IMG/VR virus record: IMGVR_UViG_3300031576_001126
Location: 64,001 to 128,000 of that record
DNA length: 64,000 bases
Reading direction: 5' to 3' (one strand)
DNA from: a virus
Numbering within the stretch: the first letter of the stretch is position 1; the number at the start of each line of letters is the position of its first letter. The notes beneath the pieces were generated by a model. It saw only the letters and a list, made by a program, of their open reading frames with translations, did not search any database and had not been told where the DNA came from. Made by a program: the position numbers and the translations under genes. Of this stretch, positions 1 to 64,000 are shown one piece after another.

Positions 1-2
1 CA

Positions 3-3000
3 ACATTAGGCGAGCTAAGAAGAGACCCCGTTCTTAGAGGAGCTTTCCCACAATTTTCAACTGATCAAATTGATAACGGTCAAATTAGATCTCATTATTT
101 ATTCTATAATTTAACAGCGGATGATGATAATGATAATGCGTTCAAAATCTATCTAAGACCAAAAGCATTAACATTTAGTGAAAATGGAGCAATTGACAAA
201 ATAGACGAACAAGATTCGGTTCTTTCTTCACAAATCTCATTTATAGATTTTCAAATGTCTCCGGAAACAGATTGTGTTTTTGCTGGAACATCTCCAACTG
301 GGAATCCAATAAATATTTCCAAAGTATTTATCGGAAAAGGAAAAATTTCTCCAAAAGCCTTGTCATATGCCGAGAGAAATCCACAAGACAAACAATTTTT
401 GACAAATCCAAAAATAGCCCCAATTCCATTTAAAAACGAGGGGAATTTAACACAGGCAAATAATAGTTTGTGGACCATGGCAAACCGATGGGGAGTTGAA
501 CAAGATGATGAAAACTTTAGTCATAATCCAGATTCGTACAATGCTTCTTTTAGAATAAAAATCCCATTATATAAATATGTTCCATATTATCATCCTGGAA
601 GTGTAAATTATTCAAATACTCCAACCAATCCACAACCCCCGGTTCCATACATTTTTGATGCAAATCCTGATCAAGATGTAAATTATGTTATCGGTTGGGA
701 TACCATAACCATGGAAACCAAAGACGATTCATCGTTTGTAAACGAGGCTTTGCCGCAATCTGATGTTATTTATCGTGGAGATTTTATTAGATTCATGGGC
801 ACAACCAGAGCCATGGGACAAATCAATCCATTTTTATACAATTTCGAAAAATGGTCGGAGCCTGGAATTGCTCAAGGAACAATTTTAAGAGTAAGAGACG
901 ATGGAGTATTTCAACCATTTATGTTAAAACCAGAGGATTATTTTTTCTTTGGGAAAACAATGTTTGAAGATGGATGGTTTTATGATGGCACTCATTTTAA
1001 TGGGGTAGACAAGGGATTATATTCAATTGGAGATTTGTTAAGAAATAAAACCTCAACAAACTCTGATATATATATTATAAATTTTTCATCGTATTTGTTT
1101 CGAAGATCCATCGAGGCCGCAAATAAAAGTGTTTTCTTAAGCGCCGATGAATATACAGATGATCTATTCGCTATAGATGATAATATACCAAATCCAAATT
1201 CAACACTGTTGGACGAGACTGTTCTTGAGGCAGCTTCTTCAACAAATGGCCCATCTTTTATTTACAGAATAACAATAGACAATGATTTTCAAAACGCACT
1301 AATTACAGGAGATGACTTGTCTGCTCAGGGACATTATGGAAGAACAGGATCTATTGATGATAGATGGCTGGAAGACGAATCAAACTCATATGGCGGATAT
1401 TATTTGATAGAAAGAATAAGTGATTTCGATACGGCAAATCAAATAAAAAGAATTATCACAATTGGCGGCAGTGACTTTAATTACACCACGATGAGCCCAG
1501 TGGATAGATTCGATATTGATATTACTCCGGTTTCTGGAAAATCAACAAGAATAACTGGAGACAATTTTTCAATGGGCAATATATTTGGCAACATAATACC
1601 AAACGAAGACAACAAGGTGAAGTTGTTTTTTGATTTTAAAGAAATAAACGCCGGAATAGAAAATATCAAGATATTTCAAGTTGATCTGGAAACAGCGCCC
1701 ATAAATTTTGGGGATACCAACCTCAACGTTATTGATTCGGCCCAATATATAGGGCCTTTAAACACGGGAAACGATGATACAAAAATCGGCATATTGATGC
1801 AGAAGATAAACAATAGACAATTTGATTTGAACATACCATCAACCGTGACAAATGCCTTGGCAATCATTAAAACATCAAGAAGTCCGCTATCTTTGATGGA
1901 ATATTATTTTGATAATAATATAACTTTATGGGAATCAGCCGAAACATCAGAAAGAACAATAATAGACGCAAGCTCAGGAACCCCAACAGAAAAAACGATA
2001 GAATATACTTCAGATCAGGCTGGATATTTTCATGAAATAACAGTCGTTGGAACTGGACTCAAATTGCTGTTTATTCAAGCACAAGATAGAAGCGGAAATA
2101 TTTCCGACATTTATAGCGTTCCAGTTTTTATTCCTGCGGCTTCAACAATACAACAAACGAACAGCATTAAGAGCGCTGTAACTTCCGCCGATGACGGACA
2201 AGTCATAAGAACAACAACAACGGCAACAATTTACGGAAATGATTTTAATTTTGTTGAACACCTTCTTACTGTAGATGTCGATAAATCAAGATCTATAATG
2301 ATAAAAAAATTAATTATAGAAGATTTGGAAGATCCTGGCAATTATAGAGCCGTAGAAAACGTAAACGATCTCCTTGCTGGATTTAGTGATAATTATGGAT
2401 TAAGTTACAATCTATATTCTCCTTTGTCTTCAATTACATCCTGGAGATTCACAAGGCCATTTTCCATAAGAATAAAATCTCTAGACGAAAATTTAAGAAA
2501 GAAAGAACCTATGTGGTATTTCGATCCCAACCACGTAAGACATTATAAGACCGATACTGATGCTGATTTTATCTTATTAAGTCAAAATGATAAAATTCAA
2601 TCAAATAATTCCGTGTCCAACGTTACTCTTTTTGGGTTTCAACTTTCATCATCGGGAAGTGTTAACGACACAAATCCGGTGGCTGACATATTGTATAAAT
2701 TTAAAGAAGAGTTTATTGGGAAAACAATAAAACTTGGAAATATAATGGACAGGTCTTTCACTATTCTGAATATATTTAAAAAATCTTTGAATTCTGTTCT
2801 TAAAACAGCAGAACCAAATTCTCAAGCGGTTCATTCGAGTGGAACAAAAACAATAGATGGATCAACTGAAAAAGTTTGGGTTGTAATAGAAGATCCAGAT
2901 GCCCTCGGAGCTATGATAGCCAGTCGTAAAATGCAATATGCCAGAAGCAACAGCAACCAAGCTAATTTTGATAGGTTTAAAAAACACACATTCAAAAACA

Positions 3001-5225
3001 ATAGCACGGACTTTTCGGGCTCTGTATATACCCAAGTTTTTGGATACGAACCAGTTGAAGCCAATATAGATGATGCTATAAATGAACTTGTAAATGATGC
3101 TTTAAAAATGAATGGGAACGTTATAGCCACGAATGGGAATCCAAATACCTCACCAATAATAAATACGCCCGGTAATGCTGGTGATTTTTCAGAGGGTGAA
3201 CTTAGCATTTTCTTTATTCCAAATTCGGCTCTTAATGCTTCTAGCGGAGTGCCGACGGACGAAGGCTGGACAACACAATTGTTTCAGGCATTTAATGTTA
3301 ATGAAAATGATGAAATAATAGAATCGTCTGGATTAACAATTCTGAATAACTTGACCCAAAGGCAATTAATTGGACTAAAAGTATATAATAGATTTGTTTT
3401 TGGGGAAAGACTTTCTCTAAAGGCCGACATTGATTCTACAAGTATTTTTTCAGTGCCTCTTGGTGGGAGTTTGTTGCTTCTTGATGGAGATCCATTTGAC
3501 GAAACAATGGTTTCCATGGCTTATAAAATAAGAAATAAAACCATAGATGTATTTTTGGAAATAAACAATCCTCAAATAAAAAGGGTAGAAATTGAAGGAC
3601 AAAGTGTCGTTGTCGAAGATGATATTATAGGTTTGATGAATTTTTCTCTCTATGAATATGAATTCATTGTTGAAATAGATCCATTGGACTCTATAGATCC
3701 GGCTTCTGAGGAAAACTTGATTGATGGTTGGTGGCCATCAATCGAGGGTTTGGTTGTTCCTCCCCTGGGAAACAGACTTGGAACAGTTGGATTGTCGAAC
3801 ACTTCGGCAAGAGAAAATGTTGATTTTGCTGTAGTTTCTAATGGGTCTTTTTATGTTCCAGAAAATGGACATTATACTTTCAAATTGGAAATTGACAGTA
3901 GTCTTGGAACTTACGCTGATTTGAACATAGATTTTTTAAGAAATTCATTTGGAGAAGAGATAACAACTACAGTAAAAGATATAATAGATTTTGGCGGGGT
4001 TTTTGTTGAAGAAGATGTTGGAGGATTTTTTAGCACAAATTTAGCAAATCCAGAAAAAACATATTATTTAACCAAGGGATGGCATATAGGAAGATTTAGA
4101 TATGTTGCAAAAGATCAATCAAATACAAATTCAGCAAGTATTTTATATAGCAAAGCAAGCTGGGATGATTCGTCTCTGAAAGCCCCAATGGTGGGAGATA
4201 ATTCTTCAAAATACAGTTTCTTATCAAGAAGTTATAGATCAATATTTTGCAAAATAAGAAATCAACAATTTGAACAAATTTATCCGGATTTATCGGCATC
4301 ATCTATTTCTGCAAGTCAATTTTGTAGAACTGTTCTTGGATTCATCAGAGAGTTAACGGATGTAAGTTCTTCAAATACAGTTAATCAAGTAGCTTTAATT
4401 GAGAGAAATCCACTAGAACCTGATTTTGGAGAAAGAATTTCGACAACTCTCCCCGAAGCTTCTCCAACCTTCGGAGGACAAAAGTTTGAAGAGGTATATG
4501 CGATATATATCTCGAATATCTTTGATACTGGTCTCGATTTTCGTTTTTATCGCACAATTTCTTGGACTCCTCTTCCAACAAGTCTCCCTGCGGGGACAAG
4601 TGTTGAATTTGAAATCCGCACAGGCTCGACAGAAGATGAATTATTAAGCAGAGAATTCAATACCATAATAGCAAATGACGAGACAATAACTTTTGAGCCA
4701 TTCACTTCACCCGGTGCTGATATTATAAGATTCTCCCACACTGGAGCAGGCGATGACCCAGATGATATTAAATTGAATAGATTTATTCAATTTAAAATGA
4801 CATTAAGATCAAGAATAAGAGATGTCACTCCTCAAGTTGATGATGTTACAATAGCATACTCAAAAAGTAATTCTGTTAATTTTTTCACGACCAGTTTTAA
4901 TTTACAAAGCAGACTTTTAAGGGGTATTTTGACGTATAATGGAGAAAAACCTGTTGATCCTAGTGGAATTGCTCTGACCGACATTCAGTTTGGGATTTCG
5001 ACTGAAGAAGTATCAGATGGAATAGTCTCTACAAATTTCTCGGATTACAAAATAATAAATCCAAATGAGGTTTTTTCACTATCTCAAATTGGAGTTCCCG
5101 AAGGTAAAAACTTTAGGGTTGGAATCAGACTAATAAGCAGTTCGGAAAAAGTGCCTGTTGTAGATGAATTCGCAATTATGTTTTCCACTGATGGAAATTC
5201 TGAGCAACTTAATAAGGTTGCATAA
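3..5225 (+). CDS. Giant putative virion (tail/baseplate-associated) protein, 5'-truncated by the window; PA14-like domain and C-terminal beta-sandwich module
   Basis: The frame of the 255..5225 ORF is open back to base 3 (TLGELRRDPV...), so the true start is upstream of the window. A PA14-like segment (FAVVSNGSFYVPENGHYTFKL...YLTKGWH) lies at ~3810-4165. The C-terminal module (YISNIFDTG...GTSVEFEIRTG...RFIQFKMTL...TPQVDDVTIAY) resembles a segment of the 2440-aa protein. Virion role is inferred. Confidence 0.65.
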   Translation, partial: TLGELRRDPVLRGAFPQFSTDQIDNGQIRSHYLFYNLTADDDNDNAFKIYLRPKALTFSENGAIDKIDEQDSVLSSQISFIDFQMSPETDCVFAGTSPTGNPINISKVFIGKGKISPKALSYAERNPQDKQFLTNPKIAPIPFKNEGNLTQANNSLWTMANRWGVEQDDENFSHNPDSYNASFRIKIPLYKYVPYYHPGSVNYSNTPTNPQPPVPYIFDANPDQDVNYVIGWDTITMETKDDSSFVNEALPQSDVIYRGDFIRFMGTTRAMGQINPFLYNFEKWSEPGIAQGTILRVRDDGVFQPFMLKPEDYFFFGKTMFEDGWFYDGTHFNGVDKGLYSIGDLLRNKTSTNSDIYIINFSSYLFRRSIEAANKSVFLSADEYTDDLFAIDDNIPNPNSTLLDETVLEAASSTNGPSFIYRITIDNDFQNALITGDDLSAQGHYGRTGSIDDRWLEDESNSYGGYYLIERISDFDTANQIKRIITIGGSDFNYTTMSPVDRFDIDITPVSGKSTRITGDNFSMGNIFGNIIPNEDNKVKLFFDFKEINAGIENIKIFQVDLETAPINFGDTNLNVIDSAQYIGPLNTGNDDTKIGILMQKINNRQFDLNIPSTVTNALAIIKTSRSPLSLMEYYFDNNITLWESAETSERTIIDASSGTPTEKTIEYTSDQAGYFHEITVVGTGLKLLFIQAQDRSGNISDIYSVPVFIPAASTIQQTNSIKSAVTSADDGQVIRTTTTATIYGNDFNFVEHLLTVDVDKSRSIMIKKLIIEDLEDPGNYRAVENVNDLLAGFSDNYGLSYNLYSPLSSITSWRFTRPFSIRIKSLDENLRKKEPMWYFDPNHVRHYKTDTDADFILLSQNDKIQSNNSVSNVTLFGFQLSSSGSVNDTNPVADILYKFKEEFIGKTIKLGNIMDRSFTILNIFKKSLNSVLKTAEPNSQAVHSSGTKTIDGSTEKVWVVIEDPDALGAMIASRKMQYARSNSNQANFDRFKKHTFKNNSTDFSGSVYTQVFGYEPVEANIDDAINELVNDALKMNGNVIATNGNPNTSPIINTPGNAGDFSEGELSIFFIPNSALNASSGVPTDEGWTTQLFQAFNVNENDEIIESSGLTILNNLTQRQLIGLKVYNRFVFGERLSLKADIDSTSIFSVPLGGSLLLLDGDPFDETMVSMAYKIRNKTIDVFLEINNPQIKRVEIEGQSVVVEDDIIGLMNFSLYEYEFIVEIDPLDSIDPASEENLIDGWWPSIEGLVVPPLGNRLGTVGLSNTSARENVDFAVVSNGSFYVPENGHYTFKLEIDSSLGTYADLNIDFLRNSFGEEITTTVKDIIDFGGVFVEEDVGGFFSTNLANPEKTYYLTKGWHIGRFRYVAKDQSNTNSASILYSKASWDDSSLKAPMVGDNSSKYSFLSRSYRSIFCKIRNQQFEQIYPDLSASSISASQFCRTVLGFIRELTDVSSSNTVNQVALIERNPLEPDFGERISTTLPEASPTFGGQKFEEVYAIYISNIFDTGLDFRFYRTISWTPLPTSLPAGTSVEFEIRTGSTEDELLSREFNTIIANDETITFEPFTSPGADIIRFSHTGAGDDPDDIKLNRFIQFKMTLRSRIRDVTPQVDDVTIAYSKSNSVNFFTTSFNLQSRLLRGILTYNGEKPVDPSGIALTDIQFGISTEEVSDGIVSTNFSDYKIINPNEVFSLSQIGVPEGKNFRVGIRLISSSEKVPVVDEFAIMFSTDGNSEQLNKVA

Positions 5226-5229
5226 ATAC

Positions 5230-5973
5230 ATGAAAAGAACTGGAATAATTTACAAAGCAACAAATAAAATTAACGGCAAATCTTATGTCGGACAAACAAT
5301 AAAAGGTTTTTCAGAAAGAGTTTCTACCCATAAATATGATCAAAAAAATAAAAATTTCCCATTTCAAATGGCTCTTAGAAAATATGGATTTGACAATTTT
5401 GAATGGTCTATAATAAAAGAAAACATTAATATTGAAAAACTAGATGATGAAGAAAAAGAACAAATTATAGTTAACAATACTATGTCTCCCTTTGGATATA
5501 ATGTGACTTGTGGAGGAAATTCAAAGAAAGTGTTTTCAGAAGAATCAAGAAAAAAAATGTCGGAATATGCAAAAAATAGAACACAAGAACACAAAAACAA
5601 ACTAATAGTATCGAGAAACGGATATGTGCATTCAGAAACGACTAGGATGAAAATATCCCAAAAAAATAAGGGGAAGATTGTTTCAAAAGAAATTATAGAT
5701 AGAATTTCAAAAAAAAATACCGGCAAAAAACGTTCGGAAGAAATGAAAAAAAAATTTTCTTTGCGTAATGCAAAAAAAGGAATTAACAAAAATAATACTT
5801 CTGGCTTCAAGGGAGTTAAAAAAACAGGAGATGGGTGGCAAGCTATTTTTAAAGGAAAAAGAGTTGGATTTTTTGCAACGCCCCAAGAAGCTGCAATGGC
5901 ATATGATAACAAAATTATAGAAAACTATGGTATTGATAATTGTGTAACAAATAAAATTCTGGGATTAATATAA
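5230..5973 (+). CDS. Free-standing GIY-YIG homing endonuclease with NUMOD3 repeats and C-terminal AP2 domain
   Basis: Likely start is ATG 5230, just after the upstream stop. GIIYKATNKINGKSYVGQT is the GIY-YIG motif; GYN box; NUMOD3-like SEESRKKMS, HSETTRMKIS, SEEMKKKFS; AP2-like NNTSGFKGV...WQA...VGFFATPQEAAMAYD. Confidence 0.9.
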   Translation: MKRTGIIYKATNKINGKSYVGQTIKGFSERVSTHKYDQKNKNFPFQMALRKYGFDNFEWSIIKENINIEKLDDEEKEQIIVNNTMSPFGYNVTCGGNSKKVFSEESRKKMSEYAKNRTQEHKNKLIVSRNGYVHSETTRMKISQKNKGKIVSKEIIDRISKKNTGKKRSEEMKKKFSLRNAKKGINKNNTSGFKGVKKTGDGWQAIFKGKRVGFFATPQEAAMAYDNKIIENYGIDNCVTNKILGLI

Positions 5974-5974
5974 C

Positions 5975-8900
5975 ATGGCAAATAGACGCACTAGTAAATA
6001 TTTGCTTCAATATTTTGAAGATGGCGATGTATATTCGGCGAAAGCTGATATGCAACGTTTCCAAACAGTAGAGAATCAACTTGATTTGGCATTAAAATTA
6101 AGCGGGGGAGGCGTACTGAGTGGATGGGGATTGTTACAGACTTCAGATCAATCTGGAACCACGGCGATAACTATAAATCCCGGTTTTGGAATTGTTCCAT
6201 TTACCCTCACCAAAATAGATCAAATTACTGGTGTTGCAACAAAAGAACAACATTTTATTGGTGTTAGAACTAATGCCCCCATAATTATCCCAAATTTGGG
6301 ATTAAATAGAATAAGTGTAATTTATATCGAAATAAACAATCAACTTATACAAAATTTACAAAATAATCCAGAAGCTATTATCGATCTTTCCGAAGAAGCA
6401 ATATTAATAATTGTAAGACCCTCTATAAACTCTCCAGCAGGATCCGGACCCTATAGAACAACGACATCGACAAACGAAGCCGGTCTTGAAAAAGATATCT
6501 CAACAGGACAGTCGTTTGATGAATATCCTATTTATTTTAAAAAAATAGATGGATTAACATTTATTCCAGATAACAATAAAGCCGTAGTTTTTATAAATGA
6601 TAAAAAGCTTTTTAGGAGATATTTTACAACCGGGTCCCAGGGAAATGTTATAGGTTTTAACGATCCTCTTCATCAAGAAGATAATGTTATTGTTCGTGTC
6701 GATCCATTAAACAGCTTAGTTATTGGTGAAGTTCGCACAGACAATACTAAAGTAATAGATATAAACAATGAAGCAAAAGAATTTGCAAGAGAAAAATCGG
6801 CAGATTCTTTGGTTGGTCCCGCAACACAATCTCATGTTCATGATGGTCAAGAAGGCAATCCGTCTAAAATTCTATTGACTACAAAAACTGATTTTATATC
6901 TCCATCATCTACGTCGGAAGACAGAATTTTTACTTTTAACAAACCCGACGAATCTGTTTATGGACATAATTTTGCTAATGGAACTTATGAAACTTTTGTT
7001 TATATAAATGGATTTTTTAGTTTTAATAGCGCATCTGTTTTGGATAATGGGAGCACCATAACTGTCACATTTCAACAAAGCTTAGAGCCAATAGATGTTG
7101 TTCAGATTGTTTTAGTTTTGAACAATGATCAAACACAAATAAAAAGCACATTAAATCTTTCAGGAAACAATCCATCTGAAGAAAAAGTCGATATAAACAT
7201 ATCTGGAGATAGTATAAAATTAGATCAGATAGATCCTATTTTAATTCCTGCTATAAGTCATATCGGAAGACACAAAGAGGCAATGCGTCCCGGAAATGAT
7301 CCCTTTTCGTCCAGAGAATATGTCCATCGTTCTGAAAATTTCGATTATCAAGAATTTTATCCAGTTCACAAGAATAAATTTAACGCAAGAAATGCAAAGC
7401 ATATCTTTTTTGATGAAAAAAATTCATCTTTAAAATTAATACATGCTTGTGCTTCTAATGATTTTTTGTATATGGAAACAGACAAATTGATGTTTCAATT
7501 GCCTGAAAATTTTATTGGTGGATGGTCAAGTATAACTTTAAACAAAGATATAAATGAATATGATTCTCCATTTATTATAATCCCAGTAAAAAATCCAATA
7601 AATATCACATCTGATAATTGGGATAGATTGTTTTACGTCGGAAATAGATTTATAAATCAAAACGACTGGCAAGATTTGAACAATCCTGATTTGGACGAAA
7701 TAGTAAATCTTTCATTTGATTTAAATACCACGCCCAATACAGCTAACAGAACCAATATCAATGGCATCAGAATACAAGACGCATGTGGTGGGGAAAGTCC
7801 ACTTTTGATGGATAAAACCGCTTTTATGTTATTGGATAATAGAGTTTATGTTTATGATTATATTTCTAATTTGAGCAAATATTTCTGGCTTGATATAACC
7901 TCGACTCCTCTATGGAATGAGGCTGTAAGTTTGAGTTGCATTGAGGTTGAAGAAAATACAATTCTTTTTGTTGGCACTTCTGATGGGAAAATTTATTGCA
8001 ATATATTGGCAAGCTCTGAAATAAACAATAGAATAGATTCTGGAGCTAATTTTGTTCCTAATGGAAATATTGATTTTAAACCATTCAATATATGGGAAAA
8101 TAATTCTTATAGTTATGGATATGGGTATAGCCAAGCTATTGATTTTTTTGATGTGTTTGGGGTTAGAGGAAATGTTTTTGGATACGGAACATCGGGATAT
8201 GGTTTCGGGAATGAAGAAAAACTTCCAATAAAAGTCGACAATAATTTATTATTTGTAACAGCCAATGTTTCAGAAAAAAATACTGTTGCTACTGTATCAG
8301 ACACCAGCCTATCTCTTGTTAATAATTTATTAAATACTTTTGTTGGGAAAACAAGCGGACTTCCAAACAGCTTTGTTTTATTAGATTGGTTTGAAATAGC
8401 AAATGGACTATCGGGAGAGATTAGAAAAGTAATATTTTCAAACGACAGGCTTGTTGTCACGTCCGATAGCGATGTTTATTATAGTGATGAGGTTGGAGAT
8501 AAAACAAATTTATATTTTAAAGAAGACTATACATGGACGAATGCCTTTGCTCCATCAGATACACACAATGATATTAATTCAACAAGTAATGACATTTTAA
8601 TATTGGCATCAGATAATAGCATTTACCGTGGTGTTTGGAATGGTTTGTTTTATTCATGGTCAGTTTCTGAGAATACAATATATGGAATATCTATAAATAA
8701 TATATTACATCCGTCTTCAACCATTATTGTTGATGAGAATGATATTTATTCTTGTGGGAAATATGGAATTTTCAAAAGTGTTGACGAAGGATTATCTTGG
8801 AGATCAACAACTCAAATAATCGGTCTTCCTGAAGATAGAAATTCTGTTTTTACCACAGAAAAGATAGAACTTAGAGTTTTAGATACCGATCCATCCCTTG

Positions 8901-11900
8901 GGCGAATTATTGTTTCAAAATCGGAATTTCCATATGGCTATGGATACGGCTACGGTTATGGAGAAGGATTGGATTTCTTCGATGTATTTGGTATCGAATC
9001 GACAACATATGGTTATGGTGTTGGAGATTTTGAATCAACCTATTCCAATCAATATGGCTATGGATATGGTTTGGAGATATCGGATATACTTGGTTTTATA
9101 AATGATAACGATTGGATATTCTTTGGAGATAATTCCGGTAGTATATATAGGAATATACCACTAAGAGTTCTTGGACATGGTGTTGATGTATCTGGGCTTT
9201 TTTATCTTGATGTCGAATTGGCTGACGCATCAAAGGCCGATTTTTCAGAAATAATTGAAAATCAAATATTTTCCATATTTAGAAAAAAAGAACCATTAGC
9301 TATAATAAATGGAATACCTCAAGACAGAAGATATGATTCCACTGATATCGAAGAATATGAGGCCGATTATTTTAGACAATCTGTTGTTTTTGATAACGAA
9401 ATAAATCCAGATGATGAGATAACTATAGCGTCCGAATACAAAGCCTATGAGCCTATATTTAAATCAATAATAGGATTGTCTATAGACGATATTCGAGTAA
9501 ATGGATTAACTGTTGCAGTTTTGCCAAGAGATATTGATGCTGATAATTTTATTGTGATTTCGGATTCAGCAAACATAGATGACATAGTAAGAATAACAAT
9601 AAAAAACCTATACATAACAGATGTTGGAAGTTTTTCTCATGAAGAAATAGAAGACAAATTGTCTATTGAAGAACTTGGATTGCCATATAAACTTGAGGGA
9701 ATAAGAACATCTAATCTTCTTATTTCTATTATGGCTATGCAACATATGTTCCCGAATACAACGGATTTGGATTCCGATACAGAAATCAATGGAACTGCAA
9801 CTTCTACCGCAAGAGATTATATCGATGATTCATCGAAAACTTTTGCTCCTGGTTCGCTCATTGGCAGAAGAATAATCTTGGATTCAGAAGATAAAGAGTT
9901 TGACTATACGATAGAAAACAACACAGCAAGTAGAATTTGGATTCTCAGAAAAAGAACATATGATAATTTTTCTGAAAATGCTAACGGCACAGAATCTTCA
10001 TTCTTACTTAGAACGCCAGCCATATTAAATGATTTCAGAGCCTATCTTGACGGGGAAGAACAGGCGTTGACTGCCGATTACACGTTAGAAAGCACACTAG
10101 AAGGCATTACGACAATTGTTTTTACAATGCCCCCTGTTACTGGATCTCATGTTATTGTTGCCTATGTAGCTGTTGAAGACGATTTAGATTTCAGAGATTT
10201 TATAAATGTTGGTGAATTGTATGAAATTCTTCCAATAAAAACCTCTCCTTTTTCAGACTTAATAAACACTTTTGTGACAATGTATGAAGATGAAAGTTCT
10301 ATTGACGTTGAATTTAGCTTTATAGAAAACATTATATTAATTTCAAACGATGATATTGGAAAGAAAACAGACCTGACAAGTTATATTTATTTTAATCCAG
10401 TGGATGAATTCATTTATGCGGGAACCAACAAGGGGATATGGAAAAGAGAAAAAGATGTTTCTGTTTTTTGTAAAACAAGCGAACTTCTTCCAACAATAGA
10501 TGCCACTGGTTCTTTTAATCCACCGGATACTTTAAATGGATTATATGTCCAATATAACAAAACGACAAACGAATGGACGTTGACATGGGGATTGGGAACA
10601 AATCAAAGGGACATAAACGATAATCTCGATGATATAAATATAACTGCCATAGCTCATAATCCCGCTGATACAGATATGATTTTGGCAGGATCCCAGGATT
10701 GTTTATATAGAACGATTGATGGCGGATTGAACTGGAATATTGTTTGGGATTTTAGAACGGACGACAGAATAAAAGAATTCCCTGTGCCAAGGCAAATTGT
10801 TTTCGATGATAAAAATCCCTGGATTGTCAATGTCGTAAATCAATCTGGATTGTTTAGAAGTTTTGATTATGGCAATAATTTTGAAACAATATCCACATAT
10901 GACATTGCAACAAGGAAGCTTGATGCCTCTAGATCTTTTTCTTATCAGGTCGATGACTCAGACATTCGTGGTCTGTATTATTATGGCGAGAATAAGTTAA
11001 AGATAAAAAACTATAAATCAATAAGTTCTTTTGGGGCCGATAATTCTACGGTTATCGAGACGGGAGACAAAAATATACTGGGAATAAGTTTAGCGGATTT
11101 GGTTATAAGGAAGATAGAAAATAATACAAGTAATGTTAATGAGGTTTTCTTGGCTTCTGAGGGATATGGGGTTTTGAAGTCCACTGTAATGGGCAACGAT
11201 CCTCAAGTTTCAAGATATGATTTTAAAAAACAATATTTTAATTTCACAGATGAATTAATAGATCAATTTAACAATCCCAATAATTTAAATTTTATAAATA
11301 ATACTGGGGCGTGGCATTTTCTTCCGGACCCCGATAGACCGGGAGAAACAGTTGGAAGATATGTCATTTTTATAGATAATATTCGTGGAAGAACCTATAT
11401 CTTAACAAAAATAGAAAATGGCAGAAGAGTTCCTACTCATGGGGAATTTATAGGAAAATTCATAACTCTCGAAGCCAATACTGGATTTTATACTTTTAAA
11501 GTAATTGGTCACTATAACAGAGGTTTGTTGCCAAGTAGAACTAATGCAATTTATCCAAATGGCAAAGAAATTTCAAGTCAAATTGTGGAATTTGTTTTAG
11601 ACGGAAGATATCCGTTCCTTTACAATTCTAATTTATTGCCCCTCATAGAGGATCCTCCCGGAAGTGGAAACTTTAGAAGAAAAAGAGAGGGCGATTTTAA
11701 ATATTATTGGTACGGACTTGATGCTCCGTTTAGTACTCATCCAGCTTTATTTCCTGTTATTGTTCAATTTGGATCTCAAGTCCCATTATTTGCCCCAAGC
11801 AATGGGTCGATTAATAGGGCGCTTGTTTCTAATGGAAATTTGTTTGAAAAAAATTTCTCAGGGTTGATAACTTTTGCAAGCTATAGAAGATCTGAAACAT

Positions 11901-14900
11901 TAAGCCCAACTAGTTCTTCTGGAAATATATCATACACATTTATAAAACCATCTGTGGATTTGTTTGAATATTCATATTTATTCGTTAATGGAACTTACAG
12001 GGCCGAAGTTGTTGTTAATGGAAAGTCTACTTCAAACCCGAATACAATAACCGACACTGGCTCGACTATAATAGTCGATTTTGATGTGGCATTGTCTTCC
12101 GGAGATACGGTGGGCTTGGTATTGTTTGTTATAAATGCTAATACTCAAAATGAAGAGATAATGATTGAAATACATTATCCAACATTTGGAGGTTTTGGTG
12201 ATGCCCCTCCATCTTATTTCCTTGTAGTTGATGGGTTAAAGGATTTCTACTTTGGAGATATCCAGGCCGAAGAAAAATATAAAATAATATCATCAAGAAT
12301 AAAAACGCTAACACCAGAAGAAATCCCACTTTTTTATGCAAAAATTTATTTAAAATTGGATCCAGAAAGTTTTCGAGATGACGATCTTGATGATTTGGTC
12401 AGGCTTTGGAATATTGACGCCCAAAATACCCCGCCAACTCCAAGCGGAAGAATATCTCATGCAGCAATATTTCATAGCATGATTATTTCGTCATTTGTTT
12501 CCAACGCCATAACATTCAACCAGGGCAATCTGCCAACGATATTGTCTGATGGATATGATTTAAGAGGATATGTTTTATATCCAAGACTTGATTCTTCCGC
12601 ATTTTTCAAGATTTTATCGAATACGGAAGATACAATTGTTTTAGATTCTAATAATATATTGGAAATAGCGAGAATAGGAGATCAATCAAGAGTTGGTATG
12701 GATATCCAATCTGGAAGAGTTTTGGATATAACCATAGATCGTAATAATCCTAAAATTATATATGCTTCAGCAAAAGACAATCCCTATATATCGCTTGACA
12801 GTGGAAGAACATGGAGACTAATCAATGATGGACTTCCTATAAATTCTTCAATAAATGAAAGTTTTGTAAAGTTTGAAAAAATAAAAATACATAATTCATA
12901 TTTATATGGTTGTGCTTTAAACTTTGCCGAAAACTTAGGTGGAGGGATCTATAGATTCGATGGAAATTCATGGGAACAAATTGGCGGTATTGATGGCGAT
13001 GATTTGATTCCAAAATCCGTTAATGACTTTGCTATTTTCGATGATTTAGGAGACACTATAATTTATGCAGGAACATTACAAGATGGAATTTATAAGGGAA
13101 ATGACACTCTTGGAAGTTTCGTTTGGGAAAAACAAAAATTACCAGACCACATCATAAATTCCATGGATCTTGTTAAAAAAGATAATGGAGATCTTGAAAG
13201 AGTTTGGATTGGAACAGCGGGTAAAGGTTTATTTAGAAAAGACGGACTCAGTGATAAAACTTGGGAAATAGAATATGACAACATATTGAAAAATTCAGAA
13301 ATAAAATCCGTACTTTGGAGACCATGGAACATCTTTGAAAAAAATAGCGATATTTTTGTTGATTCTTTGTTTTCAACAATAACCACAATAAACACAGGAT
13401 TCAATTTAATAGAGACTAAAAAATATGTCCAAGTCAATTATGGCCCCGCAGAAAGTCTTGGATTGGAAAACGATCCAGATTTATTTGATTGGGAAAAAAT
13501 AGGAGAAAAAAAAGACGACAAAGAAATTCCTCATGTATTCTCTATAGATCAATCTAATGCTTCCCACATAACAGAATCAATAGACAGAACCATCACTGAT
13601 CACGATCTGCCGGACAATAGAAGACTAACTGCATTTGTTTCGGGAATAAAAGGATCTGGCGCTTTATCAGAAAATTTTGGAAACGGAGCATTATTGGCGG
13701 GAATAGGAGTTCCTTCCAATTCTCTTGGAATTGAAAGAGTAAATATAGATTCCAACCAACCAACAATTTACGAAGAACCATTTAGTCATTTGCCAGACAG
13801 ACAATCTATAACCACAATAGAAGAATCGGATTCTGGAAGAATTTTTTTTGGAACAGATAGAAGCGGGGTATGGAGAACTAAATCTTCGAACGGAAGAAAA
13901 TATTTATTACCGTTTGTCGAAAATCCATCGGATTCTTTTGATCTTTCAAATTATGGATATGATTACATTGTCGGCAGGTTAGAGAGATTTTTAGCGACAT
14001 CAGTTTCTGATTTTCCAAATCAAAATACATTCAACAGAATAACAGGGATCGATCCAACTGGAGAAATAGGCTTCATAGACACATCGTCATTATTTGATGG
14101 AATTGGATATTCGGAAAGATTTTTTAGAGCCGAAAACATATATACATATACTGTAAAATCTTCAGAATCTCCTGATCTTTTTTCTGACATAACTTTACAT
14201 GGGTCTGATATTATTGGTGGATACTTTGTTCTATCAGAAATAACAAACGAAGCTCGTGGAGTTGTTGGGAGCAACAGGATTATTCTTGAGATAATTAATT
14301 TAAAATCCGAATCCGGGGATTATAAATTGTTTTTATCTGCCGGACAAAGACAGGCGATTTTGCCTCCACAAGTTATCTCGGATGCTATTTGGATCGCAAT
14401 AGATAAAGAAATTGAAAGTCCATCAGGAAATTATAATAAAATAGTTATTATGGATTTTGAAAAATATGAAGATATAAGTGGCAATCTTCCAAAAACAGAT
14501 ATTAAAAATTCTCTTGGTGTAAAAGAATCGGCGGTTTTCATAAGAGATATGAAAGTTATTGGATCTGAGGCTGTTATTGGATGTGGAATTGGAGGACTAT
14601 TTGTATCTAAAGATATAAATAATTTAAACACATCTGACATAGAATGGTTCAATATACTTGTTCCTTCTGAAATAAAAGACATTACTTCTATAGTTTGCAT
14701 TCCCAAAACACCGACTAGTGGTTATGGGTATGGATATGGCGAGGGACTGGACTATTTTGATGTGTTTGGGCTGGATGGCAGTTTATATGGATATGGGTTG
14801 GGTTTATTTGAATATGATTATTCATATGGATATGGGTATGGGGTCGGAATCGAATATGAAAGCTTGGATATTTATGTGGGAACTTGGGGAAATGGTGTTT

Positions 14901-17900
14901 GGGCACATAAAGGTGGACATTGGATTGGAGACATTTTTACCGGAGGAACATGGGAAGAAGTTGATGAATTAAATTTAAAACATAAAAATATATGGAAACT
15001 ATTCTTGTCTTCCAATGGTTTGCTATATGCGGGAACAGAACATGGTGGAATTTATGTTATTGATCCAAATGGAGGTTCGTGGATAAGGGAAATAGACAAT
15101 ATAACAAGATCTAAATTATTTATATGGAAAACCGAAGGATATTCTACTAAAAATGAATCTGTTTCTGTTTTCACAAACAAAGATAATATTCTTACATATT
15201 CCTTTGGCGGTGGAGTAATGAGAAGCCTAGACGAGGGAAATAGCTGGGAACAAGCCATCAATGGTCTTTCAAATATTTATGTTCAAGATTTAACAATTTG
15301 TCCAAATTCAACTTCTGATACGGCCTATGTGGCTACGGCCGGAGGAGGAGTTTACAAAACAACAAATGCATTCACTGGGAATTGTTCGTGGATAAAATTA
15401 CCAACAAATGGATTGCCAGAAAATCTAAATATAGACGAAATAGAAGTTGGTAATGATCCAAATATAGTTTATATAAAAACAAGAATAAATGATTTATCAT
15501 TCAAAAGTCTTCCGTTATCTATAAAAAATGTAGCTTCCGTTTCCGATCCTCCAATCTTTGAATTTGGAGATTGGACCGGATCTCTTAATACTTCTCTTTT
15601 CAATGGCACAAGATTCACGCCTCTTCAGCCATATACAAAGGGAGATAGGAAAGCAATAATATTTAGAAGCACGGATGGCGGAAATACTTGGGAATCAGTA
15701 TATGACAAAGATCCAAAATTTACGGATAGGGATTATAGATTTTCAAGTTCTGTCTTTGGATTGACATTAAGACCTGGACAAAATGATATTGTTCATTTCT
15801 TGTACAAATCGACTTTGACATCCAACAATCCCTCTGTCGGAAATATTGACTCATTTTTCTTTGTAACGATGAATGGAGACCAAATTATCTCAGAAACGAT
15901 ATTCCCATTGGATAGCTATCAAAACCTTAAAATATTAAATCAAAGAACAGACGCATACATATCTGTTAATCCAATGAATTTTGATGAAATATACATTTCT
16001 CTCCATGGAAATGTTGGTTCGACCTTTCAATTGCCTCCAATATACAAATCGACAGATGGTGGAAAAACGTGGTTTTATTCCAACGGACATTTTACATCAA
16101 GCGAAAGTTTTAATACAAAACTACAAATATCAAACAAAATCCCACCATCTGTTTCGGCTGTTGTGTCGGATGTGTCTTCAAGTATAAGTTTAATTGGCAA
16201 TACAGAAAATATAGATAAAAATACAGCTATTTTTGAGAATACAAAAATATTTTTTTCATCCAATTTTAATAGAATAATTACATCTAGTTTTACGCAAACA
16301 ACCACAGAAGATCCGTTTACAGATAGTTTGTTCTTTACATATCGAGACGAACCAGTTGTTGGCGAAATTAATTCTTATCCGAGATCATTTTATCTTACTG
16401 GAGCCACAATTCAGCCTAATATAAATCAGCCAACAATAATTGCGATTCAAAACGGTGGACATGGAGATTTTCTTCCAAAACTTACAAAGGGGGTGGGGAA
16501 CTCCAATAATCCACAATTTGTCACCGTGGTTCTTGATCAAACTTTTTCTGGAGCTATTCTTGATCCTATAAGCAACAAATGTAAAATAGGCAATTTGACA
16601 TCAATAAAAATTGACTATTCCTCTCTTCCCACCGAATCTATATTTAGAAAAGAAAACTCATTGATAGGTTTGGATATTAGTATCGGAGGGATTGCAACAA
16701 AAATAGCTATACATAGAGCTTTATATCCGGTAGTATCTTCGACAATTCCAAATAAAATAGAATTAATTGTTATTGGAGATTTTGGATCATCTATCGCCAT
16801 TGGAACCGTTATGTCCGTAACCTTAAAACAACCCATATATTCTAATTATGATAACGATTTAATGTTATCTGTGAATTCCGGTGTATCTTGGAAAAAAATA
16901 GGGAAAGAATCTTTTTCTTTGGCTTTGGACAATATAAAGGGGATAGCTAACAATACCGTATTGCCAACAACTGTTCCGTTAACGGTCAGGTCTACATACT
17001 TATTGCAAGATGAAGGAGAAAATAGCGTTGTCTACAGAGGAGACGCAAGAGACGAAAGATATGAGAATCAATCCATTGAAAGATTAATATGGACAAAAAT
17101 AGTCATAGATTCGACATTTAAGTCGAATAAAACCTTGTTTAATGGTCTGGCTTTTAGTGAATCTAGAAGCGCAATATATATATCCGAATCAAATAAAATT
17201 TCAAAAATATCAATATCTCCATCTATTTCTGTAACAACACTGTTTGATAACTTGAACATATCACATCCCCTGGTTGTTTCCGAGGCAAACAGTAACGATA
17301 TGTTATTTGTTGCCAATAGTTCAGTATATTCATCAAAAGATGGATTTGAAACTTTCCAAGTTTTTACATTGCCTCAAGCAATAACCCCGGCCTCAATAAA
17401 AAGAATTGTTTTGAGTAGAAATCCAGATATTCCAGATGAGGTTTTCCTTTGTGTCGATGCTGGACAGTCTTTTGAACAATCAACGTTTAATTCTTCAGGA
17501 GTTATTTCAGAGGGAACAACAAACATTATAAGATTTGCTTTATCTGTTGGACAAAAAAATCCTTTTGAAAACTTTATAAAAAGATATATTTCTTTCGAAG
17601 TTAATGGATCAAATTCTATATTCAATACGAGAATAGAGAGGATAACCTCGTCCGAAATATATACGCTCTCAACAATTGTTGGTTCTGTTATTTCTTTTTC
17701 TTATGATACAATAACCAACAAAACTTCACTAACCGGCAACGGTTCTCCACTGGATGCAGGCGCATATGCGGGGAACATTGTCACAATTCAAACAAGCTTA
17801 AATGTCGATGCTTTAACAATATTTACAAGCAGAGTAGAAGATGTGGAAAATATAACAGAATCAACTTTTGATATAATAGTCAACGGGGATTTAAGACAAA

Positions 17901-20900
17901 CATTCGAAGATAACGACATTGATTTCAATACTAAATTTCCTTCTTTAAGAATAGGAAAACTCGGAGATTTTTTAACTGTAGATTATAGTGGAAAAATAAC
18001 GGCAAGCAGATCGACAAATCAAACATTACAAAATGGATTATGGTATTCAAATACGTTCGGAGAAGGCTTTGTTAAAATAGATGGATTGGAAATCGGAGGG
18101 ATAGATGACAGACCAGGATGTTTGGATGCTTATCTTTTTGACAATGGGAGAGTTTCCGCAATATTAAATAATGACGATACAATAAGAATATTAACTAACA
18201 ATAATAGATTGCCGTCTGGAAATATTAATAAAGTTTTTACAACGCCAGACGGAAATATTTTTGCCCTAACCTCTAACGGTCTTTGCGTAATAGAAGGAGA
18301 TGAAGAACTTGAATTCTCTTCTTTTTTCTATAATAATTTCACAAATATAATGGATCTCGGTGCGGATCAAAGATATATTTTTGATGCGGAAAACAAAACC
18401 TTTATATTGAGTGGAATTCCTAATGAATTTTATGGAGACGAAACTCCAACGTTAGCTAGTTTTAACTTTAATAATGTCGTAGCCACGTTAAAAGACTCAA
18501 AAGAAACAATTTGGGTTGGAACAGAAGGGTTTGGTTTGTATGCTGTTTTTGGGAATAATATATACAACTTCAATGCTGATAATAGCAACATAGGAAGCAA
18601 TACAATAAGATCCGTAATAGAAGATAATAGAGGAAATATCTGGGTAGCAAGTGGAAATGGTGGGGTTTCCACCAGCTTTTACGGAGACAATATAAACGAG
18701 ATACCGGCAATAGTTTGGACAAACTTTCCAACTGGAATAGGGTTTACTGAAAATACAGGATTAACTGGGGCCGTAAATTCAATTAATGTAAGAAACACAA
18801 TGTCCATAATAGCCGACGGAACAGTAGATGTTCCTCAAGTAAATATAGATTGGACAAATATATCTTCTGTATTCCCAAAATCTATTATTTTACGAAGCAA
18901 TTCAACTATTACTCCGTCCGTCGTAAATGGGACAGATATAACTTTTGTTCCAATAAGAGACATAGTTTTAACCATCGAAGAAGAAACCAATAACGGGAAT
19001 CTTGTGTGGAGAATAACTGGCTCGACAGCAATCGATTATGGAACAAACAATCTTATTGGCAAGCACATTGTTCCAGACACAAGATCGAACACCAATGGTT
19101 TTGAAATAATTTTTAATTCTTTTAATTCGTTTGACATTCAAAGAGTTGAAGATGAAAATCCTCCGTCAATTGGTAATTTTATGATAGTCGAAAAGATCGA
19201 TTCCGCTTTTGTTGTCTATGCTGGTGACGGCACAGACATTGGTTTTAATTTTTCAGATGTCGATTTGCCAAACAACAATCAATATACATATTTCTTATTT
19301 TTTTATAATGATGTAAATTTCATATATAAATTAACAGACAGAAAGACTGTGGAGTTATCTGATTCTGAAATAGATTCTCAAAACGAACTCGATATGATTT
19401 GTGGTGGAAGTGGAGGATTGTTTAAATTTACTCCAAGCGAAGATACACAATTTACTTTTATTGCTTCGTTTGGAGAAGGAAATGATATCACAAATATATT
19501 CTTTGACACATCAAATATTGGTTGGCTTGCCGCAACAAGCAAGTTGGTTGAATTTAATTCTCCAAATATTATAACAGAATTCGGAATAAACGATTTATTT
19601 TCTGGTAAAACCGACAGTATCCCATCGTCCATGATTGTCAGAAATGCAGCCGAAAGATCAAACGGAGATATTGTCATAGCTACAGATGTGGGGCTATCCA
19701 TAAGGGATATTGCTGAATTTACTTCTATAATAGAGAATGATCCAGACATATCATTCAGAGATGATTCTGGAAATCTAACACTTAACGATTGGAGACCATC
19801 AACACTATTAAGTGCTGGGTCTGATCAGTTCAGTTTTATTGATGTTGGAGAAAACAACGCTCTTTTAGCCGTGAGAAAAAATATTTTTTCCACATCAAGT
19901 GGTGGTAATAATTGGTCAATAACAAACAACAACGATGACAACGTTATTTTCGATACTATAAAATTTGCTCACAAAATAGAAAAAGATAATGAAATAATAG
20001 ATATATTATTTTTCACAGACAGATCAATATATAGCTCTGGATCTGATAATATAGATATTTTAGAAACAGAAAATCTTCCATCAAGATCCGGCATTCTTGA
20101 ATCTTATTCAATAGGAGATATGTGGTTATCAGAAGGACCATCTTCATCAAGACTGATCATCGGGATGTATAATAACAATATTGTTGAAGAAGAAAGAGAA
20201 CTTGCTATTATTGATTTTTCATCACCTGATGAATTTACCACGCCTGTAACATTTATAAGTGGAAAAGATGGATTATCCATTCAATCTGCATATTCCTTCG
20301 CTGAAATAAATGACGGATTAGACATAATAATATGCTCAGGGTGTAAGGATTCGATAATATTTAAAAAGAATAGCGATTCTTGGAAACCCTTTATAACCGG
20401 AGAAATCGAACCGGAAACATTTGTTTATACCTCATTGTCCGCCAGAGTAGATGAAGAATCAATAGAACATGGAAAAACATTATATGCCACAAGAACTCCT
20501 ATCTATGGTGTTGATTTTGCACCTCAAGTATTATCATTCAGAATAGACGCCCCGTTGGTTGATAATAAAGTATTTAAATACGATGTAAACGGTTCGTTGG
20601 CTGGAAGAGTGCGAGATGGATTTCGGATTTATCCATCTCCGATAATCAAAGTGGACCGTCCAGCGATTGGCGAGTACAATCCCCAATGGTTCCAAAAAAA
20701 CATATATCGTGGGCATATTGGGGCAGTTAAATTTATAGAGTCAAGCAGATCTCTTGTTTTGGGAGGGTTTGCAAACACTTTAATGGTTATTCCCTTTACG
20801 GCGGAAAGATCGGATGATTTTAGGAAATTGGCATGTGGTGTTTATTCTGGTCTTAGAGGACATAGAAATTTCATTCCCAATCAAGCTGCTTATTCATCAA

Positions 20901-23900
20901 CAGAATATGTGGGATTTTATTTGCCATATGAAATCAATGAAGATTCAATATTCGCATCAGGTGTTTTCTCATTCTCTTCTGGCCTTAACAATAAAACAGA
21001 ATCGAACTTCTTGACAAAAAACAAAAATGCATGGTCTGTGAAATTTAACGAAGAAGATGGTTTCGCTTCATATTTACATTTTGGACAAAATAATTTTAAT
21101 GATAACAAGAAATTTAAATTTAATTCTACGGATAACATTAGTTATTTAATGAAGACAAGAGATGGCGGACAAATATGGTATTCCTCGATAAACAATGTCA
21201 CCGGAGAAAGCGAATTCCCGGTTGCCTCTGTCGGCGATTGGATTTTCAATAAATTAGATCAAGATAATATTATAATTTCAACAGTTAACGGTTTATATGA
21301 GTCTGGAGAATATAATTCTGGAATATTTGTTACGTTTGATGGAGGACATGGTTGGAGCAACGTTACTGATGTTCTTCCAAAGGTTCCGGCAAAATCCATA
21401 GAATTAATAGAAGATAAAGTTTATGCCGGTATGCTTGGGTACGGCGTTTTTAATACAAGCTTGGCTTCAATAAATTCTCTTGTTCCTGATTGGGAACAGT
21501 TTGAGTCAAGATACACAACTCTCAATGGAATTAATATAGGTCTATGGAATGTCACTTCTATAGAGGAGGACAGAATTAATCCCGAAAGATTATTGATTGG
21601 GACAACTAATCAAGGGGTTGTTCAATCTCTCAATTCTGGAGAAAGTTGGTCTTTCGATGATAATGGAATTCCTTCTGGAAATATAACCGTCATAAAAATG
21701 TTAGCCGTGAATCCCTTTGTCACTCTTGTTGGAATAAAAAACGATGGGCTTTACATAAAAAATAATGACATACAAAAATATGAAAAGAAAACAAATGGAC
21801 TTCCAACAAATTCAAATATAAGAGATATAAAAATAGACATAACATTCTCTGATATATATCTTGAATTTAATTATTCTAATTCTCTGAATGATTTTATATT
21901 AATAATAAGGGCTGATTTCTTGCCTCCTTCAAGGACTCCTGAAAACGGGGTATTATATCAAGTTGGAGGAGAAATAGAAAATGCTAACGTTGTATATTTT
22001 GGAAATGAAGATTTCTCTCTAAATAAATTTGTGGATAGGAACGGAAAGATAAGAGATGGTATTCCATATTATTATAGATTTTTTACATTGAATTTAGATG
22101 GGACATATACCGAAAGAGATATTATTCTTGGAAAATCAACCCTTGTGGAATCATTAAAAATAACAGACACTAGTAGCGCTCGTCTGGCCGATCCATTCCC
22201 AACGTCTGGGAATGGATTAAAACACAGAATCGTCAAACCATCCACATTAACAACACAATCCAAGCCAATGGAGATAGTTTCAAATACAGGAACAGAATTG
22301 TTCTTGAGAGCAGATCCTTTTGAAATATTAAATAGAGGGGGGGATGCTACTTTTGGAAACAGTATATTAAGGAATCAGCAATATCGCATAGATTCAACCC
22401 TTATCGTTATTCCAATAAAGATAAATCCCATTTATATTATAGCTGAAGATATTTCAAATGGAATTTCTAAAGTTTACTATTCTAACAACAACGGCGAATC
22501 CTGGTTTGAAAGAAATTCAGGAATAACATCTACGGACATTAGAACGTTAACTTTGGAAATATTAAATATCGAATCAAGACTTCTTTTAGAACAGGCTGCA
22601 ATATACATATCTACTGCCGATGGAGTTTTTAAAAGCGAAGACAATGGATTGAGTTGGAACGAAATAAGTTCTTCTTCCGGAACAAATATCCTTCCAAACT
22701 CCATTCCATATAGAAAAGTTGTAGTGGATCTTGAAGACTGCAATATAGTTTATGCTTTAAATGATAACGGAGAAACTTTTAGAAGCTTGAATGAGGGAGA
22801 TTCTTGGGAACTTATGAATTCTTTTGATGGAGAGTTTAATGTGGCGGATATTGTTTCTTTCTTTACAAACCATATATATGTTGGGACAAATGGAGATGGA
22901 ATAATAAGGTTAGAAAATTCAGTAAGAGATAGAATTGATCTAAACGTTATAGCTGATGGGAATATCTCGTTTTTCGATATAGATTTCATAGAAATAGGTG
23001 ATTTTGCATCGACAGATACAAACTCAATAACAGCAAGCACTCTTGTTAAAAATGATTCCATATCGAACAACAGAGAACAAATAAGATTTAAAACAAAAGA
23101 ATATGCAAACAATATTCAAATACTTATTAAAAATAATGATATTCCATTTAATGTTGAGGATGTATTCATCGGTGATCAGCTTGCTAATCCTCCTAGTAAT
23201 CCGTTTATCTTAAGAATCCCCGAAACAGAAGACGATCCTACAATAGTTAATCAAATTATATCTCTTTCTGATAATAATTTGTATGCCGCAACAAACAGGG
23301 GGGCCTTTTTTACGAGTGATTTTGGATTAAAATGGAATAAAATAAACAATCCGGAATTGCCAGATGAAATTCTGGATATCGCCGATATAAGAAATAATGA
23401 ATTGGCATTAGCGACAGCAAGCGGACTATGGACCAGCACTAACGATAGAAAAGATTTTGGAATAATAGAATCTTCAGGAAAAAGAATAAATACTATTTTT
23501 GAATCTTCAGATAGAATAGTGAGAAATTTGATTAGGGGAGGAGAAAATGGTCTTAGAATTACAATAGAAAATTCAAAAAGTATAATAGCCTTTTCTGGAA
23601 AAAACAGACAAATAAAATTAAGCTGGGGCGATATCTTTAACAGAGTGGACGGAGGATGGTCTGAAAACACTCAAATAATATTGGCTGATCCAATTTTCAG
23701 ACCAATAAAACCCGATGATAATTCTTTGACAAGTTTTGATGGATGGGATCATGCCCTTATTGTTAGGAAAGGACCGTTTACTACTTTTGAAAAAGCTTTG
23801 GCTGCTGGAATAAACAACAATATATTTGCTCCCCAAACACAAGTTGTTTATCCAACTAATACTTTGGTTAGCGTTTATAACACCCCAATATCAATTGCTC

Positions 23901-24838
23901 AATTTTTTGCATCTTCTAATTCTATAAAAGAAAGCCTAGAAGAAATAAGAGATGTTAATTTGAAAGGTAAAAATTTGGTTGGTGTTCCGTTCAGTCCTCA
24001 AAGATTTATGACTGATGGATCCATTATTGTGGGTGTTCTTCCCAATAGGAAGAGAAGTGTTGCCGGATATCCAGATGAGTTTGATTTCGGTCCAAGTCCA
24101 GAATATCCAATAATCGATTCGGTACAACCAATTACTCAAGACAGAACATTACCAAATAATATTGCCGATTTGGACGCAGGAGTCGTAGCTCCAATTATAA
24201 AAGACGATATGTTTTATCTTTATAGAATTTATCCTTATGTTCTTGTTCCAGAACCGTTTGCCATAACTCCTGATGAAGAATTTCCGAAACTTCCAAACTA
24301 TAGACCGTCAACGGGGGATCTCCCAGATTCGTATAGCTATAATCTTGATCCAGATGACTTTCAGGGAGGAATTTCTACGGTCTTTAGCGGAATTACAATA
24401 GATGGGAATAACTGGATAATTGGAACAGATAACGGAATTTTTTATTCGACACAAGCTGGTAGAGATCCGGTTCCAACCGATAGTCAAGGAATAGCTGGAT
24501 CTGGATTTAAAATTCCAGCTTTAATCCAAACTTCAACTAACATTGTTCTTGCGGCAATAGTTTCGAATCAGGCGGTTTATCTTGCCAAGAGTGTGGAAAT
24601 TCCTTTAGGCAAAAACTGGGAAATAATAACTCCAACTATAAATAAATTTTCTGCGGCAGATGTTAAACGTATTTTTAATATCACAGAGGATGCTAATGGA
24701 TTCATTTATGTCACTACTAACGCTGGCATCTTTAAAGGTGATGCTAATGGAGATAATTGGGTTCTTTCTGGCAGTGTTGGAGATTTGGAAGCATTAAGTG
24801 GGAATCGAGTAATTGGACAGGAATTTCTGGTTATATAA
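5975..24838 (+). CDS. 6287-aa giant putative tail fibre/adhesin with many Asp-box (BNR) beta-propellers, Reg_prop-like blades, FN3-like and small beta-sandwich repeats, and three Tyr-Gly modules
   Basis: Uninterrupted 18.9-kb ORF with more than 12 Asp-box-type motifs (KSVDEGLSW, RTIDGGLNW, ISLDSGRTW, RSTDGGNTW, KSTDGGKTW, KSEDNGLSW etc.). Reg_prop-like SNTIRSVIEDNRGNIWVAS at ~18600. The N-terminus (RFQTVENQL...GGGVLSGW) resembles phage fibre anchor segments; no signal peptide is evident. Confidence 0.7.
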   Translation: MANRRTSKYLLQYFEDGDVYSAKADMQRFQTVENQLDLALKLSGGGVLSGWGLLQTSDQSGTTAITINPGFGIVPFTLTKIDQITGVATKEQHFIGVRTNAPIIIPNLGLNRISVIYIEINNQLIQNLQNNPEAIIDLSEEAILIIVRPSINSPAGSGPYRTTTSTNEAGLEKDISTGQSFDEYPIYFKKIDGLTFIPDNNKAVVFINDKKLFRRYFTTGSQGNVIGFNDPLHQEDNVIVRVDPLNSLVIGEVRTDNTKVIDINNEAKEFAREKSADSLVGPATQSHVHDGQEGNPSKILLTTKTDFISPSSTSEDRIFTFNKPDESVYGHNFANGTYETFVYINGFFSFNSASVLDNGSTITVTFQQSLEPIDVVQIVLVLNNDQTQIKSTLNLSGNNPSEEKVDINISGDSIKLDQIDPILIPAISHIGRHKEAMRPGNDPFSSREYVHRSENFDYQEFYPVHKNKFNARNAKHIFFDEKNSSLKLIHACASNDFLYMETDKLMFQLPENFIGGWSSITLNKDINEYDSPFIIIPVKNPINITSDNWDRLFYVGNRFINQNDWQDLNNPDLDEIVNLSFDLNTTPNTANRTNINGIRIQDACGGESPLLMDKTAFMLLDNRVYVYDYISNLSKYFWLDITSTPLWNEAVSLSCIEVEENTILFVGTSDGKIYCNILASSEINNRIDSGANFVPNGNIDFKPFNIWENNSYSYGYGYSQAIDFFDVFGVRGNVFGYGTSGYGFGNEEKLPIKVDNNLLFVTANVSEKNTVATVSDTSLSLVNNLLNTFVGKTSGLPNSFVLLDWFEIANGLSGEIRKVIFSNDRLVVTSDSDVYYSDEVGDKTNLYFKEDYTWTNAFAPSDTHNDINSTSNDILILASDNSIYRGVWNGLFYSWSVSENTIYGISINNILHPSSTIIVDENDIYSCGKYGIFKSVDEGLSWRSTTQIIGLPEDRNSVFTTEKIELRVLDTDPSLGRIIVSKSEFPYGYGYGYGYGEGLDFFDVFGIESTTYGYGVGDFESTYSNQYGYGYGLEISDILGFINDNDWIFFGDNSGSIYRNIPLRVLGHGVDVSGLFYLDVELADASKADFSEIIENQIFSIFRKKEPLAIINGIPQDRRYDSTDIEEYEADYFRQSVVFDNEINPDDEITIASEYKAYEPIFKSIIGLSIDDIRVNGLTVAVLPRDIDADNFIVISDSANIDDIVRITIKNLYITDVGSFSHEEIEDKLSIEELGLPYKLEGIRTSNLLISIMAMQHMFPNTTDLDSDTEINGTATSTARDYIDDSSKTFAPGSLIGRRIILDSEDKEFDYTIENNTASRIWILRKRTYDNFSENANGTESSFLLRTPAILNDFRAYLDGEEQALTADYTLESTLEGITTIVFTMPPVTGSHVIVAYVAVEDDLDFRDFINVGELYEILPIKTSPFSDLINTFVTMYEDESSIDVEFSFIENIILISNDDIGKKTDLTSYIYFNPVDEFIYAGTNKGIWKREKDVSVFCKTSELLPTIDATGSFNPPDTLNGLYVQYNKTTNEWTLTWGLGTNQRDINDNLDDINITAIAHNPADTDMILAGSQDCLYRTIDGGLNWNIVWDFRTDDRIKEFPVPRQIVFDDKNPWIVNVVNQSGLFRSFDYGNNFETISTYDIATRKLDASRSFSYQVDDSDIRGLYYYGENKLKIKNYKSISSFGADNSTVIETGDKNILGISLADLVIRKIENNTSNVNEVFLASEGYGVLKSTVMGNDPQVSRYDFKKQYFNFTDELIDQFNNPNNLNFINNTGAWHFLPDPDRPGETVGRYVIFIDNIRGRTYILTKIENGRRVPTHGEFIGKFITLEANTGFYTFKVIGHYNRGLLPSRTNAIYPNGKEISSQIVEFVLDGRYPFLYNSNLLPLIEDPPGSGNFRRKREGDFKYYWYGLDAPFSTHPALFPVIVQFGSQVPLFAPSNGSINRALVSNGNLFEKNFSGLITFASYRRSETLSPTSSSGNISYTFIKPSVDLFEYSYLFVNGTYRAEVVVNGKSTSNPNTITDTGSTIIVDFDVALSSGDTVGLVLFVINANTQNEEIMIEIHYPTFGGFGDAPPSYFLVVDGLKDFYFGDIQAEEKYKIISSRIKTLTPEEIPLFYAKIYLKLDPESFRDDDLDDLVRLWNIDAQNTPPTPSGRISHAAIFHSMIISSFVSNAITFNQGNLPTILSDGYDLRGYVLYPRLDSSAFFKILSNTEDTIVLDSNNILEIARIGDQSRVGMDIQSGRVLDITIDRNNPKIIYASAKDNPYISLDSGRTWRLINDGLPINSSINESFVKFEKIKIHNSYLYGCALNFAENLGGGIYRFDGNSWEQIGGIDGDDLIPKSVNDFAIFDDLGDTIIYAGTLQDGIYKGNDTLGSFVWEKQKLPDHIINSMDLVKKDNGDLERVWIGTAGKGLFRKDGLSDKTWEIEYDNILKNSEIKSVLWRPWNIFEKNSDIFVDSLFSTITTINTGFNLIETKKYVQVNYGPAESLGLENDPDLFDWEKIGEKKDDKEIPHVFSIDQSNASHITESIDRTITDHDLPDNRRLTAFVSGIKGSGALSENFGNGALLAGIGVPSNSLGIERVNIDSNQPTIYEEPFSHLPDRQSITTIEESDSGRIFFGTDRSGVWRTKSSNGRKYLLPFVENPSDSFDLSNYGYDYIVGRLERFLATSVSDFPNQNTFNRITGIDPTGEIGFIDTSSLFDGIGYSERFFRAENIYTYTVKSSESPDLFSDITLHGSDIIGGYFVLSEITNEARGVVGSNRIILEIINLKSESGDYKLFLSAGQRQAILPPQVISDAIWIAIDKEIESPSGNYNKIVIMDFEKYEDISGNLPKTDIKNSLGVKESAVFIRDMKVIGSEAVIGCGIGGLFVSKDINNLNTSDIEWFNILVPSEIKDITSIVCIPKTPTSGYGYGYGEGLDYFDVFGLDGSLYGYGLGLFEYDYSYGYGYGVGIEYESLDIYVGTWGNGVWAHKGGHWIGDIFTGGTWEEVDELNLKHKNIWKLFLSSNGLLYAGTEHGGIYVIDPNGGSWIREIDNITRSKLFIWKTEGYSTKNESVSVFTNKDNILTYSFGGGVMRSLDEGNSWEQAINGLSNIYVQDLTICPNSTSDTAYVATAGGGVYKTTNAFTGNCSWIKLPTNGLPENLNIDEIEVGNDPNIVYIKTRINDLSFKSLPLSIKNVASVSDPPIFEFGDWTGSLNTSLFNGTRFTPLQPYTKGDRKAIIFRSTDGGNTWESVYDKDPKFTDRDYRFSSSVFGLTLRPGQNDIVHFLYKSTLTSNNPSVGNIDSFFFVTMNGDQIISETIFPLDSYQNLKILNQRTDAYISVNPMNFDEIYISLHGNVGSTFQLPPIYKSTDGGKTWFYSNGHFTSSESFNTKLQISNKIPPSVSAVVSDVSSSISLIGNTENIDKNTAIFENTKIFFSSNFNRIITSSFTQTTTEDPFTDSLFFTYRDEPVVGEINSYPRSFYLTGATIQPNINQPTIIAIQNGGHGDFLPKLTKGVGNSNNPQFVTVVLDQTFSGAILDPISNKCKIGNLTSIKIDYSSLPTESIFRKENSLIGLDISIGGIATKIAIHRALYPVVSSTIPNKIELIVIGDFGSSIAIGTVMSVTLKQPIYSNYDNDLMLSVNSGVSWKKIGKESFSLALDNIKGIANNTVLPTTVPLTVRSTYLLQDEGENSVVYRGDARDERYENQSIERLIWTKIVIDSTFKSNKTLFNGLAFSESRSAIYISESNKISKISISPSISVTTLFDNLNISHPLVVSEANSNDMLFVANSSVYSSKDGFETFQVFTLPQAITPASIKRIVLSRNPDIPDEVFLCVDAGQSFEQSTFNSSGVISEGTTNIIRFALSVGQKNPFENFIKRYISFEVNGSNSIFNTRIERITSSEIYTLSTIVGSVISFSYDTITNKTSLTGNGSPLDAGAYAGNIVTIQTSLNVDALTIFTSRVEDVENITESTFDIIVNGDLRQTFEDNDIDFNTKFPSLRIGKLGDFLTVDYSGKITASRSTNQTLQNGLWYSNTFGEGFVKIDGLEIGGIDDRPGCLDAYLFDNGRVSAILNNDDTIRILTNNNRLPSGNINKVFTTPDGNIFALTSNGLCVIEGDEELEFSSFFYNNFTNIMDLGADQRYIFDAENKTFILSGIPNEFYGDETPTLASFNFNNVVATLKDSKETIWVGTEGFGLYAVFGNNIYNFNADNSNIGSNTIRSVIEDNRGNIWVASGNGGVSTSFYGDNINEIPAIVWTNFPTGIGFTENTGLTGAVNSINVRNTMSIIADGTVDVPQVNIDWTNISSVFPKSIILRSNSTITPSVVNGTDITFVPIRDIVLTIEEETNNGNLVWRITGSTAIDYGTNNLIGKHIVPDTRSNTNGFEIIFNSFNSFDIQRVEDENPPSIGNFMIVEKIDSAFVVYAGDGTDIGFNFSDVDLPNNNQYTYFLFFYNDVNFIYKLTDRKTVELSDSEIDSQNELDMICGGSGGLFKFTPSEDTQFTFIASFGEGNDITNIFFDTSNIGWLAATSKLVEFNSPNIITEFGINDLFSGKTDSIPSSMIVRNAAERSNGDIVIATDVGLSIRDIAEFTSIIENDPDISFRDDSGNLTLNDWRPSTLLSAGSDQFSFIDVGENNALLAVRKNIFSTSSGGNNWSITNNNDDNVIFDTIKFAHKIEKDNEIIDILFFTDRSIYSSGSDNIDILETENLPSRSGILESYSIGDMWLSEGPSSSRLIIGMYNNNIVEEERELAIIDFSSPDEFTTPVTFISGKDGLSIQSAYSFAEINDGLDIIICSGCKDSIIFKKNSDSWKPFITGEIEPETFVYTSLSARVDEESIEHGKTLYATRTPIYGVDFAPQVLSFRIDAPLVDNKVFKYDVNGSLAGRVRDGFRIYPSPIIKVDRPAIGEYNPQWFQKNIYRGHIGAVKFIESSRSLVLGGFANTLMVIPFTAERSDDFRKLACGVYSGLRGHRNFIPNQAAYSSTEYVGFYLPYEINEDSIFASGVFSFSSGLNNKTESNFLTKNKNAWSVKFNEEDGFASYLHFGQNNFNDNKKFKFNSTDNISYLMKTRDGGQIWYSSINNVTGESEFPVASVGDWIFNKLDQDNIIISTVNGLYESGEYNSGIFVTFDGGHGWSNVTDVLPKVPAKSIELIEDKVYAGMLGYGVFNTSLASINSLVPDWEQFESRYTTLNGINIGLWNVTSIEEDRINPERLLIGTTNQGVVQSLNSGESWSFDDNGIPSGNITVIKMLAVNPFVTLVGIKNDGLYIKNNDIQKYEKKTNGLPTNSNIRDIKIDITFSDIYLEFNYSNSLNDFILIIRADFLPPSRTPENGVLYQVGGEIENANVVYFGNEDFSLNKFVDRNGKIRDGIPYYYRFFTLNLDGTYTERDIILGKSTLVESLKITDTSSARLADPFPTSGNGLKHRIVKPSTLTTQSKPMEIVSNTGTELFLRADPFEILNRGGDATFGNSILRNQQYRIDSTLIVIPIKINPIYIIAEDISNGISKVYYSNNNGESWFERNSGITSTDIRTLTLEILNIESRLLLEQAAIYISTADGVFKSEDNGLSWNEISSSSGTNILPNSIPYRKVVVDLEDCNIVYALNDNGETFRSLNEGDSWELMNSFDGEFNVADIVSFFTNHIYVGTNGDGIIRLENSVRDRIDLNVIADGNISFFDIDFIEIGDFASTDTNSITASTLVKNDSISNNREQIRFKTKEYANNIQILIKNNDIPFNVEDVFIGDQLANPPSNPFILRIPETEDDPTIVNQIISLSDNNLYAATNRGAFFTSDFGLKWNKINNPELPDEILDIADIRNNELALATASGLWTSTNDRKDFGIIESSGKRINTIFESSDRIVRNLIRGGENGLRITIENSKSIIAFSGKNRQIKLSWGDIFNRVDGGWSENTQIILADPIFRPIKPDDNSLTSFDGWDHALIVRKGPFTTFEKALAAGINNNIFAPQTQVVYPTNTLVSVYNTPISIAQFFASSNSIKESLEEIRDVNLKGKNLVGVPFSPQRFMTDGSIIVGVLPNRKRSVAGYPDEFDFGPSPEYPIIDSVQPITQDRTLPNNIADLDAGVVAPIIKDDMFYLYRIYPYVLVPEPFAITPDEEFPKLPNYRPSTGDLPDSYSYNLDPDDFQGGISTVFSGITIDGNNWIIGTDNGIFYSTQAGRDPVPTDSQGIAGSGFKIPALIQTSTNIVLAAIVSNQAVYLAKSVEIPLGKNWEIITPTINKFSAADVKRIFNITEDANGFIYVTTNAGIFKGDANGDNWVLSGSVGDLEALSGNRVIGQEFLVI
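8108..8209 (+). repeat. Tyr-Gly module copy 1 (protein-level repeat)
   Basis: Encodes YSYGYGYSQAIDFFDVFGVRGNVFGYGTSGYGFG. Confidence 0.85.
8933..9070 (+). repeat. Tyr-Gly module copy 2
   Basis: Encodes YGYGYGYGYGEGLDFFDVFGIESTTYGYGVGDFESTYSNQYGYGYG. Confidence 0.9.
14720..14842 (+). repeat. Tyr-Gly module copy 3
   Basis: Encodes GYGYGYGEGLDYFDVFGLDGSLYGYGLGLFEYDYSYGYGYG. Confidence 0.9.
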
Positions 24839-25074
24839 TGGAGAAAAACATGAACGATGAAGAAAGGCTGAAGTTGGTCAACTACTTTGGAATAGATTAT
24901 GATGATTTTTTTAAAGAGTGTTATCAAGTTAATATTTATCAGGATATGCCGGATATTCCCATGGATGAGTATTTAGAAAAAATAAAAGAAGAAGACGAAC
25001 GTCTGCTTGATTTTTTAAAAGATATTGTGGATCTTGATAAAGATGTCAATATATTTAAAGATATAGGACTATAA
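24838..25074 (+). CDS. Small acidic hypothetical protein (78 aa)
   Basis: ATG at 24838 overlaps the TAA of the giant gene (TAATG). The product is D/E-rich (MEKNMNDEERL...) and fills the gap to the next gene. Confidence 0.6.
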   Translation: MEKNMNDEERLKLVNYFGIDYDDFFKECYQVNIYQDMPDIPMDEYLEKIKEEDERLLDFLKDIVDLDKDVNIFKDIGL

Positions 25075-25077
25075 AGA

Positions 25078-28000
25078 ATGTCTGTAACCGTAAATAATAT
25101 CGGTTTATATTTATCTAGCAGGGTTGGCAACAGAACTGATTATAAGCTAGTTTTGTCTGTCTATGTTGCAGATCATGCCAATGGAGGTGTTCCCGATGGA
25201 AATTTGCCGCTAATTACTATCGAAAGAACTGTTGACGATATAGATTACTCAGGGTGGTTTGTTTTCAATTTTCCATATCCTGTTGTTTTAATTCCAGACT
25301 ATTATTGTATAACGCTTTATCAAAAACCCGACAATGTTGATTTCCCTGTGGACTTTAGCGTAAATTTCGTTCAGTGGTTTTATACTTCTTGTGAAGATCA
25401 CTCTAACAAGGGCGTGAGTTCTTTCTCTTCTGATCTTCAATTCACTTCGGATGTCTATGGATATGGATACGGGGGAGGCGGCTATGGGAGCACGTATGCC
25501 ACTTCGCCAATTTATGGATATGGATATGGATATGGCGATCCGGCGGATGCTTTAGATTTTTTTAATATATTTGAAGCTGGCGAAAATGATTATGGTTATG
25601 CGATAGGTCAACCGTCTTTTTTTTATAGTTATGGTTATGGTTTTGAATATGTCGATTTTGTTACAGATGATGTTATACAGAGAAATTTTAAAGTTTATGA
25701 AGATTTCAATCATATCGAATTTGAAGGTGAAAATAATGCCTGCATAAACATACCTGCGGCAGAAGAAATAACGCTAATCTTAAATAATAGACAAGAATTT
25801 TTAATGGCAGAACAAGATGGAACGGCCATTGTTAATGATTTTATAACTCTCGATGGCTTTGGAGAAAGATTAATTTCAACAAATGTTTCTCCGTTAACAT
25901 CGGATTGCATTTCCAACAAAAATGTGGATTGGTTTCCGGCAAATTTCGCTTTATCAAGCAATGATTTGAATTATGTAGATACAGTGAATTCGCTGGGAAA
26001 TACAAATCCATTTAATGTTAATATGGCATCTTCGCCATATTATGGTGGGATATATATAAGTGTTGATGGAGGCTCTTCATGGGATGCTAAAAATGATGGA
26101 CTAACACTAGTCGACAATAGCATTAGAAATATAAGTTGTGTAAAGTTTGGACCAGATGGATCTTTTATTTTAGCTTTTGATAATACAAGTTTATCAGAAA
26201 GAGGAAAGGTTTTTAAAAGCATTAATCTCGGAGAATCTTGGACGGAATTAATTTTGGCAAGTGCGACATTATCTGGAATAATTGTTAATGATGGATTTGT
26301 AATTAGTTCTTCTGAGATATGGATAGGAACCGACAATGGGGTTTACAGATCTCTTGATGCAGGAACCACATGGTTCCCTGAAAACAATGGTTTACCATCA
26401 TTAACTAATGTTAATCAAATTCTTGTAGATTTAGATATTCTCGGAAACTATGGATATGGTTATGGTGGAGGAGAAGGAATAAGTTATTTTGATGTTTTTG
26501 GATCAGATGGTTCTTTATTCGGTTACGGATTCGGATCTTTTGAAATGAGTTTTTCAGAGAATTTTGGTTATGAATATGGATATGAGTATGGTTTTTCCGG
26601 AGGATCTTCGAGGATAGTTGCCATAGCTACGGAATTCGGAGCTTATTGGCTTGTTAACGGTGTTTGGGAAAGAATATATCCAGATATTGGCCAACCAGAA
26701 GAAAATACTAATACAATTCTATTTAGTAACAATAATATATTTATAGGCAAAGACGATGGATTAATAAGATCAGAAATAGTTGGACCTGACGAAGAATTCG
26801 ACAGAATTCGCTTCAGAGGGCATAAAACTTCAGAAGCGATAAATGGAGATTTTTATGTAATCGGTTTGTCTAGAAGAAAAACAACAAAAGTTAGATTGAA
26901 TAGAAATAAAGAATCTGAAATTTTTGTGGCACAACACGGAGGAGTGTTCTTTTCTGAAAATGATGGTGGAAACTTTGTAAATCTAACAAAAAGTATATCG
27001 GAAAGATCATTAAAAATAAAAGATATAATAACCAATCCAATAGATAGCGAAATTATATATGCATCCGTAGAAACCACAAAATTTGCAAATGCTGGGGTTA
27101 CAATCTTGGTGGATTGCTCTGGAAGCATGGTAGCAAACGATCCTGAAGAAAAGCGCATAGATATGGCCCTAAACATTGTTGATAACATTGTTTCTGTGGC
27201 GGTCAATACTCCATATTTCCAAATAATAAGATTCGGAGTTTCAGAAAATATTTTATTAAGAAATCAATCAATTTACAATTCATTAAGGACTCAAGGTGAA
27301 GATTTCGATATAATTGGAGCCTTTAATTTAACAAAAAATATAAAAGGAAGAATAGTTGATGCTGGATATTCAAGCAATGTGACTTTAGTAAGAAAGGCAC
27401 TAGATGTTTCTTGTCGAGAGCCTTCTAGTGCAAGAGAACATGCGAGAACGTTGTTCTTTGATGCCCTAACGGCAACATCTACTGGTTTGGCTAATTTTGG
27501 ATCAAGATGGGAATACAAAGAGAATGTATCTAAGTATATTTTCGATGATATTTCTTCTAATTTTTATAACAACTTAGATAAATCTTTGATAATAATAACT
27601 GATGGAAACGATACTGTTGACGGGAAAACTCTACAACAATTAATAGATAGCTCATCAAATTATAACAATATTCCGTCAAAGACATACATCGTTGGGGTTG
27701 GGCATAATATAAACTTTGAAAATTTAAAAGCGCTTAGAGAGAGCAATAAAAATTCAAAACTTTATCTGGCTCCATTCGATGAAAACATATATTCAACATT
27801 ATCAGATGATGTTTCTGATGTAATTCTTGATCGTGAAAAATTCAGGAACAGATCTGGAATTTGGAGAAAATTAATAGATCTCGAAGAACCAAAAATAACA
27901 AAAAATGTAATTTTAAAGGCCAATGTTCCGTCTTCAACAACACTAACCTATAGACTAAGAACTACAAACAATAAAAAAGACTTCACGGATTTCACTGTAG

Positions 28001-31000
28001 ATTTTCTTCCAAATACTATAAACACTGTGAATTTATCTGGAAGATATATTTCTATTGCTATCAATTTTGAAAGCGAATCAACTTCTTTTGCGCCGGAAGT
28101 TTCTGAAATAAGATTTACGATTTTAGAGCCAAGTAGAAGCTATGTCAATTTTCCGATAAAAAACACAAGCAATTCCGACAGAATATCCGAAATAGAACTT
28201 TCTTCATTAGATGATTTATCTTTGGGAAATGTTTCGTCCGATGTTGTTAAAATGAATTTCGGTTTAATTCAGTCGGAAAGCACAAACTTTAAATTTTCAA
28301 ACAAAGTTCACAGAGATTTAAGATCCGTCATGCTTAAAAGGGATTTTGAAGATTTAACCAGCGAAGATGGGTTCTTTTTTAAAGCAAAAAATGGCCCTTG
28401 GCCTGGAGATACTGTTGTTAGGGTTGTTGATTTTTTAGAATTTAACGCAAATCCAAACGAAGGCGTTATAGACGGAAGCCTTTATTTTGCCATACCAAGC
28501 GAGGGGCTTATTATATTTTTTGACAAAGTAAACTCCGATAAAAAAATAAAACTCGATCTTGATTTTATATCTCAGTACAGAATTGGAACAGAAATTATAA
28601 ATCTTAGCGATGCTATCGATTGTTTTAATCTTCATGATATTGCTTGGGTTTACTATACCGATTCTAATAGTGTTTTACCAAGATCAGCTTTGCCAAAAGT
28701 CCCATCTCAATTAGCTGGATTGGAAACATTTGGGATTCTTTCCGATGGAAATCATGAGACGGGCTTTGGGTTAGCAACGACATATCTTGTGCAGTATATA
28801 TTAAATGATGTTTTCAACAATGGCATAATATCTATAACAAATGGACAAAGAATAAATTTAAAAACAACTGGAAATTCAGATATACTTAGATTCTATAATC
28901 AGAATGCGTTTTTGCCTCCAACTCAAATAGAAAATGCCCTGGACGATGGATTTCTGAGAGTTTTAAACACTCAAGGAATTGATTTTGGAATAGTAACAAT
29001 TCAACAAACTACGACTTCTCCATTGCACTATCAAATCAACGTTAAAACAAGTAGTCAAATAACTGTTGGAGAATCTGTTGTGTTTTCGATTGGAGATAGA
29101 AGCCAAGGCAGCAGGGGAATTTCCACAGAAACATTTCAAGAGAATCTATTATTTAAAAGTAACGAAGAAACAGTTTGCGAGTTTCAAACTAATTTTTATA
29201 TTGGCCAGAAATCTGGAACTCAAACTCCAAGTGTTCAAAACGGAGACTTTGATAAAATAATAACTCCAAACTTGAACCTCATAGGTCAAAATGCAACTTC
29301 TATAATTGTTTTGTGTCCAACTACCGTTTCTCCGGGATCTTTCTTCAATGTAAAATTCATAGCCGTTGATGATTTAGGAATCGTAGACAAAGAATTTACT
29401 GGAACAATACAATTTGATATAGAAAACCCAACCATGGGGACTTTTGTTGATGGGTTTTCAAAACAATTTTCCCTATCCAATTCCGGTGTTTTGGATATGG
29501 CAGTTTTGGCATCATCATCCTTATCTGGATCAACAAGAATAAGATGTGGAATAATTGTAAATCAAGAACAATCTTCATCAACTTCTTTTGATCCAACTTT
29601 ATTTGATAATATTTTCTTTAGCAATACATTTCTGATAGATTCTTCGTTCTCTGTAAAATGGGGGGATCTAAATATATCCACTATATTTGGTGACGGAAGA
29701 CAAGATATAGATTTTGTAGCGAATTATGCTGAAAAAACTTCCGCATTGAATTTTATTGGAATAACAGATGATATCGATATTCTTGACGATCAAGAATGGG
29801 CATATACTTTATTCAGAACGGATGCTCTGACTAACAACAACTTGGTCATATACCCCGGATTTAGACATAGAGCAAGCGATTTTTATGGAGAAAGAATGGT
29901 TGTTTTTGGCGGAACAGATGCCACGACAACACCACAAACACTTGCGTCTTCTTTGAAACCAATAAATTTTTCAAATCCTCAAGAGCAACTTACAAATCTT
30001 GTTAATGGATTGACAAATAAAGACTATATAACAATACCAATTCACACTCCATATCAGACAGATCAAACGGATTTCTTCTTTAGAGGAAGGGGATTCCTTT
30101 TGGATAGATATAGAAATATTGTTGACATATCTGCTTCGATGGAATCTTTTATCACAAACATAGAGTCTTCTTTCGAAATATATTCCGAACATGGTAATGC
30201 CGAAACTCCAGATTTTTATCAAAGCGAAAATTTCATAGGGAGTGAAAGCAATCTATTTGAAACTACGGCTTATGTTCAAAGAGCACTGTTTATCGGGAAA
30301 AGATTAGGATTTGTTGCTGGATCCGGTGGTTATCATAGCCGTTCTGGTTATTATAAAGGAGATAGTTCTCCAAGAACTCAATTAATAGTGGGTTCCGTTG
30401 CCTCAAACAGGGGATTGACTGCCGTCTTAACTGAAAATGTAGATAGAACTGAAATATTCAACAAAATTAAACAAAGAAAAACATATGCGACAACAGGAGC
30501 AAGGATGTTTTTGCATTTTGAAGCAACAACCCAAAGTCAAACTAAAGGAATGGGAGAGGTTTTCTCGAATTTAGATTTTGACACTTTTGGAGATCCAATC
30601 GACACAATAACATTTAAAATTAGAGCTACTTCTGATAATTCTACAATAACAAGAATCCAGATAATAAAAATAAAAATTGACGAAAATATAACGACAGTTC
30701 TAGATAGCAGAATAAGTGGGGTTCCTCCGTTTAATGTTGTTGATTTTGGCAATGACACCGGGCTTCTTGCTTTTGTGGAAGATATAAGTGATAATGCTGA
30801 AAATCAAGAATATTGTTATTATGTAAGAATTTCCCAAGACGATGGACATTTTGCTTGGTCGAGTCCTATTTGGTTTAACTTTGGAAGAGAAGAAGGAATT
30901 AGAATCACAAGCGATGTCAATTTTAGAACTGTCTCTCAACCAAGTTTGAGTTCTGATCAAGGCGATATTCCGGAAATACCATATTCTTTGTCCAAAAATC

Positions 31001-32400
31001 CCCCGGATGGTGTAAGTCTCCCAATAGAGCATACCAATGATTTTTTTGGAAATGATAGCAATGAAAGAAAAACATACCTAGACAAATCTTTATTTGTTAG
31101 TGAGAAAAATATTAACTTGTCTGGAATAAGACTTATTGAAACCGGAAATATAAATGTAATATATGGAACTCATTTCTTAAAATTTATAGGAAGTCGAGAT
31201 GGAAACGATTTTACGATAGAAGCAAAAAGTCCTCTTACGGGGATTAATGGAACCGGGCAAAATGATACGGCTTATAAATTTTTAAACGATGGCATTGATG
31301 ACAAATTGCCAAACAGACCGAATTTTGTGAAAAGACATAGGTCTTATTGGTTCGGTTATATGTGGCAATATGTTTCCGAAGGAGAAGATTTCAGAACTCC
31401 TGAAACATTTTCGTTTGAAGGAAACGAAAATAATAATACAATTCACAAAACGTCTTCTCTTGAAAAAACCAAAGTTATAATGAAACCTTCAATGTTGTTT
31501 GAGGGAAACCGATTCTATTTGTTTTATTCTTCCTCTATTTCTCCGTATCCAGAAAGACCAGAGGCCGGTTTTGGCGGCGAAGCTGGAACGGAACTTTACA
31601 GAGATGAATCGAATAATACTAATCCAACAAGAATTCTTTCAGAAGAAGTAGTTGGTTTTAACATCCTGCCCAATCTTAACGACTGGGGACAAAATATGGG
31701 AATACATTTTGCTTCGGCTTTTAGTTCTGAAAGCAGAGAAGATTTCTTATTTAATTCAAGTAATATCCTTCCGAATTCTATTGATGGAAACCCAATTTTA
31801 TTTTCTCATTCCCCGTGCATATTTAAAGTGGATGGAGATGCCGAGCCATTTAAAGTTTATTATCTCGGATGGTTCGGAAATCCATTGAGGTTGAGTATTT
31901 TTCGTTATAGTTTTTCCGACATAAATAATCCAACTGCAGGAACTACAATTATTTGCTATCAATTTGGAACAGGAGATAGTTCTTATGACAAACATAATTT
32001 TGTTCCATACAATTCAAATGATGGATTTGATGATCTTGCTTGGCCTGATGATCCATTTTATGCCATTTCAACCAATTGGTTGAGCGTGATAAAATTTGAT
32101 GATGGAAATTATTATGCATTCTTTAACTTTGAAAATGTAGGTCCAAAAAACGAAAATAATGTTCAACAGCCAGGAACTGGCATCCTTTTCTCGTTCGATG
32201 GTCAAACTTTCTTTGAAAAAAATCCAAGCAATACGTCCCAATTTATAAATCCATTGGGAGTTCAATATGTCCATGTTTTCAAAAAAACGATAAATACTCA
32301 AACAAATTGGTATATTGTTCATCAAAACAATTCGGGCCAAGCGGCCTATGCCAAGCTGAATTGGGTTTCTTCTTTTGAAACCGATCTTGATGACACATAG
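25078..32400 (+). CDS. 2440-aa putative virion protein: Tyr-Gly modules, Asp-box propeller, vWA domain, degenerate DUF3604/CehA-McbA-like PHP domain, C-terminal propeller
   Basis: Asp-boxes ISVDGGSSW, KSINLGESW, RSLDAGTTW. vWA MIDAS LVDCSGS...T...IITDG...IVGVG at ~27095-27740. PHP-like WGDLN...GDG...FIGITD...GLTAV...YATTG...AWSSPIW at ~29650-30880. GH43-like blade motifs (KPSMLFEGNRFYLFYS, SPCIFK) at the C-terminus. Confidence 0.7.
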   Translation: MSVTVNNIGLYLSSRVGNRTDYKLVLSVYVADHANGGVPDGNLPLITIERTVDDIDYSGWFVFNFPYPVVLIPDYYCITLYQKPDNVDFPVDFSVNFVQWFYTSCEDHSNKGVSSFSSDLQFTSDVYGYGYGGGGYGSTYATSPIYGYGYGYGDPADALDFFNIFEAGENDYGYAIGQPSFFYSYGYGFEYVDFVTDDVIQRNFKVYEDFNHIEFEGENNACINIPAAEEITLILNNRQEFLMAEQDGTAIVNDFITLDGFGERLISTNVSPLTSDCISNKNVDWFPANFALSSNDLNYVDTVNSLGNTNPFNVNMASSPYYGGIYISVDGGSSWDAKNDGLTLVDNSIRNISCVKFGPDGSFILAFDNTSLSERGKVFKSINLGESWTELILASATLSGIIVNDGFVISSSEIWIGTDNGVYRSLDAGTTWFPENNGLPSLTNVNQILVDLDILGNYGYGYGGGEGISYFDVFGSDGSLFGYGFGSFEMSFSENFGYEYGYEYGFSGGSSRIVAIATEFGAYWLVNGVWERIYPDIGQPEENTNTILFSNNNIFIGKDDGLIRSEIVGPDEEFDRIRFRGHKTSEAINGDFYVIGLSRRKTTKVRLNRNKESEIFVAQHGGVFFSENDGGNFVNLTKSISERSLKIKDIITNPIDSEIIYASVETTKFANAGVTILVDCSGSMVANDPEEKRIDMALNIVDNIVSVAVNTPYFQIIRFGVSENILLRNQSIYNSLRTQGEDFDIIGAFNLTKNIKGRIVDAGYSSNVTLVRKALDVSCREPSSAREHARTLFFDALTATSTGLANFGSRWEYKENVSKYIFDDISSNFYNNLDKSLIIITDGNDTVDGKTLQQLIDSSSNYNNIPSKTYIVGVGHNINFENLKALRESNKNSKLYLAPFDENIYSTLSDDVSDVILDREKFRNRSGIWRKLIDLEEPKITKNVILKANVPSSTTLTYRLRTTNNKKDFTDFTVDFLPNTINTVNLSGRYISIAINFESESTSFAPEVSEIRFTILEPSRSYVNFPIKNTSNSDRISEIELSSLDDLSLGNVSSDVVKMNFGLIQSESTNFKFSNKVHRDLRSVMLKRDFEDLTSEDGFFFKAKNGPWPGDTVVRVVDFLEFNANPNEGVIDGSLYFAIPSEGLIIFFDKVNSDKKIKLDLDFISQYRIGTEIINLSDAIDCFNLHDIAWVYYTDSNSVLPRSALPKVPSQLAGLETFGILSDGNHETGFGLATTYLVQYILNDVFNNGIISITNGQRINLKTTGNSDILRFYNQNAFLPPTQIENALDDGFLRVLNTQGIDFGIVTIQQTTTSPLHYQINVKTSSQITVGESVVFSIGDRSQGSRGISTETFQENLLFKSNEETVCEFQTNFYIGQKSGTQTPSVQNGDFDKIITPNLNLIGQNATSIIVLCPTTVSPGSFFNVKFIAVDDLGIVDKEFTGTIQFDIENPTMGTFVDGFSKQFSLSNSGVLDMAVLASSSLSGSTRIRCGIIVNQEQSSSTSFDPTLFDNIFFSNTFLIDSSFSVKWGDLNISTIFGDGRQDIDFVANYAEKTSALNFIGITDDIDILDDQEWAYTLFRTDALTNNNLVIYPGFRHRASDFYGERMVVFGGTDATTTPQTLASSLKPINFSNPQEQLTNLVNGLTNKDYITIPIHTPYQTDQTDFFFRGRGFLLDRYRNIVDISASMESFITNIESSFEIYSEHGNAETPDFYQSENFIGSESNLFETTAYVQRALFIGKRLGFVAGSGGYHSRSGYYKGDSSPRTQLIVGSVASNRGLTAVLTENVDRTEIFNKIKQRKTYATTGARMFLHFEATTQSQTKGMGEVFSNLDFDTFGDPIDTITFKIRATSDNSTITRIQIIKIKIDENITTVLDSRISGVPPFNVVDFGNDTGLLAFVEDISDNAENQEYCYYVRISQDDGHFAWSSPIWFNFGREEGIRITSDVNFRTVSQPSLSSDQGDIPEIPYSLSKNPPDGVSLPIEHTNDFFGNDSNERKTYLDKSLFVSEKNINLSGIRLIETGNINVIYGTHFLKFIGSRDGNDFTIEAKSPLTGINGTGQNDTAYKFLNDGIDDKLPNRPNFVKRHRSYWFGYMWQYVSEGEDFRTPETFSFEGNENNNTIHKTSSLEKTKVIMKPSMLFEGNRFYLFYSSSISPYPERPEAGFGGEAGTELYRDESNNTNPTRILSEEVVGFNILPNLNDWGQNMGIHFASAFSSESREDFLFNSSNILPNSIDGNPILFSHSPCIFKVDGDAEPFKVYYLGWFGNPLRLSIFRYSFSDINNPTAGTTIICYQFGTGDSSYDKHNFVPYNSNDGFDDLAWPDDPFYAISTNWLSVIKFDDGNYYAFFNFENVGPKNENNVQQPGTGILFSFDGQTFFEKNPSNTSQFINPLGVQYVHVFKKTINTQTNWYIVHQNNSGQAAYAKLNWVSSFETDLDDT
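25456..25650 (+). repeat. Tyr-Gly module copy 4
   Basis: Encodes YGYGYGGGGYG...YGYGYGYGDPADALDFFNIFEAGENDYGYAIGQPSFFYSYGYGFEY. Confidence 0.85.
26449..26592 (+). repeat. Tyr-Gly module copy 5
   Basis: Encodes YGYGYGGGEGISYFDVFGSDGSLFGYGFGSFEMSFSENFGYEYGYEYG. Confidence 0.88.
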
Positions 32401-32438
32401 TTCCATTTCTCAATCTCGTATAATTTACAAACGGAGAG

Positions 32439-33692
32439 ATGCTACAAATGGCAATCAAAGAAAAAAACATGATTATTTGGAGTTCGACATTCTGGGATGC
32501 TGGTGGTTATGCCGGGATGTCTAGAAATTATGTGAAAGGACTTTTAAACAGGGGATGGGATGTTAAAATAGAAGCAATTAATAGTCCTCATGAAATAAAT
32601 GAAGAAGAAATTGAGTTTTTTACAAAACTGGGAAGAGGACCATTTGCAAATTGGCCTCAAGTAGATCCCGTCACTTTAGAAAGAAACCCAAAAGCCAAAG
32701 TTCCCTCTCCTCCTGATGCCATTCGTGTTATGTCTCATCTTCCAATTGCCAGAGTGCCAAAACCTCTAAATGGGAAAAGAGTAATTTACAGTATGATGGA
32801 AAGTGAAAAGGTAAATAATAATTTTATACATGCAAGATGTAATCGATACTATGAAGAAATGTGGACCCCAACTTATTTTAACAAGAAAGTCTTTGAAGAA
32901 GCTGGACTTTCTATCCCTTGCAAGGTTTTGCCAATTGCCATAGATGATATTTATTCCAAAGAGAATGCTTTTCCATTAAATTTGAATTTTAAAGTTTTTG
33001 GGGATAAAGCTTCAGAACAACCTGAAGGGTTTAAATTTTTATCGGTATTTAGATGGAGTTATAGAAAAGGATTTGATGTTTTAATAAAATCATTTTTAAA
33101 AGAATTTAAAAAATCTGATAATGTTTCTTTAATAATAATTTCCAGACACGCCGGAATGCGTCACGAACCAAAATTTAGAGAAGCTGTAGAATTCGGAATA
33201 GGTTCTCTTTATAATGAATTTGCTACGGCTGATTCTCCGCCGATTTATTGGTGCGGAGATATTATCCCGGAAGAATTAATGCCAAGTATGTATTCTCTTG
33301 GAGATTGTTTTGTCTCTACATCCAGAGGGGAAGGGCTATGTATTCCCATTCTTGAAGCGAGTAAAATAGGATTGCCAACAATAGGGCCATATCACACTGG
33401 TTTTACCGATTATCTGACTGAAGAAAATTCAAATATATTTCATGTTGACGAGTGGGTTGTTTGCAATACCGTTCCAGAATGGGGGAATTGGATAACGGCA
33501 GAATTCCAAAACATGAGATTCCCTCTATTTGGAGATAAGACGATAGAAGAAGTAAGATTCTTGATGAGAAAAGTTAAAGAAAATCCAGGAATAGCCATAG
33601 GAAAAAATAAATTATTACAAAAAACAATAGAAGAAAGATATGGTTATAATAAATGTTTAGATCTTGTTGAAAAATATTTATCAAAATTATGA
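32439..33692 (+). CDS. GT4-family (GT-B) glycosyltransferase
   Basis: GGYAGMSR N-terminal loop, FLSVFRWSYRKGFDVLI, and SRGEGLCIPILEA (ExxGx..LEA motif). The start could be 32439, 32448 or 32469. Confidence 0.85.
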   Translation: MLQMAIKEKNMIIWSSTFWDAGGYAGMSRNYVKGLLNRGWDVKIEAINSPHEINEEEIEFFTKLGRGPFANWPQVDPVTLERNPKAKVPSPPDAIRVMSHLPIARVPKPLNGKRVIYSMMESEKVNNNFIHARCNRYYEEMWTPTYFNKKVFEEAGLSIPCKVLPIAIDDIYSKENAFPLNLNFKVFGDKASEQPEGFKFLSVFRWSYRKGFDVLIKSFLKEFKKSDNVSLIIISRHAGMRHEPKFREAVEFGIGSLYNEFATADSPPIYWCGDIIPEELMPSMYSLGDCFVSTSRGEGLCIPILEASKIGLPTIGPYHTGFTDYLTEENSNIFHVDEWVVCNTVPEWGNWITAEFQNMRFPLFGDKTIEEVRFLMRKVKENPGIAIGKNKLLQKTIEERYGYNKCLDLVEKYLSKL

Positions 33693-36658
33693 AAATTCAT
33701 GCTCTATATCTATATAATGGTGAAAAAGATCACATAATTAAAAGCCTCGAATACACATCTAAAATATGTGATACAATTCATATATTCGGGATAAAAAACA
33801 AAACAGAAGAACTAAATATAGAAAGTAATAATATATTTAAGCATGAAATATTTTGGGACTATGATTTTTCTAAAATAAGAAACAAAGCTATAGATATTCT
33901 TTGCTCTCAAATTTCACTTGATGATTGGATTTTGAGTTTAGATAGTGACGAATGCCTTGATCCAAAAACTTTCTGGAAAATAAATTCAATATTAGATTTA
34001 TGTTCTGGAGATTCAACTGTTTGTGGTCTTAGTTTTACCATTATAAACAATAACGACTATTGGTTATCCGAACATATTTATGATAAACCTACAAGAAATC
34101 TTAAAAAAAGAGACATAAGATTATTTAGAGCCAATCCTCTTTTAAGATACAAGGGAAGAATTGAAGAAAGTCTTGATATTAATCCATTCCTCGTCCACGA
34201 TATTGATATAAAAATTTATCATCATTCTCAAAGATATACCGATGAAGAGAATTCTTTTTTAAAAGAAAGACAAGCAATACTTGAAAAATGGAATATAACA
34301 TCGGAATCTGATAAGAAATCGTTTATGAAGGAAGAAGAAAAATTTTATTCTGTCTTTGATAAGAATTTAAAATCAATAATGTCTGAAAACAAAAAACCAA
34401 AAATAGGATTTTTTACTTTGCATTATGACCCTCCGATTGGGGGTGCGGAAAGATCAATGCATAATTATTTCTCAATTCTTTCTGATTTTTATGATATCGA
34501 AGTCTTTTGTTTCTTAAACGAAGACGGGGGTAAGTTTGATAAGGAAATAAATATATTAAGAGATAATATAAAAATAACAAAATCAAATTTGCCAATAGCT
34601 ACTTGTGTCAATAATTTTATAAGAAATGAAAATCCAAGCGCAATAATAACCCAACTATTACAATCTGAAATAATTATTGATTTAGCCCATAGGAATGGAA
34701 TTCCTTGCATATATTTTGTCCATGGTTTTTTTGAAGATATTTGTCAACATTACTTGCTTAATTCTTGTAAAGAAACAAATTTAGAAACCTGTTGTTTTGG
34801 AGCACATTGTCCCAATGCGCAGAGACAGGATATTCATTCTCAAAAATATAATAGATGCAAATCCATAATATGCAATTCCCATTACACGGAGAAAATATTT
34901 AGCAGATTTTTTCCAACAGCATCAGAAAAAGTTGTTGTAGTTCCTCCAAATTTTAATTATGAGTCATTTAATTTTTTAGAAAAAACAAATTTTAACACAG
35001 TTTTGGCCATAAACACGTCTCAATCAAAGGGAAGAAATGTTGTAATAAATCTTGCTTTCATGAATCCTGATTTAAAGTTTATATATGTTGATAGCAAAAA
35101 AAAAGACTTGCAAAATATTCCTATTCCTCCAAATATGGAGTTCAAACCAAGATTATCGAGAGAAGAAATGGTAAAATTATATAACGAAGTCTCGGTTGTT
35201 GTATATCCCACCCTTATGGATGAAACTTTTGGAGGAGTCCCTTGTGAAGCCGTTCTTTCTGGAACACCAATTGTTTGCCCAAATAAAGGGAATTTATCAA
35301 ATATAGTTATGGATGGTAAAAATGGAAAAATTGTAAACAACAGTTATAAAAAAGAAGACTGGAACAAGGCTCTTCATGAAGCTATAAAAATATGTCCACC
35401 AAGAGATTTGGCAAGAAAACTTCTTTCCAGTTTAAACACAAAAGTCAACTCAGAAAAAATAAAAAAAGAAATAGAAAAATGTATATCTTTGGTTAATAAA
35501 AATATAGTATGCAAAGTAGAAGACTATTCTAAAGATAAAATTGTTGTGAAAAACTCAAATAAAAAAAAGATATTGTTTCTAGCCAGGTTCCTACTGCCTC
35601 CACTAGGAGGAGGAGAATGGTTCCATTTTACAGTTTTAAAACATCTTCAGAAAATAGGATATGATTGCAAAGGAGCTTGTTATTTTGATGGGAAAAGCAA
35701 TATTCCGTTTTCTGAAGAAAGAGAAACAAATTGGGGGCCAATTCCTGTCCGACAAGCTGTTGTTAGAAGTTTTCATGATTTGGATGCGATTGTGGAGAAA
35801 GAAAAACCAGATTTAGTTTTAACCATGTCTTATGATGCTTTATCGATAATTAAGGCTGCCCATAAAAATAAAGCCAAGGCTATATTTGGAACTCATTTTT
35901 GGAGAAATATTTGTGAGGTTCCAGAAGTTTTTGAAAATATGTTAAAAAGACCATTAAGCAGTGTTAAGCTTTTAACCCAATTCCATCCAGCTTTTCATTT
36001 GGCTGATGAATATTATGTAAATTCTAAATTTATGCAATTGGGTGTTGAAAAATATGTAGGGAAAAAAATAGAAAGAATAATTCATCCTATGGCCGATTTG
36101 GATAGAATAGTTGCGGATAAAATTGATAAAAAATATATAACATTTGTTAATCCAGAATATTATAAAGGTGGAGAAAACTTTATAAATATAGCAAAAAAAC
36201 TTTCGAGATATAATTTCTTATGTATTGGACAAGCTCCTTTCCCAGATAAAATAGAAAGCAGCAAAAGAATAAACACAAACTTGGCCAACATGCACAATAT
36301 AAAAGTGATTGAAAGCTGTGAAAATATGTCTGAAATTTACAAACAAACAGCTATTTTGCTTGTTCCCGCTATTGTGGATGAAACATTTTCCATGGTGACT
36401 TTGGAAGCAATGTGGAATGGAATTCCTGTAATTGTTTCTCCAAATGGGAATTTGCCATTTTTAGTTGGTGATTCTAGTATAATTCTAGAATTGTCGGATT
36501 TGACTACCTGGACAAACATCATAGAGCAAATAATGGGTGATGAAGATTATTACAACATATTATCGGAATCTTGTAAAAAAAGATCCAGAGAGTTTTCTCC
36601 AGACAAAGAACTTGAAAAGTTTGAAAAAATGGTGAAGCTGACGATTGGAGATCCCTGA
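33689..36658 (+). CDS. Tri-domain glycosyltransferase: GT2 + two GT4 modules
   Basis: GT2 motifs DFSKIRN...WILSLDSDE...IRLFR..Y.GRIEE. First GT4: PIGGAERS...DETFGGVPCEA. Second GT4: PLGGGEW...DETFSMVTLEA. ATGA overlap with the previous gene. Confidence 0.85.
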   Translation: MKIHALYLYNGEKDHIIKSLEYTSKICDTIHIFGIKNKTEELNIESNNIFKHEIFWDYDFSKIRNKAIDILCSQISLDDWILSLDSDECLDPKTFWKINSILDLCSGDSTVCGLSFTIINNNDYWLSEHIYDKPTRNLKKRDIRLFRANPLLRYKGRIEESLDINPFLVHDIDIKIYHHSQRYTDEENSFLKERQAILEKWNITSESDKKSFMKEEEKFYSVFDKNLKSIMSENKKPKIGFFTLHYDPPIGGAERSMHNYFSILSDFYDIEVFCFLNEDGGKFDKEINILRDNIKITKSNLPIATCVNNFIRNENPSAIITQLLQSEIIIDLAHRNGIPCIYFVHGFFEDICQHYLLNSCKETNLETCCFGAHCPNAQRQDIHSQKYNRCKSIICNSHYTEKIFSRFFPTASEKVVVVPPNFNYESFNFLEKTNFNTVLAINTSQSKGRNVVINLAFMNPDLKFIYVDSKKKDLQNIPIPPNMEFKPRLSREEMVKLYNEVSVVVYPTLMDETFGGVPCEAVLSGTPIVCPNKGNLSNIVMDGKNGKIVNNSYKKEDWNKALHEAIKICPPRDLARKLLSSLNTKVNSEKIKKEIEKCISLVNKNIVCKVEDYSKDKIVVKNSNKKKILFLARFLLPPLGGGEWFHFTVLKHLQKIGYDCKGACYFDGKSNIPFSEERETNWGPIPVRQAVVRSFHDLDAIVEKEKPDLVLTMSYDALSIIKAAHKNKAKAIFGTHFWRNICEVPEVFENMLKRPLSSVKLLTQFHPAFHLADEYYVNSKFMQLGVEKYVGKKIERIIHPMADLDRIVADKIDKKYITFVNPEYYKGGENFINIAKKLSRYNFLCIGQAPFPDKIESSKRINTNLANMHNIKVIESCENMSEIYKQTAILLVPAIVDETFSMVTLEAMWNGIPVIVSPNGNLPFLVGDSSIILELSDLTTWTNIIEQIMGDEDYYNILSESCKKRSREFSPDKELEKFEKMVKLTIGDP

Positions 36659-36660
36659 AA

Positions 36661-37668
36661 ATGAGTAAAAAATTTCTATTGATAACACGGGACTATTGGC
36701 CGGGTGTTGTTAATTGTTTAAAAAACATAGAGTTTGCAATTCGTGATATTGATCCATTGTTTAATGTTGAAAGCATATTAATAGGCAAAGGTGGAGTCGG
36801 CATTGATATAATGAAGAAAATAAAGCAGAATCCACCTGATTTTATAATTTTTGGTGGATGGGATAATGCCATTAAAATGCTGGTGCATAACACGCCTAAA
36901 GAATCCAAAGTAATGGTAAAATGGTGTTCTCCAATAACTCAAATTGAATTGGGTGGAGAAATGGCTCAGTTTATTGATGTTTTGCATTTAAGCCAAACCG
37001 ACAAAATACATTATATTGGAATGGGTTTAGAAAGTGACGTAAATTGTTTAAATAAAATCAACAAAAAAGTTATATTGATGCCTGTTTTTTTAGACACAAA
37101 AGAGCTTGATAGAATAGAATCGAAAACAGACATAAAAAGAGATGGCATAAATTGTGATCTTTTTTGTGCCGCCAACCCAAGAAAGAATATATTAGCTCAG
37201 TTATTCGCTTTGTCTAGGTTTGACGAACAGATTGCCGTTCATGTGAATTATGGGAACAATGCTAATCAAATGTATCCCGTTGTGGCGAGTTTTACAATAA
37301 AAAACTTGATAAACCACGGATGGATTGGAGATAGAAAACAATATTTATCGATTATAAAAGCTATGGATTTTGCAATGGCAGTGACTCTTTCAGAAAGCTT
37401 CAATTATACGGCTGCTGAACATATGGCTTTCGGAATTCCAATTATTTGTTCTGAAGTCGCACCATTTGTTCAGGGAGTTAAAAACATAGAAAAGATTGTT
37501 ATTCAAAGACCTGAGGATTTAAGAGAAATAGAGAAAGCGATTAAGCTTTTGGTCTCTGATGCCTCGTTTAGGAGAGACATGGGGCATGCTTGCAAGGAAG
37601 CGTTTGAGCTCTACAATAATGCCGCAAAAGACATTTTAAAGGGGAATCTCACGGAGATTGCTTTATGA
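36661..37668 (+). CDS. GT4-like glycosyltransferase
   Basis: PRKNILAQL and SESFNYTAAEHMAFGIPII match the GT-B C-terminal motif. Confidence 0.75.
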   Translation: MSKKFLLITRDYWPGVVNCLKNIEFAIRDIDPLFNVESILIGKGGVGIDIMKKIKQNPPDFIIFGGWDNAIKMLVHNTPKESKVMVKWCSPITQIELGGEMAQFIDVLHLSQTDKIHYIGMGLESDVNCLNKINKKVILMPVFLDTKELDRIESKTDIKRDGINCDLFCAANPRKNILAQLFALSRFDEQIAVHVNYGNNANQMYPVVASFTIKNLINHGWIGDRKQYLSIIKAMDFAMAVTLSESFNYTAAEHMAFGIPIICSEVAPFVQGVKNIEKIVIQRPEDLREIEKAIKLLVSDASFRRDMGHACKEAFELYNNAAKDILKGNLTEIAL

Positions 37669-38666
37669 AGATAGCATTAATAGGAGCTTTCAATTTGGCT
37701 GATGGTTATCTTGGAGCAGCAAAAGCTCTCCAAAGATTAGGACATGAAGTTGTTTTTGTCCCGGCTTATTTATATAATAATGAACATGGATTATCAAAAC
37801 ATCATTTAGTTATAGTTGATCATTTATTGAAAGAAAAACCAGATGTTTGTTTATGGTGGAGAGCAGAAACTCTTAATTCCATTCAATTTGGCAAAATAAG
37901 AAAAACAGTTCCCGGAAAATTCATCATGTATTCTTGGGATGATCCTTTGCAATGGGAAAAACATCCAGAAATGCCATTAAAATGTAAATGTCTGGATGCT
38001 GCTTTTTCTTGTTGTATGGATTCGGTTAAAATGTATAAAGCACATGGATGTCCAGAAGCATATTGGTGTCCACCGGGTTTTGATCCAGAGGTGCATTATC
38101 CCGAAGAAGACGAGGCTTATAAATGTGATATTAGTATAGTTTGCACAAATCTTTATAATGAAAAATCCGTAACACAATATCCCCATATATCTAGAAAATA
38201 CTTGCTTGATAAAATAATAGAAGAATATCCAAATGTTGATTTGAGAATATATGGATCAGAGGCATTTAAAGATATTTATCCGAACCATTACAAGGGTTGG
38301 ATTCCATTTAATGAGTCAAGAAAAGTTTTTCATAACAGTAAAATAAATTTAGATACGCATATTCGTCCTGATGGGAACATGTATATAAATGAAAGAGTTT
38401 GTCAAATTTTAGGCTCCGGTGGGCTTCTCATGGTTGATGCCGTGAAAGGATTGGAAAAGGTTTTAACAGATGTAACATATCTGTCTATTGACTCATCAAA
38501 AGATATTTCTTCGCAAAATCTTATGCTTGAGGCTACTCTAAATGAGATAAGTAATGATACTGACGGTAAATATAAAAATTTCATTGAAAAAACACGAGAA
38601 TTTGCTATGAAAAATCTAACATGGGATTGTTGGGCCAAAATAATAAATGAAAAAATGAAGATATAA
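37665..38666 (+). CDS. CgeB-like (Glyco_trans_1_2) glycosyltransferase
   Basis: WDDP, PGFDPEVHYP, CDISIV, SKINL.H, NERVCQILGSGG are characteristic of CgeB-type proteins. Confidence 0.8.
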   Translation: MKIALIGAFNLADGYLGAAKALQRLGHEVVFVPAYLYNNEHGLSKHHLVIVDHLLKEKPDVCLWWRAETLNSIQFGKIRKTVPGKFIMYSWDDPLQWEKHPEMPLKCKCLDAAFSCCMDSVKMYKAHGCPEAYWCPPGFDPEVHYPEEDEAYKCDISIVCTNLYNEKSVTQYPHISRKYLLDKIIEEYPNVDLRIYGSEAFKDIYPNHYKGWIPFNESRKVFHNSKINLDTHIRPDGNMYINERVCQILGSGGLLMVDAVKGLEKVLTDVTYLSIDSSKDISSQNLMLEATLNEISNDTDGKYKNFIEKTREFAMKNLTWDCWAKIINEKMKI

Positions 38667-38667
38667 A

Positions 38668-39288
38668 ATGAATGAATTTATAATGCGTGAATTTTCAAAT
38701 AAGTGTAAGGAGTTAATAAATTCAGAAAACGTATCGATACTTCTTAGTGACTCTGAGGTTGATTTTTTGGCCAACGATCTTGTCTCTGTCGAGAAAAAGA
38801 AATATTTAGAGATAGGAAGTTACGAGGGTGGATCGGCATTTATTGTTGGCCTTAGTATGAAAAAATTGGGCAAAGAAACAAATATGGAAGAAAGCGAATT
38901 TGAAATAATGTGTATAGACACATTCAAGTCGTCAAGTGAAGAATTTTCCGATAGGGGTAAAAGCACTTTTGAAAAATTTCAAAATGGAATATCAAAATTA
39001 AATCTTGGAGATATAATAAGATATAGGGTTGGAAGAAGCGAAGATATATGTAATGAAATACAAGATGGTTATTATGACATAATTTTTATAGATGGCGATC
39101 ACACCTATGAGGGCGTTAAGCAAGATTACGAAAATTACGTCAAGAAACTTAAGCCCGGAGGCCAATTAATGTTTCATGATTATAAGATGGCTCCCGGCGT
39201 TAGTGATTTTTGCAATGAAATGAATTCAAGTGTGGGCGGCGATAAGCTTGTCGATTTCAAACATACAATTTTTGGTTTTATATTATAA
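38668..39288 (+). CDS. Class I SAM-dependent methyltransferase (Methyltransf_24-like)
   Basis: YLEIGSYEGGS, CIDTF, DIIFIDGDHTYEGVKQD, LKPGG..FHD. Confidence 0.88.
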   Translation: MNEFIMREFSNKCKELINSENVSILLSDSEVDFLANDLVSVEKKKYLEIGSYEGGSAFIVGLSMKKLGKETNMEESEFEIMCIDTFKSSSEEFSDRGKSTFEKFQNGISKLNLGDIIRYRVGRSEDICNEIQDGYYDIIFIDGDHTYEGVKQDYENYVKKLKPGGQLMFHDYKMAPGVSDFCNEMNSSVGGDKLVDFKHTIFGFIL

Positions 39289-39300
39289 TTGGAGAATTAA

Positions 39301-39951
39301 ATGATACAAGAAATTGGATATAATTTTACACCCGAATGGGAAAAGAAATGGAAAGATTTGGAAGACCATATAATATATGAGATTCCAAATCTTGAAAAAT
39401 ATGGTTGGGTTGGTTCAAATTCCAATGTTGTTGAAATTGGAAGTGGATCGAACCCAAATCCAAGATCGAATGTTTTGGTTGAGCTTGAAGATGATGGATA
39501 TCACAGAGATTTCGAGAAGCTAAAAATAATGTCACACCAAAGAATAGTTTGGGGAGATATTTGTAAAGGCATTCCGGAGTTTATTGACAAACAATTTGAT
39601 TTTTCATATTGTGTCCATGTCCTCGAACATGTCCAATATCCAGAAGCGGCTTGCAAGGAACTTATGAGAATAAGCAAGAGCGGATATCTTGAAACTCCCG
39701 GACCATTTCTTGAAAAAGTTTGGAACTTCAAATTTCACAAATGGTATGTTGATGTTATCGATGGGGTTTTAACTTTTACTGATAAAAGTTTAATTCACAA
39801 GCCAATAAATATAGAGTTGAATCAATATGAGGATTTTATTTGTGGGCCTCCCAATATGAAGAACGGAACATTTGCTCATTTGAGTAGATTTCATAAATGT
39901 TTTACAAGAGTCAGATGGGTTGATAGTTTTGAGGTTAAGATTATAAGGTAA
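39301..39951 (+). CDS. Class I SAM-dependent methyltransferase (Methyltransf_11-like)
   Basis: VEIGSG, FDFSYCVHVLEHV..P..ACKELMRI..GYLETP. Confidence 0.8.
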   Translation: MIQEIGYNFTPEWEKKWKDLEDHIIYEIPNLEKYGWVGSNSNVVEIGSGSNPNPRSNVLVELEDDGYHRDFEKLKIMSHQRIVWGDICKGIPEFIDKQFDFSYCVHVLEHVQYPEAACKELMRISKSGYLETPGPFLEKVWNFKFHKWYVDVIDGVLTFTDKSLIHKPINIELNQYEDFICGPPNMKNGTFAHLSRFHKCFTRVRWVDSFEVKIIR

Positions 39952-39957
39952 TTCATA

Positions 39958-41757
39958 ATGAAATTATTATTCTCAATGCCACATATAAGATGTAATGATA
40001 AGTTCGAAAGATGTCTTAGATCATTAAAAGAAAGAACTGCAAATCATGATATATTTCTATACATATGTAACTCTTTTGGCAATGATAGAACTAAAAGCGA
40101 AATAGAAAACATATTATCAACAATTGGATTCAATAATTATAAAATAGACGTAAGTAAAAATAATTTTGGATGTTCTGTGGCATGGAATGTTGGTATAAAA
40201 TATGGAATTGATAATAATTTTGATTATATAATTATTGCAAATGATGATATGTTATATTCAAAAGATTGGTTTGAAAATTGCTTAAAGTGGTTTGAAAAAT
40301 ATCCGAAATTGGATTGTGTTCATCCAATGATAGTCGGCGACATAGAGCTTGATGAGATTGGTTTTGACAATCTTTGTGAAAATACATTGCTTCCCAAACA
40401 TGAAGATAACTTTAATACCGGAATTGCATTCGGAGCTATGGTTTGTAAAAAATCTCTATTTGAAAAGATAGGTTTGCTTGACGAAAATTATTATCCGGCA
40501 TTTTATGAAGATATTGATTATGCCTTCAGAATGTTCTTGAATGACGATTGTTATTTTATAACTTGTGGAGATTCTTTTATATATCATTTTAAACATAGCA
40601 CAACTGGAAAAATATATATTAATTCTGAAAATTGCAAGAAATACTATTACAAGAAGTGGGAGGGTAAAAGCGGAGAGGATGCGAGCAGCAATGCAACATT
40701 AAGAGTTGTCTCATATATTAATGATGTGAAATCATATGAATCAAATAAAAGAGTTGATAAAAATTTCAAATGTGCAGATTCATCAATAATAGAAAGCCCA
40801 ATAATTATTGAAGAAATAAATTCTAAGAAAAAGCTTGTTTATATCTCTTATCTTAGGAGTGACTTTCTTGACGATGTTGTTTTTAGTGGATTGCGATATT
40901 TCTCTGACAAATACGATCTTTACTACATCATACCAGACGGAGCCGACTACATAACAAGAAAGAATAGATGCCATTTCAAGACAAGAACGGATTGGGCGAG
41001 AACAGCTTCGGTTATGAAGCCATTTGATTACAATACTGATTATGACATATGCATTGTGGGCCAACTTTGGCAAGAAAGTCAAGCCTGTTACAATTCATTC
41101 AAGGGAAAAGTAAAGTTTACATGCTGCATAGACGGAATGGACAATCCAACGACGCCACAGGTTGATCACGATCTTTTAATTAGGAGAGAGACCGCAGATA
41201 CAAAAATATTTGTGCCGTTTGCGTGTCCGTACGATATAGTCTATAAAGAAAATACAAAAATACCAAAATATTTTGTAAATTTCCAAATGAGCGATACTTA
41301 TAAGACTAGACGTGATTTTTTCAATAAAATTGTTCAAATAAATCCTGAAAATTCAATCATAACCTTCCAACCTTGGGGAAAAGAAATTCTCGGAAATGCT
41401 CCATTTACACCACAAGAAGATTGGTGGAACGTTTTGGAGGAAAGCAAAGCAATAATGAATGATCGAGGGGCCGGAGGGGATGCTTTTAGATTTTGGGAGG
41501 GAATGGCAACCGGAAATTTTGTTGTTTCCTCAAGAAGGCAAATATTTAACGATCTGCCATCTCCGCCAAATGTTATTTGGTTTGATGATTTGAACGAATT
41601 GGATTCAATAATTTGTGATTTGAGAAAAGTCAGTGATGACGAACTTATGGTCGTGAGAAAAAAGTCGAAAGAGTTCGTGAAACAACATCACATGCCAAGA
41701 AACAGAACCGAAAAAGTATTGTTGAGGATAGAGGAAAAAATAAATGAAAGACATTAA
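39958..41757 (+). CDS. GT2 glycosyltransferase fused to a second GT-B-like domain
   Basis: N-terminal half: NFGCSVAWNVG, IANDD, IGLLDENYYPAFYEDIDY. C-terminal half: CIDGMD...GDAFRFWEGMATG. Confidence 0.8.
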   Translation: MKLLFSMPHIRCNDKFERCLRSLKERTANHDIFLYICNSFGNDRTKSEIENILSTIGFNNYKIDVSKNNFGCSVAWNVGIKYGIDNNFDYIIIANDDMLYSKDWFENCLKWFEKYPKLDCVHPMIVGDIELDEIGFDNLCENTLLPKHEDNFNTGIAFGAMVCKKSLFEKIGLLDENYYPAFYEDIDYAFRMFLNDDCYFITCGDSFIYHFKHSTTGKIYINSENCKKYYYKKWEGKSGEDASSNATLRVVSYINDVKSYESNKRVDKNFKCADSSIIESPIIIEEINSKKKLVYISYLRSDFLDDVVFSGLRYFSDKYDLYYIIPDGADYITRKNRCHFKTRTDWARTASVMKPFDYNTDYDICIVGQLWQESQACYNSFKGKVKFTCCIDGMDNPTTPQVDHDLLIRRETADTKIFVPFACPYDIVYKENTKIPKYFVNFQMSDTYKTRRDFFNKIVQINPENSIITFQPWGKEILGNAPFTPQEDWWNVLEESKAIMNDRGAGGDAFRFWEGMATGNFVVSSRRQIFNDLPSPPNVIWFDDLNELDSIICDLRKVSDDELMVVRKKSKEFVKQHHMPRNRTEKVLLRIEEKINERH

Positions 41758-42505
41758 AGATAGAATAAAAGTTGGCATAGTATCCATGTGCAATCATGGT
41801 CTTACCGACAAATGCATTAAAAGCTGTATAAAGAGTGGAATAAATGATGTTTATGTTTTTTGCAATTCATCAACAATAAATTTCGATAATTCCGTAAGAC
41901 ACGATATAGCTGGAAGAAATATCGGGGTGTCATATGGCTGGAATATGCTGGTCAAAGATTTTTTGAAAAGTGACAAAGATTATCTTTTTATATGCAATGA
42001 TGATATAATATTTATGAATAATTGGCATATTTGTGCCAAACATTTGGATGATGAGAGAATTGGTATTGTTAGCCCATTGCTTTTAGAGAGGAAGTTTTAT
42101 GACGATATTTCTGGAAGTTCCAATATATTCCTGAATGACTGGCAAAATGTATGTTTGTTTGGATGTTTTGGGATTAACAGAAAGACTATAGAGAAAATTG
42201 GCATGTTCGATGAAGAGTTTGAATGTTGTGGCGAAGATAGCGATTATAAGGCCAGAATCTTCAAATATGCCCTATCCTCGGAAAATCCAATTTTGATGAT
42301 GACTGACAATAGCTGTTATGTTTTTCATTATGGTGGTCAATCTCTAAAATCTTCATTTAACGAAACCAGAGAAAAATCAAAGATGGCCAATATACTTTTT
42401 GATAGAAAACACCCGGAATGGCCGACATTGACAAGGGCCAATTATGACAGGGTTTCCATAGAATATGGCAAGAAATTGGAATGCGTTAAAAATGGAATCG
42501 AATAA
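41744..42505 (+). CDS. GT2 glycosyltransferase
   Basis: NIGVSYGWN, ICNDD, IGMFDEEF...EDSDY, VFHYGGQS. Confidence 0.82.
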   Translation: MKDIKDRIKVGIVSMCNHGLTDKCIKSCIKSGINDVYVFCNSSTINFDNSVRHDIAGRNIGVSYGWNMLVKDFLKSDKDYLFICNDDIIFMNNWHICAKHLDDERIGIVSPLLLERKFYDDISGSSNIFLNDWQNVCLFGCFGINRKTIEKIGMFDEEFECCGEDSDYKARIFKYALSSENPILMMTDNSCYVFHYGGQSLKSSFNETREKSKMANILFDRKHPEWPTLTRANYDRVSIEYGKKLECVKNGIE

Positions 42506-43253
42506 TAAAGTTTCAATATGCATAAGTCATTTTAATAGACCGCTCGCACTTAAGCAGGCAATTTTGGGAATAAACAAGTTTATAAGACCAAACTATTGCA
42601 ATATTGAAGTTCTAGTTTCTGACGATGGGTCGAGCAAGGAGAATGTTGATGATATTTCAAAAATAGATGGTATAGATAAACTTCTATTTAATGAACATAT
42701 TGGCGGAGGTTCAAACAACAATAAACTTATATGTAATTGTTCTGGAGATTATATTATATGGCATCAAGACGATTTTGAGTGCCTTGGATATGACAATTTC
42801 ATAGAAGATTGTATAATTCTATCGGAGGTTGAGAATTGTGGAATAATAAGACTTTCGGGATTCAATGGAAAATTCGAAAAAACACCATTCAGAATAGATA
42901 GAATGCCAGAAGACACAAAGCCGGGTTTTAGATATGAATTAAAGGAACATGTGGGAATTCCTTATGCTGAGGCGATACGAGAAAGTGATGAATTAGTTAA
43001 GGTTCGGGGAGATCTTAGATGTCTTTATAGCGATCATCCACATTTCAAAACAAGGAAATTCATCGAAAAAATAGGTTTGTACAAAGAAGGTGCGAGCATC
43101 TGGAGATCGGAAGGGGATTTTGTCGAAAGATATTGGAATGATGGATTTAAGACTATTTTTTGGGGAAATTTGATAGTAAGTAGCAATTTTAAGACAACCA
43201 AAACTATTTTGAGTGATAAAGAACAGGAATTGATAAATAGAAATATTCTATAG
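42492..43253 (+). CDS. GT2 glycosyltransferase
   Basis: VSICISHFNR, VLVSDDGS, IIWHQDD; the start is taken as MESNNK (42492), overlapping the previous stop. Confidence 0.8.
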   Translation: MESNNKVSICISHFNRPLALKQAILGINKFIRPNYCNIEVLVSDDGSSKENVDDISKIDGIDKLLFNEHIGGGSNNNKLICNCSGDYIIWHQDDFECLGYDNFIEDCIILSEVENCGIIRLSGFNGKFEKTPFRIDRMPEDTKPGFRYELKEHVGIPYAEAIRESDELVKVRGDLRCLYSDHPHFKTRKFIEKIGLYKEGASIWRSEGDFVERYWNDGFKTIFWGNLIVSSNFKTTKTILSDKEQELINRNIL

Positions 43254-43263
43254 GAGAATAAAA

Positions 43264-43827
43264 ATGAAAGCCAAAGGGAATGTTGTTGATGATTATAACG
43301 GTATAATTTGTTCTGTTATAAATGCATGTGAGTTTAAGAACTATCTTGAATTGGGATTGGCAGGCGGACATCAGTTTGATAAAGTCTCCAAAAATTGTCC
43401 AAACCTAGAAACTATGGTTGCGGTTGATATTAGAACTTCCGATTGGACTATATTTAATCCACTACCAACAAACCCAAGAATGAAAATATATAATGGTACG
43501 AAAACTGATGATTTCTTTGCAAATAACGTGAAGGATCATAAATTTGATGTTGCTTTTATAGACGCCTGTCACAACTATGATCAAGTTATGAGAGATTTTA
43601 ACAATGTCTTGAATGTAATTGAAGAAGATGGAATAATTTTCATGCACGATACCTATCCTCCCAATCAATCTCATACCACAGAAGGAGCATGTTCCGACGC
43701 ATATAAAGCGTATATGGATATATGCGATAATTATCGCAAAGTTTGTGAATGTGTCAATGTTCCAATATTTTGTGGTCTAAATATTGTGAGGAAGATAAAT
43801 AGAAGTAGGAGAATATTAACGATATGA
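43264..43827 (+). CDS. Class I SAM-dependent methyltransferase (Methyltransf_24-like)
   Basis: YLELG, AVDI, FDVAFIDACH.YDQV..DF, GIIFMHDT; AGGAG RBS upstream. Confidence 0.85.
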   Translation: MKAKGNVVDDYNGIICSVINACEFKNYLELGLAGGHQFDKVSKNCPNLETMVAVDIRTSDWTIFNPLPTNPRMKIYNGTKTDDFFANNVKDHKFDVAFIDACHNYDQVMRDFNNVLNVIEEDGIIFMHDTYPPNQSHTTEGACSDAYKAYMDICDNYRKVCECVNVPIFCGLNIVRKINRSRRILTI

Positions 43828-44801
43828 TAGCCAACTCAAATATATTGATAACCGGAGGCACTGGCAGTTTTGGAAACAGAGTTGCCCAAAAAATAATTGC
43901 CATGAATCCAAAGTCGGTTTCAATATTGTCGAGAGACGAGAAAAAGCAATATGAGATGAAAAAGCTTTTCCCTGATTTCAGATATCTTATAGGCGATGTT
44001 AGGGATGCAAACAGGGTGGATTTTTGTTGCAAAAATATGGATTATATCTTCCATGCGGCTGCCTTAAAACAAGTTCCAAATTGCGAAGATTTCCCGCACG
44101 AGGCACTTCAAACCAACTCAATCGGATCATTCAATGTATGCAATTCTGCCATAAGAAACAGCGTAAAAAAGGTCGTATTTTTATCAACCGATAAAGCCGT
44201 AAAGCCAATAAACGCTATGGGTATCTCCAAAGCGATGATGGAAAAGATTGTTGTCTCCCAAAATAACAAAAACATAAACGACTGTGCCACAATATTCTGC
44301 TGCGTTAGATACGGAAACGTTATGGCGAGCAGGGGAAGTGTAATTCCATTTTTTAGGAAGTGTATAGAAAATGGATCTGATATACCAATAACTGTTCCAG
44401 AAATGACACGTTTTATGTTGACATTGGACGATGCCTGCGAGCTTATTTTCTATGCTTTTGAAAATTCGAAAGGCGGGGAAATCTTTGTCAAAAAATCTCC
44501 AGCCTGCACTGTTGATTTTCTTGTAGATTTCATGTTAAAATACCACGGTGGGTCTAGCCAAAAGAAAATAATAGGCCCAAGACCGGGAGAAAAATATCAC
44601 GAGACCCTGATAAGTGAGTATGAATCCCTAAGAGCAAGCGACATGGGAAATTTCTTTGTTGTCCATTCGGAATATTCAAGTTATTTTAACAGTCATGTGG
44701 AATTTGGAATAGAATACACTTCTGAAAATACAAATAGAATAACAAACTATGATGATTTTTTAGATCTATACGAAAGGGCTAACTTTTTTGATTTGGAGTA
44801 G
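43824..44801 (+). CDS. UDP-GlcNAc 4,6-dehydratase/5-epimerase, FnlA/CapE/WbjB type (Polysacc_synt_2)
   Basis: TGGTGSFG, SRDEKKQ, FHAAALKQVP, STDKA, MGISK (Met in place of the catalytic Tyr, typical of this subfamily), RYGNVMASRGSV, RPGEK.HE. Confidence 0.9.
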   Translation: MIANSNILITGGTGSFGNRVAQKIIAMNPKSVSILSRDEKKQYEMKKLFPDFRYLIGDVRDANRVDFCCKNMDYIFHAAALKQVPNCEDFPHEALQTNSIGSFNVCNSAIRNSVKKVVFLSTDKAVKPINAMGISKAMMEKIVVSQNNKNINDCATIFCCVRYGNVMASRGSVIPFFRKCIENGSDIPITVPEMTRFMLTLDDACELIFYAFENSKGGEIFVKKSPACTVDFLVDFMLKYHGGSSQKKIIGPRPGEKYHETLISEYESLRASDMGNFFVVHSEYSSYFNSHVEFGIEYTSENTNRITNYDDFLDLYERANFFDLE

Positions 44802-44806
44802 TTTGA

Positions 44807-45691
44807 ATGATACTGGTTGCAGGAGGTTCTGGTGGTCTTGGTCGCACATTTGTTGATCGAGACCATCTTGGAACCCACTTCTCTAAGAAATATAAAAACA
44901 CTGAATTCGCCGATTTTTCAAAATCAGAAAATGAAACTTGGAAGAAGCTTGACGAACTTTGTCGTGGCAAAGATATTGATTGTGTTGTTTCGACCATTTC
45001 TTATACCGATGTTGATGGTTCTGAAAGAGATTTCGAAAAAAGCAAAAAAATAACAAGAGACTCAAATATACAAATATGTGATTGGTGTAATAAAAACAAA
45101 TTACCATTTATATTTATATCGTCCAATGATATTTTTGATGGAGAAAGGGGACTGTATCTCGAAAATGATAAACCCCTTCCAGTGAACAATTACTGCCTTC
45201 ATAAAATTGAGGCAGAAGAGCATATATTAAAATGCGAGGGAGACAATCTTATTATTAGATGCAGTCTTCTTGAAGATTATAGCTCATTCAAAAAAATACC
45301 ACTTATAGTAAAGATTTATAATTCAATTATAGAAAAAATCGACGTAAGTTTATTTCGTGATTCATATAATAGTCCCGTAAGTATCGAGTTTGTTTGCGAT
45401 TTTATTGAAAGTTTTTTGAAATCGAATTTCAAAAAATGGAACGGGATAAGACATCTGCACAGCGAAAGGGTTTCAAAATATGAAATCGGGGAGATAATGT
45501 GCGATATTCTTGGATACAACTATAATAATATAAAAGAGTCATCAATATCCGATTGCAATTTCTTGGCAAAGAGGCCAAAAGACGTTTCTTTGCTTTCGCT
45601 TTATGATAATTGTAATCTTGGAAGTATTCATAAAAACATATCCAATATAATTTACAGCATAGGACAAAAGGACAAGACACTCAATGGATAG
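44807..45691 (+). CDS. RmlD-like NDP-4-keto-6-deoxysugar reductase (SDR)
   Basis: GGSGGLG, YTDVDGSE, ISSNDIFDG, PVNNYCLHK (YxxxK), RPKDVSL. Confidence 0.8.
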   Translation: MILVAGGSGGLGRTFVDRDHLGTHFSKKYKNTEFADFSKSENETWKKLDELCRGKDIDCVVSTISYTDVDGSERDFEKSKKITRDSNIQICDWCNKNKLPFIFISSNDIFDGERGLYLENDKPLPVNNYCLHKIEAEEHILKCEGDNLIIRCSLLEDYSSFKKIPLIVKIYNSIIEKIDVSLFRDSYNSPVSIEFVCDFIESFLKSNFKKWNGIRHLHSERVSKYEIGEIMCDILGYNYNNIKESSISDCNFLAKRPKDVSLLSLYDNCNLGSIHKNISNIIYSIGQKDKTLNG

Positions 45692-46021
45692 AAAAACGAC
45701 TTTGATATTTGGGATTTCAGGACAGGAAAAATAAAAACGAATGTCTGGTCAGAATATAGTATAGATAGGTATGATTAGGAGAAAACCCATGCCTAGAAAA
45801 AGTTTACCTGAAAAAAATGAAAAATTTATGAGAGCCGAAGAATTAAAGTATTTAAGAGGAGATAGCTCAAGAACAAAAAAATTCTTGGATGGGAGCCCAA
45901 ATACACATTCGAATCCACGATAAACGAAACTGTAGATTACTGGCTAGAACGATTACGAAAAGAAAACAATATTGATAACAAACATGATGTTTTATTAAAC
46001 AACTCTATGGTTCAACTATGA
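45684..46021 (+). pseudogene. gmd: GDP-mannose 4,6-dehydratase remnant (large internal deletion + frameshift)
   Basis: 45684-45734 reads MDRKTTLIFGISGQEK* (Gmd N-terminus, ..LITGI.GQD). From ~45816 it reads NEKFMRAEELKYLRGDSSRTKK, then after a frameshift in the A7 run (45875-45881) ILGWEPKYTFESTINETVDYW..., which is the Gmd C-terminus. Both ends still overlap the neighbouring genes. Confidence 0.85.
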
Positions 46022-46242
46022 TTGTAAAAAAAATAACATCGGAAAAAAACAAAAATTATGTGGAATACATATTCTCAAACAAAGAGGAAGCCGAACTTTT
46101 TTGGAAAACTGGAGTTCCACAAATAGGGTCTCTATTCGATATCCTAGAAGATGGACATTTAAAAAAAATATTAGCGGCCTACCATCTCTTATATTCTTCT
46201 TACGAGCCAAAAGAATACAAAATATCCATAAAATACGAGTGA
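46018..46242 (+). CDS. Small hypothetical protein (74 aa)
   Basis: ATGA overlap with the gmd remnant stop; no recognisable motif. Confidence 0.5.
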   Translation: MIVKKITSEKNKNYVEYIFSNKEEAELFWKTGVPQIGSLFDILEDGHLKKILAAYHLLYSSYEPKEYKISIKYE

Positions 46243-46282
46243 AAACATATTTTCTATCAACAAAGCTGTTGCGGATTTTTCC

Positions 46283-46310
46283 TTGATATTAAAAAAGCGT
46301 ATATTAGACT
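46283..46310 (+). promoter_or_regulatory. Candidate sigma70-type promoter upstream of tmk
   Basis: TTGATA-N16-TAGACT in the largest intergenic gap, at the boundary between the glycosylation and replication modules. Confidence 0.35.
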
Positions 46311-46380
46311 AGGGGATGTTTAAGTTTTTCCTCAAAAACACACAGAGACAGAGTTTTGTATGTTTTTCTAATACGAAATA

Positions 46381-46992
46381 ATGGAGACAATTGTTATGCA
46401 CAAAAAAGGATTCTTGCTTACAATCGAAGGGATTGACGGAGCGGGCAAAACCACTTTGGCAAAATCTCTTCATGATAAACTCCAATCTATGCAGATTCCT
46501 GTCATTTTAAGCAAGGAACCCACCGATGGTCCCTATGGAAAAAAAATAAGGGAATCCGCAAAAACAAAAAGACTTCCTCTTGAAAGAGAGTTGTTTCTTT
46601 TCATACAAGATAGAAAAGAACATGTGGAAAAGATTATAAAGCCAGCATTAAAAAATGGAAAAGTTGTTATTCTTGATCGTTATATGTATTCAACAATAGC
46701 ATACCAAGGAGCAAGAGGAGCTTCTGTTGCGGAAATTTACCAAGAGCATTGTGATTTTGCTATAGAACCTGATCTTTTAGTAATTTTAGACTTGCCAATT
46801 GACGAGGCTCTTGCTAGAATAAAAAAGACACGAGGATCAACCGACGAGTTTGAAGTGAAATCATATTTAAAACAAGTGGCTTCAAATTATTTAAAAGTTA
46901 AAGCTCCAGTTATTCTTTATCTCGAAGCAACAAAATCAACAGAAGATTTGGCAGAAGATGTATTGGAAAATTTCTTTAATTCAGAATATTAA
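46381..46992 (+). CDS. tmk: Thymidylate (dTMP) kinase
   Basis: IEGIDGAGKTT P-loop, KEP, DR..H, ILDRY.YS.IAYQG, PDL...LD. The start may be 46396 (GGAG upstream). Confidence 0.93.
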   Translation: METIVMHKKGFLLTIEGIDGAGKTTLAKSLHDKLQSMQIPVILSKEPTDGPYGKKIRESAKTKRLPLERELFLFIQDRKEHVEKIIKPALKNGKVVILDRYMYSTIAYQGARGASVAEIYQEHCDFAIEPDLLVILDLPIDEALARIKKTRGSTDEFEVKSYLKQVASNYLKVKAPVILYLEATKSTEDLAEDVLENFFNSEY

Positions 46993-47012
46993 AAACATAA
47001 AAGGAGAAAGTT

Positions 47013-48386
47013 ATGTCAAACATAGAAAACATCAGTGCTGGCAAAAAATGGACAGATAAAGAAAGAATTAAACTTTATAAGTTAGTTTCCATAAAAGGGA
47101 AGGTTTGGTCTTCTTTGGCCAAAGAATTTGACGTTTCTCCAGATTCCTGTGCAAAAAAATATAAAAGCACCAATTGGCCGCTTATTTTTTCCAGAAACAA
47201 TACAACAGAGACCAAAGTTGTAAAAGAAGCCATTGACAATTATAAAAAGAAAAATGTTGTAAAAGAAGAAACACAAAACATTCTTGCTTTAACTAAACAA
47301 AAATTACTACAACAAAGCACAGAAAGAGTTCAAAGAGAATTAGTGGAAAGAGCGGCCATTACAGAACTTATTTTAGAAAAAATAGAAAGCTCAATAAGCA
47401 AAGTCGAACCCATCTCTTTTGAAGAAATAAAATATCCTAAAACAATTGCCAACCGCACTCCCGAAGAAGCTTGTTTGATTTTATCAGATCTTCATGTTGG
47501 TTTGGCTTGTATCCCAGAAGAAGTTGGTGGGCTTGGAAATTATAACAAAGATGTGTTTTTAAAAAGATTAAATAATCTTGTAAATTCTATTTATAAAATC
47601 ACAGATATTCATAGATCTGTTTATAGAGTTGACACATTAAATATTTTTGGATTGGGTGATTTTGTTCACGGCTCTAATGATGCCGGTAAATGGGGATTTC
47701 TTCACACCGAACAAAATATAATGGATCAGATTTTTGTTTTAGTAAATGAAATAACTAAGGCGCTTCTTATTCTAAATAAAAAATTTAACAAAATCAAATT
47801 CCATGGCGTGGTTGGAAATCACGGAAGATGCTCTAAAAGAGGGATTGAAAAACACTATGTAAACTGGGACTATATAGTTTATAAAATGATTGAATCTTCT
47901 CTTTCAAATCAAAGAGGTATGGAGTTCTTTGTACCCAGATCTCTATTCCAAGTTGCCGAAGTTCTTGGATATAAATTTTTATTAATTCACGGAGATCAAA
48001 TAAAGGCATGGAATTCTTTGCCTATTTATGGATTAACAAGAGCAGATGGAAGATATAGGAATATGTTAACCGGAAATAAAAATTTAGAGGGGTTGATTGA
48101 GGAAATAGAGAACAAAAAAACAGATGTAAGCAAACCAGAATTGTTGATGAAGGCTTCGTTAATTTATGCCAAACCATTTGATTTTTTGATCGCAGGCCAT
48201 CATCATCAATCGGCAGAAATAGAATCGGCGGGAGGAGGAAAGATAATTTTAAATTCGAGTTTTCTCGGCGGTGATGATTATACTATTAATCAGCTACTGA
48301 CAACAGGGACAGCTTCGCAAAAGTTTTTCGGGATGCATCCAGAAGGCCGAACTTGGCAGTATGACATTGATTTGAACCGAACTTAA
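47013..48386 (+). CDS. Myb/SANT-like HTH fused to a calcineurin-like metallophosphoesterase
   Basis: N-terminal KKWTDKERIKL..LV...G..WSSLAKEF..SPDSCAKKY; phosphoesterase motifs SDLH, GDFVHG, GNHG, HGD, GHHH; AAGGAG RBS. Confidence 0.8.
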   Translation: MSNIENISAGKKWTDKERIKLYKLVSIKGKVWSSLAKEFDVSPDSCAKKYKSTNWPLIFSRNNTTETKVVKEAIDNYKKKNVVKEETQNILALTKQKLLQQSTERVQRELVERAAITELILEKIESSISKVEPISFEEIKYPKTIANRTPEEACLILSDLHVGLACIPEEVGGLGNYNKDVFLKRLNNLVNSIYKITDIHRSVYRVDTLNIFGLGDFVHGSNDAGKWGFLHTEQNIMDQIFVLVNEITKALLILNKKFNKIKFHGVVGNHGRCSKRGIEKHYVNWDYIVYKMIESSLSNQRGMEFFVPRSLFQVAEVLGYKFLLIHGDQIKAWNSLPIYGLTRADGRYRNMLTGNKNLEGLIEEIENKKTDVSKPELLMKASLIYAKPFDFLIAGHHHQSAEIESAGGGKIILNSSFLGGDDYTINQLLTTGTASQKFFGMHPEGRTWQYDIDLNRT

Positions 48387-48411
48387 ATAATATAACGGGA
48401 ACGATCATGAG

Positions 48412-48720
48412 ATGATAAATCAGATAATGGAACCAGGATTCGTAAAATGGATCGCAAAACACAAATGTCTTAATTGTAAAGAAGATATTTCCTTCAAAAA
48501 TTACTTATTTATTGGATTTTCTCTTGGTGAAAAAGATAATGGAATTCTTTGTGTAGATTTTATTTGTGGCAATTGTGAAAAAAAAGGAACAATAAAATTC
48601 AAAGGTGAAAAATTCTCTTTTGAAAGACTATGTTCTTTGGTTATATTGCATTCGGATATTATGTCTGAAACAGAAAAAAAAGAATGGAATAAAAAATATT
48701 TAAATAAAAAGGCAAAATAA
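48412..48720 (+). CDS. Small zinc-ribbon protein
   Basis: CLNC ... CGNC pair. Confidence 0.65.
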   Translation: MINQIMEPGFVKWIAKHKCLNCKEDISFKNYLFIGFSLGEKDNGILCVDFICGNCEKKGTIKFKGEKFSFERLCSLVILHSDIMSETEKKEWNKKYLNKKAK

Positions 48721-48724
48721 AACG

Positions 48725-48904
48725 ATGTTTATAAAAAGAGCCATAACAAAAAATGCTATACTTGGAGTTATTGACACCAAGCGTGAAAACAGTGATAATT
48801 TGAGCGTATGTTGTTCGGTATGCGGAAAATGCTTTAAAAACACTTCCGAAGCCCAGAGTTGCAAGCGAGAAGATTGTCCTTTTTCATGTCGAAGCCAAAA
48901 ATAA
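48725..48904 (+). CDS. Small Cys-rich protein (59 aa), absent from the ORF track
   Basis: Hand translation gives MFIKRAITKNAILGVIDTKRENSDNLSVCCSVCGKCFKNTSEAQSCKREDCPFSCRSQK*; it fills the gap between the neighbouring genes. Confidence 0.55.
   Translation: MFIKRAITKNAILGVIDTKRENSDNLSVCCSVCGKCFKNTSEAQSCKREDCPFSCRSQK
48771..48799 (+). promoter_or_regulatory. Candidate sigma70-type promoter upstream of the helicase/dnaJ/replication genes
   Basis: TTGACA-N17-GATAAT (11/12 consensus), ~90 bp upstream of ATG 48886. Confidence 0.5.
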
Positions 48905-50457
48905 AAATCAATAATATTTGGTCAACTATAGAAGATATATCTGAAGAAGCCATTGTTTTTTTATATAATGAGCTTGCTTTTGATATCCCTGGCGCATATT
49001 TCGCAAAACAAAAGAATCCATACCTTAAAAATTGGGATGGGAAAAAAAGACTTTCCAAAAAAATAAAAGAAAGAAACGGATTAGTATTTTTAACTGGTCT
49101 TGTAGCCAGAGTGATTACTCTTTTACACGAACGATTTAATTTGATTTGCGATTTAGAAGACGAAAGAAAAAAACCAGATAAAACTTTATTTTATGACTGG
49201 AATGAATTGGATTTTGAATTAAGAAAATATCAAATAGACGTTGTAAAAGAATCTCTTAAAAAGAGTCGTGGGACCTTGGAAATGGCAACTGGATCTGGCA
49301 AGACGGTCGTTGCTTCAAAAATTATTCAAGAATTAGGTGTTTCACCTTTTATTTTTTACGTTACAACTCACGAATTACTTTATCAAGCAAAAGAAAGATT
49401 GGAAGCCAGTATAAAAAATTTAGAAGTCGGCATAATAGGAAATGGTTTGTGTGAAATAAAAGATATTAATGTTATGACGATTCAAACAGCAACAACAGTA
49501 TATGGTAAAAACATTTTAAAAGATCTTAAAAAATTCAAACCAGAAGATTTTGATTCAGACATAATCTCTTCTTGGAAAAAAGAAGATTTATCTCATATAA
49601 AAAAATTAGACAAGGCTCATAAAATAAAAGAATTAATAGAGAATTGCAAAGGAATGTATGCCGACGAAGCGCATCACGTTCCCTCTCAAACAGCGCATGA
49701 TATTATTACAAAATCAACAAATTGCTATCATATTTTTGGGGGATCGGCAACACCATATAGAACTGATAATGCTGACCTCATAATAGAAGGTTTGTTTGGG
49801 AGGAAAATTTGCAAAATAACAGCTTCGGCCCTAATTAAAATGGGATATTTAATGAAGCCTGAAATATACTTTATAAAACTTAAAAACAAACATAAAAGTT
49901 GTATAAACTATCAAGAGGATGTTAAATATAATATTATAGAAAATGAAGAAAGAAACAATCACATAAAACAGATATCTGAATTTTTAAGATCTCAGGATTT
50001 GTCTGTTTTGATATTAGTAAGATTAATTGAACATGGAAAAACTTTAAATAAAATGATTTACGGTTCTGAATTTATACATGGCAGTATAAGTAAAAACAAA
50101 AGATCACAAGAAATAAAAGATCTTAATTCTGGCAAAAATAGCATATTAATTGGTTCCGTGCTTGCAGACGAAGGGCTTGACATTCCTACTCTTAATTGTG
50201 TTATCCTTGCTGGAGGGGGAGAAAGTCCAATAAAATGCAAACAAAGAGTAGGGAGAGCTATTAGAAAATCAAAAGGTAAATCAAAAAGTATAATTTTTGA
50301 TTTCATGGATGTTGGCAAATACACAAAAAAACATTCTAAAGCTAGAATAAATATATTAAAGGACGAAGAAGAGTTTGTTGTTAGAGAAATAGATTCTTAT
50401 CCTTATAAAGGCGATTTTGAATTAAAGAGAGATTTTTCTGCAAACGAATTGTTTTAG
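48886..50457 (+). CDS. Superfamily 2 DNA helicase (UvsW/XPB-like)
   Basis: LRKYQ, ATGSGKT, DEAH, SAT, EGLDIP, QRVGR. ATG 48886 is preferred over TTG 48859. Confidence 0.9.
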   Translation: MSKPKIKINNIWSTIEDISEEAIVFLYNELAFDIPGAYFAKQKNPYLKNWDGKKRLSKKIKERNGLVFLTGLVARVITLLHERFNLICDLEDERKKPDKTLFYDWNELDFELRKYQIDVVKESLKKSRGTLEMATGSGKTVVASKIIQELGVSPFIFYVTTHELLYQAKERLEASIKNLEVGIIGNGLCEIKDINVMTIQTATTVYGKNILKDLKKFKPEDFDSDIISSWKKEDLSHIKKLDKAHKIKELIENCKGMYADEAHHVPSQTAHDIITKSTNCYHIFGGSATPYRTDNADLIIEGLFGRKICKITASALIKMGYLMKPEIYFIKLKNKHKSCINYQEDVKYNIIENEERNNHIKQISEFLRSQDLSVLILVRLIEHGKTLNKMIYGSEFIHGSISKNKRSQEIKDLNSGKNSILIGSVLADEGLDIPTLNCVILAGGGESPIKCKQRVGRAIRKSKGKSKSIIFDFMDVGKYTKKHSKARINILKDEEEFVVREIDSYPYKGDFELKRDFSANELF

Positions 50458-50469
50458 AAAAATTTAAAT

Positions 50470-51588
50470 ATGTCTAAAAAAAATACAAAAAATTATTATA
50501 ATATACTGGGTGTTTCTAAAGACGCATCTTTAGATGACATAAAAAAAGCCTTCAAAAACTTGGCTAAAAAATATCATCCAGATAAAACCGGAGAAGACAA
50601 AGACTCTGAAGAAAAATTTAAAGAAATAAGCGAAGCATATGAAAATCTTGCCGATCCTCAAAAAAGATCAAGATATGATTCAATTAGGTCTCCTAGAAAA
50701 TTTCCTCATTTTAAAGGGGGTTTCGATCCATTTGCTGGTGATTTTGATCCTTTTGATGATTTGAGAAAATTTAGTGGGTTTGGAAGACAAAAAAACGCTA
50801 AAGAAGAATTAACAGCTTATGTAAATATAGAAATAGATTTAGAAAAAATATGTTCCGGCACAGAAGAAAACATATTTTACGACAGGTGGTTTTGTTGTGA
50901 TGAATGTAATGGTAAAAAAACATTAAACAAAAACTCTATAATTATGTGTCGTGAATGTAATGGTCGTGGACAAATTTTAATGATGAATGGTCCGTTGACT
51001 ATTTTTTCAACCTGTCCAAGGTGTTATGGAAAATGCGAAATTATATCAGATCCATGCAAAAAATGCAATGGAAAAGGTTTTTTTGTTAAAAAACAAGAGT
51101 TAAAAAATATAAAAATACCAAAAGGGATAAGCGAAAATAATGTAATTAAAATAGACAAAATGGGACATTATAACGAAAATGGTTTGTGTGGGGATTTGAT
51201 TATTCAAATTTCTTATAAAGATCATCCTGTTTTTAAAAAATCTTTAGGCAAAATGGTAGCGAGAGATTGTGATGTTTTCTTTGAATGTTTTGTTCCTTTA
51301 CATGTGGCCATTTTAGGAGGAAAAATAAAAATTCCAACATTACAAGGTCCTTGTGATTTAGAAATTCAATCCGGATTAAAACATGGTTCCATTTTTATAC
51401 TTAAAAACAAAGGACTATATAAAATTAACAGGGGTGTTTCTGATTCTTTTGGAGATCAAATAAATATATTAAATATTGAAAATCCAAAAAACATAAGTGA
51501 CAAATTAAAAGAGGCTTTATTAGATATAAAAGAAGAAGAATATATAAACTATACAGAAAAAGTTAATAAAAAAGCAAACAAAATATGA
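50470..51588 (+). CDS. dnaJ: DnaJ co-chaperone (class A)
   Basis: J-domain with HPD, G/F-rich linker, four CxxCxG zinc motifs, C-terminal substrate-binding domain. Confidence 0.93.
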   Translation: MSKKNTKNYYNILGVSKDASLDDIKKAFKNLAKKYHPDKTGEDKDSEEKFKEISEAYENLADPQKRSRYDSIRSPRKFPHFKGGFDPFAGDFDPFDDLRKFSGFGRQKNAKEELTAYVNIEIDLEKICSGTEENIFYDRWFCCDECNGKKTLNKNSIIMCRECNGRGQILMMNGPLTIFSTCPRCYGKCEIISDPCKKCNGKGFFVKKQELKNIKIPKGISENNVIKIDKMGHYNENGLCGDLIIQISYKDHPVFKKSLGKMVARDCDVFFECFVPLHVAILGGKIKIPTLQGPCDLEIQSGLKHGSIFILKNKGLYKINRGVSDSFGDQINILNIENPKNISDKLKEALLDIKEEEYINYTEKVNKKANKI

Positions 51589-53357
51589 AAACCACAGATA
51601 TTTTATTAGAACTAATACTAAACGAAGTTTTTAAACACAAAAATTTAAAAATAGGAGATGTTGAACTCGATATTTCTGTTGCAGATCTTTATATTCTTGC
51701 CGATAGAAAAAAAACAAAAAGATCAATTAATTTAGCTTTAAAAAAACTAGCCGACGTTGGTATGTTACAATATAATCCAGAAGAAAAAAAGAAAACAAAA
51801 AATTTAATACTTAAAAATGTAATATGTTTTTCTAAAAAAATAAAAGATGATGTGTTTTTTGACTTTGATAATACTTTTTATGATTACTTTTCAAATTTTG
51901 ATGAAACAAATATCTTGGATAGTATAAAGTGTCAAAATAATAAAAACACAATATTAAAAAAATATATAAATTTTATTTATGAAATATCTCTCGAATTTTC
52001 AAACAAGAGGAGATGTTTTAAAAACGCAGGGTTGTTTTCAGACTTCATTGTGATAGATTTTCCTACTAAAGTTAACATTCAAACTGCGAAAGATTTTGCC
52101 AATTCAACAAAATGTTTCACCAAAAGTTTCGCAGATTTGCATATAAGATCTGAAAATTTTATATCATTCAAACTGCGAAAGATTTTGCCAATTCAACCAA
52201 AAGTTTCGCAGATCTGCGAAAGATTTGCCAAAATTTGCGAAAACTGGAAGACAATGTACGTACATAAGAATATACTATTATCTGAAAATAGAAACAATGT
52301 ACAAATTCCTTGTACGTACATTGTCTCCGAAATTTCGCAGATTGATTCAAAAGTTTCTCAGATTAAGAGGAAGCAAAAAATGGAGAAAGAAAACTTTATT
52401 GGAAAATTTAAACCTAATTATAAAAAAAATTCAAAAGATTCAAAAGTTTTATTTGTTTCAAAATCACAATCTATAAATATAGAAGACATATTAGATGACA
52501 AGGAAGTTGTCAGAGGAATAGAAAATATGCCTTTGTCGGCTTATAAAGCTAGACAATGGATGGATTTAATATATAAACTTCATAAAAAAATAAGAGGATA
52601 TAATTATAACTCAGGTATCCTCGTAGATAGTCAAGCCCTAACGGGGAAGATTTATCCGCTTGTTTTTGAAAAATTTGAATTTAGTGCTATTGATTTTAAA
52701 GAATATATAGAAGAACTAATAGAACAGAAAGATTATTCTGGAAAGTTTGTTAAATTTATTGTGGGTTTTATAGGATCTAATGATTCAAGGATAAATGATA
52801 TTGAACGATTTATAGGGCACAAGAAGAGGCTTCGTGAAGAAGATATTTTCGAGGATAAAATCTACCTACCTCATTGGCCCTTGACAGCAGATAACGATGA
52901 CTTGTATACTGTTATTAATAGGATGCCGAAAAGGCCATTGGCTATCCTTTATAATTATGGTATAGTTTTGTATTATAGATTTTTGCAAGCAAAAAACGCT
53001 TTTTCTATGGAAGAAGCCATTGATGAAATTAGTCGAATTTTCATCAAAGAATTTATCGAATTAAAAATGATAGACTCACATCCAGATGTCGTTGAAAAAA
53101 TTCTTGCGGGAATTGCGAAGAATACTCTACTATGGGAGCCATACCCTGAAAACGAAGCAGGGAAATCGACATATTTAAAACATATTGACTGGAGAAAATC
53201 ATTTTATAAGATTTTTTCGGATAAAAAATTCAAAATAACATCTTCCCTTTGGTGGAAAGATCATCAAAACAACAATTTAAACAAAATTCCAGCAGTTGAC
53301 CTGATGTTTAAAAAAAGAAACAAAAATGCATTACATATCGAAAATCTCGTAGTTTAA
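51585..53357 (+). CDS. Hypothetical protein, putative replication initiator (wHTH-like N-terminus, internal DNA repeat array)
   Basis: N-terminal ISVADL...KRSINLALKKLADVGML resembles a winged HTH. The DNA repeat cluster at 52076-52364 and the position upstream of loader/helicase genes support an initiator role (inference). Confidence 0.5.
   Translation: MKTTDILLELILNEVFKHKNLKIGDVELDISVADLYILADRKKTKRSINLALKKLADVGMLQYNPEEKKKTKNLILKNVICFSKKIKDDVFFDFDNTFYDYFSNFDETNILDSIKCQNNKNTILKKYINFIYEISLEFSNKRRCFKNAGLFSDFIVIDFPTKVNIQTAKDFANSTKCFTKSFADLHIRSENFISFKLRKILPIQPKVSQICERFAKICENWKTMYVHKNILLSENRNNVQIPCTYIVSEISQIDSKVSQIKRKQKMEKENFIGKFKPNYKKNSKDSKVLFVSKSQSINIEDILDDKEVVRGIENMPLSAYKARQWMDLIYKLHKKIRGYNYNSGILVDSQALTGKIYPLVFEKFEFSAIDFKEYIEELIEQKDYSGKFVKFIVGFIGSNDSRINDIERFIGHKKRLREEDIFEDKIYLPHWPLTADNDDLYTVINRMPKRPLAILYNYGIVLYYRFLQAKNAFSMEEAIDEISRIFIKEFIELKMIDSHPDVVEKILAGIAKNTLLWEPYPENEAGKSTYLKHIDWRKSFYKIFSDKKFKITSSLWWKDHQNNNLNKIPAVDLMFKKRNKNALHIENLVV
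52076..52364. repeat. Iteron/palindrome array, candidate replication origin
   Basis: Perfect 33-bp direct repeat CATTCAAACTGCGAAAGATTTTGCCAATTCAAC (52076-52108, 52165-52197). CCAAAAGTTTCGCAGAT occurs twice (52120, 52197). An 18-bp perfect palindrome TTTCGCAGATCTGCGAAA lies at 52204-52221. A 16-bp inverted repeat AGACAATGTACGTACA is at 52249-52264 / 52311-52326. Confidence 0.85.
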
Positions 53358-53380
53358 AACACAAAAACAGGAGAAATGAA

Positions 53381-55147
53381 ATGGCAGCAAAAAAAGAAAG
53401 TCAATCTGTTCCGCAAAATGAAAAAAAACTTGTAGGTAAATTTTTAACAGCCGCTCAAGAACTTACGGATTTAATAAGAAGTGTCAAGCCAGTTATTTAT
53501 CTGGAAAGCAACGAGTCGGAAAAAACAATTATAAATATAATTGGTAAAATTTGTGAGGATGGGACTCATGGAGATAAGTATAAAAGACAACTTTATATTT
53601 GGGATTCTGTTAAAGGTCTCTATTCAAGAGAAATAATAAACGGGTATCCAGAGACAACGGTTCATAACGATCAAGCTAAAGATCCGGGAGCCATATTGGA
53701 TGTTATTATATCAGAGCAACCAAAAAGCGGAGATTCTTGTTATATTTTGTGTGAATTTCATCATTATTTAGAAAATTCAAATATTCAAAGAAGATTGCGT
53801 AATTTTGTGGAAGAGGTTGCCTCAAGAAAGAGAAAAAACATTATTTTACTTTGTCCAAAAAATGCTGGTATGTCTAGAGATGGAAAAAAAATTCCCATGG
53901 AACTCGAAAATATTGTTCATATTTTTGAGTGGCCCATTCCAGATAGCGAGGTTTTAAGGGATAGTGTTTGCGGCAGTTTGATTCCTTCTTTTAATCTTGC
54001 TTTTAAAAATAGGAATCCTCCTCTTCCAGAGTTGAAATTTGATGAAGATGCGATTGATGAATTGGTCAATTCTTTTAAGGGATTAACTTTGGCGGAAGTT
54101 GAATCAGCCGCTTGCTCTTCGGTTGTTAAAACACAAACTCTTGTCCCAGAAATAATTATCAAAGCAAAAAAACAAATAATTAAGAAGAGTGGTCTCGTGG
54201 AATATATAGAACCAAGGGGAGATAAATTAGATGATGTCGGTGGAGTTGAGAATTTAAAAAAATGGCTCAATGAAAGAAAACCAATTCTTTCCGAGAATGC
54301 TTTTGAGTTTGGATGTGATATGCCGAATGGAATGATGTTAATCGGTCCATGGGGAACCGGAAAATCTACCGTTGCAAAAGCTGTTATCAATGAATGGGGT
54401 CTTCCGGGATTGAGAATTGATGCTGCAAAAATCATGGACAGTTTTGTTGGGTCGTCGGAGCGCAACGCCGCCGCCGCATTAAAAGTTGCTGATTCAGTTG
54501 CACCCTGCATTTTATGGTGGGACGAAATCGATGACCTTTTTAGCGGTGCGGCATCCTCGGCGGTTAGCGATGGCGGAACAACATCCCGTGTTATTGGAAC
54601 TATTTCAACATGGATGAACGAACATGAGGGATTGGTTTTTAATATATTCACTGCGAATGACGTAAGTAATAGACCACCCAAACTATTTAGAAAAGGTCGT
54701 ATTGATGAAATTTTCATTGTTGATCTTCCGACAGAAGAAGAACGAAAAGAAATTTTTAATATCCATATTGAAAAACGTCGTCAAAAAGGCTATGTAAAAG
54801 AAAGACGAATTGATATCGACAAGTTTGCTAAAATGTCAAAAATGTTTTCTGGAGCGGAAATTCGAGAGGCGGTAAATACCGGCTTTATAAGGGCATATAA
54901 CGATGGAAAACGTGACATCAAAACTGCCGATATTTTTGATGCCATTAAAAATACTATCCCACTTTCATGTACAATGAAAGAAAATCTCATTCAAATACGA
55001 AAATGGCAACAAGGTCGTGCGGTTAGAGCTTCAATTTTCTCTCCTGAAGAAATAATTGATTTTAAAGAATATAGTCAAGGCATTTTAAATTCAAATTATA
55101 GTGTGTCTGGAGAATCCCCAGGCGCTGCTGGTTTGATTGACGTATAA
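53381..55147 (+). CDS. Ycf46-like AAA+ ATPase (degenerate N-terminal AAA module + active C-terminal module)
   Basis: LDDVGGVENLKKWL, Walker A GPWGTGKS, VGSSE, Walker B ILWWDEID, TAN, RKGRIDE; AGGAG RBS. Confidence 0.85.
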   Translation: MAAKKESQSVPQNEKKLVGKFLTAAQELTDLIRSVKPVIYLESNESEKTIINIIGKICEDGTHGDKYKRQLYIWDSVKGLYSREIINGYPETTVHNDQAKDPGAILDVIISEQPKSGDSCYILCEFHHYLENSNIQRRLRNFVEEVASRKRKNIILLCPKNAGMSRDGKKIPMELENIVHIFEWPIPDSEVLRDSVCGSLIPSFNLAFKNRNPPLPELKFDEDAIDELVNSFKGLTLAEVESAACSSVVKTQTLVPEIIIKAKKQIIKKSGLVEYIEPRGDKLDDVGGVENLKKWLNERKPILSENAFEFGCDMPNGMMLIGPWGTGKSTVAKAVINEWGLPGLRIDAAKIMDSFVGSSERNAAAALKVADSVAPCILWWDEIDDLFSGAASSAVSDGGTTSRVIGTISTWMNEHEGLVFNIFTANDVSNRPPKLFRKGRIDEIFIVDLPTEEERKEIFNIHIEKRRQKGYVKERRIDIDKFAKMSKMFSGAEIREAVNTGFIRAYNDGKRDIKTADIFDAIKNTIPLSCTMKENLIQIRKWQQGRAVRASIFSPEEIIDFKEYSQGILNSNYSVSGESPGAAGLIDV

Positions 55148-55155
55148 TTTTAACA

Positions 55156-55215
55156 TAGAAGAAAGAGTCTTTCTAGTTTAGAATAGAAGGGCTTCATCTA
55201 TTAACCTTTTTGTTT
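55156..55215 (+). terminator. Candidate hairpin/terminator between the AAA+ and loader genes
   Basis: GAGTCTTTCTA / TAGAAGGGCTT stem (with G-U pairs), extended outer pairing, and a downstream CCTTTTTGTTT. Confidence 0.35.
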
Positions 55216-55225
55216 GGAATAAAAC

Positions 55226-56056
55226 ATGGAAAGCATGCAAAAGACATTTTCCTTGAGTAAAGCAATGGAAAATGACGAAAAAAAGTTTTATAGAAAAAAT
55301 TCCGACATTCCTAAAGAATATTGGGCATATCGGTGGGTCAAGGTTTCCGATGGAGATAAATTTTATGATCCAGAATTCTCAACTCAAAACAAGATAATTT
55401 CTGAAAAAACAATTTTCAATAGAACTAAAGCCAGAGATTTCGCTATAGATTATGTTAAAAATTTAGATCAAAATATTTCTTCCGGAAAGTCTATAGTATT
55501 TATGGGTGGAAAAGATTCAGGAAAAACTGTTCTTGCAACATTAATTTTAAGAGAGATTATCAACAAAACACTTGGAGACGTTTTGTTTGTGCCGTTTAGT
55601 CAACTTATCGTTGAATCAAATGTATATCTTCAAGACGATATAAAGAATTTTACAGAGAAATATACATCTCCGTTGGCTTTGTGTATTGACGATATTGATG
55701 TAAGGAACACCTCCGAGAAGCTTAAAGAATACTTAGATCATATTTTAACTTTTAGAAGATTAAATCTTCTGCCAACAATCATTACCTCGGTGGGAGACTT
55801 TAAGGACATTAGAAAGACATGCGGAGATCCCGTATATAGATTATTATCCGATAACAAAATATATAAAATATTTAGCATAGCGTCTTTTGATGAACAAAAT
55901 TATGGTATAGATTATTTTCACACAGGACACAAGGTCGATATAGATTTGTTAATCTCGGAACTTAGAAAGATAAAGATTTCCAAAGGAAAAGAAAACAAAA
56001 TAAGTATGGAAGAGCTTCAATCCGTTCTTTGTAGAGCTATTCATGGACAGAGTTGA
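55226..56056 (+). CDS. DnaC/IstB-like helicase loader ATPase
   Basis: IP..Y, A..Y..N, GKSIVFMGGKDSGKT, LCIDD, R...LLPTIITS, RL; directly upstream of dnaB. Confidence 0.8.
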   Translation: MESMQKTFSLSKAMENDEKKFYRKNSDIPKEYWAYRWVKVSDGDKFYDPEFSTQNKIISEKTIFNRTKARDFAIDYVKNLDQNISSGKSIVFMGGKDSGKTVLATLILREIINKTLGDVLFVPFSQLIVESNVYLQDDIKNFTEKYTSPLALCIDDIDVRNTSEKLKEYLDHILTFRRLNLLPTIITSVGDFKDIRKTCGDPVYRLLSDNKIYKIFSIASFDEQNYGIDYFHTGHKVDIDLLISELRKIKISKGKENKISMEELQSVLCRAIHGQS

Positions 56057-57671
56057 ATTAGAAAATCAAATTATATATTTTATATTGTCTGATCCAAAAC
56101 TTCTTGAATCTTCAATTTTGGAAAAGGGAATAGATGTATCTTCTTTTTCCGACGAGGGCAATAGATTAGTTTCGTCCATGGCGTTTGACTATTTTGAAAG
56201 ATTTGGAAAATGCGTTCCAAAAGAAGAGTTTGATATTTTAATAAACGATAAGCTAAATAAGAAAAAAATAACCCAGGCACAACATCATTCCTCAATAAAA
56301 GCTTTTAAAAGAGCGTTGAATTTGGATGGAGAAATTACTCCTGTGCAATTTGACCGAATTGCTTATGATTTGGTGTCTGTCGTTAAAAACACATCAGCAA
56401 GAGAAATAATTTTAAAACATAGCGGTCTTTTAAATAGTTTCAAAACGCTGGATTATATAGATAAAATAACCGGAGAATTAGACAAATTAAGAATAAACAA
56501 CGGGGAACTGGACGATATAGAGGTTCTTGATGTTTATAAAGATATAGAACTTCAAATTGAGGATTTGAAGAAAAGAAGAAACGATGAAAATGCCAGAGGA
56601 ATTCCAACAGGAATAAGAACTTTAGATGAAAGATTTGTTGGCTTTGAAAAGAGATTTTTGACAATAGTTGCGGCTGTTATTAATACAGGAAAATCTACAT
56701 TCGTATTAAATGTGTCAAGAAATGCCGCTGAATTTTTTGGAAAAAAAGTTTTAATCATGTCCCTCGAAATGCCAACTAAGCAATGGGCAAGAAAATATAA
56801 TGCGTTGGATTGTTGGGTTCCATATAGCTACTTGCAAAGAGGAAACAAAACGCTTTTGCCAGATGATGAGTTTGAAAACTTTTGTAAGCGGCTGGAAGAA
56901 AGACGAGACAAAGGAAGGTCGGGAGAATATAGGATTATTTCTGCCCCGGCTAGTAAATATTCATTTAAAGAACTAATGAATCTTAAAGATAAAAAACTAC
57001 CAACATATAAGCCAGATATTATTTTTATAGACCAACTATCTTTAATTAAACTTCCTGGCAAAAGAGAAAAAAAAGATGAATTGGGAGATTTGACAAAAGA
57101 AATAATAGCCTATGGATATATAAAAGATATCGCAATGGTCGCCGTGGCCCAAGCGAACAGGGCGTCAATTAGAAGAAATGGAGCTAAAAGGGAAATAGAT
57201 ATCAATATAGAAAACTTGGAAGACTCAAATAAAATAGGCGCAGATGCTCATAATGTTTTAGCGCTTATGTCTCCTCCGTCTTCCGGTGGCCATAGAATGT
57301 TGCTTAAAATAGTGAAACAACGAGATGGAGAAACAGGAACTTTTGAAATAGCATCAAGATTGGATTATTGTGCTATAATTGATATCGAAACAGAAGAAAT
57401 TGGAAATTCATCGCTTGAAGATGGAGATCTCGTTTTTGGAGAAGAAGAAATTGATGATACGGGTCTTGATGCGATATCAGGCGAGCCAGTTAAAGCGAAC
57501 CTTCCTGAAAATCTTTCAAAAGCCATAGCGATAGATTCTCGACCAAACAATGAAGATTCAATACTGAACAAAAGCGCAGAAGAGTTAAAGAAACAAAAGA
57601 ATCCATTTGCCGCAGATGACGATTACGATATTATAAGAACAAATGAGATGGAAGATATTTTTAATGAGTAA
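56043..57671 (+). CDS. dnaB: DnaB-like replicative helicase
   Basis: GIPTG..LD, AAVINTGKS, SLEM, IFIDQL, VAQANR, KQRDG; acidic C-terminal tail. Confidence 0.9.
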   Translation: MDRVELENQIIYFILSDPKLLESSILEKGIDVSSFSDEGNRLVSSMAFDYFERFGKCVPKEEFDILINDKLNKKKITQAQHHSSIKAFKRALNLDGEITPVQFDRIAYDLVSVVKNTSAREIILKHSGLLNSFKTLDYIDKITGELDKLRINNGELDDIEVLDVYKDIELQIEDLKKRRNDENARGIPTGIRTLDERFVGFEKRFLTIVAAVINTGKSTFVLNVSRNAAEFFGKKVLIMSLEMPTKQWARKYNALDCWVPYSYLQRGNKTLLPDDEFENFCKRLEERRDKGRSGEYRIISAPASKYSFKELMNLKDKKLPTYKPDIIFIDQLSLIKLPGKREKKDELGDLTKEIIAYGYIKDIAMVAVAQANRASIRRNGAKREIDINIENLEDSNKIGADAHNVLALMSPPSSGGHRMLLKIVKQRDGETGTFEIASRLDYCAIIDIETEEIGNSSLEDGDLVFGEEEIDDTGLDAISGEPVKANLPENLSKAIAIDSRPNNEDSILNKSAEELKKQKNPFAADDDYDIIRTNEMEDIFNE

Positions 57672-58827
57672 AGAAGATAATAGTGTCTTTTATCTTAATA
57701 TTTTTGATGAAATAAGATCAACTGTCTCTCTAGTTAAAGAGATGGAGAGCCATGGAATAAAATTTGTGTCAGGGGGGAGAGGGAGGCTCAAATGTTGTTG
57801 TCCTTTTCCAGATCACAAAGACGGAACACCATCATGTTTTGTCTGGACAAACAATGATCCTGAGTCATTTTATTGTTTTGGATGTAAAAAAAGTGGCAGT
57901 GTTATTGATTTTACAATGTATTATGGAGAAAACGGGCAAGATCAACTAACCTTACGTAGCTCTATAGAATATCTTATAAAAAAACATGATATAAAGTCAG
58001 ACAGATTTGATATAGAAAAAATAAAAAATATTCCAGACAAGTATAAAAAAAATGAGCCTCCGTTTTTTTCAAAAACATTACTAATTTCAGAAGACATTAG
58101 AGATTTTATTTCACAATCTATAGATCTCGATAGAGATTTTAAGGAAATTTCCCATTATACAAGAAATATAGATTTGTCTCTGTTTAATAGAGATTATCAG
58201 TCAATTGGGGTATATGAAGAAATAATAAGCAAAGCCCTTAAAAGTGTGAGAAAAAAAGATTTGATATTTGGTCTTAAAAAAGAATGTTTAAATTGTCATC
58301 TTTGTGATTTGAGGTTGGGTTGTAAGAAGCCAATTTTTGGAAATGGAAACTATTCGGCAAAAATTTTAATACTTTGGGATTCTCCTCATGAATTTGAAAA
58401 CAAACAAGATAAATTAATCGACTATGGGATAGGTAAAATTTTACAAGATAAAATTGTCAAAAATAAAATAGATATCTCTCTTTTTTGGTTTGCAACATGC
58501 ATTTGTTGCTCATCAAAAAGAAATCCCAAGACAGAAGAAGTAAATATGTGTATAAAATCTTATTTATCAAAAGTGTTGAATTGTATTGATATAAAAAGTA
58601 TAATAATTATTGGAGAAAAAACAAAAGATTTTTTATTGCCCAATATGATTGAGGAAGAATACAATTCTATGTGTTGGTCAAAAAGGTCCGTGACTTTGTT
58701 TGGGAAAAGTTATTCTGTGGCTTTTTTGCCTGAGACTTCTCGTATTTTTAACAAAAGTCAGGCTCAAAATTTGTTGGAGCCGAAATTTGTTGCGCTTTTG
58801 AACGAAGCCGTGATATCTTTGTCTTGA
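57664..58827 (+). CDS. Primase CHC2 zinc-finger fused to a degenerate family-4 uracil-DNA-glycosylase-like domain
   Basis: CPFPDHKDGTPS...FYCFGC...GSVIDF is zf-CHC2. The C-terminal CLNCHLC...IFGNG...AKILI...CC...RNP..EE...C..YL matches the UDG4/Fe-S scaffold. No TOPRIM domain is present. Confidence 0.8.
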   Translation: MSKEDNSVFYLNIFDEIRSTVSLVKEMESHGIKFVSGGRGRLKCCCPFPDHKDGTPSCFVWTNNDPESFYCFGCKKSGSVIDFTMYYGENGQDQLTLRSSIEYLIKKHDIKSDRFDIEKIKNIPDKYKKNEPPFFSKTLLISEDIRDFISQSIDLDRDFKEISHYTRNIDLSLFNRDYQSIGVYEEIISKALKSVRKKDLIFGLKKECLNCHLCDLRLGCKKPIFGNGNYSAKILILWDSPHEFENKQDKLIDYGIGKILQDKIVKNKIDISLFWFATCICCSSKRNPKTEEVNMCIKSYLSKVLNCIDIKSIIIIGEKTKDFLLPNMIEEEYNSMCWSKRSVTLFGKSYSVAFLPETSRIFNKSQAQNLLEPKFVALLNEAVISLS

Positions 58828-58878
58828 CCTTACGCATATTTTTGTGCGAACATACAGCCATATGAGGAGTCCAAAAAC

Positions 58879-60042
58879 ATGAAGAATGAAACAAAAACGA
58901 TTGAGCATAATGATGAAAATTTAGCAGAAAAGGATACAGTAAGAGAAATTTCTCTTGAAAATGTCATAGATGATGTTAGTAAAACCAATAACATTCCTAA
59001 AGACAAATTAAAGAGAAATGTTGAAGAGTGGATTGTTGCCCTTATGAACAAGGGTGTTGTTGTCTCTTTGGAAATTAAAAGATGGAGAGCCAATTCAAAG
59101 GTTTCACCGGATGAGGTTGGTATTGATGATTCGAAACCAGAATATTCCGAGTATAAAGAAAAATACCTGACCCTGGGAAACAAAAAACTTTTACCTAAAA
59201 GGGTATTAAAGGAAATAGCCTCAATAGAAAATCGTGCAAGAAAAAACCTTGAAGACCATTCGATTGAGACTGTATGGGGAAGATTTATTCCACACACATC
59301 GTTCAAGGAATGGAAAGATAACAATGATGGAATTAGGGCCGAATTTTTCAACAAGGCTAATGAGATTGCCACGAATTGGTTGCCTCTTGGCGAGGAAGTT
59401 ATTAATGATTATGAAAATTTTATATCTTCTAATTACGAAGATAAAACAAAACATAAAGAAGAGATAGAAGAAACAAAAAGAGGTCTTGTTGAAGATTTGA
59501 AAAGAGAAATGATTACACCAGAACATTTTGTTTTCACATTTGATTATGAAGTTTTTTTCACCTATATTCCTTTACCATCTGTAATTCAAAAAGATTTACT
59601 AGAACAAGAAAAACTGCGGCTGGAACAAGAACAATTGACTAGCGAAGCTGAAATGAATGAAAGAGTTCGAGAAGAAATTCTTAAAAAGAAATCCGAGCAT
59701 ATTGACGAATTTCTACAAGCTACAGCAGGAGCTATTGGCGAATCCACTAAGAGAATTTTGGATGAGGTTCGCATAGCAATTGGTGAAAACGGAGAGAAAG
59801 AAGTAAGTCCAAGCATTAAGAAAAAATTATTGAAATTGATTAAAACAGTAAGAAGTTTGGATTTTTTTCAAGAAGACAACACAGTTAACGCATTAAACAA
59901 ACTTGAAGTCGATTTAAATTCAACAAAAGAAGAGAAAAAAACATTCAACAGCATAAAGGAAAGTGTTGATGCTTTTGAAAAATCAGCCAAATCTATGTTT
60001 AATGAATGGATTTATGGCAGGATCAATATGATTGAGATATAA
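58879..60042 (+). CDS. DUF3150-like protein
   Basis: VVSLEIKRW...K...EVG...LGNKKLLP...L.......RAR..L......GRFIP pattern followed by a coiled-coil; GAGGAG RBS. Confidence 0.55.
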   Translation: MKNETKTIEHNDENLAEKDTVREISLENVIDDVSKTNNIPKDKLKRNVEEWIVALMNKGVVVSLEIKRWRANSKVSPDEVGIDDSKPEYSEYKEKYLTLGNKKLLPKRVLKEIASIENRARKNLEDHSIETVWGRFIPHTSFKEWKDNNDGIRAEFFNKANEIATNWLPLGEEVINDYENFISSNYEDKTKHKEEIEETKRGLVEDLKREMITPEHFVFTFDYEVFFTYIPLPSVIQKDLLEQEKLRLEQEQLTSEAEMNERVREEILKKKSEHIDEFLQATAGAIGESTKRILDEVRIAIGENGEKEVSPSIKKKLLKLIKTVRSLDFFQEDNTVNALNKLEVDLNSTKEEKKTFNSIKESVDAFEKSAKSMFNEWIYGRINMIEI

Positions 60043-60056
60043 CCGAGGCTGGACTT

Positions 60057-61220
60057 ATGCGGGCTCGCATTAAAACCGAAGGTGTAGATTCCAGTGTTTC
60101 TATTGATATTATCTCTCCAATATCCCTAGATCCTTCTCGTGGTTTTGTTAAAAGATTAATTGGTCACAACAACGGAGAATATTGCGCCTTTCTTTTAAAG
60201 AATATAGAAAATTTTATGGGGGAATTGAGTCCTTCTAAATCTTCTGAAATCTATCATTCTTCTCCTGTGTTTAGAGGCAGGGTAACAAAATATCATTCTG
60301 AAGAAATGTTGGGATATGTTTTTTATCCCGCCAATGTTCCAATAAAATTACATTTCTTGGGGGATATTTTTCAATACGATATCCATTGGTTGGAATTAAG
60401 CGAAATTAATAATTTTATGAGAGCTAATTTTAATTGTGAGATTCCCTCCTCCTCGAAAAAAAGTCGTACTTTACGATTTGCTTCTTCTCCTTCGGTAACT
60501 ACCGATGTAACCATACAGCCTCAAGAATATGTTGAAACAAAATCAAACTATACAAAATATATATGTTCAATGAAGCATATAAAAGAACAACCCAGACAAT
60601 TTAAAAAACCGGAAGGTTGGGATCTTGTTCCTGAATCGTCTTCAAAAACAAAATATAAACTAGGCGGAGAAGAGAGAATCTTCTGCTTAGGTTGCGCAAT
60701 GCAAAAAAAAACCAACTCAAGATACTTGATGACGGCAATTGATGCTTTTTCCCACAGTATTATAATTTCTGATTTGGATTTGGATTTTGTTCAAGGAATA
60801 AAAAAAGAATTTTACAAACACAAAGACAACTATGATACCATAGATCAGTGGTTATATGATTCAGATTTTATTTTATCTTCTTCAGGCAAAGGTTTTAATA
60901 AGAAAATAAAAATCGAACATAGTCCATCTATTTATTCAAATCTTAGTGGAGAACTTATTATTCCGAATAAAGAGTATATAGCAATTAGAGCCATGGAGGA
61001 AGATGTTTGCAGGAATCAACTTTATAACGGAAATTTTTTTAACAAAAAAATAGATAAAGAGAACATTTCGGAAGGCGATTTATGTGTTTTTGAAATTGAA
61101 AATAGAAAACTAGAATTTCGTTGCATGACAACTAACAAGCCGTACAAAACAATAATTTTAAAAGATAATCAGTTTAAGTCATATCCGGAAAATTCTATTA
61201 TAAATATGCTGGAAATATAG
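60057..61220 (+). CDS. Hypothetical protein with a possible gp32-like Zn-binding SSB core
   Basis: TLRF..P...IC...FCLGC...K..SRY....ID.....I.D....DF.L...GKG pattern recalls phage gp32-type OB-fold SSBs (by eye only). Confidence 0.4.
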   Translation: MRARIKTEGVDSSVSIDIISPISLDPSRGFVKRLIGHNNGEYCAFLLKNIENFMGELSPSKSSEIYHSSPVFRGRVTKYHSEEMLGYVFYPANVPIKLHFLGDIFQYDIHWLELSEINNFMRANFNCEIPSSSKKSRTLRFASSPSVTTDVTIQPQEYVETKSNYTKYICSMKHIKEQPRQFKKPEGWDLVPESSSKTKYKLGGEERIFCLGCAMQKKTNSRYLMTAIDAFSHSIIISDLDLDFVQGIKKEFYKHKDNYDTIDQWLYDSDFILSSSGKGFNKKIKIEHSPSIYSNLSGELIIPNKEYIAIRAMEEDVCRNQLYNGNFFNKKIDKENISEGDLCVFEIENRKLEFRCMTTNKPYKTIILKDNQFKSYPENSIINMLEI

Positions 61221-61237
61221 GTTGTGAGGAACTTGTT

Positions 61238-61762
61238 ATGGATGTAAACAAAATAGAAAATATAAATGGTGTGTTAAATTTAGTTTCAGTATCTTCAAAT
61301 TTTAGCGAAGATTATTTGCCTATAAAGTTTGTTAATATTTACGATGGAAAAAATAATTCTATTTCAGAACCAGGAGCTATTATTCAGGCAATTGGTCTTT
61401 CTGAAAAGTCATATTTAAATGTGATTTTGTCGCAATCTTGTTTTTGTGATATTTTTGCTATAATAAACGAAACTTCGACTAACAAAGCCCCGGTTAGTTG
61501 TCACAGATCTTTTATGAACATTGCAAATTTTGCAGGAATAGAATACATTATGGGATGTGGGGAGAAATATGATGTTAACAATTTGTTTTTATGGTCCTCT
61601 TTGATTATAAGACATGGTAATAATTTTTTTTCGACAGAAATACCTTTCGGCGATCTTCTTTGTTTGGGAATGATGAACAGTTTGACCGTTTGTGTTAGAA
61701 AGGATATATTCAATAAACACGGCAAGGAATTTGAAGAAATGGAAATCTCCGTGAAAAAATGA
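61238..61762 (+). CDS. Divergent bifunctional nuclease (DUF151/BFN)-like protein
   Basis: KAPVSCHRSF...LWSSLII...EIPFGDLLCLGM...VCVRKDIF parallels the RPLTHDL...FYA.L...DARPSDAIALA...IYV...VL pattern. Confidence 0.5.
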   Translation: MDVNKIENINGVLNLVSVSSNFSEDYLPIKFVNIYDGKNNSISEPGAIIQAIGLSEKSYLNVILSQSCFCDIFAIINETSTNKAPVSCHRSFMNIANFAGIEYIMGCGEKYDVNNLFLWSSLIIRHGNNFFSTEIPFGDLLCLGMMNSLTVCVRKDIFNKHGKEFEEMEISVKK

Positions 61763-62418
61763 AAAGATTTAAAAACACACAAAAAAAAATTCAAAAAAAT
61801 GATCAAGGGAATGATCAAGGAAATGAAAAAGAAATCGAAATAGACGAGTCTACTTTTTTTGATTTTATAAACACATTTTCTTCGGCAGAGACTAGGGCAG
61901 TTTACTTGGTTGGTGATATTGATGAAATAAACATATTCTCATTGATAAGGCAAATTCATGCTCTTGAGAAAAAAACACCAAAATTAGATATCACAATCTA
62001 TATTAACAGCGACGGGGGCGTTGTTCACGATTGTTTGGCTTTAATTGACGTTATGAATAGTTCTCCTTGTGATATTGTGACATATACTCTTGGAAGAGCA
62101 GCAAGCGCAGCTTGCCTTATTGCTTCAAACGGAACCCCTGGAAAACGATATGCTGGCAAAAATGCAGAATTTATGTTTCATGAAATTTATGGAGATGTTT
62201 CGGCTTTAAAATATTCAGACATTCCATATTATAAAGAAATGTTCAAAAGACAAACAAAAACCATAAGCAGAATATTTTCAAGAAATACAGGCAAATCTCA
62301 GAAAGAGATCAAAGCCACATTTATGAAAGATAATTTGGATAAGTGGATGAGTGCGATGGAAGCCAAAAAATTTGGAATTGTAGACAAAGTTATTGTCGGG
62401 AAAAGAAAAGTTGGTTGA
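61759..62418 (+). CDS. clpP: ClpP protease proteolytic subunit
   Basis: IYINSDGG, LGRAASAA (catalytic Ser), FMFH (His), LDKWMSA.EA..FG.VD (Asp). Confidence 0.92.
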   Translation: MKRFKNTQKKIQKNDQGNDQGNEKEIEIDESTFFDFINTFSSAETRAVYLVGDIDEINIFSLIRQIHALEKKTPKLDITIYINSDGGVVHDCLALIDVMNSSPCDIVTYTLGRAASAACLIASNGTPGKRYAGKNAEFMFHEIYGDVSALKYSDIPYYKEMFKRQTKTISRIFSRNTGKSQKEIKATFMKDNLDKWMSAMEAKKFGIVDKVIVGKRKVG

Positions 62419-62442
62419 AATAATAAAAAACTAGGAATTCTA

Positions 62443-63807
62443 ATGTCTGATTTTGTTCATCTTCATTGTCATTCGGATTATTCTCTTTATGACGGCTTTC
62501 AAACGGTTCCTAGCATGGTTGCCAAAGCTAAAGAGCTCGGTATGCCTGGAATTGCATTGACTGATCATGGAAAACTTGGAGGATTAATAAAATTAAGTAA
62601 ATCATGTAAAAAACACGGAATAAAAGGCGTTCCTGGTATAGAGTTTTATATTCAAGATGATTTGGAAGACCATAAGGGGAAAAGGCACCATTTAACTGTT
62701 TTAGCTAAAAATAATATTGGATTAAAAAACTTATATAAACTCGCTACAATATCTTCTGAAAATGTTTATCGTGGATTTCCAAGAATTAATTGGGAAATTC
62801 TTAAAAATCATGCCGAAGGACTTATTGTTTTTTCAGGATGTATTGTTGGAAAATTCGCATCTCTTATTGTTTCTGAAAAAATTGATGAAGCAAAAACGTT
62901 AGCCAAATTTTGCAAATACATTTGGGGAGATGATTATTATATCGAAGTTATGTGGACGGGTTACGAGCCACAAAAACTTATTTTAAAACACGGAGTAGAG
63001 ATAGCTAAAGCATTAGGAATAAAAATAGTGGCCAGCAACGATACCCATTATACAGAAAAATCAGACGGCGAATCTCAAAGAATAAAAATAGCTATTTCAA
63101 GGAATGGGCCTCTTGAAAAAAACGATTATTTGATTCACCATATGTACATGAAAACATACGATGAAATGTTAAAAACATTAGGGAGTTCTAGAGCAAGCTT
63201 TTTACACACTTCTATTGAGATTCTAGCAAAATGCGAAGCTGAAATAAAACTTGGACAAGCCAAATTACCAGTATTTGAAATTCCCACAGATAATGAAGCA
63301 TTTAATTTGTATAAAAATACTCTTAATGAACTAACTCCGGTTTCTGAAGCCTATCTTTCTTACTTGGCTTGCGAAGGATTAAAGAAAAGAAATTTATGGG
63401 ACAAATCCAACTATAGAGAAAGATTGGAAAAAGAATTAGAAACAATTAAATTTACAGGTTTTAGCACATACTTTTTAATTGTTGAAAATTATATTTCCGC
63501 AGCAAGGAAGATGCCTTCTCCAGTCGACTCGACTTGCTGTTTGAGAATTGGTTGTGCGAGAGGTTCGGGTGCCGGAAGTCTCGTTCTTTACAGTTTGGGC
63601 GTGACAAACATAGACCCTATAAAGTATGATTTAAGCATGGATCGTTTTCTTTTTGCGGAAGCGAATTATAGAGCCAGATTGTCTGATTTTTTTGAAGAGA
63701 TATCAAGCGGATTAAGTGATGACATAAATAAAAATATCCAACTAATAGAGGATTCTTCAAACTTAAAAAGTTGTAAAGAAGATAATTTATGCGTCAACGG
63801 AGTCTGA
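62443..63807 (+). CDS. dnaE: DNA polymerase III alpha, N-terminal part only (PHP + start of palm)
   Basis: HLHCHSDYSLYDG, TDHG, GIEFY, HLTVLAKN, SGC, NDTHY, YFLIV, RGSGAGSLV.Y.LG.T.IDP..Y.L...RFL, then a 51-aa unrelated tail and a stop. Confidence 0.92.
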   Translation: MSDFVHLHCHSDYSLYDGFQTVPSMVAKAKELGMPGIALTDHGKLGGLIKLSKSCKKHGIKGVPGIEFYIQDDLEDHKGKRHHLTVLAKNNIGLKNLYKLATISSENVYRGFPRINWEILKNHAEGLIVFSGCIVGKFASLIVSEKIDEAKTLAKFCKYIWGDDYYIEVMWTGYEPQKLILKHGVEIAKALGIKIVASNDTHYTEKSDGESQRIKIAISRNGPLEKNDYLIHHMYMKTYDEMLKTLGSSRASFLHTSIEILAKCEAEIKLGQAKLPVFEIPTDNEAFNLYKNTLNELTPVSEAYLSYLACEGLKKRNLWDKSNYRERLEKELETIKFTGFSTYFLIVENYISAARKMPSPVDSTCCLRIGCARGSGAGSLVLYSLGVTNIDPIKYDLSMDRFLFAEANYRARLSDFFEEISSGLSDDINKNIQLIEDSSNLKSCKEDNLCVNGV

Positions 63808-63809
63808 AT

Positions 63810-64000
63810 ATGACAGAAATTATAAACAATTTAAAAGATTCAAGATGTTATATGTCTTTTCCCATAGAGTTTGCTGGAGATGATGCTCCGAAAATAACTT
63901 CCTATAAAGAAAACATAATTGTGTTCCTTAAAAGCAAAAATGTTAAAGTTTTTGATCCTAAAAAAATATCATTCAGGGGAATAACTGAAATAATTGATAG
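63810..64000 (+). CDS. Partial ORF, possibly nucleoside 2-deoxyribosyltransferase-like
   Basis: Hand translation gives MTEIINNLKDSRCYMSFPIEF...FLKSKNVKVFDPKK... (Y.S.PI...L.....VFDP pattern). GGAG RBS; the ORF runs off the window. Confidence 0.45.
   Translation, partial: MTEIINNLKDSRCYMSFPIEFAGDDAPKITSYKENIIVFLKSKNVKVFDPKKISFRGITEIID

Follow-up and report, generated by a model that had tools for sequence, protein, structure and literature searches.

The described systems to which the YG module reported here bears the closest likeness include the cell-wall/choline- and glucan-binding 'YG repeats' (CW_binding_1, PF01473), short beta-hairpin units with conserved Tyr-Gly and other aromatic residues that serve surface adhesion via aromatic contacts. 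Those repeats span ~20 residues and form long tandem arrays, whereas the YG module stands alone as a tripartite unit, 50-60 residues long, that has a D-[YF]-F-[DN]-V-F core together with an invariant Glu and is inserted within other domains; membership in CW_binding_1 was rejected, as neither the nine copies (Pfam-A, E <= 10) nor the whole giant proteins gave a profile match to it, and there is no tandem array. Ig-like and CBM-type domains on phage structural proteins are small, dispensable and surface-exposed, are gained and lost between relatives, and are thought to be weakly adhesive. They are usually appended in series, while the YG module is nested in hairpins (even within an Ig-like domain), belongs to another sequence family and gave no fold match. 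Type A carbohydrate-binding modules with a planar aromatic face (e.g., fungal CBM1) are comparable by analogy only, being very small and dependent for function on a few exposed Tyr/Trp (the tyrosines of the YG module are presumed exposed); CBM1 has ~36 residues and is disulfide-stabilised, whereas the YG module is acidic, has no sequence or detected fold relation to it and contains no conserved Cys at any of 52 profile positions, which excludes a CBM1-like disulfide-stabilised mini-fold. Prion-like [G/S]Y[G/S] regions and synthetic GYGYGYG amyloid peptides (PMC8163036) share with the module alternating Tyr-Gly strands and potential Tyr ladders. However, the prion-like regions are disordered, variable in length and devoid of fixed non-Tyr/Gly residues, in contrast to the fixed length and the invariant D, F, G and E positions of the module, for which a prion-like or LARKS low-complexity region is excluded by the core pLDDT of 87-96, the defined strands and the conserved F16, E48, D14 and D/N17. 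The T-even gp38 adhesins are similar by description only (a glycine-rich conserved scaffold with aromatics at the contact surface); they consist of polyglycine-II helices and hypervariable loops at the fibre tip, whereas the YG module has predicted beta-strands, occupies many internal sites and is not hypervariable.

Within the window (the whole stretch of 64,000 nucleotides that was analysed), a six-frame regex search with the strict pattern [EQDAGS][GA][LI][DS][FY]F[DN][VI]F[GE]-x5-[YF]GY returned exactly five matches, all on the + strand, with cores at nt 8144, 8975 and 14753 in a 6287-aa ORF and at nt 25558 and 26485 in a 2440-aa ORF; the YG runs of these copies start at 8114, 8933, 14723, 25513 and 26449. 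The strict pattern occurred 0 times when the two giant proteins were shuffled 2000 times with composition preserved, and (YG)3 runs, of which seven were observed, arose at 0.0005 per shuffle. All five copies claimed by the earlier note (5/5, with 0 expected by chance) were thus recovered in place, save that 25456, given there as a copy start, belongs to an extra YG run (25456..25491, + strand, outside the profile match) that lies 19 codons upstream of the true module start at 25513 and varies among orthologues. The count of five proved too low: the whole 140-kb phage contig, which represents ~42% of the phage genome, carries nine copies in five proteins, four of the copies lying in three ORFs upstream of the window (of 1373 aa, 4146 aa, with two copies, and 443 aa). 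The modules are never tandem; they stand as single units hundreds to thousands of residues apart, with only one to three in proteins of several thousand residues. The x5 spacing, described as the same in all five copies, indeed holds throughout the window, but members of the 1373-aa family have 10-25 extra residues at that loop. At identical residues the third-codon positions agree between copies in only 30-70% of cases, and Tandem Repeats Finder detected only tiny arrays (e.g., TATGGA x3.8 at 25513), so that conservation acts on the protein, as had been proposed, and a microsatellite or DNA-level repeat is ruled out.

A profile built from the nine copies matched only 73 protein clusters among 1.84 billion, all of them unnamed metagenomic proteins, and the ~105 module instances share the same skeleton, YGYGYG(Y)G-x-G-L-D-[YF]-F-[DN]-[VI]-[FLI]-g-x2-G-x3-G-Y-G-x3-F-E-x6-Y-G-Y-G-[YFW]-G-[YFW]-E. 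No Pfam-A family was matched by the nine copies in hmmscan at E <= 10 (DUF7840, Keratin_2_head and DUF5320 were discarded as stray matches, each in one copy only), the ESM Atlas yielded no usable neighbour (best score 0.76), two IMG/VR scans yielded no relatives, a phage GenBank collection yielded no match, and PHROGs gave no match for the module-bearing proteins. The initial impression that this is not a named domain was sustained by the Pfam search and by the lack of a matching PDB or BFVD fold. The undescribed family to which the YG module belongs is restricted to a small set of uncultured phages. Among public sequencing runs no RNA run was listed as carrying the sequence, which was present only in two DNA runs from one cave-metagenome sample, possibly the source of the contig.

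We show that the carriers are giant proteins of an uncultured jumbo phage, encoded downstream of its tail tube gene; the domains found across them comprise BNR propellers, VWA, CBM-like jelly rolls (Z 8-9 to CBM4/16/22) and intimin-type Ig. The 6287-aa giant tail-region protein (P0001; 5975..24838, + strand, from the ORF list and its translation) holds three modules, has Pfam matches to Sortilin-Vps10/BNR propeller and Reg_prop, and has colinear orthologues in metagenomes at 30-57% identity; its N-terminal 500 residues had no match in a PDB sequence search. Site D (residues 707-755; 8093..8239, + strand; HMM domain E 1e-14) holds a short form with the F-E block missing and is occupied only in P0001 and P0003, four other orthologues having a short loop there. 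Site C (residues 983-1044; 8921..9106, + strand; E 2e-22) carries the module at the same position in 7/7 aligned orthologues. At site A (residues 2910-2968; 14702..14878, + strand; E 5e-20) the module sits in a hairpin of a propeller-like blade, and a tight turn replaces it in P0012, P0005, P0019 and P0052. The 2440-aa giant protein (P0002; 25078..32400, + strand, from the ORF list and Pfam) contains two modules together with a BNR/GH74-like propeller, a VWA domain and a DUF3604/PHP-like domain; when a profile of 14 orthologues was compared with the PDB, it found VWA chains and a GH74 propeller. Its module 1 (residues 140-200; 25495..25677, + strand; E 1e-15) is kept in 14/14 aligned orthologues, and module 2 (residues 452-515; 26431..26622, + strand; E 1e-20), directly after an Asp-box (SxDxGxTW) blade, is present in 13 of the 14 and cleanly missing from P0066.

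Clean presence or absence was thus recorded at four sites in the 6287-aa orthologues and at one in the 2440-aa family. Since colinear orthologues of both proteins are cleanly with or without the module, it is portable, as the earlier note had suggested. At variable positions each copy is closest to the same-site copy of another genome rather than to its genome-mates. The lineage-specific site A copy resembles other copies of the same genome. The module begins and ends with the same YG-coding repeats.

AlphaFold2 modelling of the site A copy (29-row alignment) gave a mean pLDDT of 80, with the core at 87-96, defined module strands and flanking host strands that pair with each other; inside the model of the whole 443-aa protein the module reached a pLDDT of 70-80. 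Searches with the module-only model recovered nothing close (Foldseek against PDB, best E 4.5; BFVD, best E 6.6; VIA-align, 0 of 48,161 chains with Z >= 2), which does not in itself make the fold new, and a two-copy complex prediction, run without controls, gave no answer (score 0.00) and bears neither way on binding. In the 443-aa model, intimin D00-D0 aligns to residues 208-383 (Z 10.6, rmsd 2.5, 84 residues, 27% identity) in an Ig alignment that skips the ~75 module residues. Big_1 follows the module directly in 11 of the 12 members of the 443-aa family (best E 1e-8; the contig's own copy scores 27.3 bits, below the curated cut-off of 34.9), and the members usually have a further short YG run at their end. 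By profile and fold match, the host domain in the 443-aa protein is a Big_1/intimin-invasin Ig domain. We show that the module is plugged into exposed beta-hairpins of host domains in giant proteins (propeller-like blades in the 6287-aa and 2440-aa proteins, the first hairpin of the intimin-type Ig domain in the 443-aa protein) and is an autonomous insertion domain of ~50-60 residues, all-beta by prediction. If the earlier word 'tag' is taken to mean a loose linear motif, it finds no support, since the module has invariant non-Tyr/Gly residues and a confident predicted fold.

The aromatic residues of the module fall into two classes. At positions 3, 5, 7, 28, 41 and 43 Tyr accounts for 85-97% and Phe for only 3-8%, while positions 16, 18, 19 and 33 are Phe or aliphatic; this division by conservation suggests a Phe core beneath an exposed tyrosine face. 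A single mutation would suffice to give Phe in this AT-rich genome, yet the preference for Tyr is strict at these six positions, from which we argue that the hydroxyl is selected. Over ~100 instances G6, G8, G27, G46 and E48 are invariant (E48 100%), conservation of F16 reaches 95%, and D14 and D/N17 are conserved. With 43 Asp+Glu vs 5 Lys+Arg, the modules are strongly acidic. The module shows no stronger conservation than its flanks (identity 0.39-0.49 vs 0.32-0.42) and its positions outside Tyr/Gly drift (identity 0.24-0.31), so that a purely structural role is possible.

We tentatively favour, at somewhat less than even confidence, the reading that the module is an accessory, multivalent adhesion patch whose copy number can be tuned. 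Phe16, Val18, Phe19 and Phe33 would form a small core on the glycine face of the YG strands, and the Tyr-specific positions would constitute a solvent-exposed tyrosine ladder beside a conserved acidic cluster (Asp14, Asp/Asn17 and Glu48) that may hold a cation. Such a patch would contribute weak attachment to a polymer of the host surface or the environment, most plausibly a glycan, and the gain and loss of copies would tune avidity, much as is assumed for the Ig-like and CBM-type accessory domains of other phage appendages. The context (adhesin-type domains on the carriers and the upstream tail tube gene) counts for this reading, and the variation of copy position and number among orthologues is easier to reconcile with avidity than with a single fixed structural contact. 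Neither Pfam (E <= 10) nor the module-only fold searches linked the module by sequence or fold to known carbohydrate-binding modules.

That same variation is unusual for a fixed assembly contact and weighs against an unlikely, though credible, alternative, according to which the modules of separate appendage proteins bind one another or a single common phage partner (a decoration protein, a chaperone or a baseplate socket) and so tie the giant proteins into one superstructure. The occurrence of the module in five different proteins of one gene block would suit such docking, the terminal short YG run of the 443-aa family could add a strand to a module, and synthetic GYGYGYG peptides self-assemble into amyloid-like fibrils (PMC8163036); on the other hand, the predicted fold is confidently monomeric, and the closeness of same-site copies across genomes gives no sign of co-evolution with one partner. 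Rather less likely, the module could be a neutral or merely stabilising loop filler, a compact, self-folding cassette that spreads within these genes by recombination between its YG-coding ends, where the shared repeats are a possible substrate, and that persists for want of any harm done. Its gain and loss at many sites with host domains undisturbed, the resemblance of the lineage-specific site A copy to its genome-mates and a conservation no higher than that of the flanks agree with this explanation, yet site C (7/7) and module 1 of the 2440-aa protein (14/14) persist even between orthologues of 30% identity, ~100 instances show no change at Glu48 and four glycines, and the strictness of Tyr over Phe at six positions argues for a selected hydroxyl. 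The Tyr-specific positions could also speak for an element that hardens the appendages through dityrosine or quinone cross-links, as happens in resilin or in the eggshell proteins of helminths, and a Tyr/Gly-rich composition is shared with cross-linked structural proteins. We consider this extremely improbable, as such chemistry needs neither fixed length, nor invariant acidic residues, nor the predicted fold, and there are but one to three modules per several-thousand-residue protein; Tyrosinase and multicopper oxidase (Cu-oxidase_3) had no match in the 140-kb contig (~42% of the genome).

The neighbouring genes raise the matter of glycosylation. The first glycosyltransferase of an island (GT4-type; 32439..33692, + strand; PHROG and Pfam) lies directly after the last module-bearing gene, and homologous glycosyltransferases follow module-bearing genes in the metagenomic loci L018, L019 and L020, the last with a different gene order, so that co-occurrence with a glycosyltransferase was found in 4/4 loci examined. 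The module could serve the phage's own soluble glycosylation enzymes as a recognition tag or acceptor, the glycosyltransferases of the island docking on it or glycosylating its tyrosines. The adjacency in the window and three relatives (one rearranged), the six Tyr-specific positions and the O-glycosylation of tyrosine in bacterial S-layer proteins (PMC2943079) are in line with this. However, the adjacency largely reflects synteny by descent (n=4, cases that are not independent) and would fit glycosylation of the many Ser/Thr in the giant proteins equally well, as in mycobacteriophage virions, and tyrosines packed in a small beta-sheet would be poor acceptors. A Wzy_C-type O-oligosaccharyltransferase and a glycogenin-type GT8 (Glyco_transf_8) had no match in the 140 kb; as the contig covers only ~42% of the genome, such absences of enzymes are weak evidence. 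'Moraphages' are a jumbo-phage lineage with core glycosyltransferases, described in a paper that mentions neither tyrosine nor giant proteins (PMC12619734). Overall we regard a tag of this kind as very unlikely, and its stronger version, in which the YG domain is a dedicated cassette of the phage's cytoplasmic glycosylation machinery that the soluble glycosyltransferases behind the carrier genes recognise and whose exposed tyrosines they O-glycosylate, as highly improbable.

The finding is descriptive for now. Hardly any annotation exists for the giant appendage proteins of huge phages, and the ~55-residue self-folding cassette, which tolerates insertion into hairpins of unrelated beta domains and occurs in up to nine copies per genome, offers a handle on their construction, diversification and binding targets. 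Were the adjoining glycosyltransferase island to act on the module, the two would make up a new viral system of protein glycosylation, and a tyrosine-glycosylation cassette, if true, would be the first such system to be encoded by a virus, complete with a portable acceptor domain. Should the exposed tyrosine ladder of the adhesion patch prove true, the module would be of use in protein engineering, both as a new minimal scaffold for binding and as a naturally occurring case of domain-in-loop grafting.

A six-frame scan of the window for the strict Tyr-Gly (YG) pattern of the earlier note returned exactly five matches, where that note had placed them, while shuffles of the 6287-aa (5975..24838, +) and 2440-aa (25078-32400, +) proteins returned none. 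The start given as 25456 is that of a separate YG run preceding the module proper, and 8108 marks a shortened copy. Five also proved too low a number, as one copy used as query against the entire contig, and then a regular-expression pass, yielded nine copies in five proteins (three in the 6287-aa, two each in the 4146-aa and 2440-aa, and one each in the 1373-aa and 443-aa proteins). As proposed, they are no microsatellite: Tandem Repeats Finder reported only scraps, and synonymous positions are free to differ between copies.

Among 1.84 billion representative proteins, a profile built from all nine copies (alignment A2) matched 73 clusters at E<=1e-3 (21 at E<=1e-10), the members looked up all being unnamed metagenomic proteins (ENA, JGI or Logan; one labelled 'hypothetical protein'). 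Re-scanning the matched proteins gave about 105 module instances with a single skeleton: a YG strand, the segment G-L-D-[YF]-F-[DN]-[VI]-[FLI], and a G-x3-G-Y-G turn-strand with F-E and a second YG strand ending in G-[YFW]-E. G6, G8, G27, G46 and E48 are invariant, Y5 (97%) and F16 (95%) nearly so, and insertions are tolerated in two loops, one past the first YG strand and the other at the 'x5'; the spacing there, claimed to be constant, is so in all five window copies but is lengthened in the 1373-aa family. Since Pfam holds no family for the module at E<=10 and the homologues share one skeleton, rather than random YG expansion only, the view that it matches no known domain stands, and we conclude that the module represents a domain family not described before, of a known general kind. 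The nearest named systems are the choline/glucan-binding 'YG repeats' (from which it differs in profile and tandem arrangement), small aromatic-faced CBMs (in disulfides), Tyr-Gly low-complexity regions (in disorder) and phage accessory Ig-like domains; its working would be most like that of accessory adhesion domains, yet it is probably a member of none of these groups. Single modules also occur in several small metagenomic proteins of otherwise unrelated context (P0037, 284 aa; P0068/P0072, 186-195 aa; P0028/P0031, 163 aa), so its occurrence extends beyond giant proteins.

AlphaFold2, run with a 29-row alignment (A5) on the copy at window 14672-14908, gave a mean pLDDT of 80 (core 87-96), with strands at the first YG run, F-D-V, Y-G-Y-G and the last YG run, a short helix at F-E, and the two flanking host strands paired with each other. 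The module (pLDDT 70-80) is also the better-predicted part when the 443-aa protein is modelled in full, and on these predictions it is a folded insertion domain. The module-only model had no match in BFVD and, against the PDB, a best Foldseek E of 4.5 and zero VIA-align hits with Z>=2; given how small the domain is, the missing matches argue only weakly for novelty, but they leave no likeness from which a function could be transferred.

The carrier domains are of adhesion type (BNR/GH74-like propellers, VWA, CBM-like jelly rolls and intimin-type Ig). In the 443-aa protein the stretch from residue 208 to 383 aligns with intimin Ig domains over just 84 positions (Z 10.6, rmsd 2.5), and Big_1 profile matches in its family start directly after the module; together these results place the module within an Ig-like domain, predicted to be of intimin type, in its first hairpin. 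The N-terminal part resembles CBM4/16/22 jelly rolls (Z 8-9); the family architecture is a CBM-like jelly roll plus Big_1 with the inserted module. The C-terminal ~35 residues (gene L009, contig 61222-62553) carry one more YG run, a short one preceded by a conserved S-Y-x-[FY]-Q; it is poorly predicted (pLDDT about 30), is present in most of the family (also P0048, P0060, P0061, P0062, P0069 and P0071) and could be a strand docking onto a module. The 2440-aa protein contains a VWA domain (with profile matches to ITIH1 and mussel thread matrix protein VWA) and a DUF3604/PHP-like domain, at residues ~675-850 and ~1770-1870.

Five sites of gain or loss were mapped in orthologue alignments. At site A of the 6287-aa protein (residues 2910-2968) the module lies between two blade strands in P0001 (the window protein) and P0003, whereas a tight turn takes its place in P0012, P0005, P0019 and P0052. 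Site D is filled in P0001 and P0003 only and site C in all seven orthologues aligned; a further site is filled in P0012 and P0019 and empty in P0001 and P0052, P0005 has one module at yet another site, and in the 2440-aa family P0066 is cleanly without module 2. At variable positions each copy is nearest to the same-site copy of another genome, except for the young site A copy, which resembles others in its own genome and lineage; the sequences thus point to old vertical descent with occasional within-genome copying. Short direct (TATGGN)n YG-coding repeats at both ends of each window module (e.g. 8933-8956 and 9053-9070) could supply the microhomology for gains and losses between orthologues.

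The IMG/VR virus contig (140,188 bp, of which the window is bases 64,001-128,000) is 42% complete by CheckV, implying a phage genome of ~300 kb or more; public runs with window DNA come from one cave-metagenome sample only, a possible source of the contig. Upstream of the giant ORFs lies a gene for the tail tube (Phage_tube_2, contig 16447-17568), after which 12 very large ORFs on the + strand (lengths from 1079 to 6287 aa, plus a single 443-aa one) follow without interruption up to window 32400. A GIY-YIG/NUMOD3 homing-endonuclease gene (window 5164-5973, +) sits between two giant genes, overlapping the 3' end of the preceding 2195-aa ORF and stopping 2 bases before the 6287-aa start codon. 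A glycosyltransferase/methyltransferase/nucleotide-sugar island follows the giant ORFs, with replication genes also downstream. On the opposite strand, a highly repetitive 1605-aa protein (L012, contig 2442-7259, -), near a glycosyltransferase gene, matches phrog_25468 in 12 stretches (E 3e-129) and has no putative function assigned.

That the module is a glycosylation tag or acceptor is very unlikely, even though a GT4-type glycosyltransferase (GT) stands directly 3' of a module-bearing giant gene in the window (GT genes at 32439-45691) and in three metagenomic relatives (L018:17389-21022; L019:8390-11669; L020:13238-16763, there after a 1366-aa protein and not the 2440-aa one). In one relative, a groundwater contig of other gene order, the first GT is homologous over its full length to that of the window; the window island also encodes a PseB/CapD-type dehydratase and an RmlD-like reductase, and tyrosine O-glycosylation has a precedent in S-layers (PMC2943079). 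This adjacency, however, is mostly inherited synteny, Ser/Thr are plentiful elsewhere in these proteins, and neither a Wzy_C transferase nor a GT8 was found in the 140-kb contig (less than half of the genome). The contig also contained no tyrosinase or multicopper oxidase, and dityrosine cross-linking is hardly credible.

Docking, by which modules would velcro appendage proteins together, is possible but unlikely: the module is common to five proteins, YG tails end the 443-aa family and GYGYGYG peptides self-assemble (PMC8163036), but module position is labile and there is no within-genome co-variation of modules. Neutral self-folding filler would account for copies that come and go and for a conservation that is no more than average; it is nonetheless quite unlikely, given that sites are kept between orthologues sharing 30% identity and that Glu and Gly positions of the skeleton are invariant.

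Positions 3, 5, 7, 28, 41 and 43 form a Tyr class in the logo (85-97% Tyr, 3-8% Phe), distinct from a Phe/aliphatic class (16, 18, 19 and 33). As Tyr to Phe is one favoured mutation in an AT-rich genome, yet Phe is rare, the Tyr hydroxyl appears to be selected, as expected of solvent-exposed or hydrogen-bonding tyrosines. The tyrosines of a YG strand all lie on one side and its glycines on the other; the Phe/Val segment would pack against the glycine face, leaving the tyrosines as an exposed ladder. With 43 Asp+Glu versus 5 Lys+Arg among their 295 residues, the modules are strongly acidic, and they lack a conserved basic partner for Asp14, Asp/Asn17 and invariant Glu48, which makes a cation bound at this cluster plausible. 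Considering the adhesion-type carriers and the labile copy number and position, an accessory, multivalent role fits better than a single fixed contact, and we tentatively suggest, as the likeliest reading, that the module may serve these phages as an accessory, multivalent sticky patch.

Follow-up and report, generated by a model that had tools for sequence, protein, structure and literature searches.

Initiators of iteron plasmids (RepE, pi, RepA of pPS10) read DNA through winged helices, and in these plasmids the inverted repeats of the operator share a core with the iterons of the origin. Replication of phage lambda involves the chaperones DnaJ and DnaK. Gene O, which encodes the initiator, has the origin in its midst in lambda and the Stx phages P27 and 933W, with loader/helicase functions encoded next; among lambdoid phages, O proteins differ in length according to how many repeats the gene contains (PMC7466680). 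In SPP1, oriL lies in gene 38 and comprises an AT-rich element for unwinding and direct repeats to which gp38 binds; the genes run in the order origin-binding protein gp38, loader gp39 and DnaB-type helicase gp40 (PMC6316719).

Here we describe a 64,000-nucleotide stretch of DNA from a large uncultured phage (the window; the full genome is 140,188 bp, over all of which genome-wide counts were taken), in which a cluster of repeats lies inside the gene for a 590-residue protein. We infer that this cluster is probably an origin, or the initiator-binding core of one, within an initiator gene in the style of lambda O and SPP1 gp38, which would supply this phage with a concrete origin open to testing and with a candidate for its initiator. 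The in-gene layout is already textbook, so the gain is one of annotation and of a family rather than of principle: the protein family at the head of DnaC-like/DnaB modules is new.

As in lambda, the candidate origin is in the middle of the candidate initiator’s gene, with the array of eight repeated candidate sites in the linker-coding part and loader and helicase genes after it; a phage DnaJ gene is coupled to the open reading frame (ORF). Lambda has four to six tandem 19-bp iterons, whereas the sites here have mixed orientation, in inverted pairs and a 152-bp dyad; the lambda loader is P, whereas the one here is DnaC/IstB-like, and the O sequence is unrelated to that of the ORF. DnaB, primase, DnaJ and an AAA+ ATPase are all encoded by this phage, unlike lambda, and the sites here have the strongest AT-rich tract upstream of them. 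SPP1 shares with our locus direct repeats within the candidate initiator’s gene and the order initiator, loader, phage DnaB-family helicase; here, however, an AAA+ gene stands between initiator and loader, and the genome holds no second array like oriR. The likeness to iteron-plasmid Reps lies in a winged-helix candidate reader and a single core used in both inverted and direct repeats, but those proteins have two winged helices and sites beside the gene, whereas the protein here has a single predicted winged helix and no Rep_3 match, and the sites fall within its own gene.

The 590-residue protein and its neighbours

The candidate replication initiator (P0001; 51585..53357, plus strand) has a start that overlaps the stop (ATGA) of a translationally coupled gene for a full-length DnaJ, with J domain, zinc-finger domain and C-terminal domain (50470..51588, plus strand). 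Downstream on the same strand are genes for an AAA+ ATPase of the classical clade (Cdc48/FtsH-like, phrog_8638; 53381..55147), whose relatives among annotated phage records all fall below 31% identity, a DnaC/IstB-like helicase loader (55226..56056), a DnaB-type replicative helicase (56043..57671) and a primase with a DnaG-type CHC2 zinc ribbon (57643..58827). The position upstream of loader and helicase genes, given in the initial annotation for lambdoid origins, recurs here, and the C-terminal domain keeps this position in two distant phages.

Alignment shows that the ORF is real, since its frame stays open across five full-length homologues at 27–32% identity; through the linker it is open in six of six long forms (P0001 and the five homologues). 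The family was found by exhaustive HMMER search and is rare, with 37 clusters among 1.8 billion representatives; about 30 homologues of 275–325 residues (short forms) align to the C-terminal domain alone. Word-based protein searches, with a single sequence or a six-sequence profile, recovered just the query; a megablast search with 8 kb and a tblastn search with the ORF returned nothing from annotated phage records, and scans of viral and genome contig sets gave no DNA for a long-form homologue, a tighter alignment yielding the L001 contig alone. Pfam, PHROG and NCBIfam gave zero matches, Pfam down to E ≤ 10 finding nothing for the whole protein, residues 1–112 or residues 1–265. There was no homology to lambda O (Phage_rep_O) in Pfam, PHROG or NCBIfam, and none to replisome organisers of the SPP1 gp38 type in Pfam, PHROG or a comparison of the family profile with PDB sequences. 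The initial annotation had not recognised this initiator family, and our family and fold searches bear it out.

The model of the protein has three parts. Residues 1–80 (51585..51824, plus strand; AF2 pLDDT 70–86) form a predicted winged-helix DNA-binding domain, in which a helix-turn-helix is followed by a beta-hairpin wing and which superposes on solved structures. The best match is the DNA-binding domain of CRP/Vfr (7few_A: Z 10.1, rmsd 2.3 Å over 72 residues; VIA-align), followed by many CRP/FNR, MarR and ORC winged helices, with more than 40 further winged-helix chains at Z ≥ 7.2. CRP/FNR domains as a group match at Z 10.1–8.3 and rmsd 2.0–2.5 Å over 67–72 residues; the protein here has neither their nucleotide-binding domain nor a sequence-level family match, and a shared fold alone is no proof of shared function. 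Atlas leads for this domain likewise indicated a winged helix-turn-helix (wHTH).

Residues 81–296 (51825..52472, plus strand) are a linker that is predicted to be unstructured (pLDDT below 50 over residues 81–173 and 175–296; AF2), is poorly conserved, forming the variable block of the long-form alignment A1, and holds the whole repeat cluster. A tandem winged-helix pair is absent: the model has a winged helix at residues 1–80 alone, followed by 215 residues of low confidence. Residues 300–580 (52482..53324, plus strand; pLDDT above 90) form a confidently predicted helical domain; its family is unrecognised and has members that consist of this domain alone, and no convincing fold match was found for it (best VIA Z 5.3; best Foldseek E 1.4 in PDB and 0.16 in BFVD); atlas leads to the N-domain of T4 gp59 or the C-domain of DnaA were weak, and we rejected them.

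A putative in-frame internal start, GAGGA followed after 8 nt by ATG (52367..52382, plus strand; ATG at 52380, residue 266), lies near the end of the linker. Its methionine is aligned in five of six long forms, short forms start about 15 residues further on, and Shine-Dalgarno motifs are in use in the genome.

The repeat array and its surroundings

The core CTGCGAAA/TTTCGCAG occurs six times genome-wide (2.7 expected), all within 257 bp, an arrangement with a chance probability of about 1e-13, at 52084(+), 52127(-), 52173(+), 52204(-), 52214(+) and 52333(-). These six copies, in both orientations, and variants at 52235 and 52354 had been listed in the initial annotation, and all were recovered. 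Together they make an array of eight sites (52082..52363) with a consensus of about AATCTGCGAAAnnTTT and a core absent elsewhere in the genome; plus-orientation sites are at 52082–52091, 52171–52180, 52212–52221 and 52233–52242 (variant), and minus-orientation sites at 52127–52136, 52204–52213, 52333–52342 and 52354–52363 (variant). A position weight matrix from the eight sites had no match of at least 20 bits outside the cluster in the whole genome; the best outlier (18.9 bits, genome position ~11,390) is a lone site inside a distant gene, so a second array comparable to SPP1 oriR was rejected.

The sites occupy codons 166–260 of the linker, between the wHTH and helical domains, at irregular spacings of 45, 44, 33, 8, 21, 100 and 21 bp, with 21 bp within each dyad arm. 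They cover both orientations and all three codon phases, which argues that the constraint acts on DNA rather than on protein, as first proposed. That proposal had rested on 33-bp direct repeats 89 bp apart and read in different frames; spacing and frames stand, and the true length is 46 nt (52073–52118 and 52162–52207; 93% identical). The spacing is not a multiple of three, and the copies translate as IQTAKDFANS and FKLRKILPIQ. An assembly artefact is ruled out by the imperfect copies, the use of both orientations and the conservation of full ORF length in homologues. Repeats are also dense at the two contig ends, as tandem repeats, and within a large minus-strand ORF; these are not arrays of sites in both orientations.

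Two partly overlapping sites in opposite orientation form a perfect 18-bp palindrome, TTTCGCAGATCTGCGAAA (52204..52221), confirming an early observation. Further along is a 152-bp imperfect dyad (52212..52363) whose 53-nt arms (52212–52264 and 52311–52363) are 77% complementary and flank a 46-nt spacer (52265–52310); the initial annotation had placed the spacer correctly but gave the arms as about 30 bp. As single-stranded DNA the dyad folds at −29.4 kcal/mol, against −12.2 ± 2.6 in shuffles (z −6.5). Its GTAC-rich core (52255..52320) contains the only two genome-wide copies of TGTACGTACA, at 52255 and 52311, and TGTACA at 52298. Genome-wide, GTAC stands at 0.09 of expectation (~11-fold avoidance), with 5 of 38 sites in 52255–52320; the strongly avoided words GTAC and ACGT are concentrated in the repeat cluster, and the host seems to restrict both GTAC and CGCG.

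The spacer, described at first as AT-rich, is moderately so (78% A+T against 66% for the genome; 91st percentile), and a less stable tract lies upstream. This is the least stable duplex near the repeats (51887..51986; −103.2 kcal/mol per 100 bp, nearest-neighbour), at the 99.98th percentile, and one of the genome’s four least stable 100-bp segments; it is about 100 bp upstream of the array, in the generally AT-rich N-terminal coding part, and is the better candidate for an unwinding element. GC skew has no inflection at the cluster and follows the single direction of transcription: cumulative skew climbs steadily from ~9 kb to the contig end and turns solely where gene orientation turns. Dominated in this way by one-directional transcription, it cannot locate an origin. 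A DnaA-dependent origin was also considered and rejected: TTATCCACA with at most one mismatch occurs 23 times in the window, where 23.6 occurrences are expected, and never between 46632 and 55556.

Homologous proteins and loci

The initial annotation had suggested looking in homologues for a variable linker with repeats of its own, and such a linker was found in all five full-length homologues, with in-frame peptide repeats at residues ~175–250; examples are an 11-residue exact repeat (P0004) and SAV every 7 residues, or 21 bp (P0007). These long-form repeats are known at the peptide level, from which alone repeats in the DNA are deduced.

The DNA context of short forms comes from two loci, L001 and L002. 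In both, as in the window, the gene for the C-terminal domain stands directly before the module (AAA+)/DnaC-like/DnaB; gene order in L002 equals that of the window, the phrog_8638 AAA+ included, and L001 is without the AAA+. In place of the N-domain and linker, both loci have a repeat-bearing non-coding region of 350–590 bp with its own palindromes, and this equivalent region is a divergent promoter region; the N-domain is not encoded as a separate gene in either. The non-coding region of L001 also contains the least stable DNA of that locus, and L002 has a similar cluster of GTAC palindromes ahead of its short-form gene (7836–7891). The short forms are without the wHTH domain, and therefore the conserved part of the protein cannot read the particular sites of the window.

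Candidate origin function and other readings

Several lines of evidence lead us to favour an origin. No other such array occurs in the genome, its sites are strongly clustered, and its GTAC palindromes are retained in a genome that purges GTAC; the N-domain is modelled as a winged helix, and the repeats lie wholly in the low-confidence linker, whose counterparts in five of five full-length homologues have repeats of their own. The C-domain gene precedes loader and DnaB genes in three loci, two of which carry a palindrome-bearing non-coding region where the N-domain and linker would be, and one of the four least stable segments of the genome is ~100 bp from the array. Lambda and the Stx phages (PMC7466680) and SPP1 (PMC6316719) provide precedents. 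Counting against an origin are the moderate AT-richness of the spacer, the irregular spacing, unlike that of classic phased iterons, the lack of a GC-skew inflection at the cluster, albeit in a skew governed by one-directional transcription, and the absence of the wHTH domain from short forms.

If the cluster is an origin, the winged-helix N-domain, a candidate reader by its fold, would bind the eight sites of ~14–16 bp, found nowhere else in the genome, in their inverted pairs and 152-bp dyad. The resulting nucleoprotein complex may strain the adjacent DNA, which could open at the 46-bp spacer flanked by the GTAC palindromes or in the much less stable tract at 51887–51986. The helical C-domain, whose gene keeps its place on the loader side in three loci, would then recruit the complex of DnaC-like loader and DnaB; by analogy with lambda’s need for DnaJ/DnaK, the flanking phage DnaJ and classical-clade AAA+ ATPase may remodel or release the loader, after which primase would begin synthesis. 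The linker, open in frame in all six long forms, is translated, yet it would be shaped by constraints at the DNA level; a fusion probably created it, joining in a single reading frame a wHTH gene, intergenic DNA that carried the origin and a gene of the short form. Fused and split forms offer a natural experiment on how origins enter initiator genes.

We think it fairly unlikely that the cluster is instead an operator or internal-promoter region, through which the wHTH protein or another regulator autoregulates and may control an internal transcript that would yield the C-domain alone from the ATG at 52380. Winged helices of the CRP type are typically dimeric regulators at palindromic sites, as the 18-bp perfect palindrome and the large dyad would suit; the inverted pairs and dyad surround a promoter-like −35/−10 pair (AAGACA-17-TATACT, 52248–52276) with TGTACGTACA in its spacer, an arrangement that also counts against an origin, and a Shine-Dalgarno motif and conserved in-frame methionine lie 60 bp downstream. 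The divergent promoter regions of L001 and L002 point the same way. Promoter-like matches are, however, no commoner than in shuffled sequence (9 against 11.1), eight sites in 290 bp seem a large number for a simple operator, and a place at the head of a loader/helicase module beside an extreme AT tract suits an origin. Many iteron systems combine autoregulation with origin function, so the operator reading is in part not a rival. The dyad could also act as a hairpin in RNA or single-stranded DNA, for instance to be processed or to control translation from the internal start, given its strong fold relative to shuffles and an end 4 nt before the Shine-Dalgarno motif; this seems very improbable, as Rfam returned only generic hairpin look-alikes below threshold and the left half of the array (52082–52213) falls outside the hairpin.

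Uniqueness in the genome would also suit another single-copy cis site. P1 pac and centromeres of the parC type have repeated sites flanking a central region and so resemble the array, and a putative ORF of actin/ParM-like appearance occurs elsewhere in the genome. Yet the array sits inside a replication-module gene ~105 kb from that ORF, no terminase or integrase gene was seen adjoining it, the contig ends have different tandem repeats, and in homologues, linkers with repeats accompany the wHTH and C-domain protein; we therefore regard a pac site, partition centromere or recombination site as highly unlikely. That the repeats are functionless products of recent local duplication and inversion is scarcely credible: the near-identity of the 46-nt pair could reflect a recent duplication, and disordered linkers tolerate insertions, but a core of 8–10 bp is kept in eight copies with differing flanks and in both orientations, strongly avoided words gather in the cluster, and five homologues at ~30% identity have linkers of this kind, likewise with repeats but differing in sequence.

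The origin itself might have two layers, although we consider this rather doubtful. As its conserved core, the GTAC dyad would be recognised by a protein that short-form phages share, either the C-domain or the phrog_8638 AAA+. The wHTH domain with the CTGCGAAA sites would be an additional module for specificity, gained through fusion of an upstream gene and the intergenic DNA with the origin into one frame. If so, the C-domain family would represent initiators of a new class, which bind origins or recruit helicase, and the locus would exemplify the absorption of an origin into a gene. The phrog_8638 AAA+, missing from L001, co-occurs with GTAC clusters in both the window and L002.

Repeats, sites and a dyad within the P0001 gene

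The whole repeat cluster lies inside the plus-strand ORF of P0001, the 590-aa candidate replication initiator (51585-53357). Two direct repeats of 46 nt (52073-52118 and 52162-52207), 93% identical, are 89 bp apart and therefore read in different frames; the initial annotation had this offset and frame change right, but gave the length as 33 bp. The core that it had singled out in both orientations, CTGCGAAA/TTTCGCAG, has six copies in the genome, all inside one 257-bp stretch; 2.7 copies would be expected genome-wide (P about 1e-13 for the clustering). Two variants noted with it are one-mismatch sites that raise the array to eight, four per orientation, with a consensus of about AATCTGCGAAAnnTTT. 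A matrix built from all eight sites found no match of at least 20 bits elsewhere in the genome; the best outlying match (18.9 bits) is a lone site within a distant 370-aa ORF (G000:C1:10947-12059, numbered on the whole contig). Array sites occur in all three codon phases, meaning that conservation of the core acts on DNA, not peptide, as had been claimed. Only the tandem repeats at either end of the contig exceed this region in local repeat density, which places it third genome-wide.

We also recovered the 18-bp perfect palindrome described previously (52204-52221), in which two opposite-orientation sites overlap. The inverted arms, previously put at about 30 bp, are indeed imperfect and flank a 46-nt spacer, but measure 53 nt; together they form a 152-bp dyad (52212-52363) whose arms are 77% complementary and which, as single-stranded DNA, folds much better than shuffled sequences (z -6.5). 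The spacer, formerly called AT-rich, is only moderately so (78% A+T, 91st percentile); 100 bp just left of the array (51887-51986) are among the genome's four least stable duplex windows. The only two genomic copies of TGTACGTACA sit near the inner ends of the dyad arms, and five GTACs crowd into a 61-bp stretch of this region despite an approximately 11-fold avoidance of GTAC genome-wide.

Long and short forms of the P0001 family

Word-based protein searches with P0001 returned the query alone; when 1.8 billion cluster representatives were searched exhaustively with HMMER, 37 proteins emerged, five of them full-length homologues (582-627 aa, 27-32% identity) and about 30 others of 275-325 aa that align to the C-domain alone. 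Across a barely alignable middle part, all six long forms, P0001 included, retain a single open frame; chance would not produce this in A+T-rich DNA, and we conclude that the linker is translated. In an AlphaFold model of P0001 built with the family alignment, residues 1-80 form a small N-domain predicted with confidence and residues 300-580 a helical C-domain predicted with very high confidence; for the linker between them (81-296) confidence is low. The array of eight sites, together with the dyad, falls in codons 166-260, within this linker.

The modelled N-domain is a winged helix (wHTH): it superposes on a CRP-family regulator's DNA-binding domain with Z 10.1 and an rmsd of 2.3 A over 72 residues, lower-ranked fold matches comprise dozens of winged helices (CRP/FNR, MarR, Fur, ORC/Cdc6), and atlas leads agree, while no sequence-level family was found for it even at permissive thresholds. 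Folded alone, the C-domain reached a pLDDT of 83 and a pTM of 0.81, and its fold had no match in PDB or BFVD, judged by a best VIA Z of 5.3 and best Foldseek E values of 1.4 (PDB) and 0.16 (BFVD). None of 29 family members examined contained a Pfam domain.

The initial annotation had raised the question of whether homologues carry a variable linker with repeats of its own, and they do, as peptide repeats at residues ~175-250: an exact 11-residue repeat with copies 44 residues apart (P0004), FPQNLR twice, 39 residues apart (P0002), tandem EKSM units (P0005) and SAV six times, mostly in 7-residue (21-bp) steps (P0007). Any repeats at the DNA level would be visible here only in so far as they are in frame.

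DNA context for the short forms came from two phage loci: L001 is an IMG/VR contig reached via DnaB, and L002 a contig of a JGI metagenome. In both, the short-form gene is directly upstream of a DnaC-like loader and DnaB helicase, with a phrog_8638 AAA+ gene between short-form gene and loader in L002, as in the window. A divergent non-coding region of 350-590 bp precedes the short-form gene in each, with an SF2 helicase gene on its far side. In L002 this region contains successive GTAC palindromes, among them GTACGTACA, also present in the window; eight of the 24 GTACs of this locus lie within 48 bp (P about 4e-12). In L001 it holds a 67-nt inverted repeat, 97% complementary, around 199 nt (L001:7760-8092); this repeat could act as an origin or in regulation, or be a small insertion. 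The duplex of the 21-kb L001 locus is least stable over 100 bp just upstream of the short-form gene. At L002:7769-7814, upstream of that locus's GTAC palindromes, are two tandem 12-mers containing AGGGGGG and an 11-bp hairpin (TATACCCAACA / TGTTGGGTTTA); the 13-mer TATACCCAACAGT recurs at 8242, within the short-form gene.

The wHTH domain is encoded nowhere in either locus, so that long forms have their wHTH and repeat linker in the place taken by a non-coding control region in short forms. Just past the dyad, an in-frame ATG at 52380 (residue 266) follows a GAGGA Shine-Dalgarno motif 8 nt upstream, of a kind in use in this genome; five of the six long forms have a Met aligned at this position, and short forms start ~15 residues further on. 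This fits formation of the long forms by fusion, and perhaps also production of a separate C-domain from the candidate internal start.

A probable origin within its own initiator gene and alternative readings

The P0001 ORF belongs to a module ordered DnaJ, P0001, a Cdc48/FtsH-clade AAA+ ATPase, a DnaC/IstB-like loader, DnaB and primase. DnaJ (50470-51588) is full length, with J, CXXCXGXG zinc-finger and C-terminal domains, and its stop overlaps the P0001 start (ATGA). We consider the repeat cluster to be probably an origin inside its own initiator gene, because a DNA-binding domain, a genome-unique site array in linker DNA and a loader-syntenic C-domain match the logic of lambda O and SPP1 gp38. 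Observed here are the site array and its uniqueness, the folds, the synteny and the repeats in homologue linkers. In the proposed mechanism, the wHTH domain would bind the eight sites, DNA would open near the array, the C-domain would recruit the helicase loader, and DnaJ and the AAA+ ATPase may remodel the initiation complex. A two-layer version, in which the C-domain or AAA+ protein reads the GTAC dyad and the wHTH and sites are an added specificity module, is rather unlikely.

We searched the window for a cluster of DnaA boxes and found none. The palindromes would also fit an autoregulatory operator or internal promoter, and a promoter-like -35/-10 pair has TGTACGTACA in its spacer; such matches are, however, no commoner than in shuffles, and this role, which we regard as unlikely, could coexist with an origin. 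Given where the array lies, a different kind of single-copy site (pac or a centromere, for example) is very improbable. A hairpin acting as RNA or single-stranded DNA would leave the left half of the array unexplained, and an Rfam search gave sub-threshold hairpin look-alikes only, making this highly unlikely. Neutral duplication accounts neither for conserved cores with divergent flanks nor for the retained GTACs, and we think it extremely unlikely.

The layout of an origin within a gene is already known. In lambda, gene O carries the origin in its middle part, and additional iterons lengthen the O protein in Stx phages (PMC7466680); in SPP1, oriL repeats lie within gene 38 with an AT-rich unwinding element, followed by loader gp39 and DnaB-type gp40 (PMC6316719). 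The array in the P0001 gene and its loader-linked module resemble both. P0001 itself, in contrast, failed homology tests for lambda O, gp38 and Rep_3, in keeping with the initial annotation, which had not recognised its family. New here are that family, the mixed-orientation sites, the large dyad, the fused and split forms, and GTAC palindromes common to the window and a short-form relative without the wHTH domain.

Genome setting

The window spans 64,001-128,000 of one contig of 140,188 bp (34% G+C), which PHROG matches mark as a large uncultured phage. Because nearly all genes are on the plus strand, cumulative GC skew climbs steadily between ~9 kb and the contig end and changes direction only where gene orientation does; skew, a check proposed earlier, cannot locate an origin in this genome. 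The 370-aa ORF at G000:C1:10947-12059, outside the window, adjoins the only strand switch and the GC-skew minimum; its N-terminus looks like what we presume to be an actin/ParM/MreB-type ATPase. Tandem repeats occupy the contig start (G000:C1:1-190; ~17 copies of TCCTCTTA, then six of TTGTTCTCTT) and a stretch near its end (G000:C1:139825-139920; ~11 copies of AAGAAACTC), both outside the window. As the ends do not overlap each other, sequence may be missing from the contig, or it may have been broken at the repeats.

Directly after primase, 58879-60042 encodes a DUF3150-family protein with no PHROG or NCBIfam match. Near the N-terminus of an Mre11/SbcD-like metallophosphoesterase (47013-48386; phrog_284 exonuclease), residues 11-53 look like a DNA-binding domain of Myb type; its two Myb matches score slightly under Pfam cut-offs.

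Genome-wide, several short palindromes are scarce: CGCG (0 observed against 111 expected), GTAC (38 against 431, ~11-fold), ACGT (101 against 431) and CTAG (127 against 431); CCGG is enriched ~2-fold. This avoidance suggests restriction pressure from the host. GTAC is also scarce in L001 and L002.
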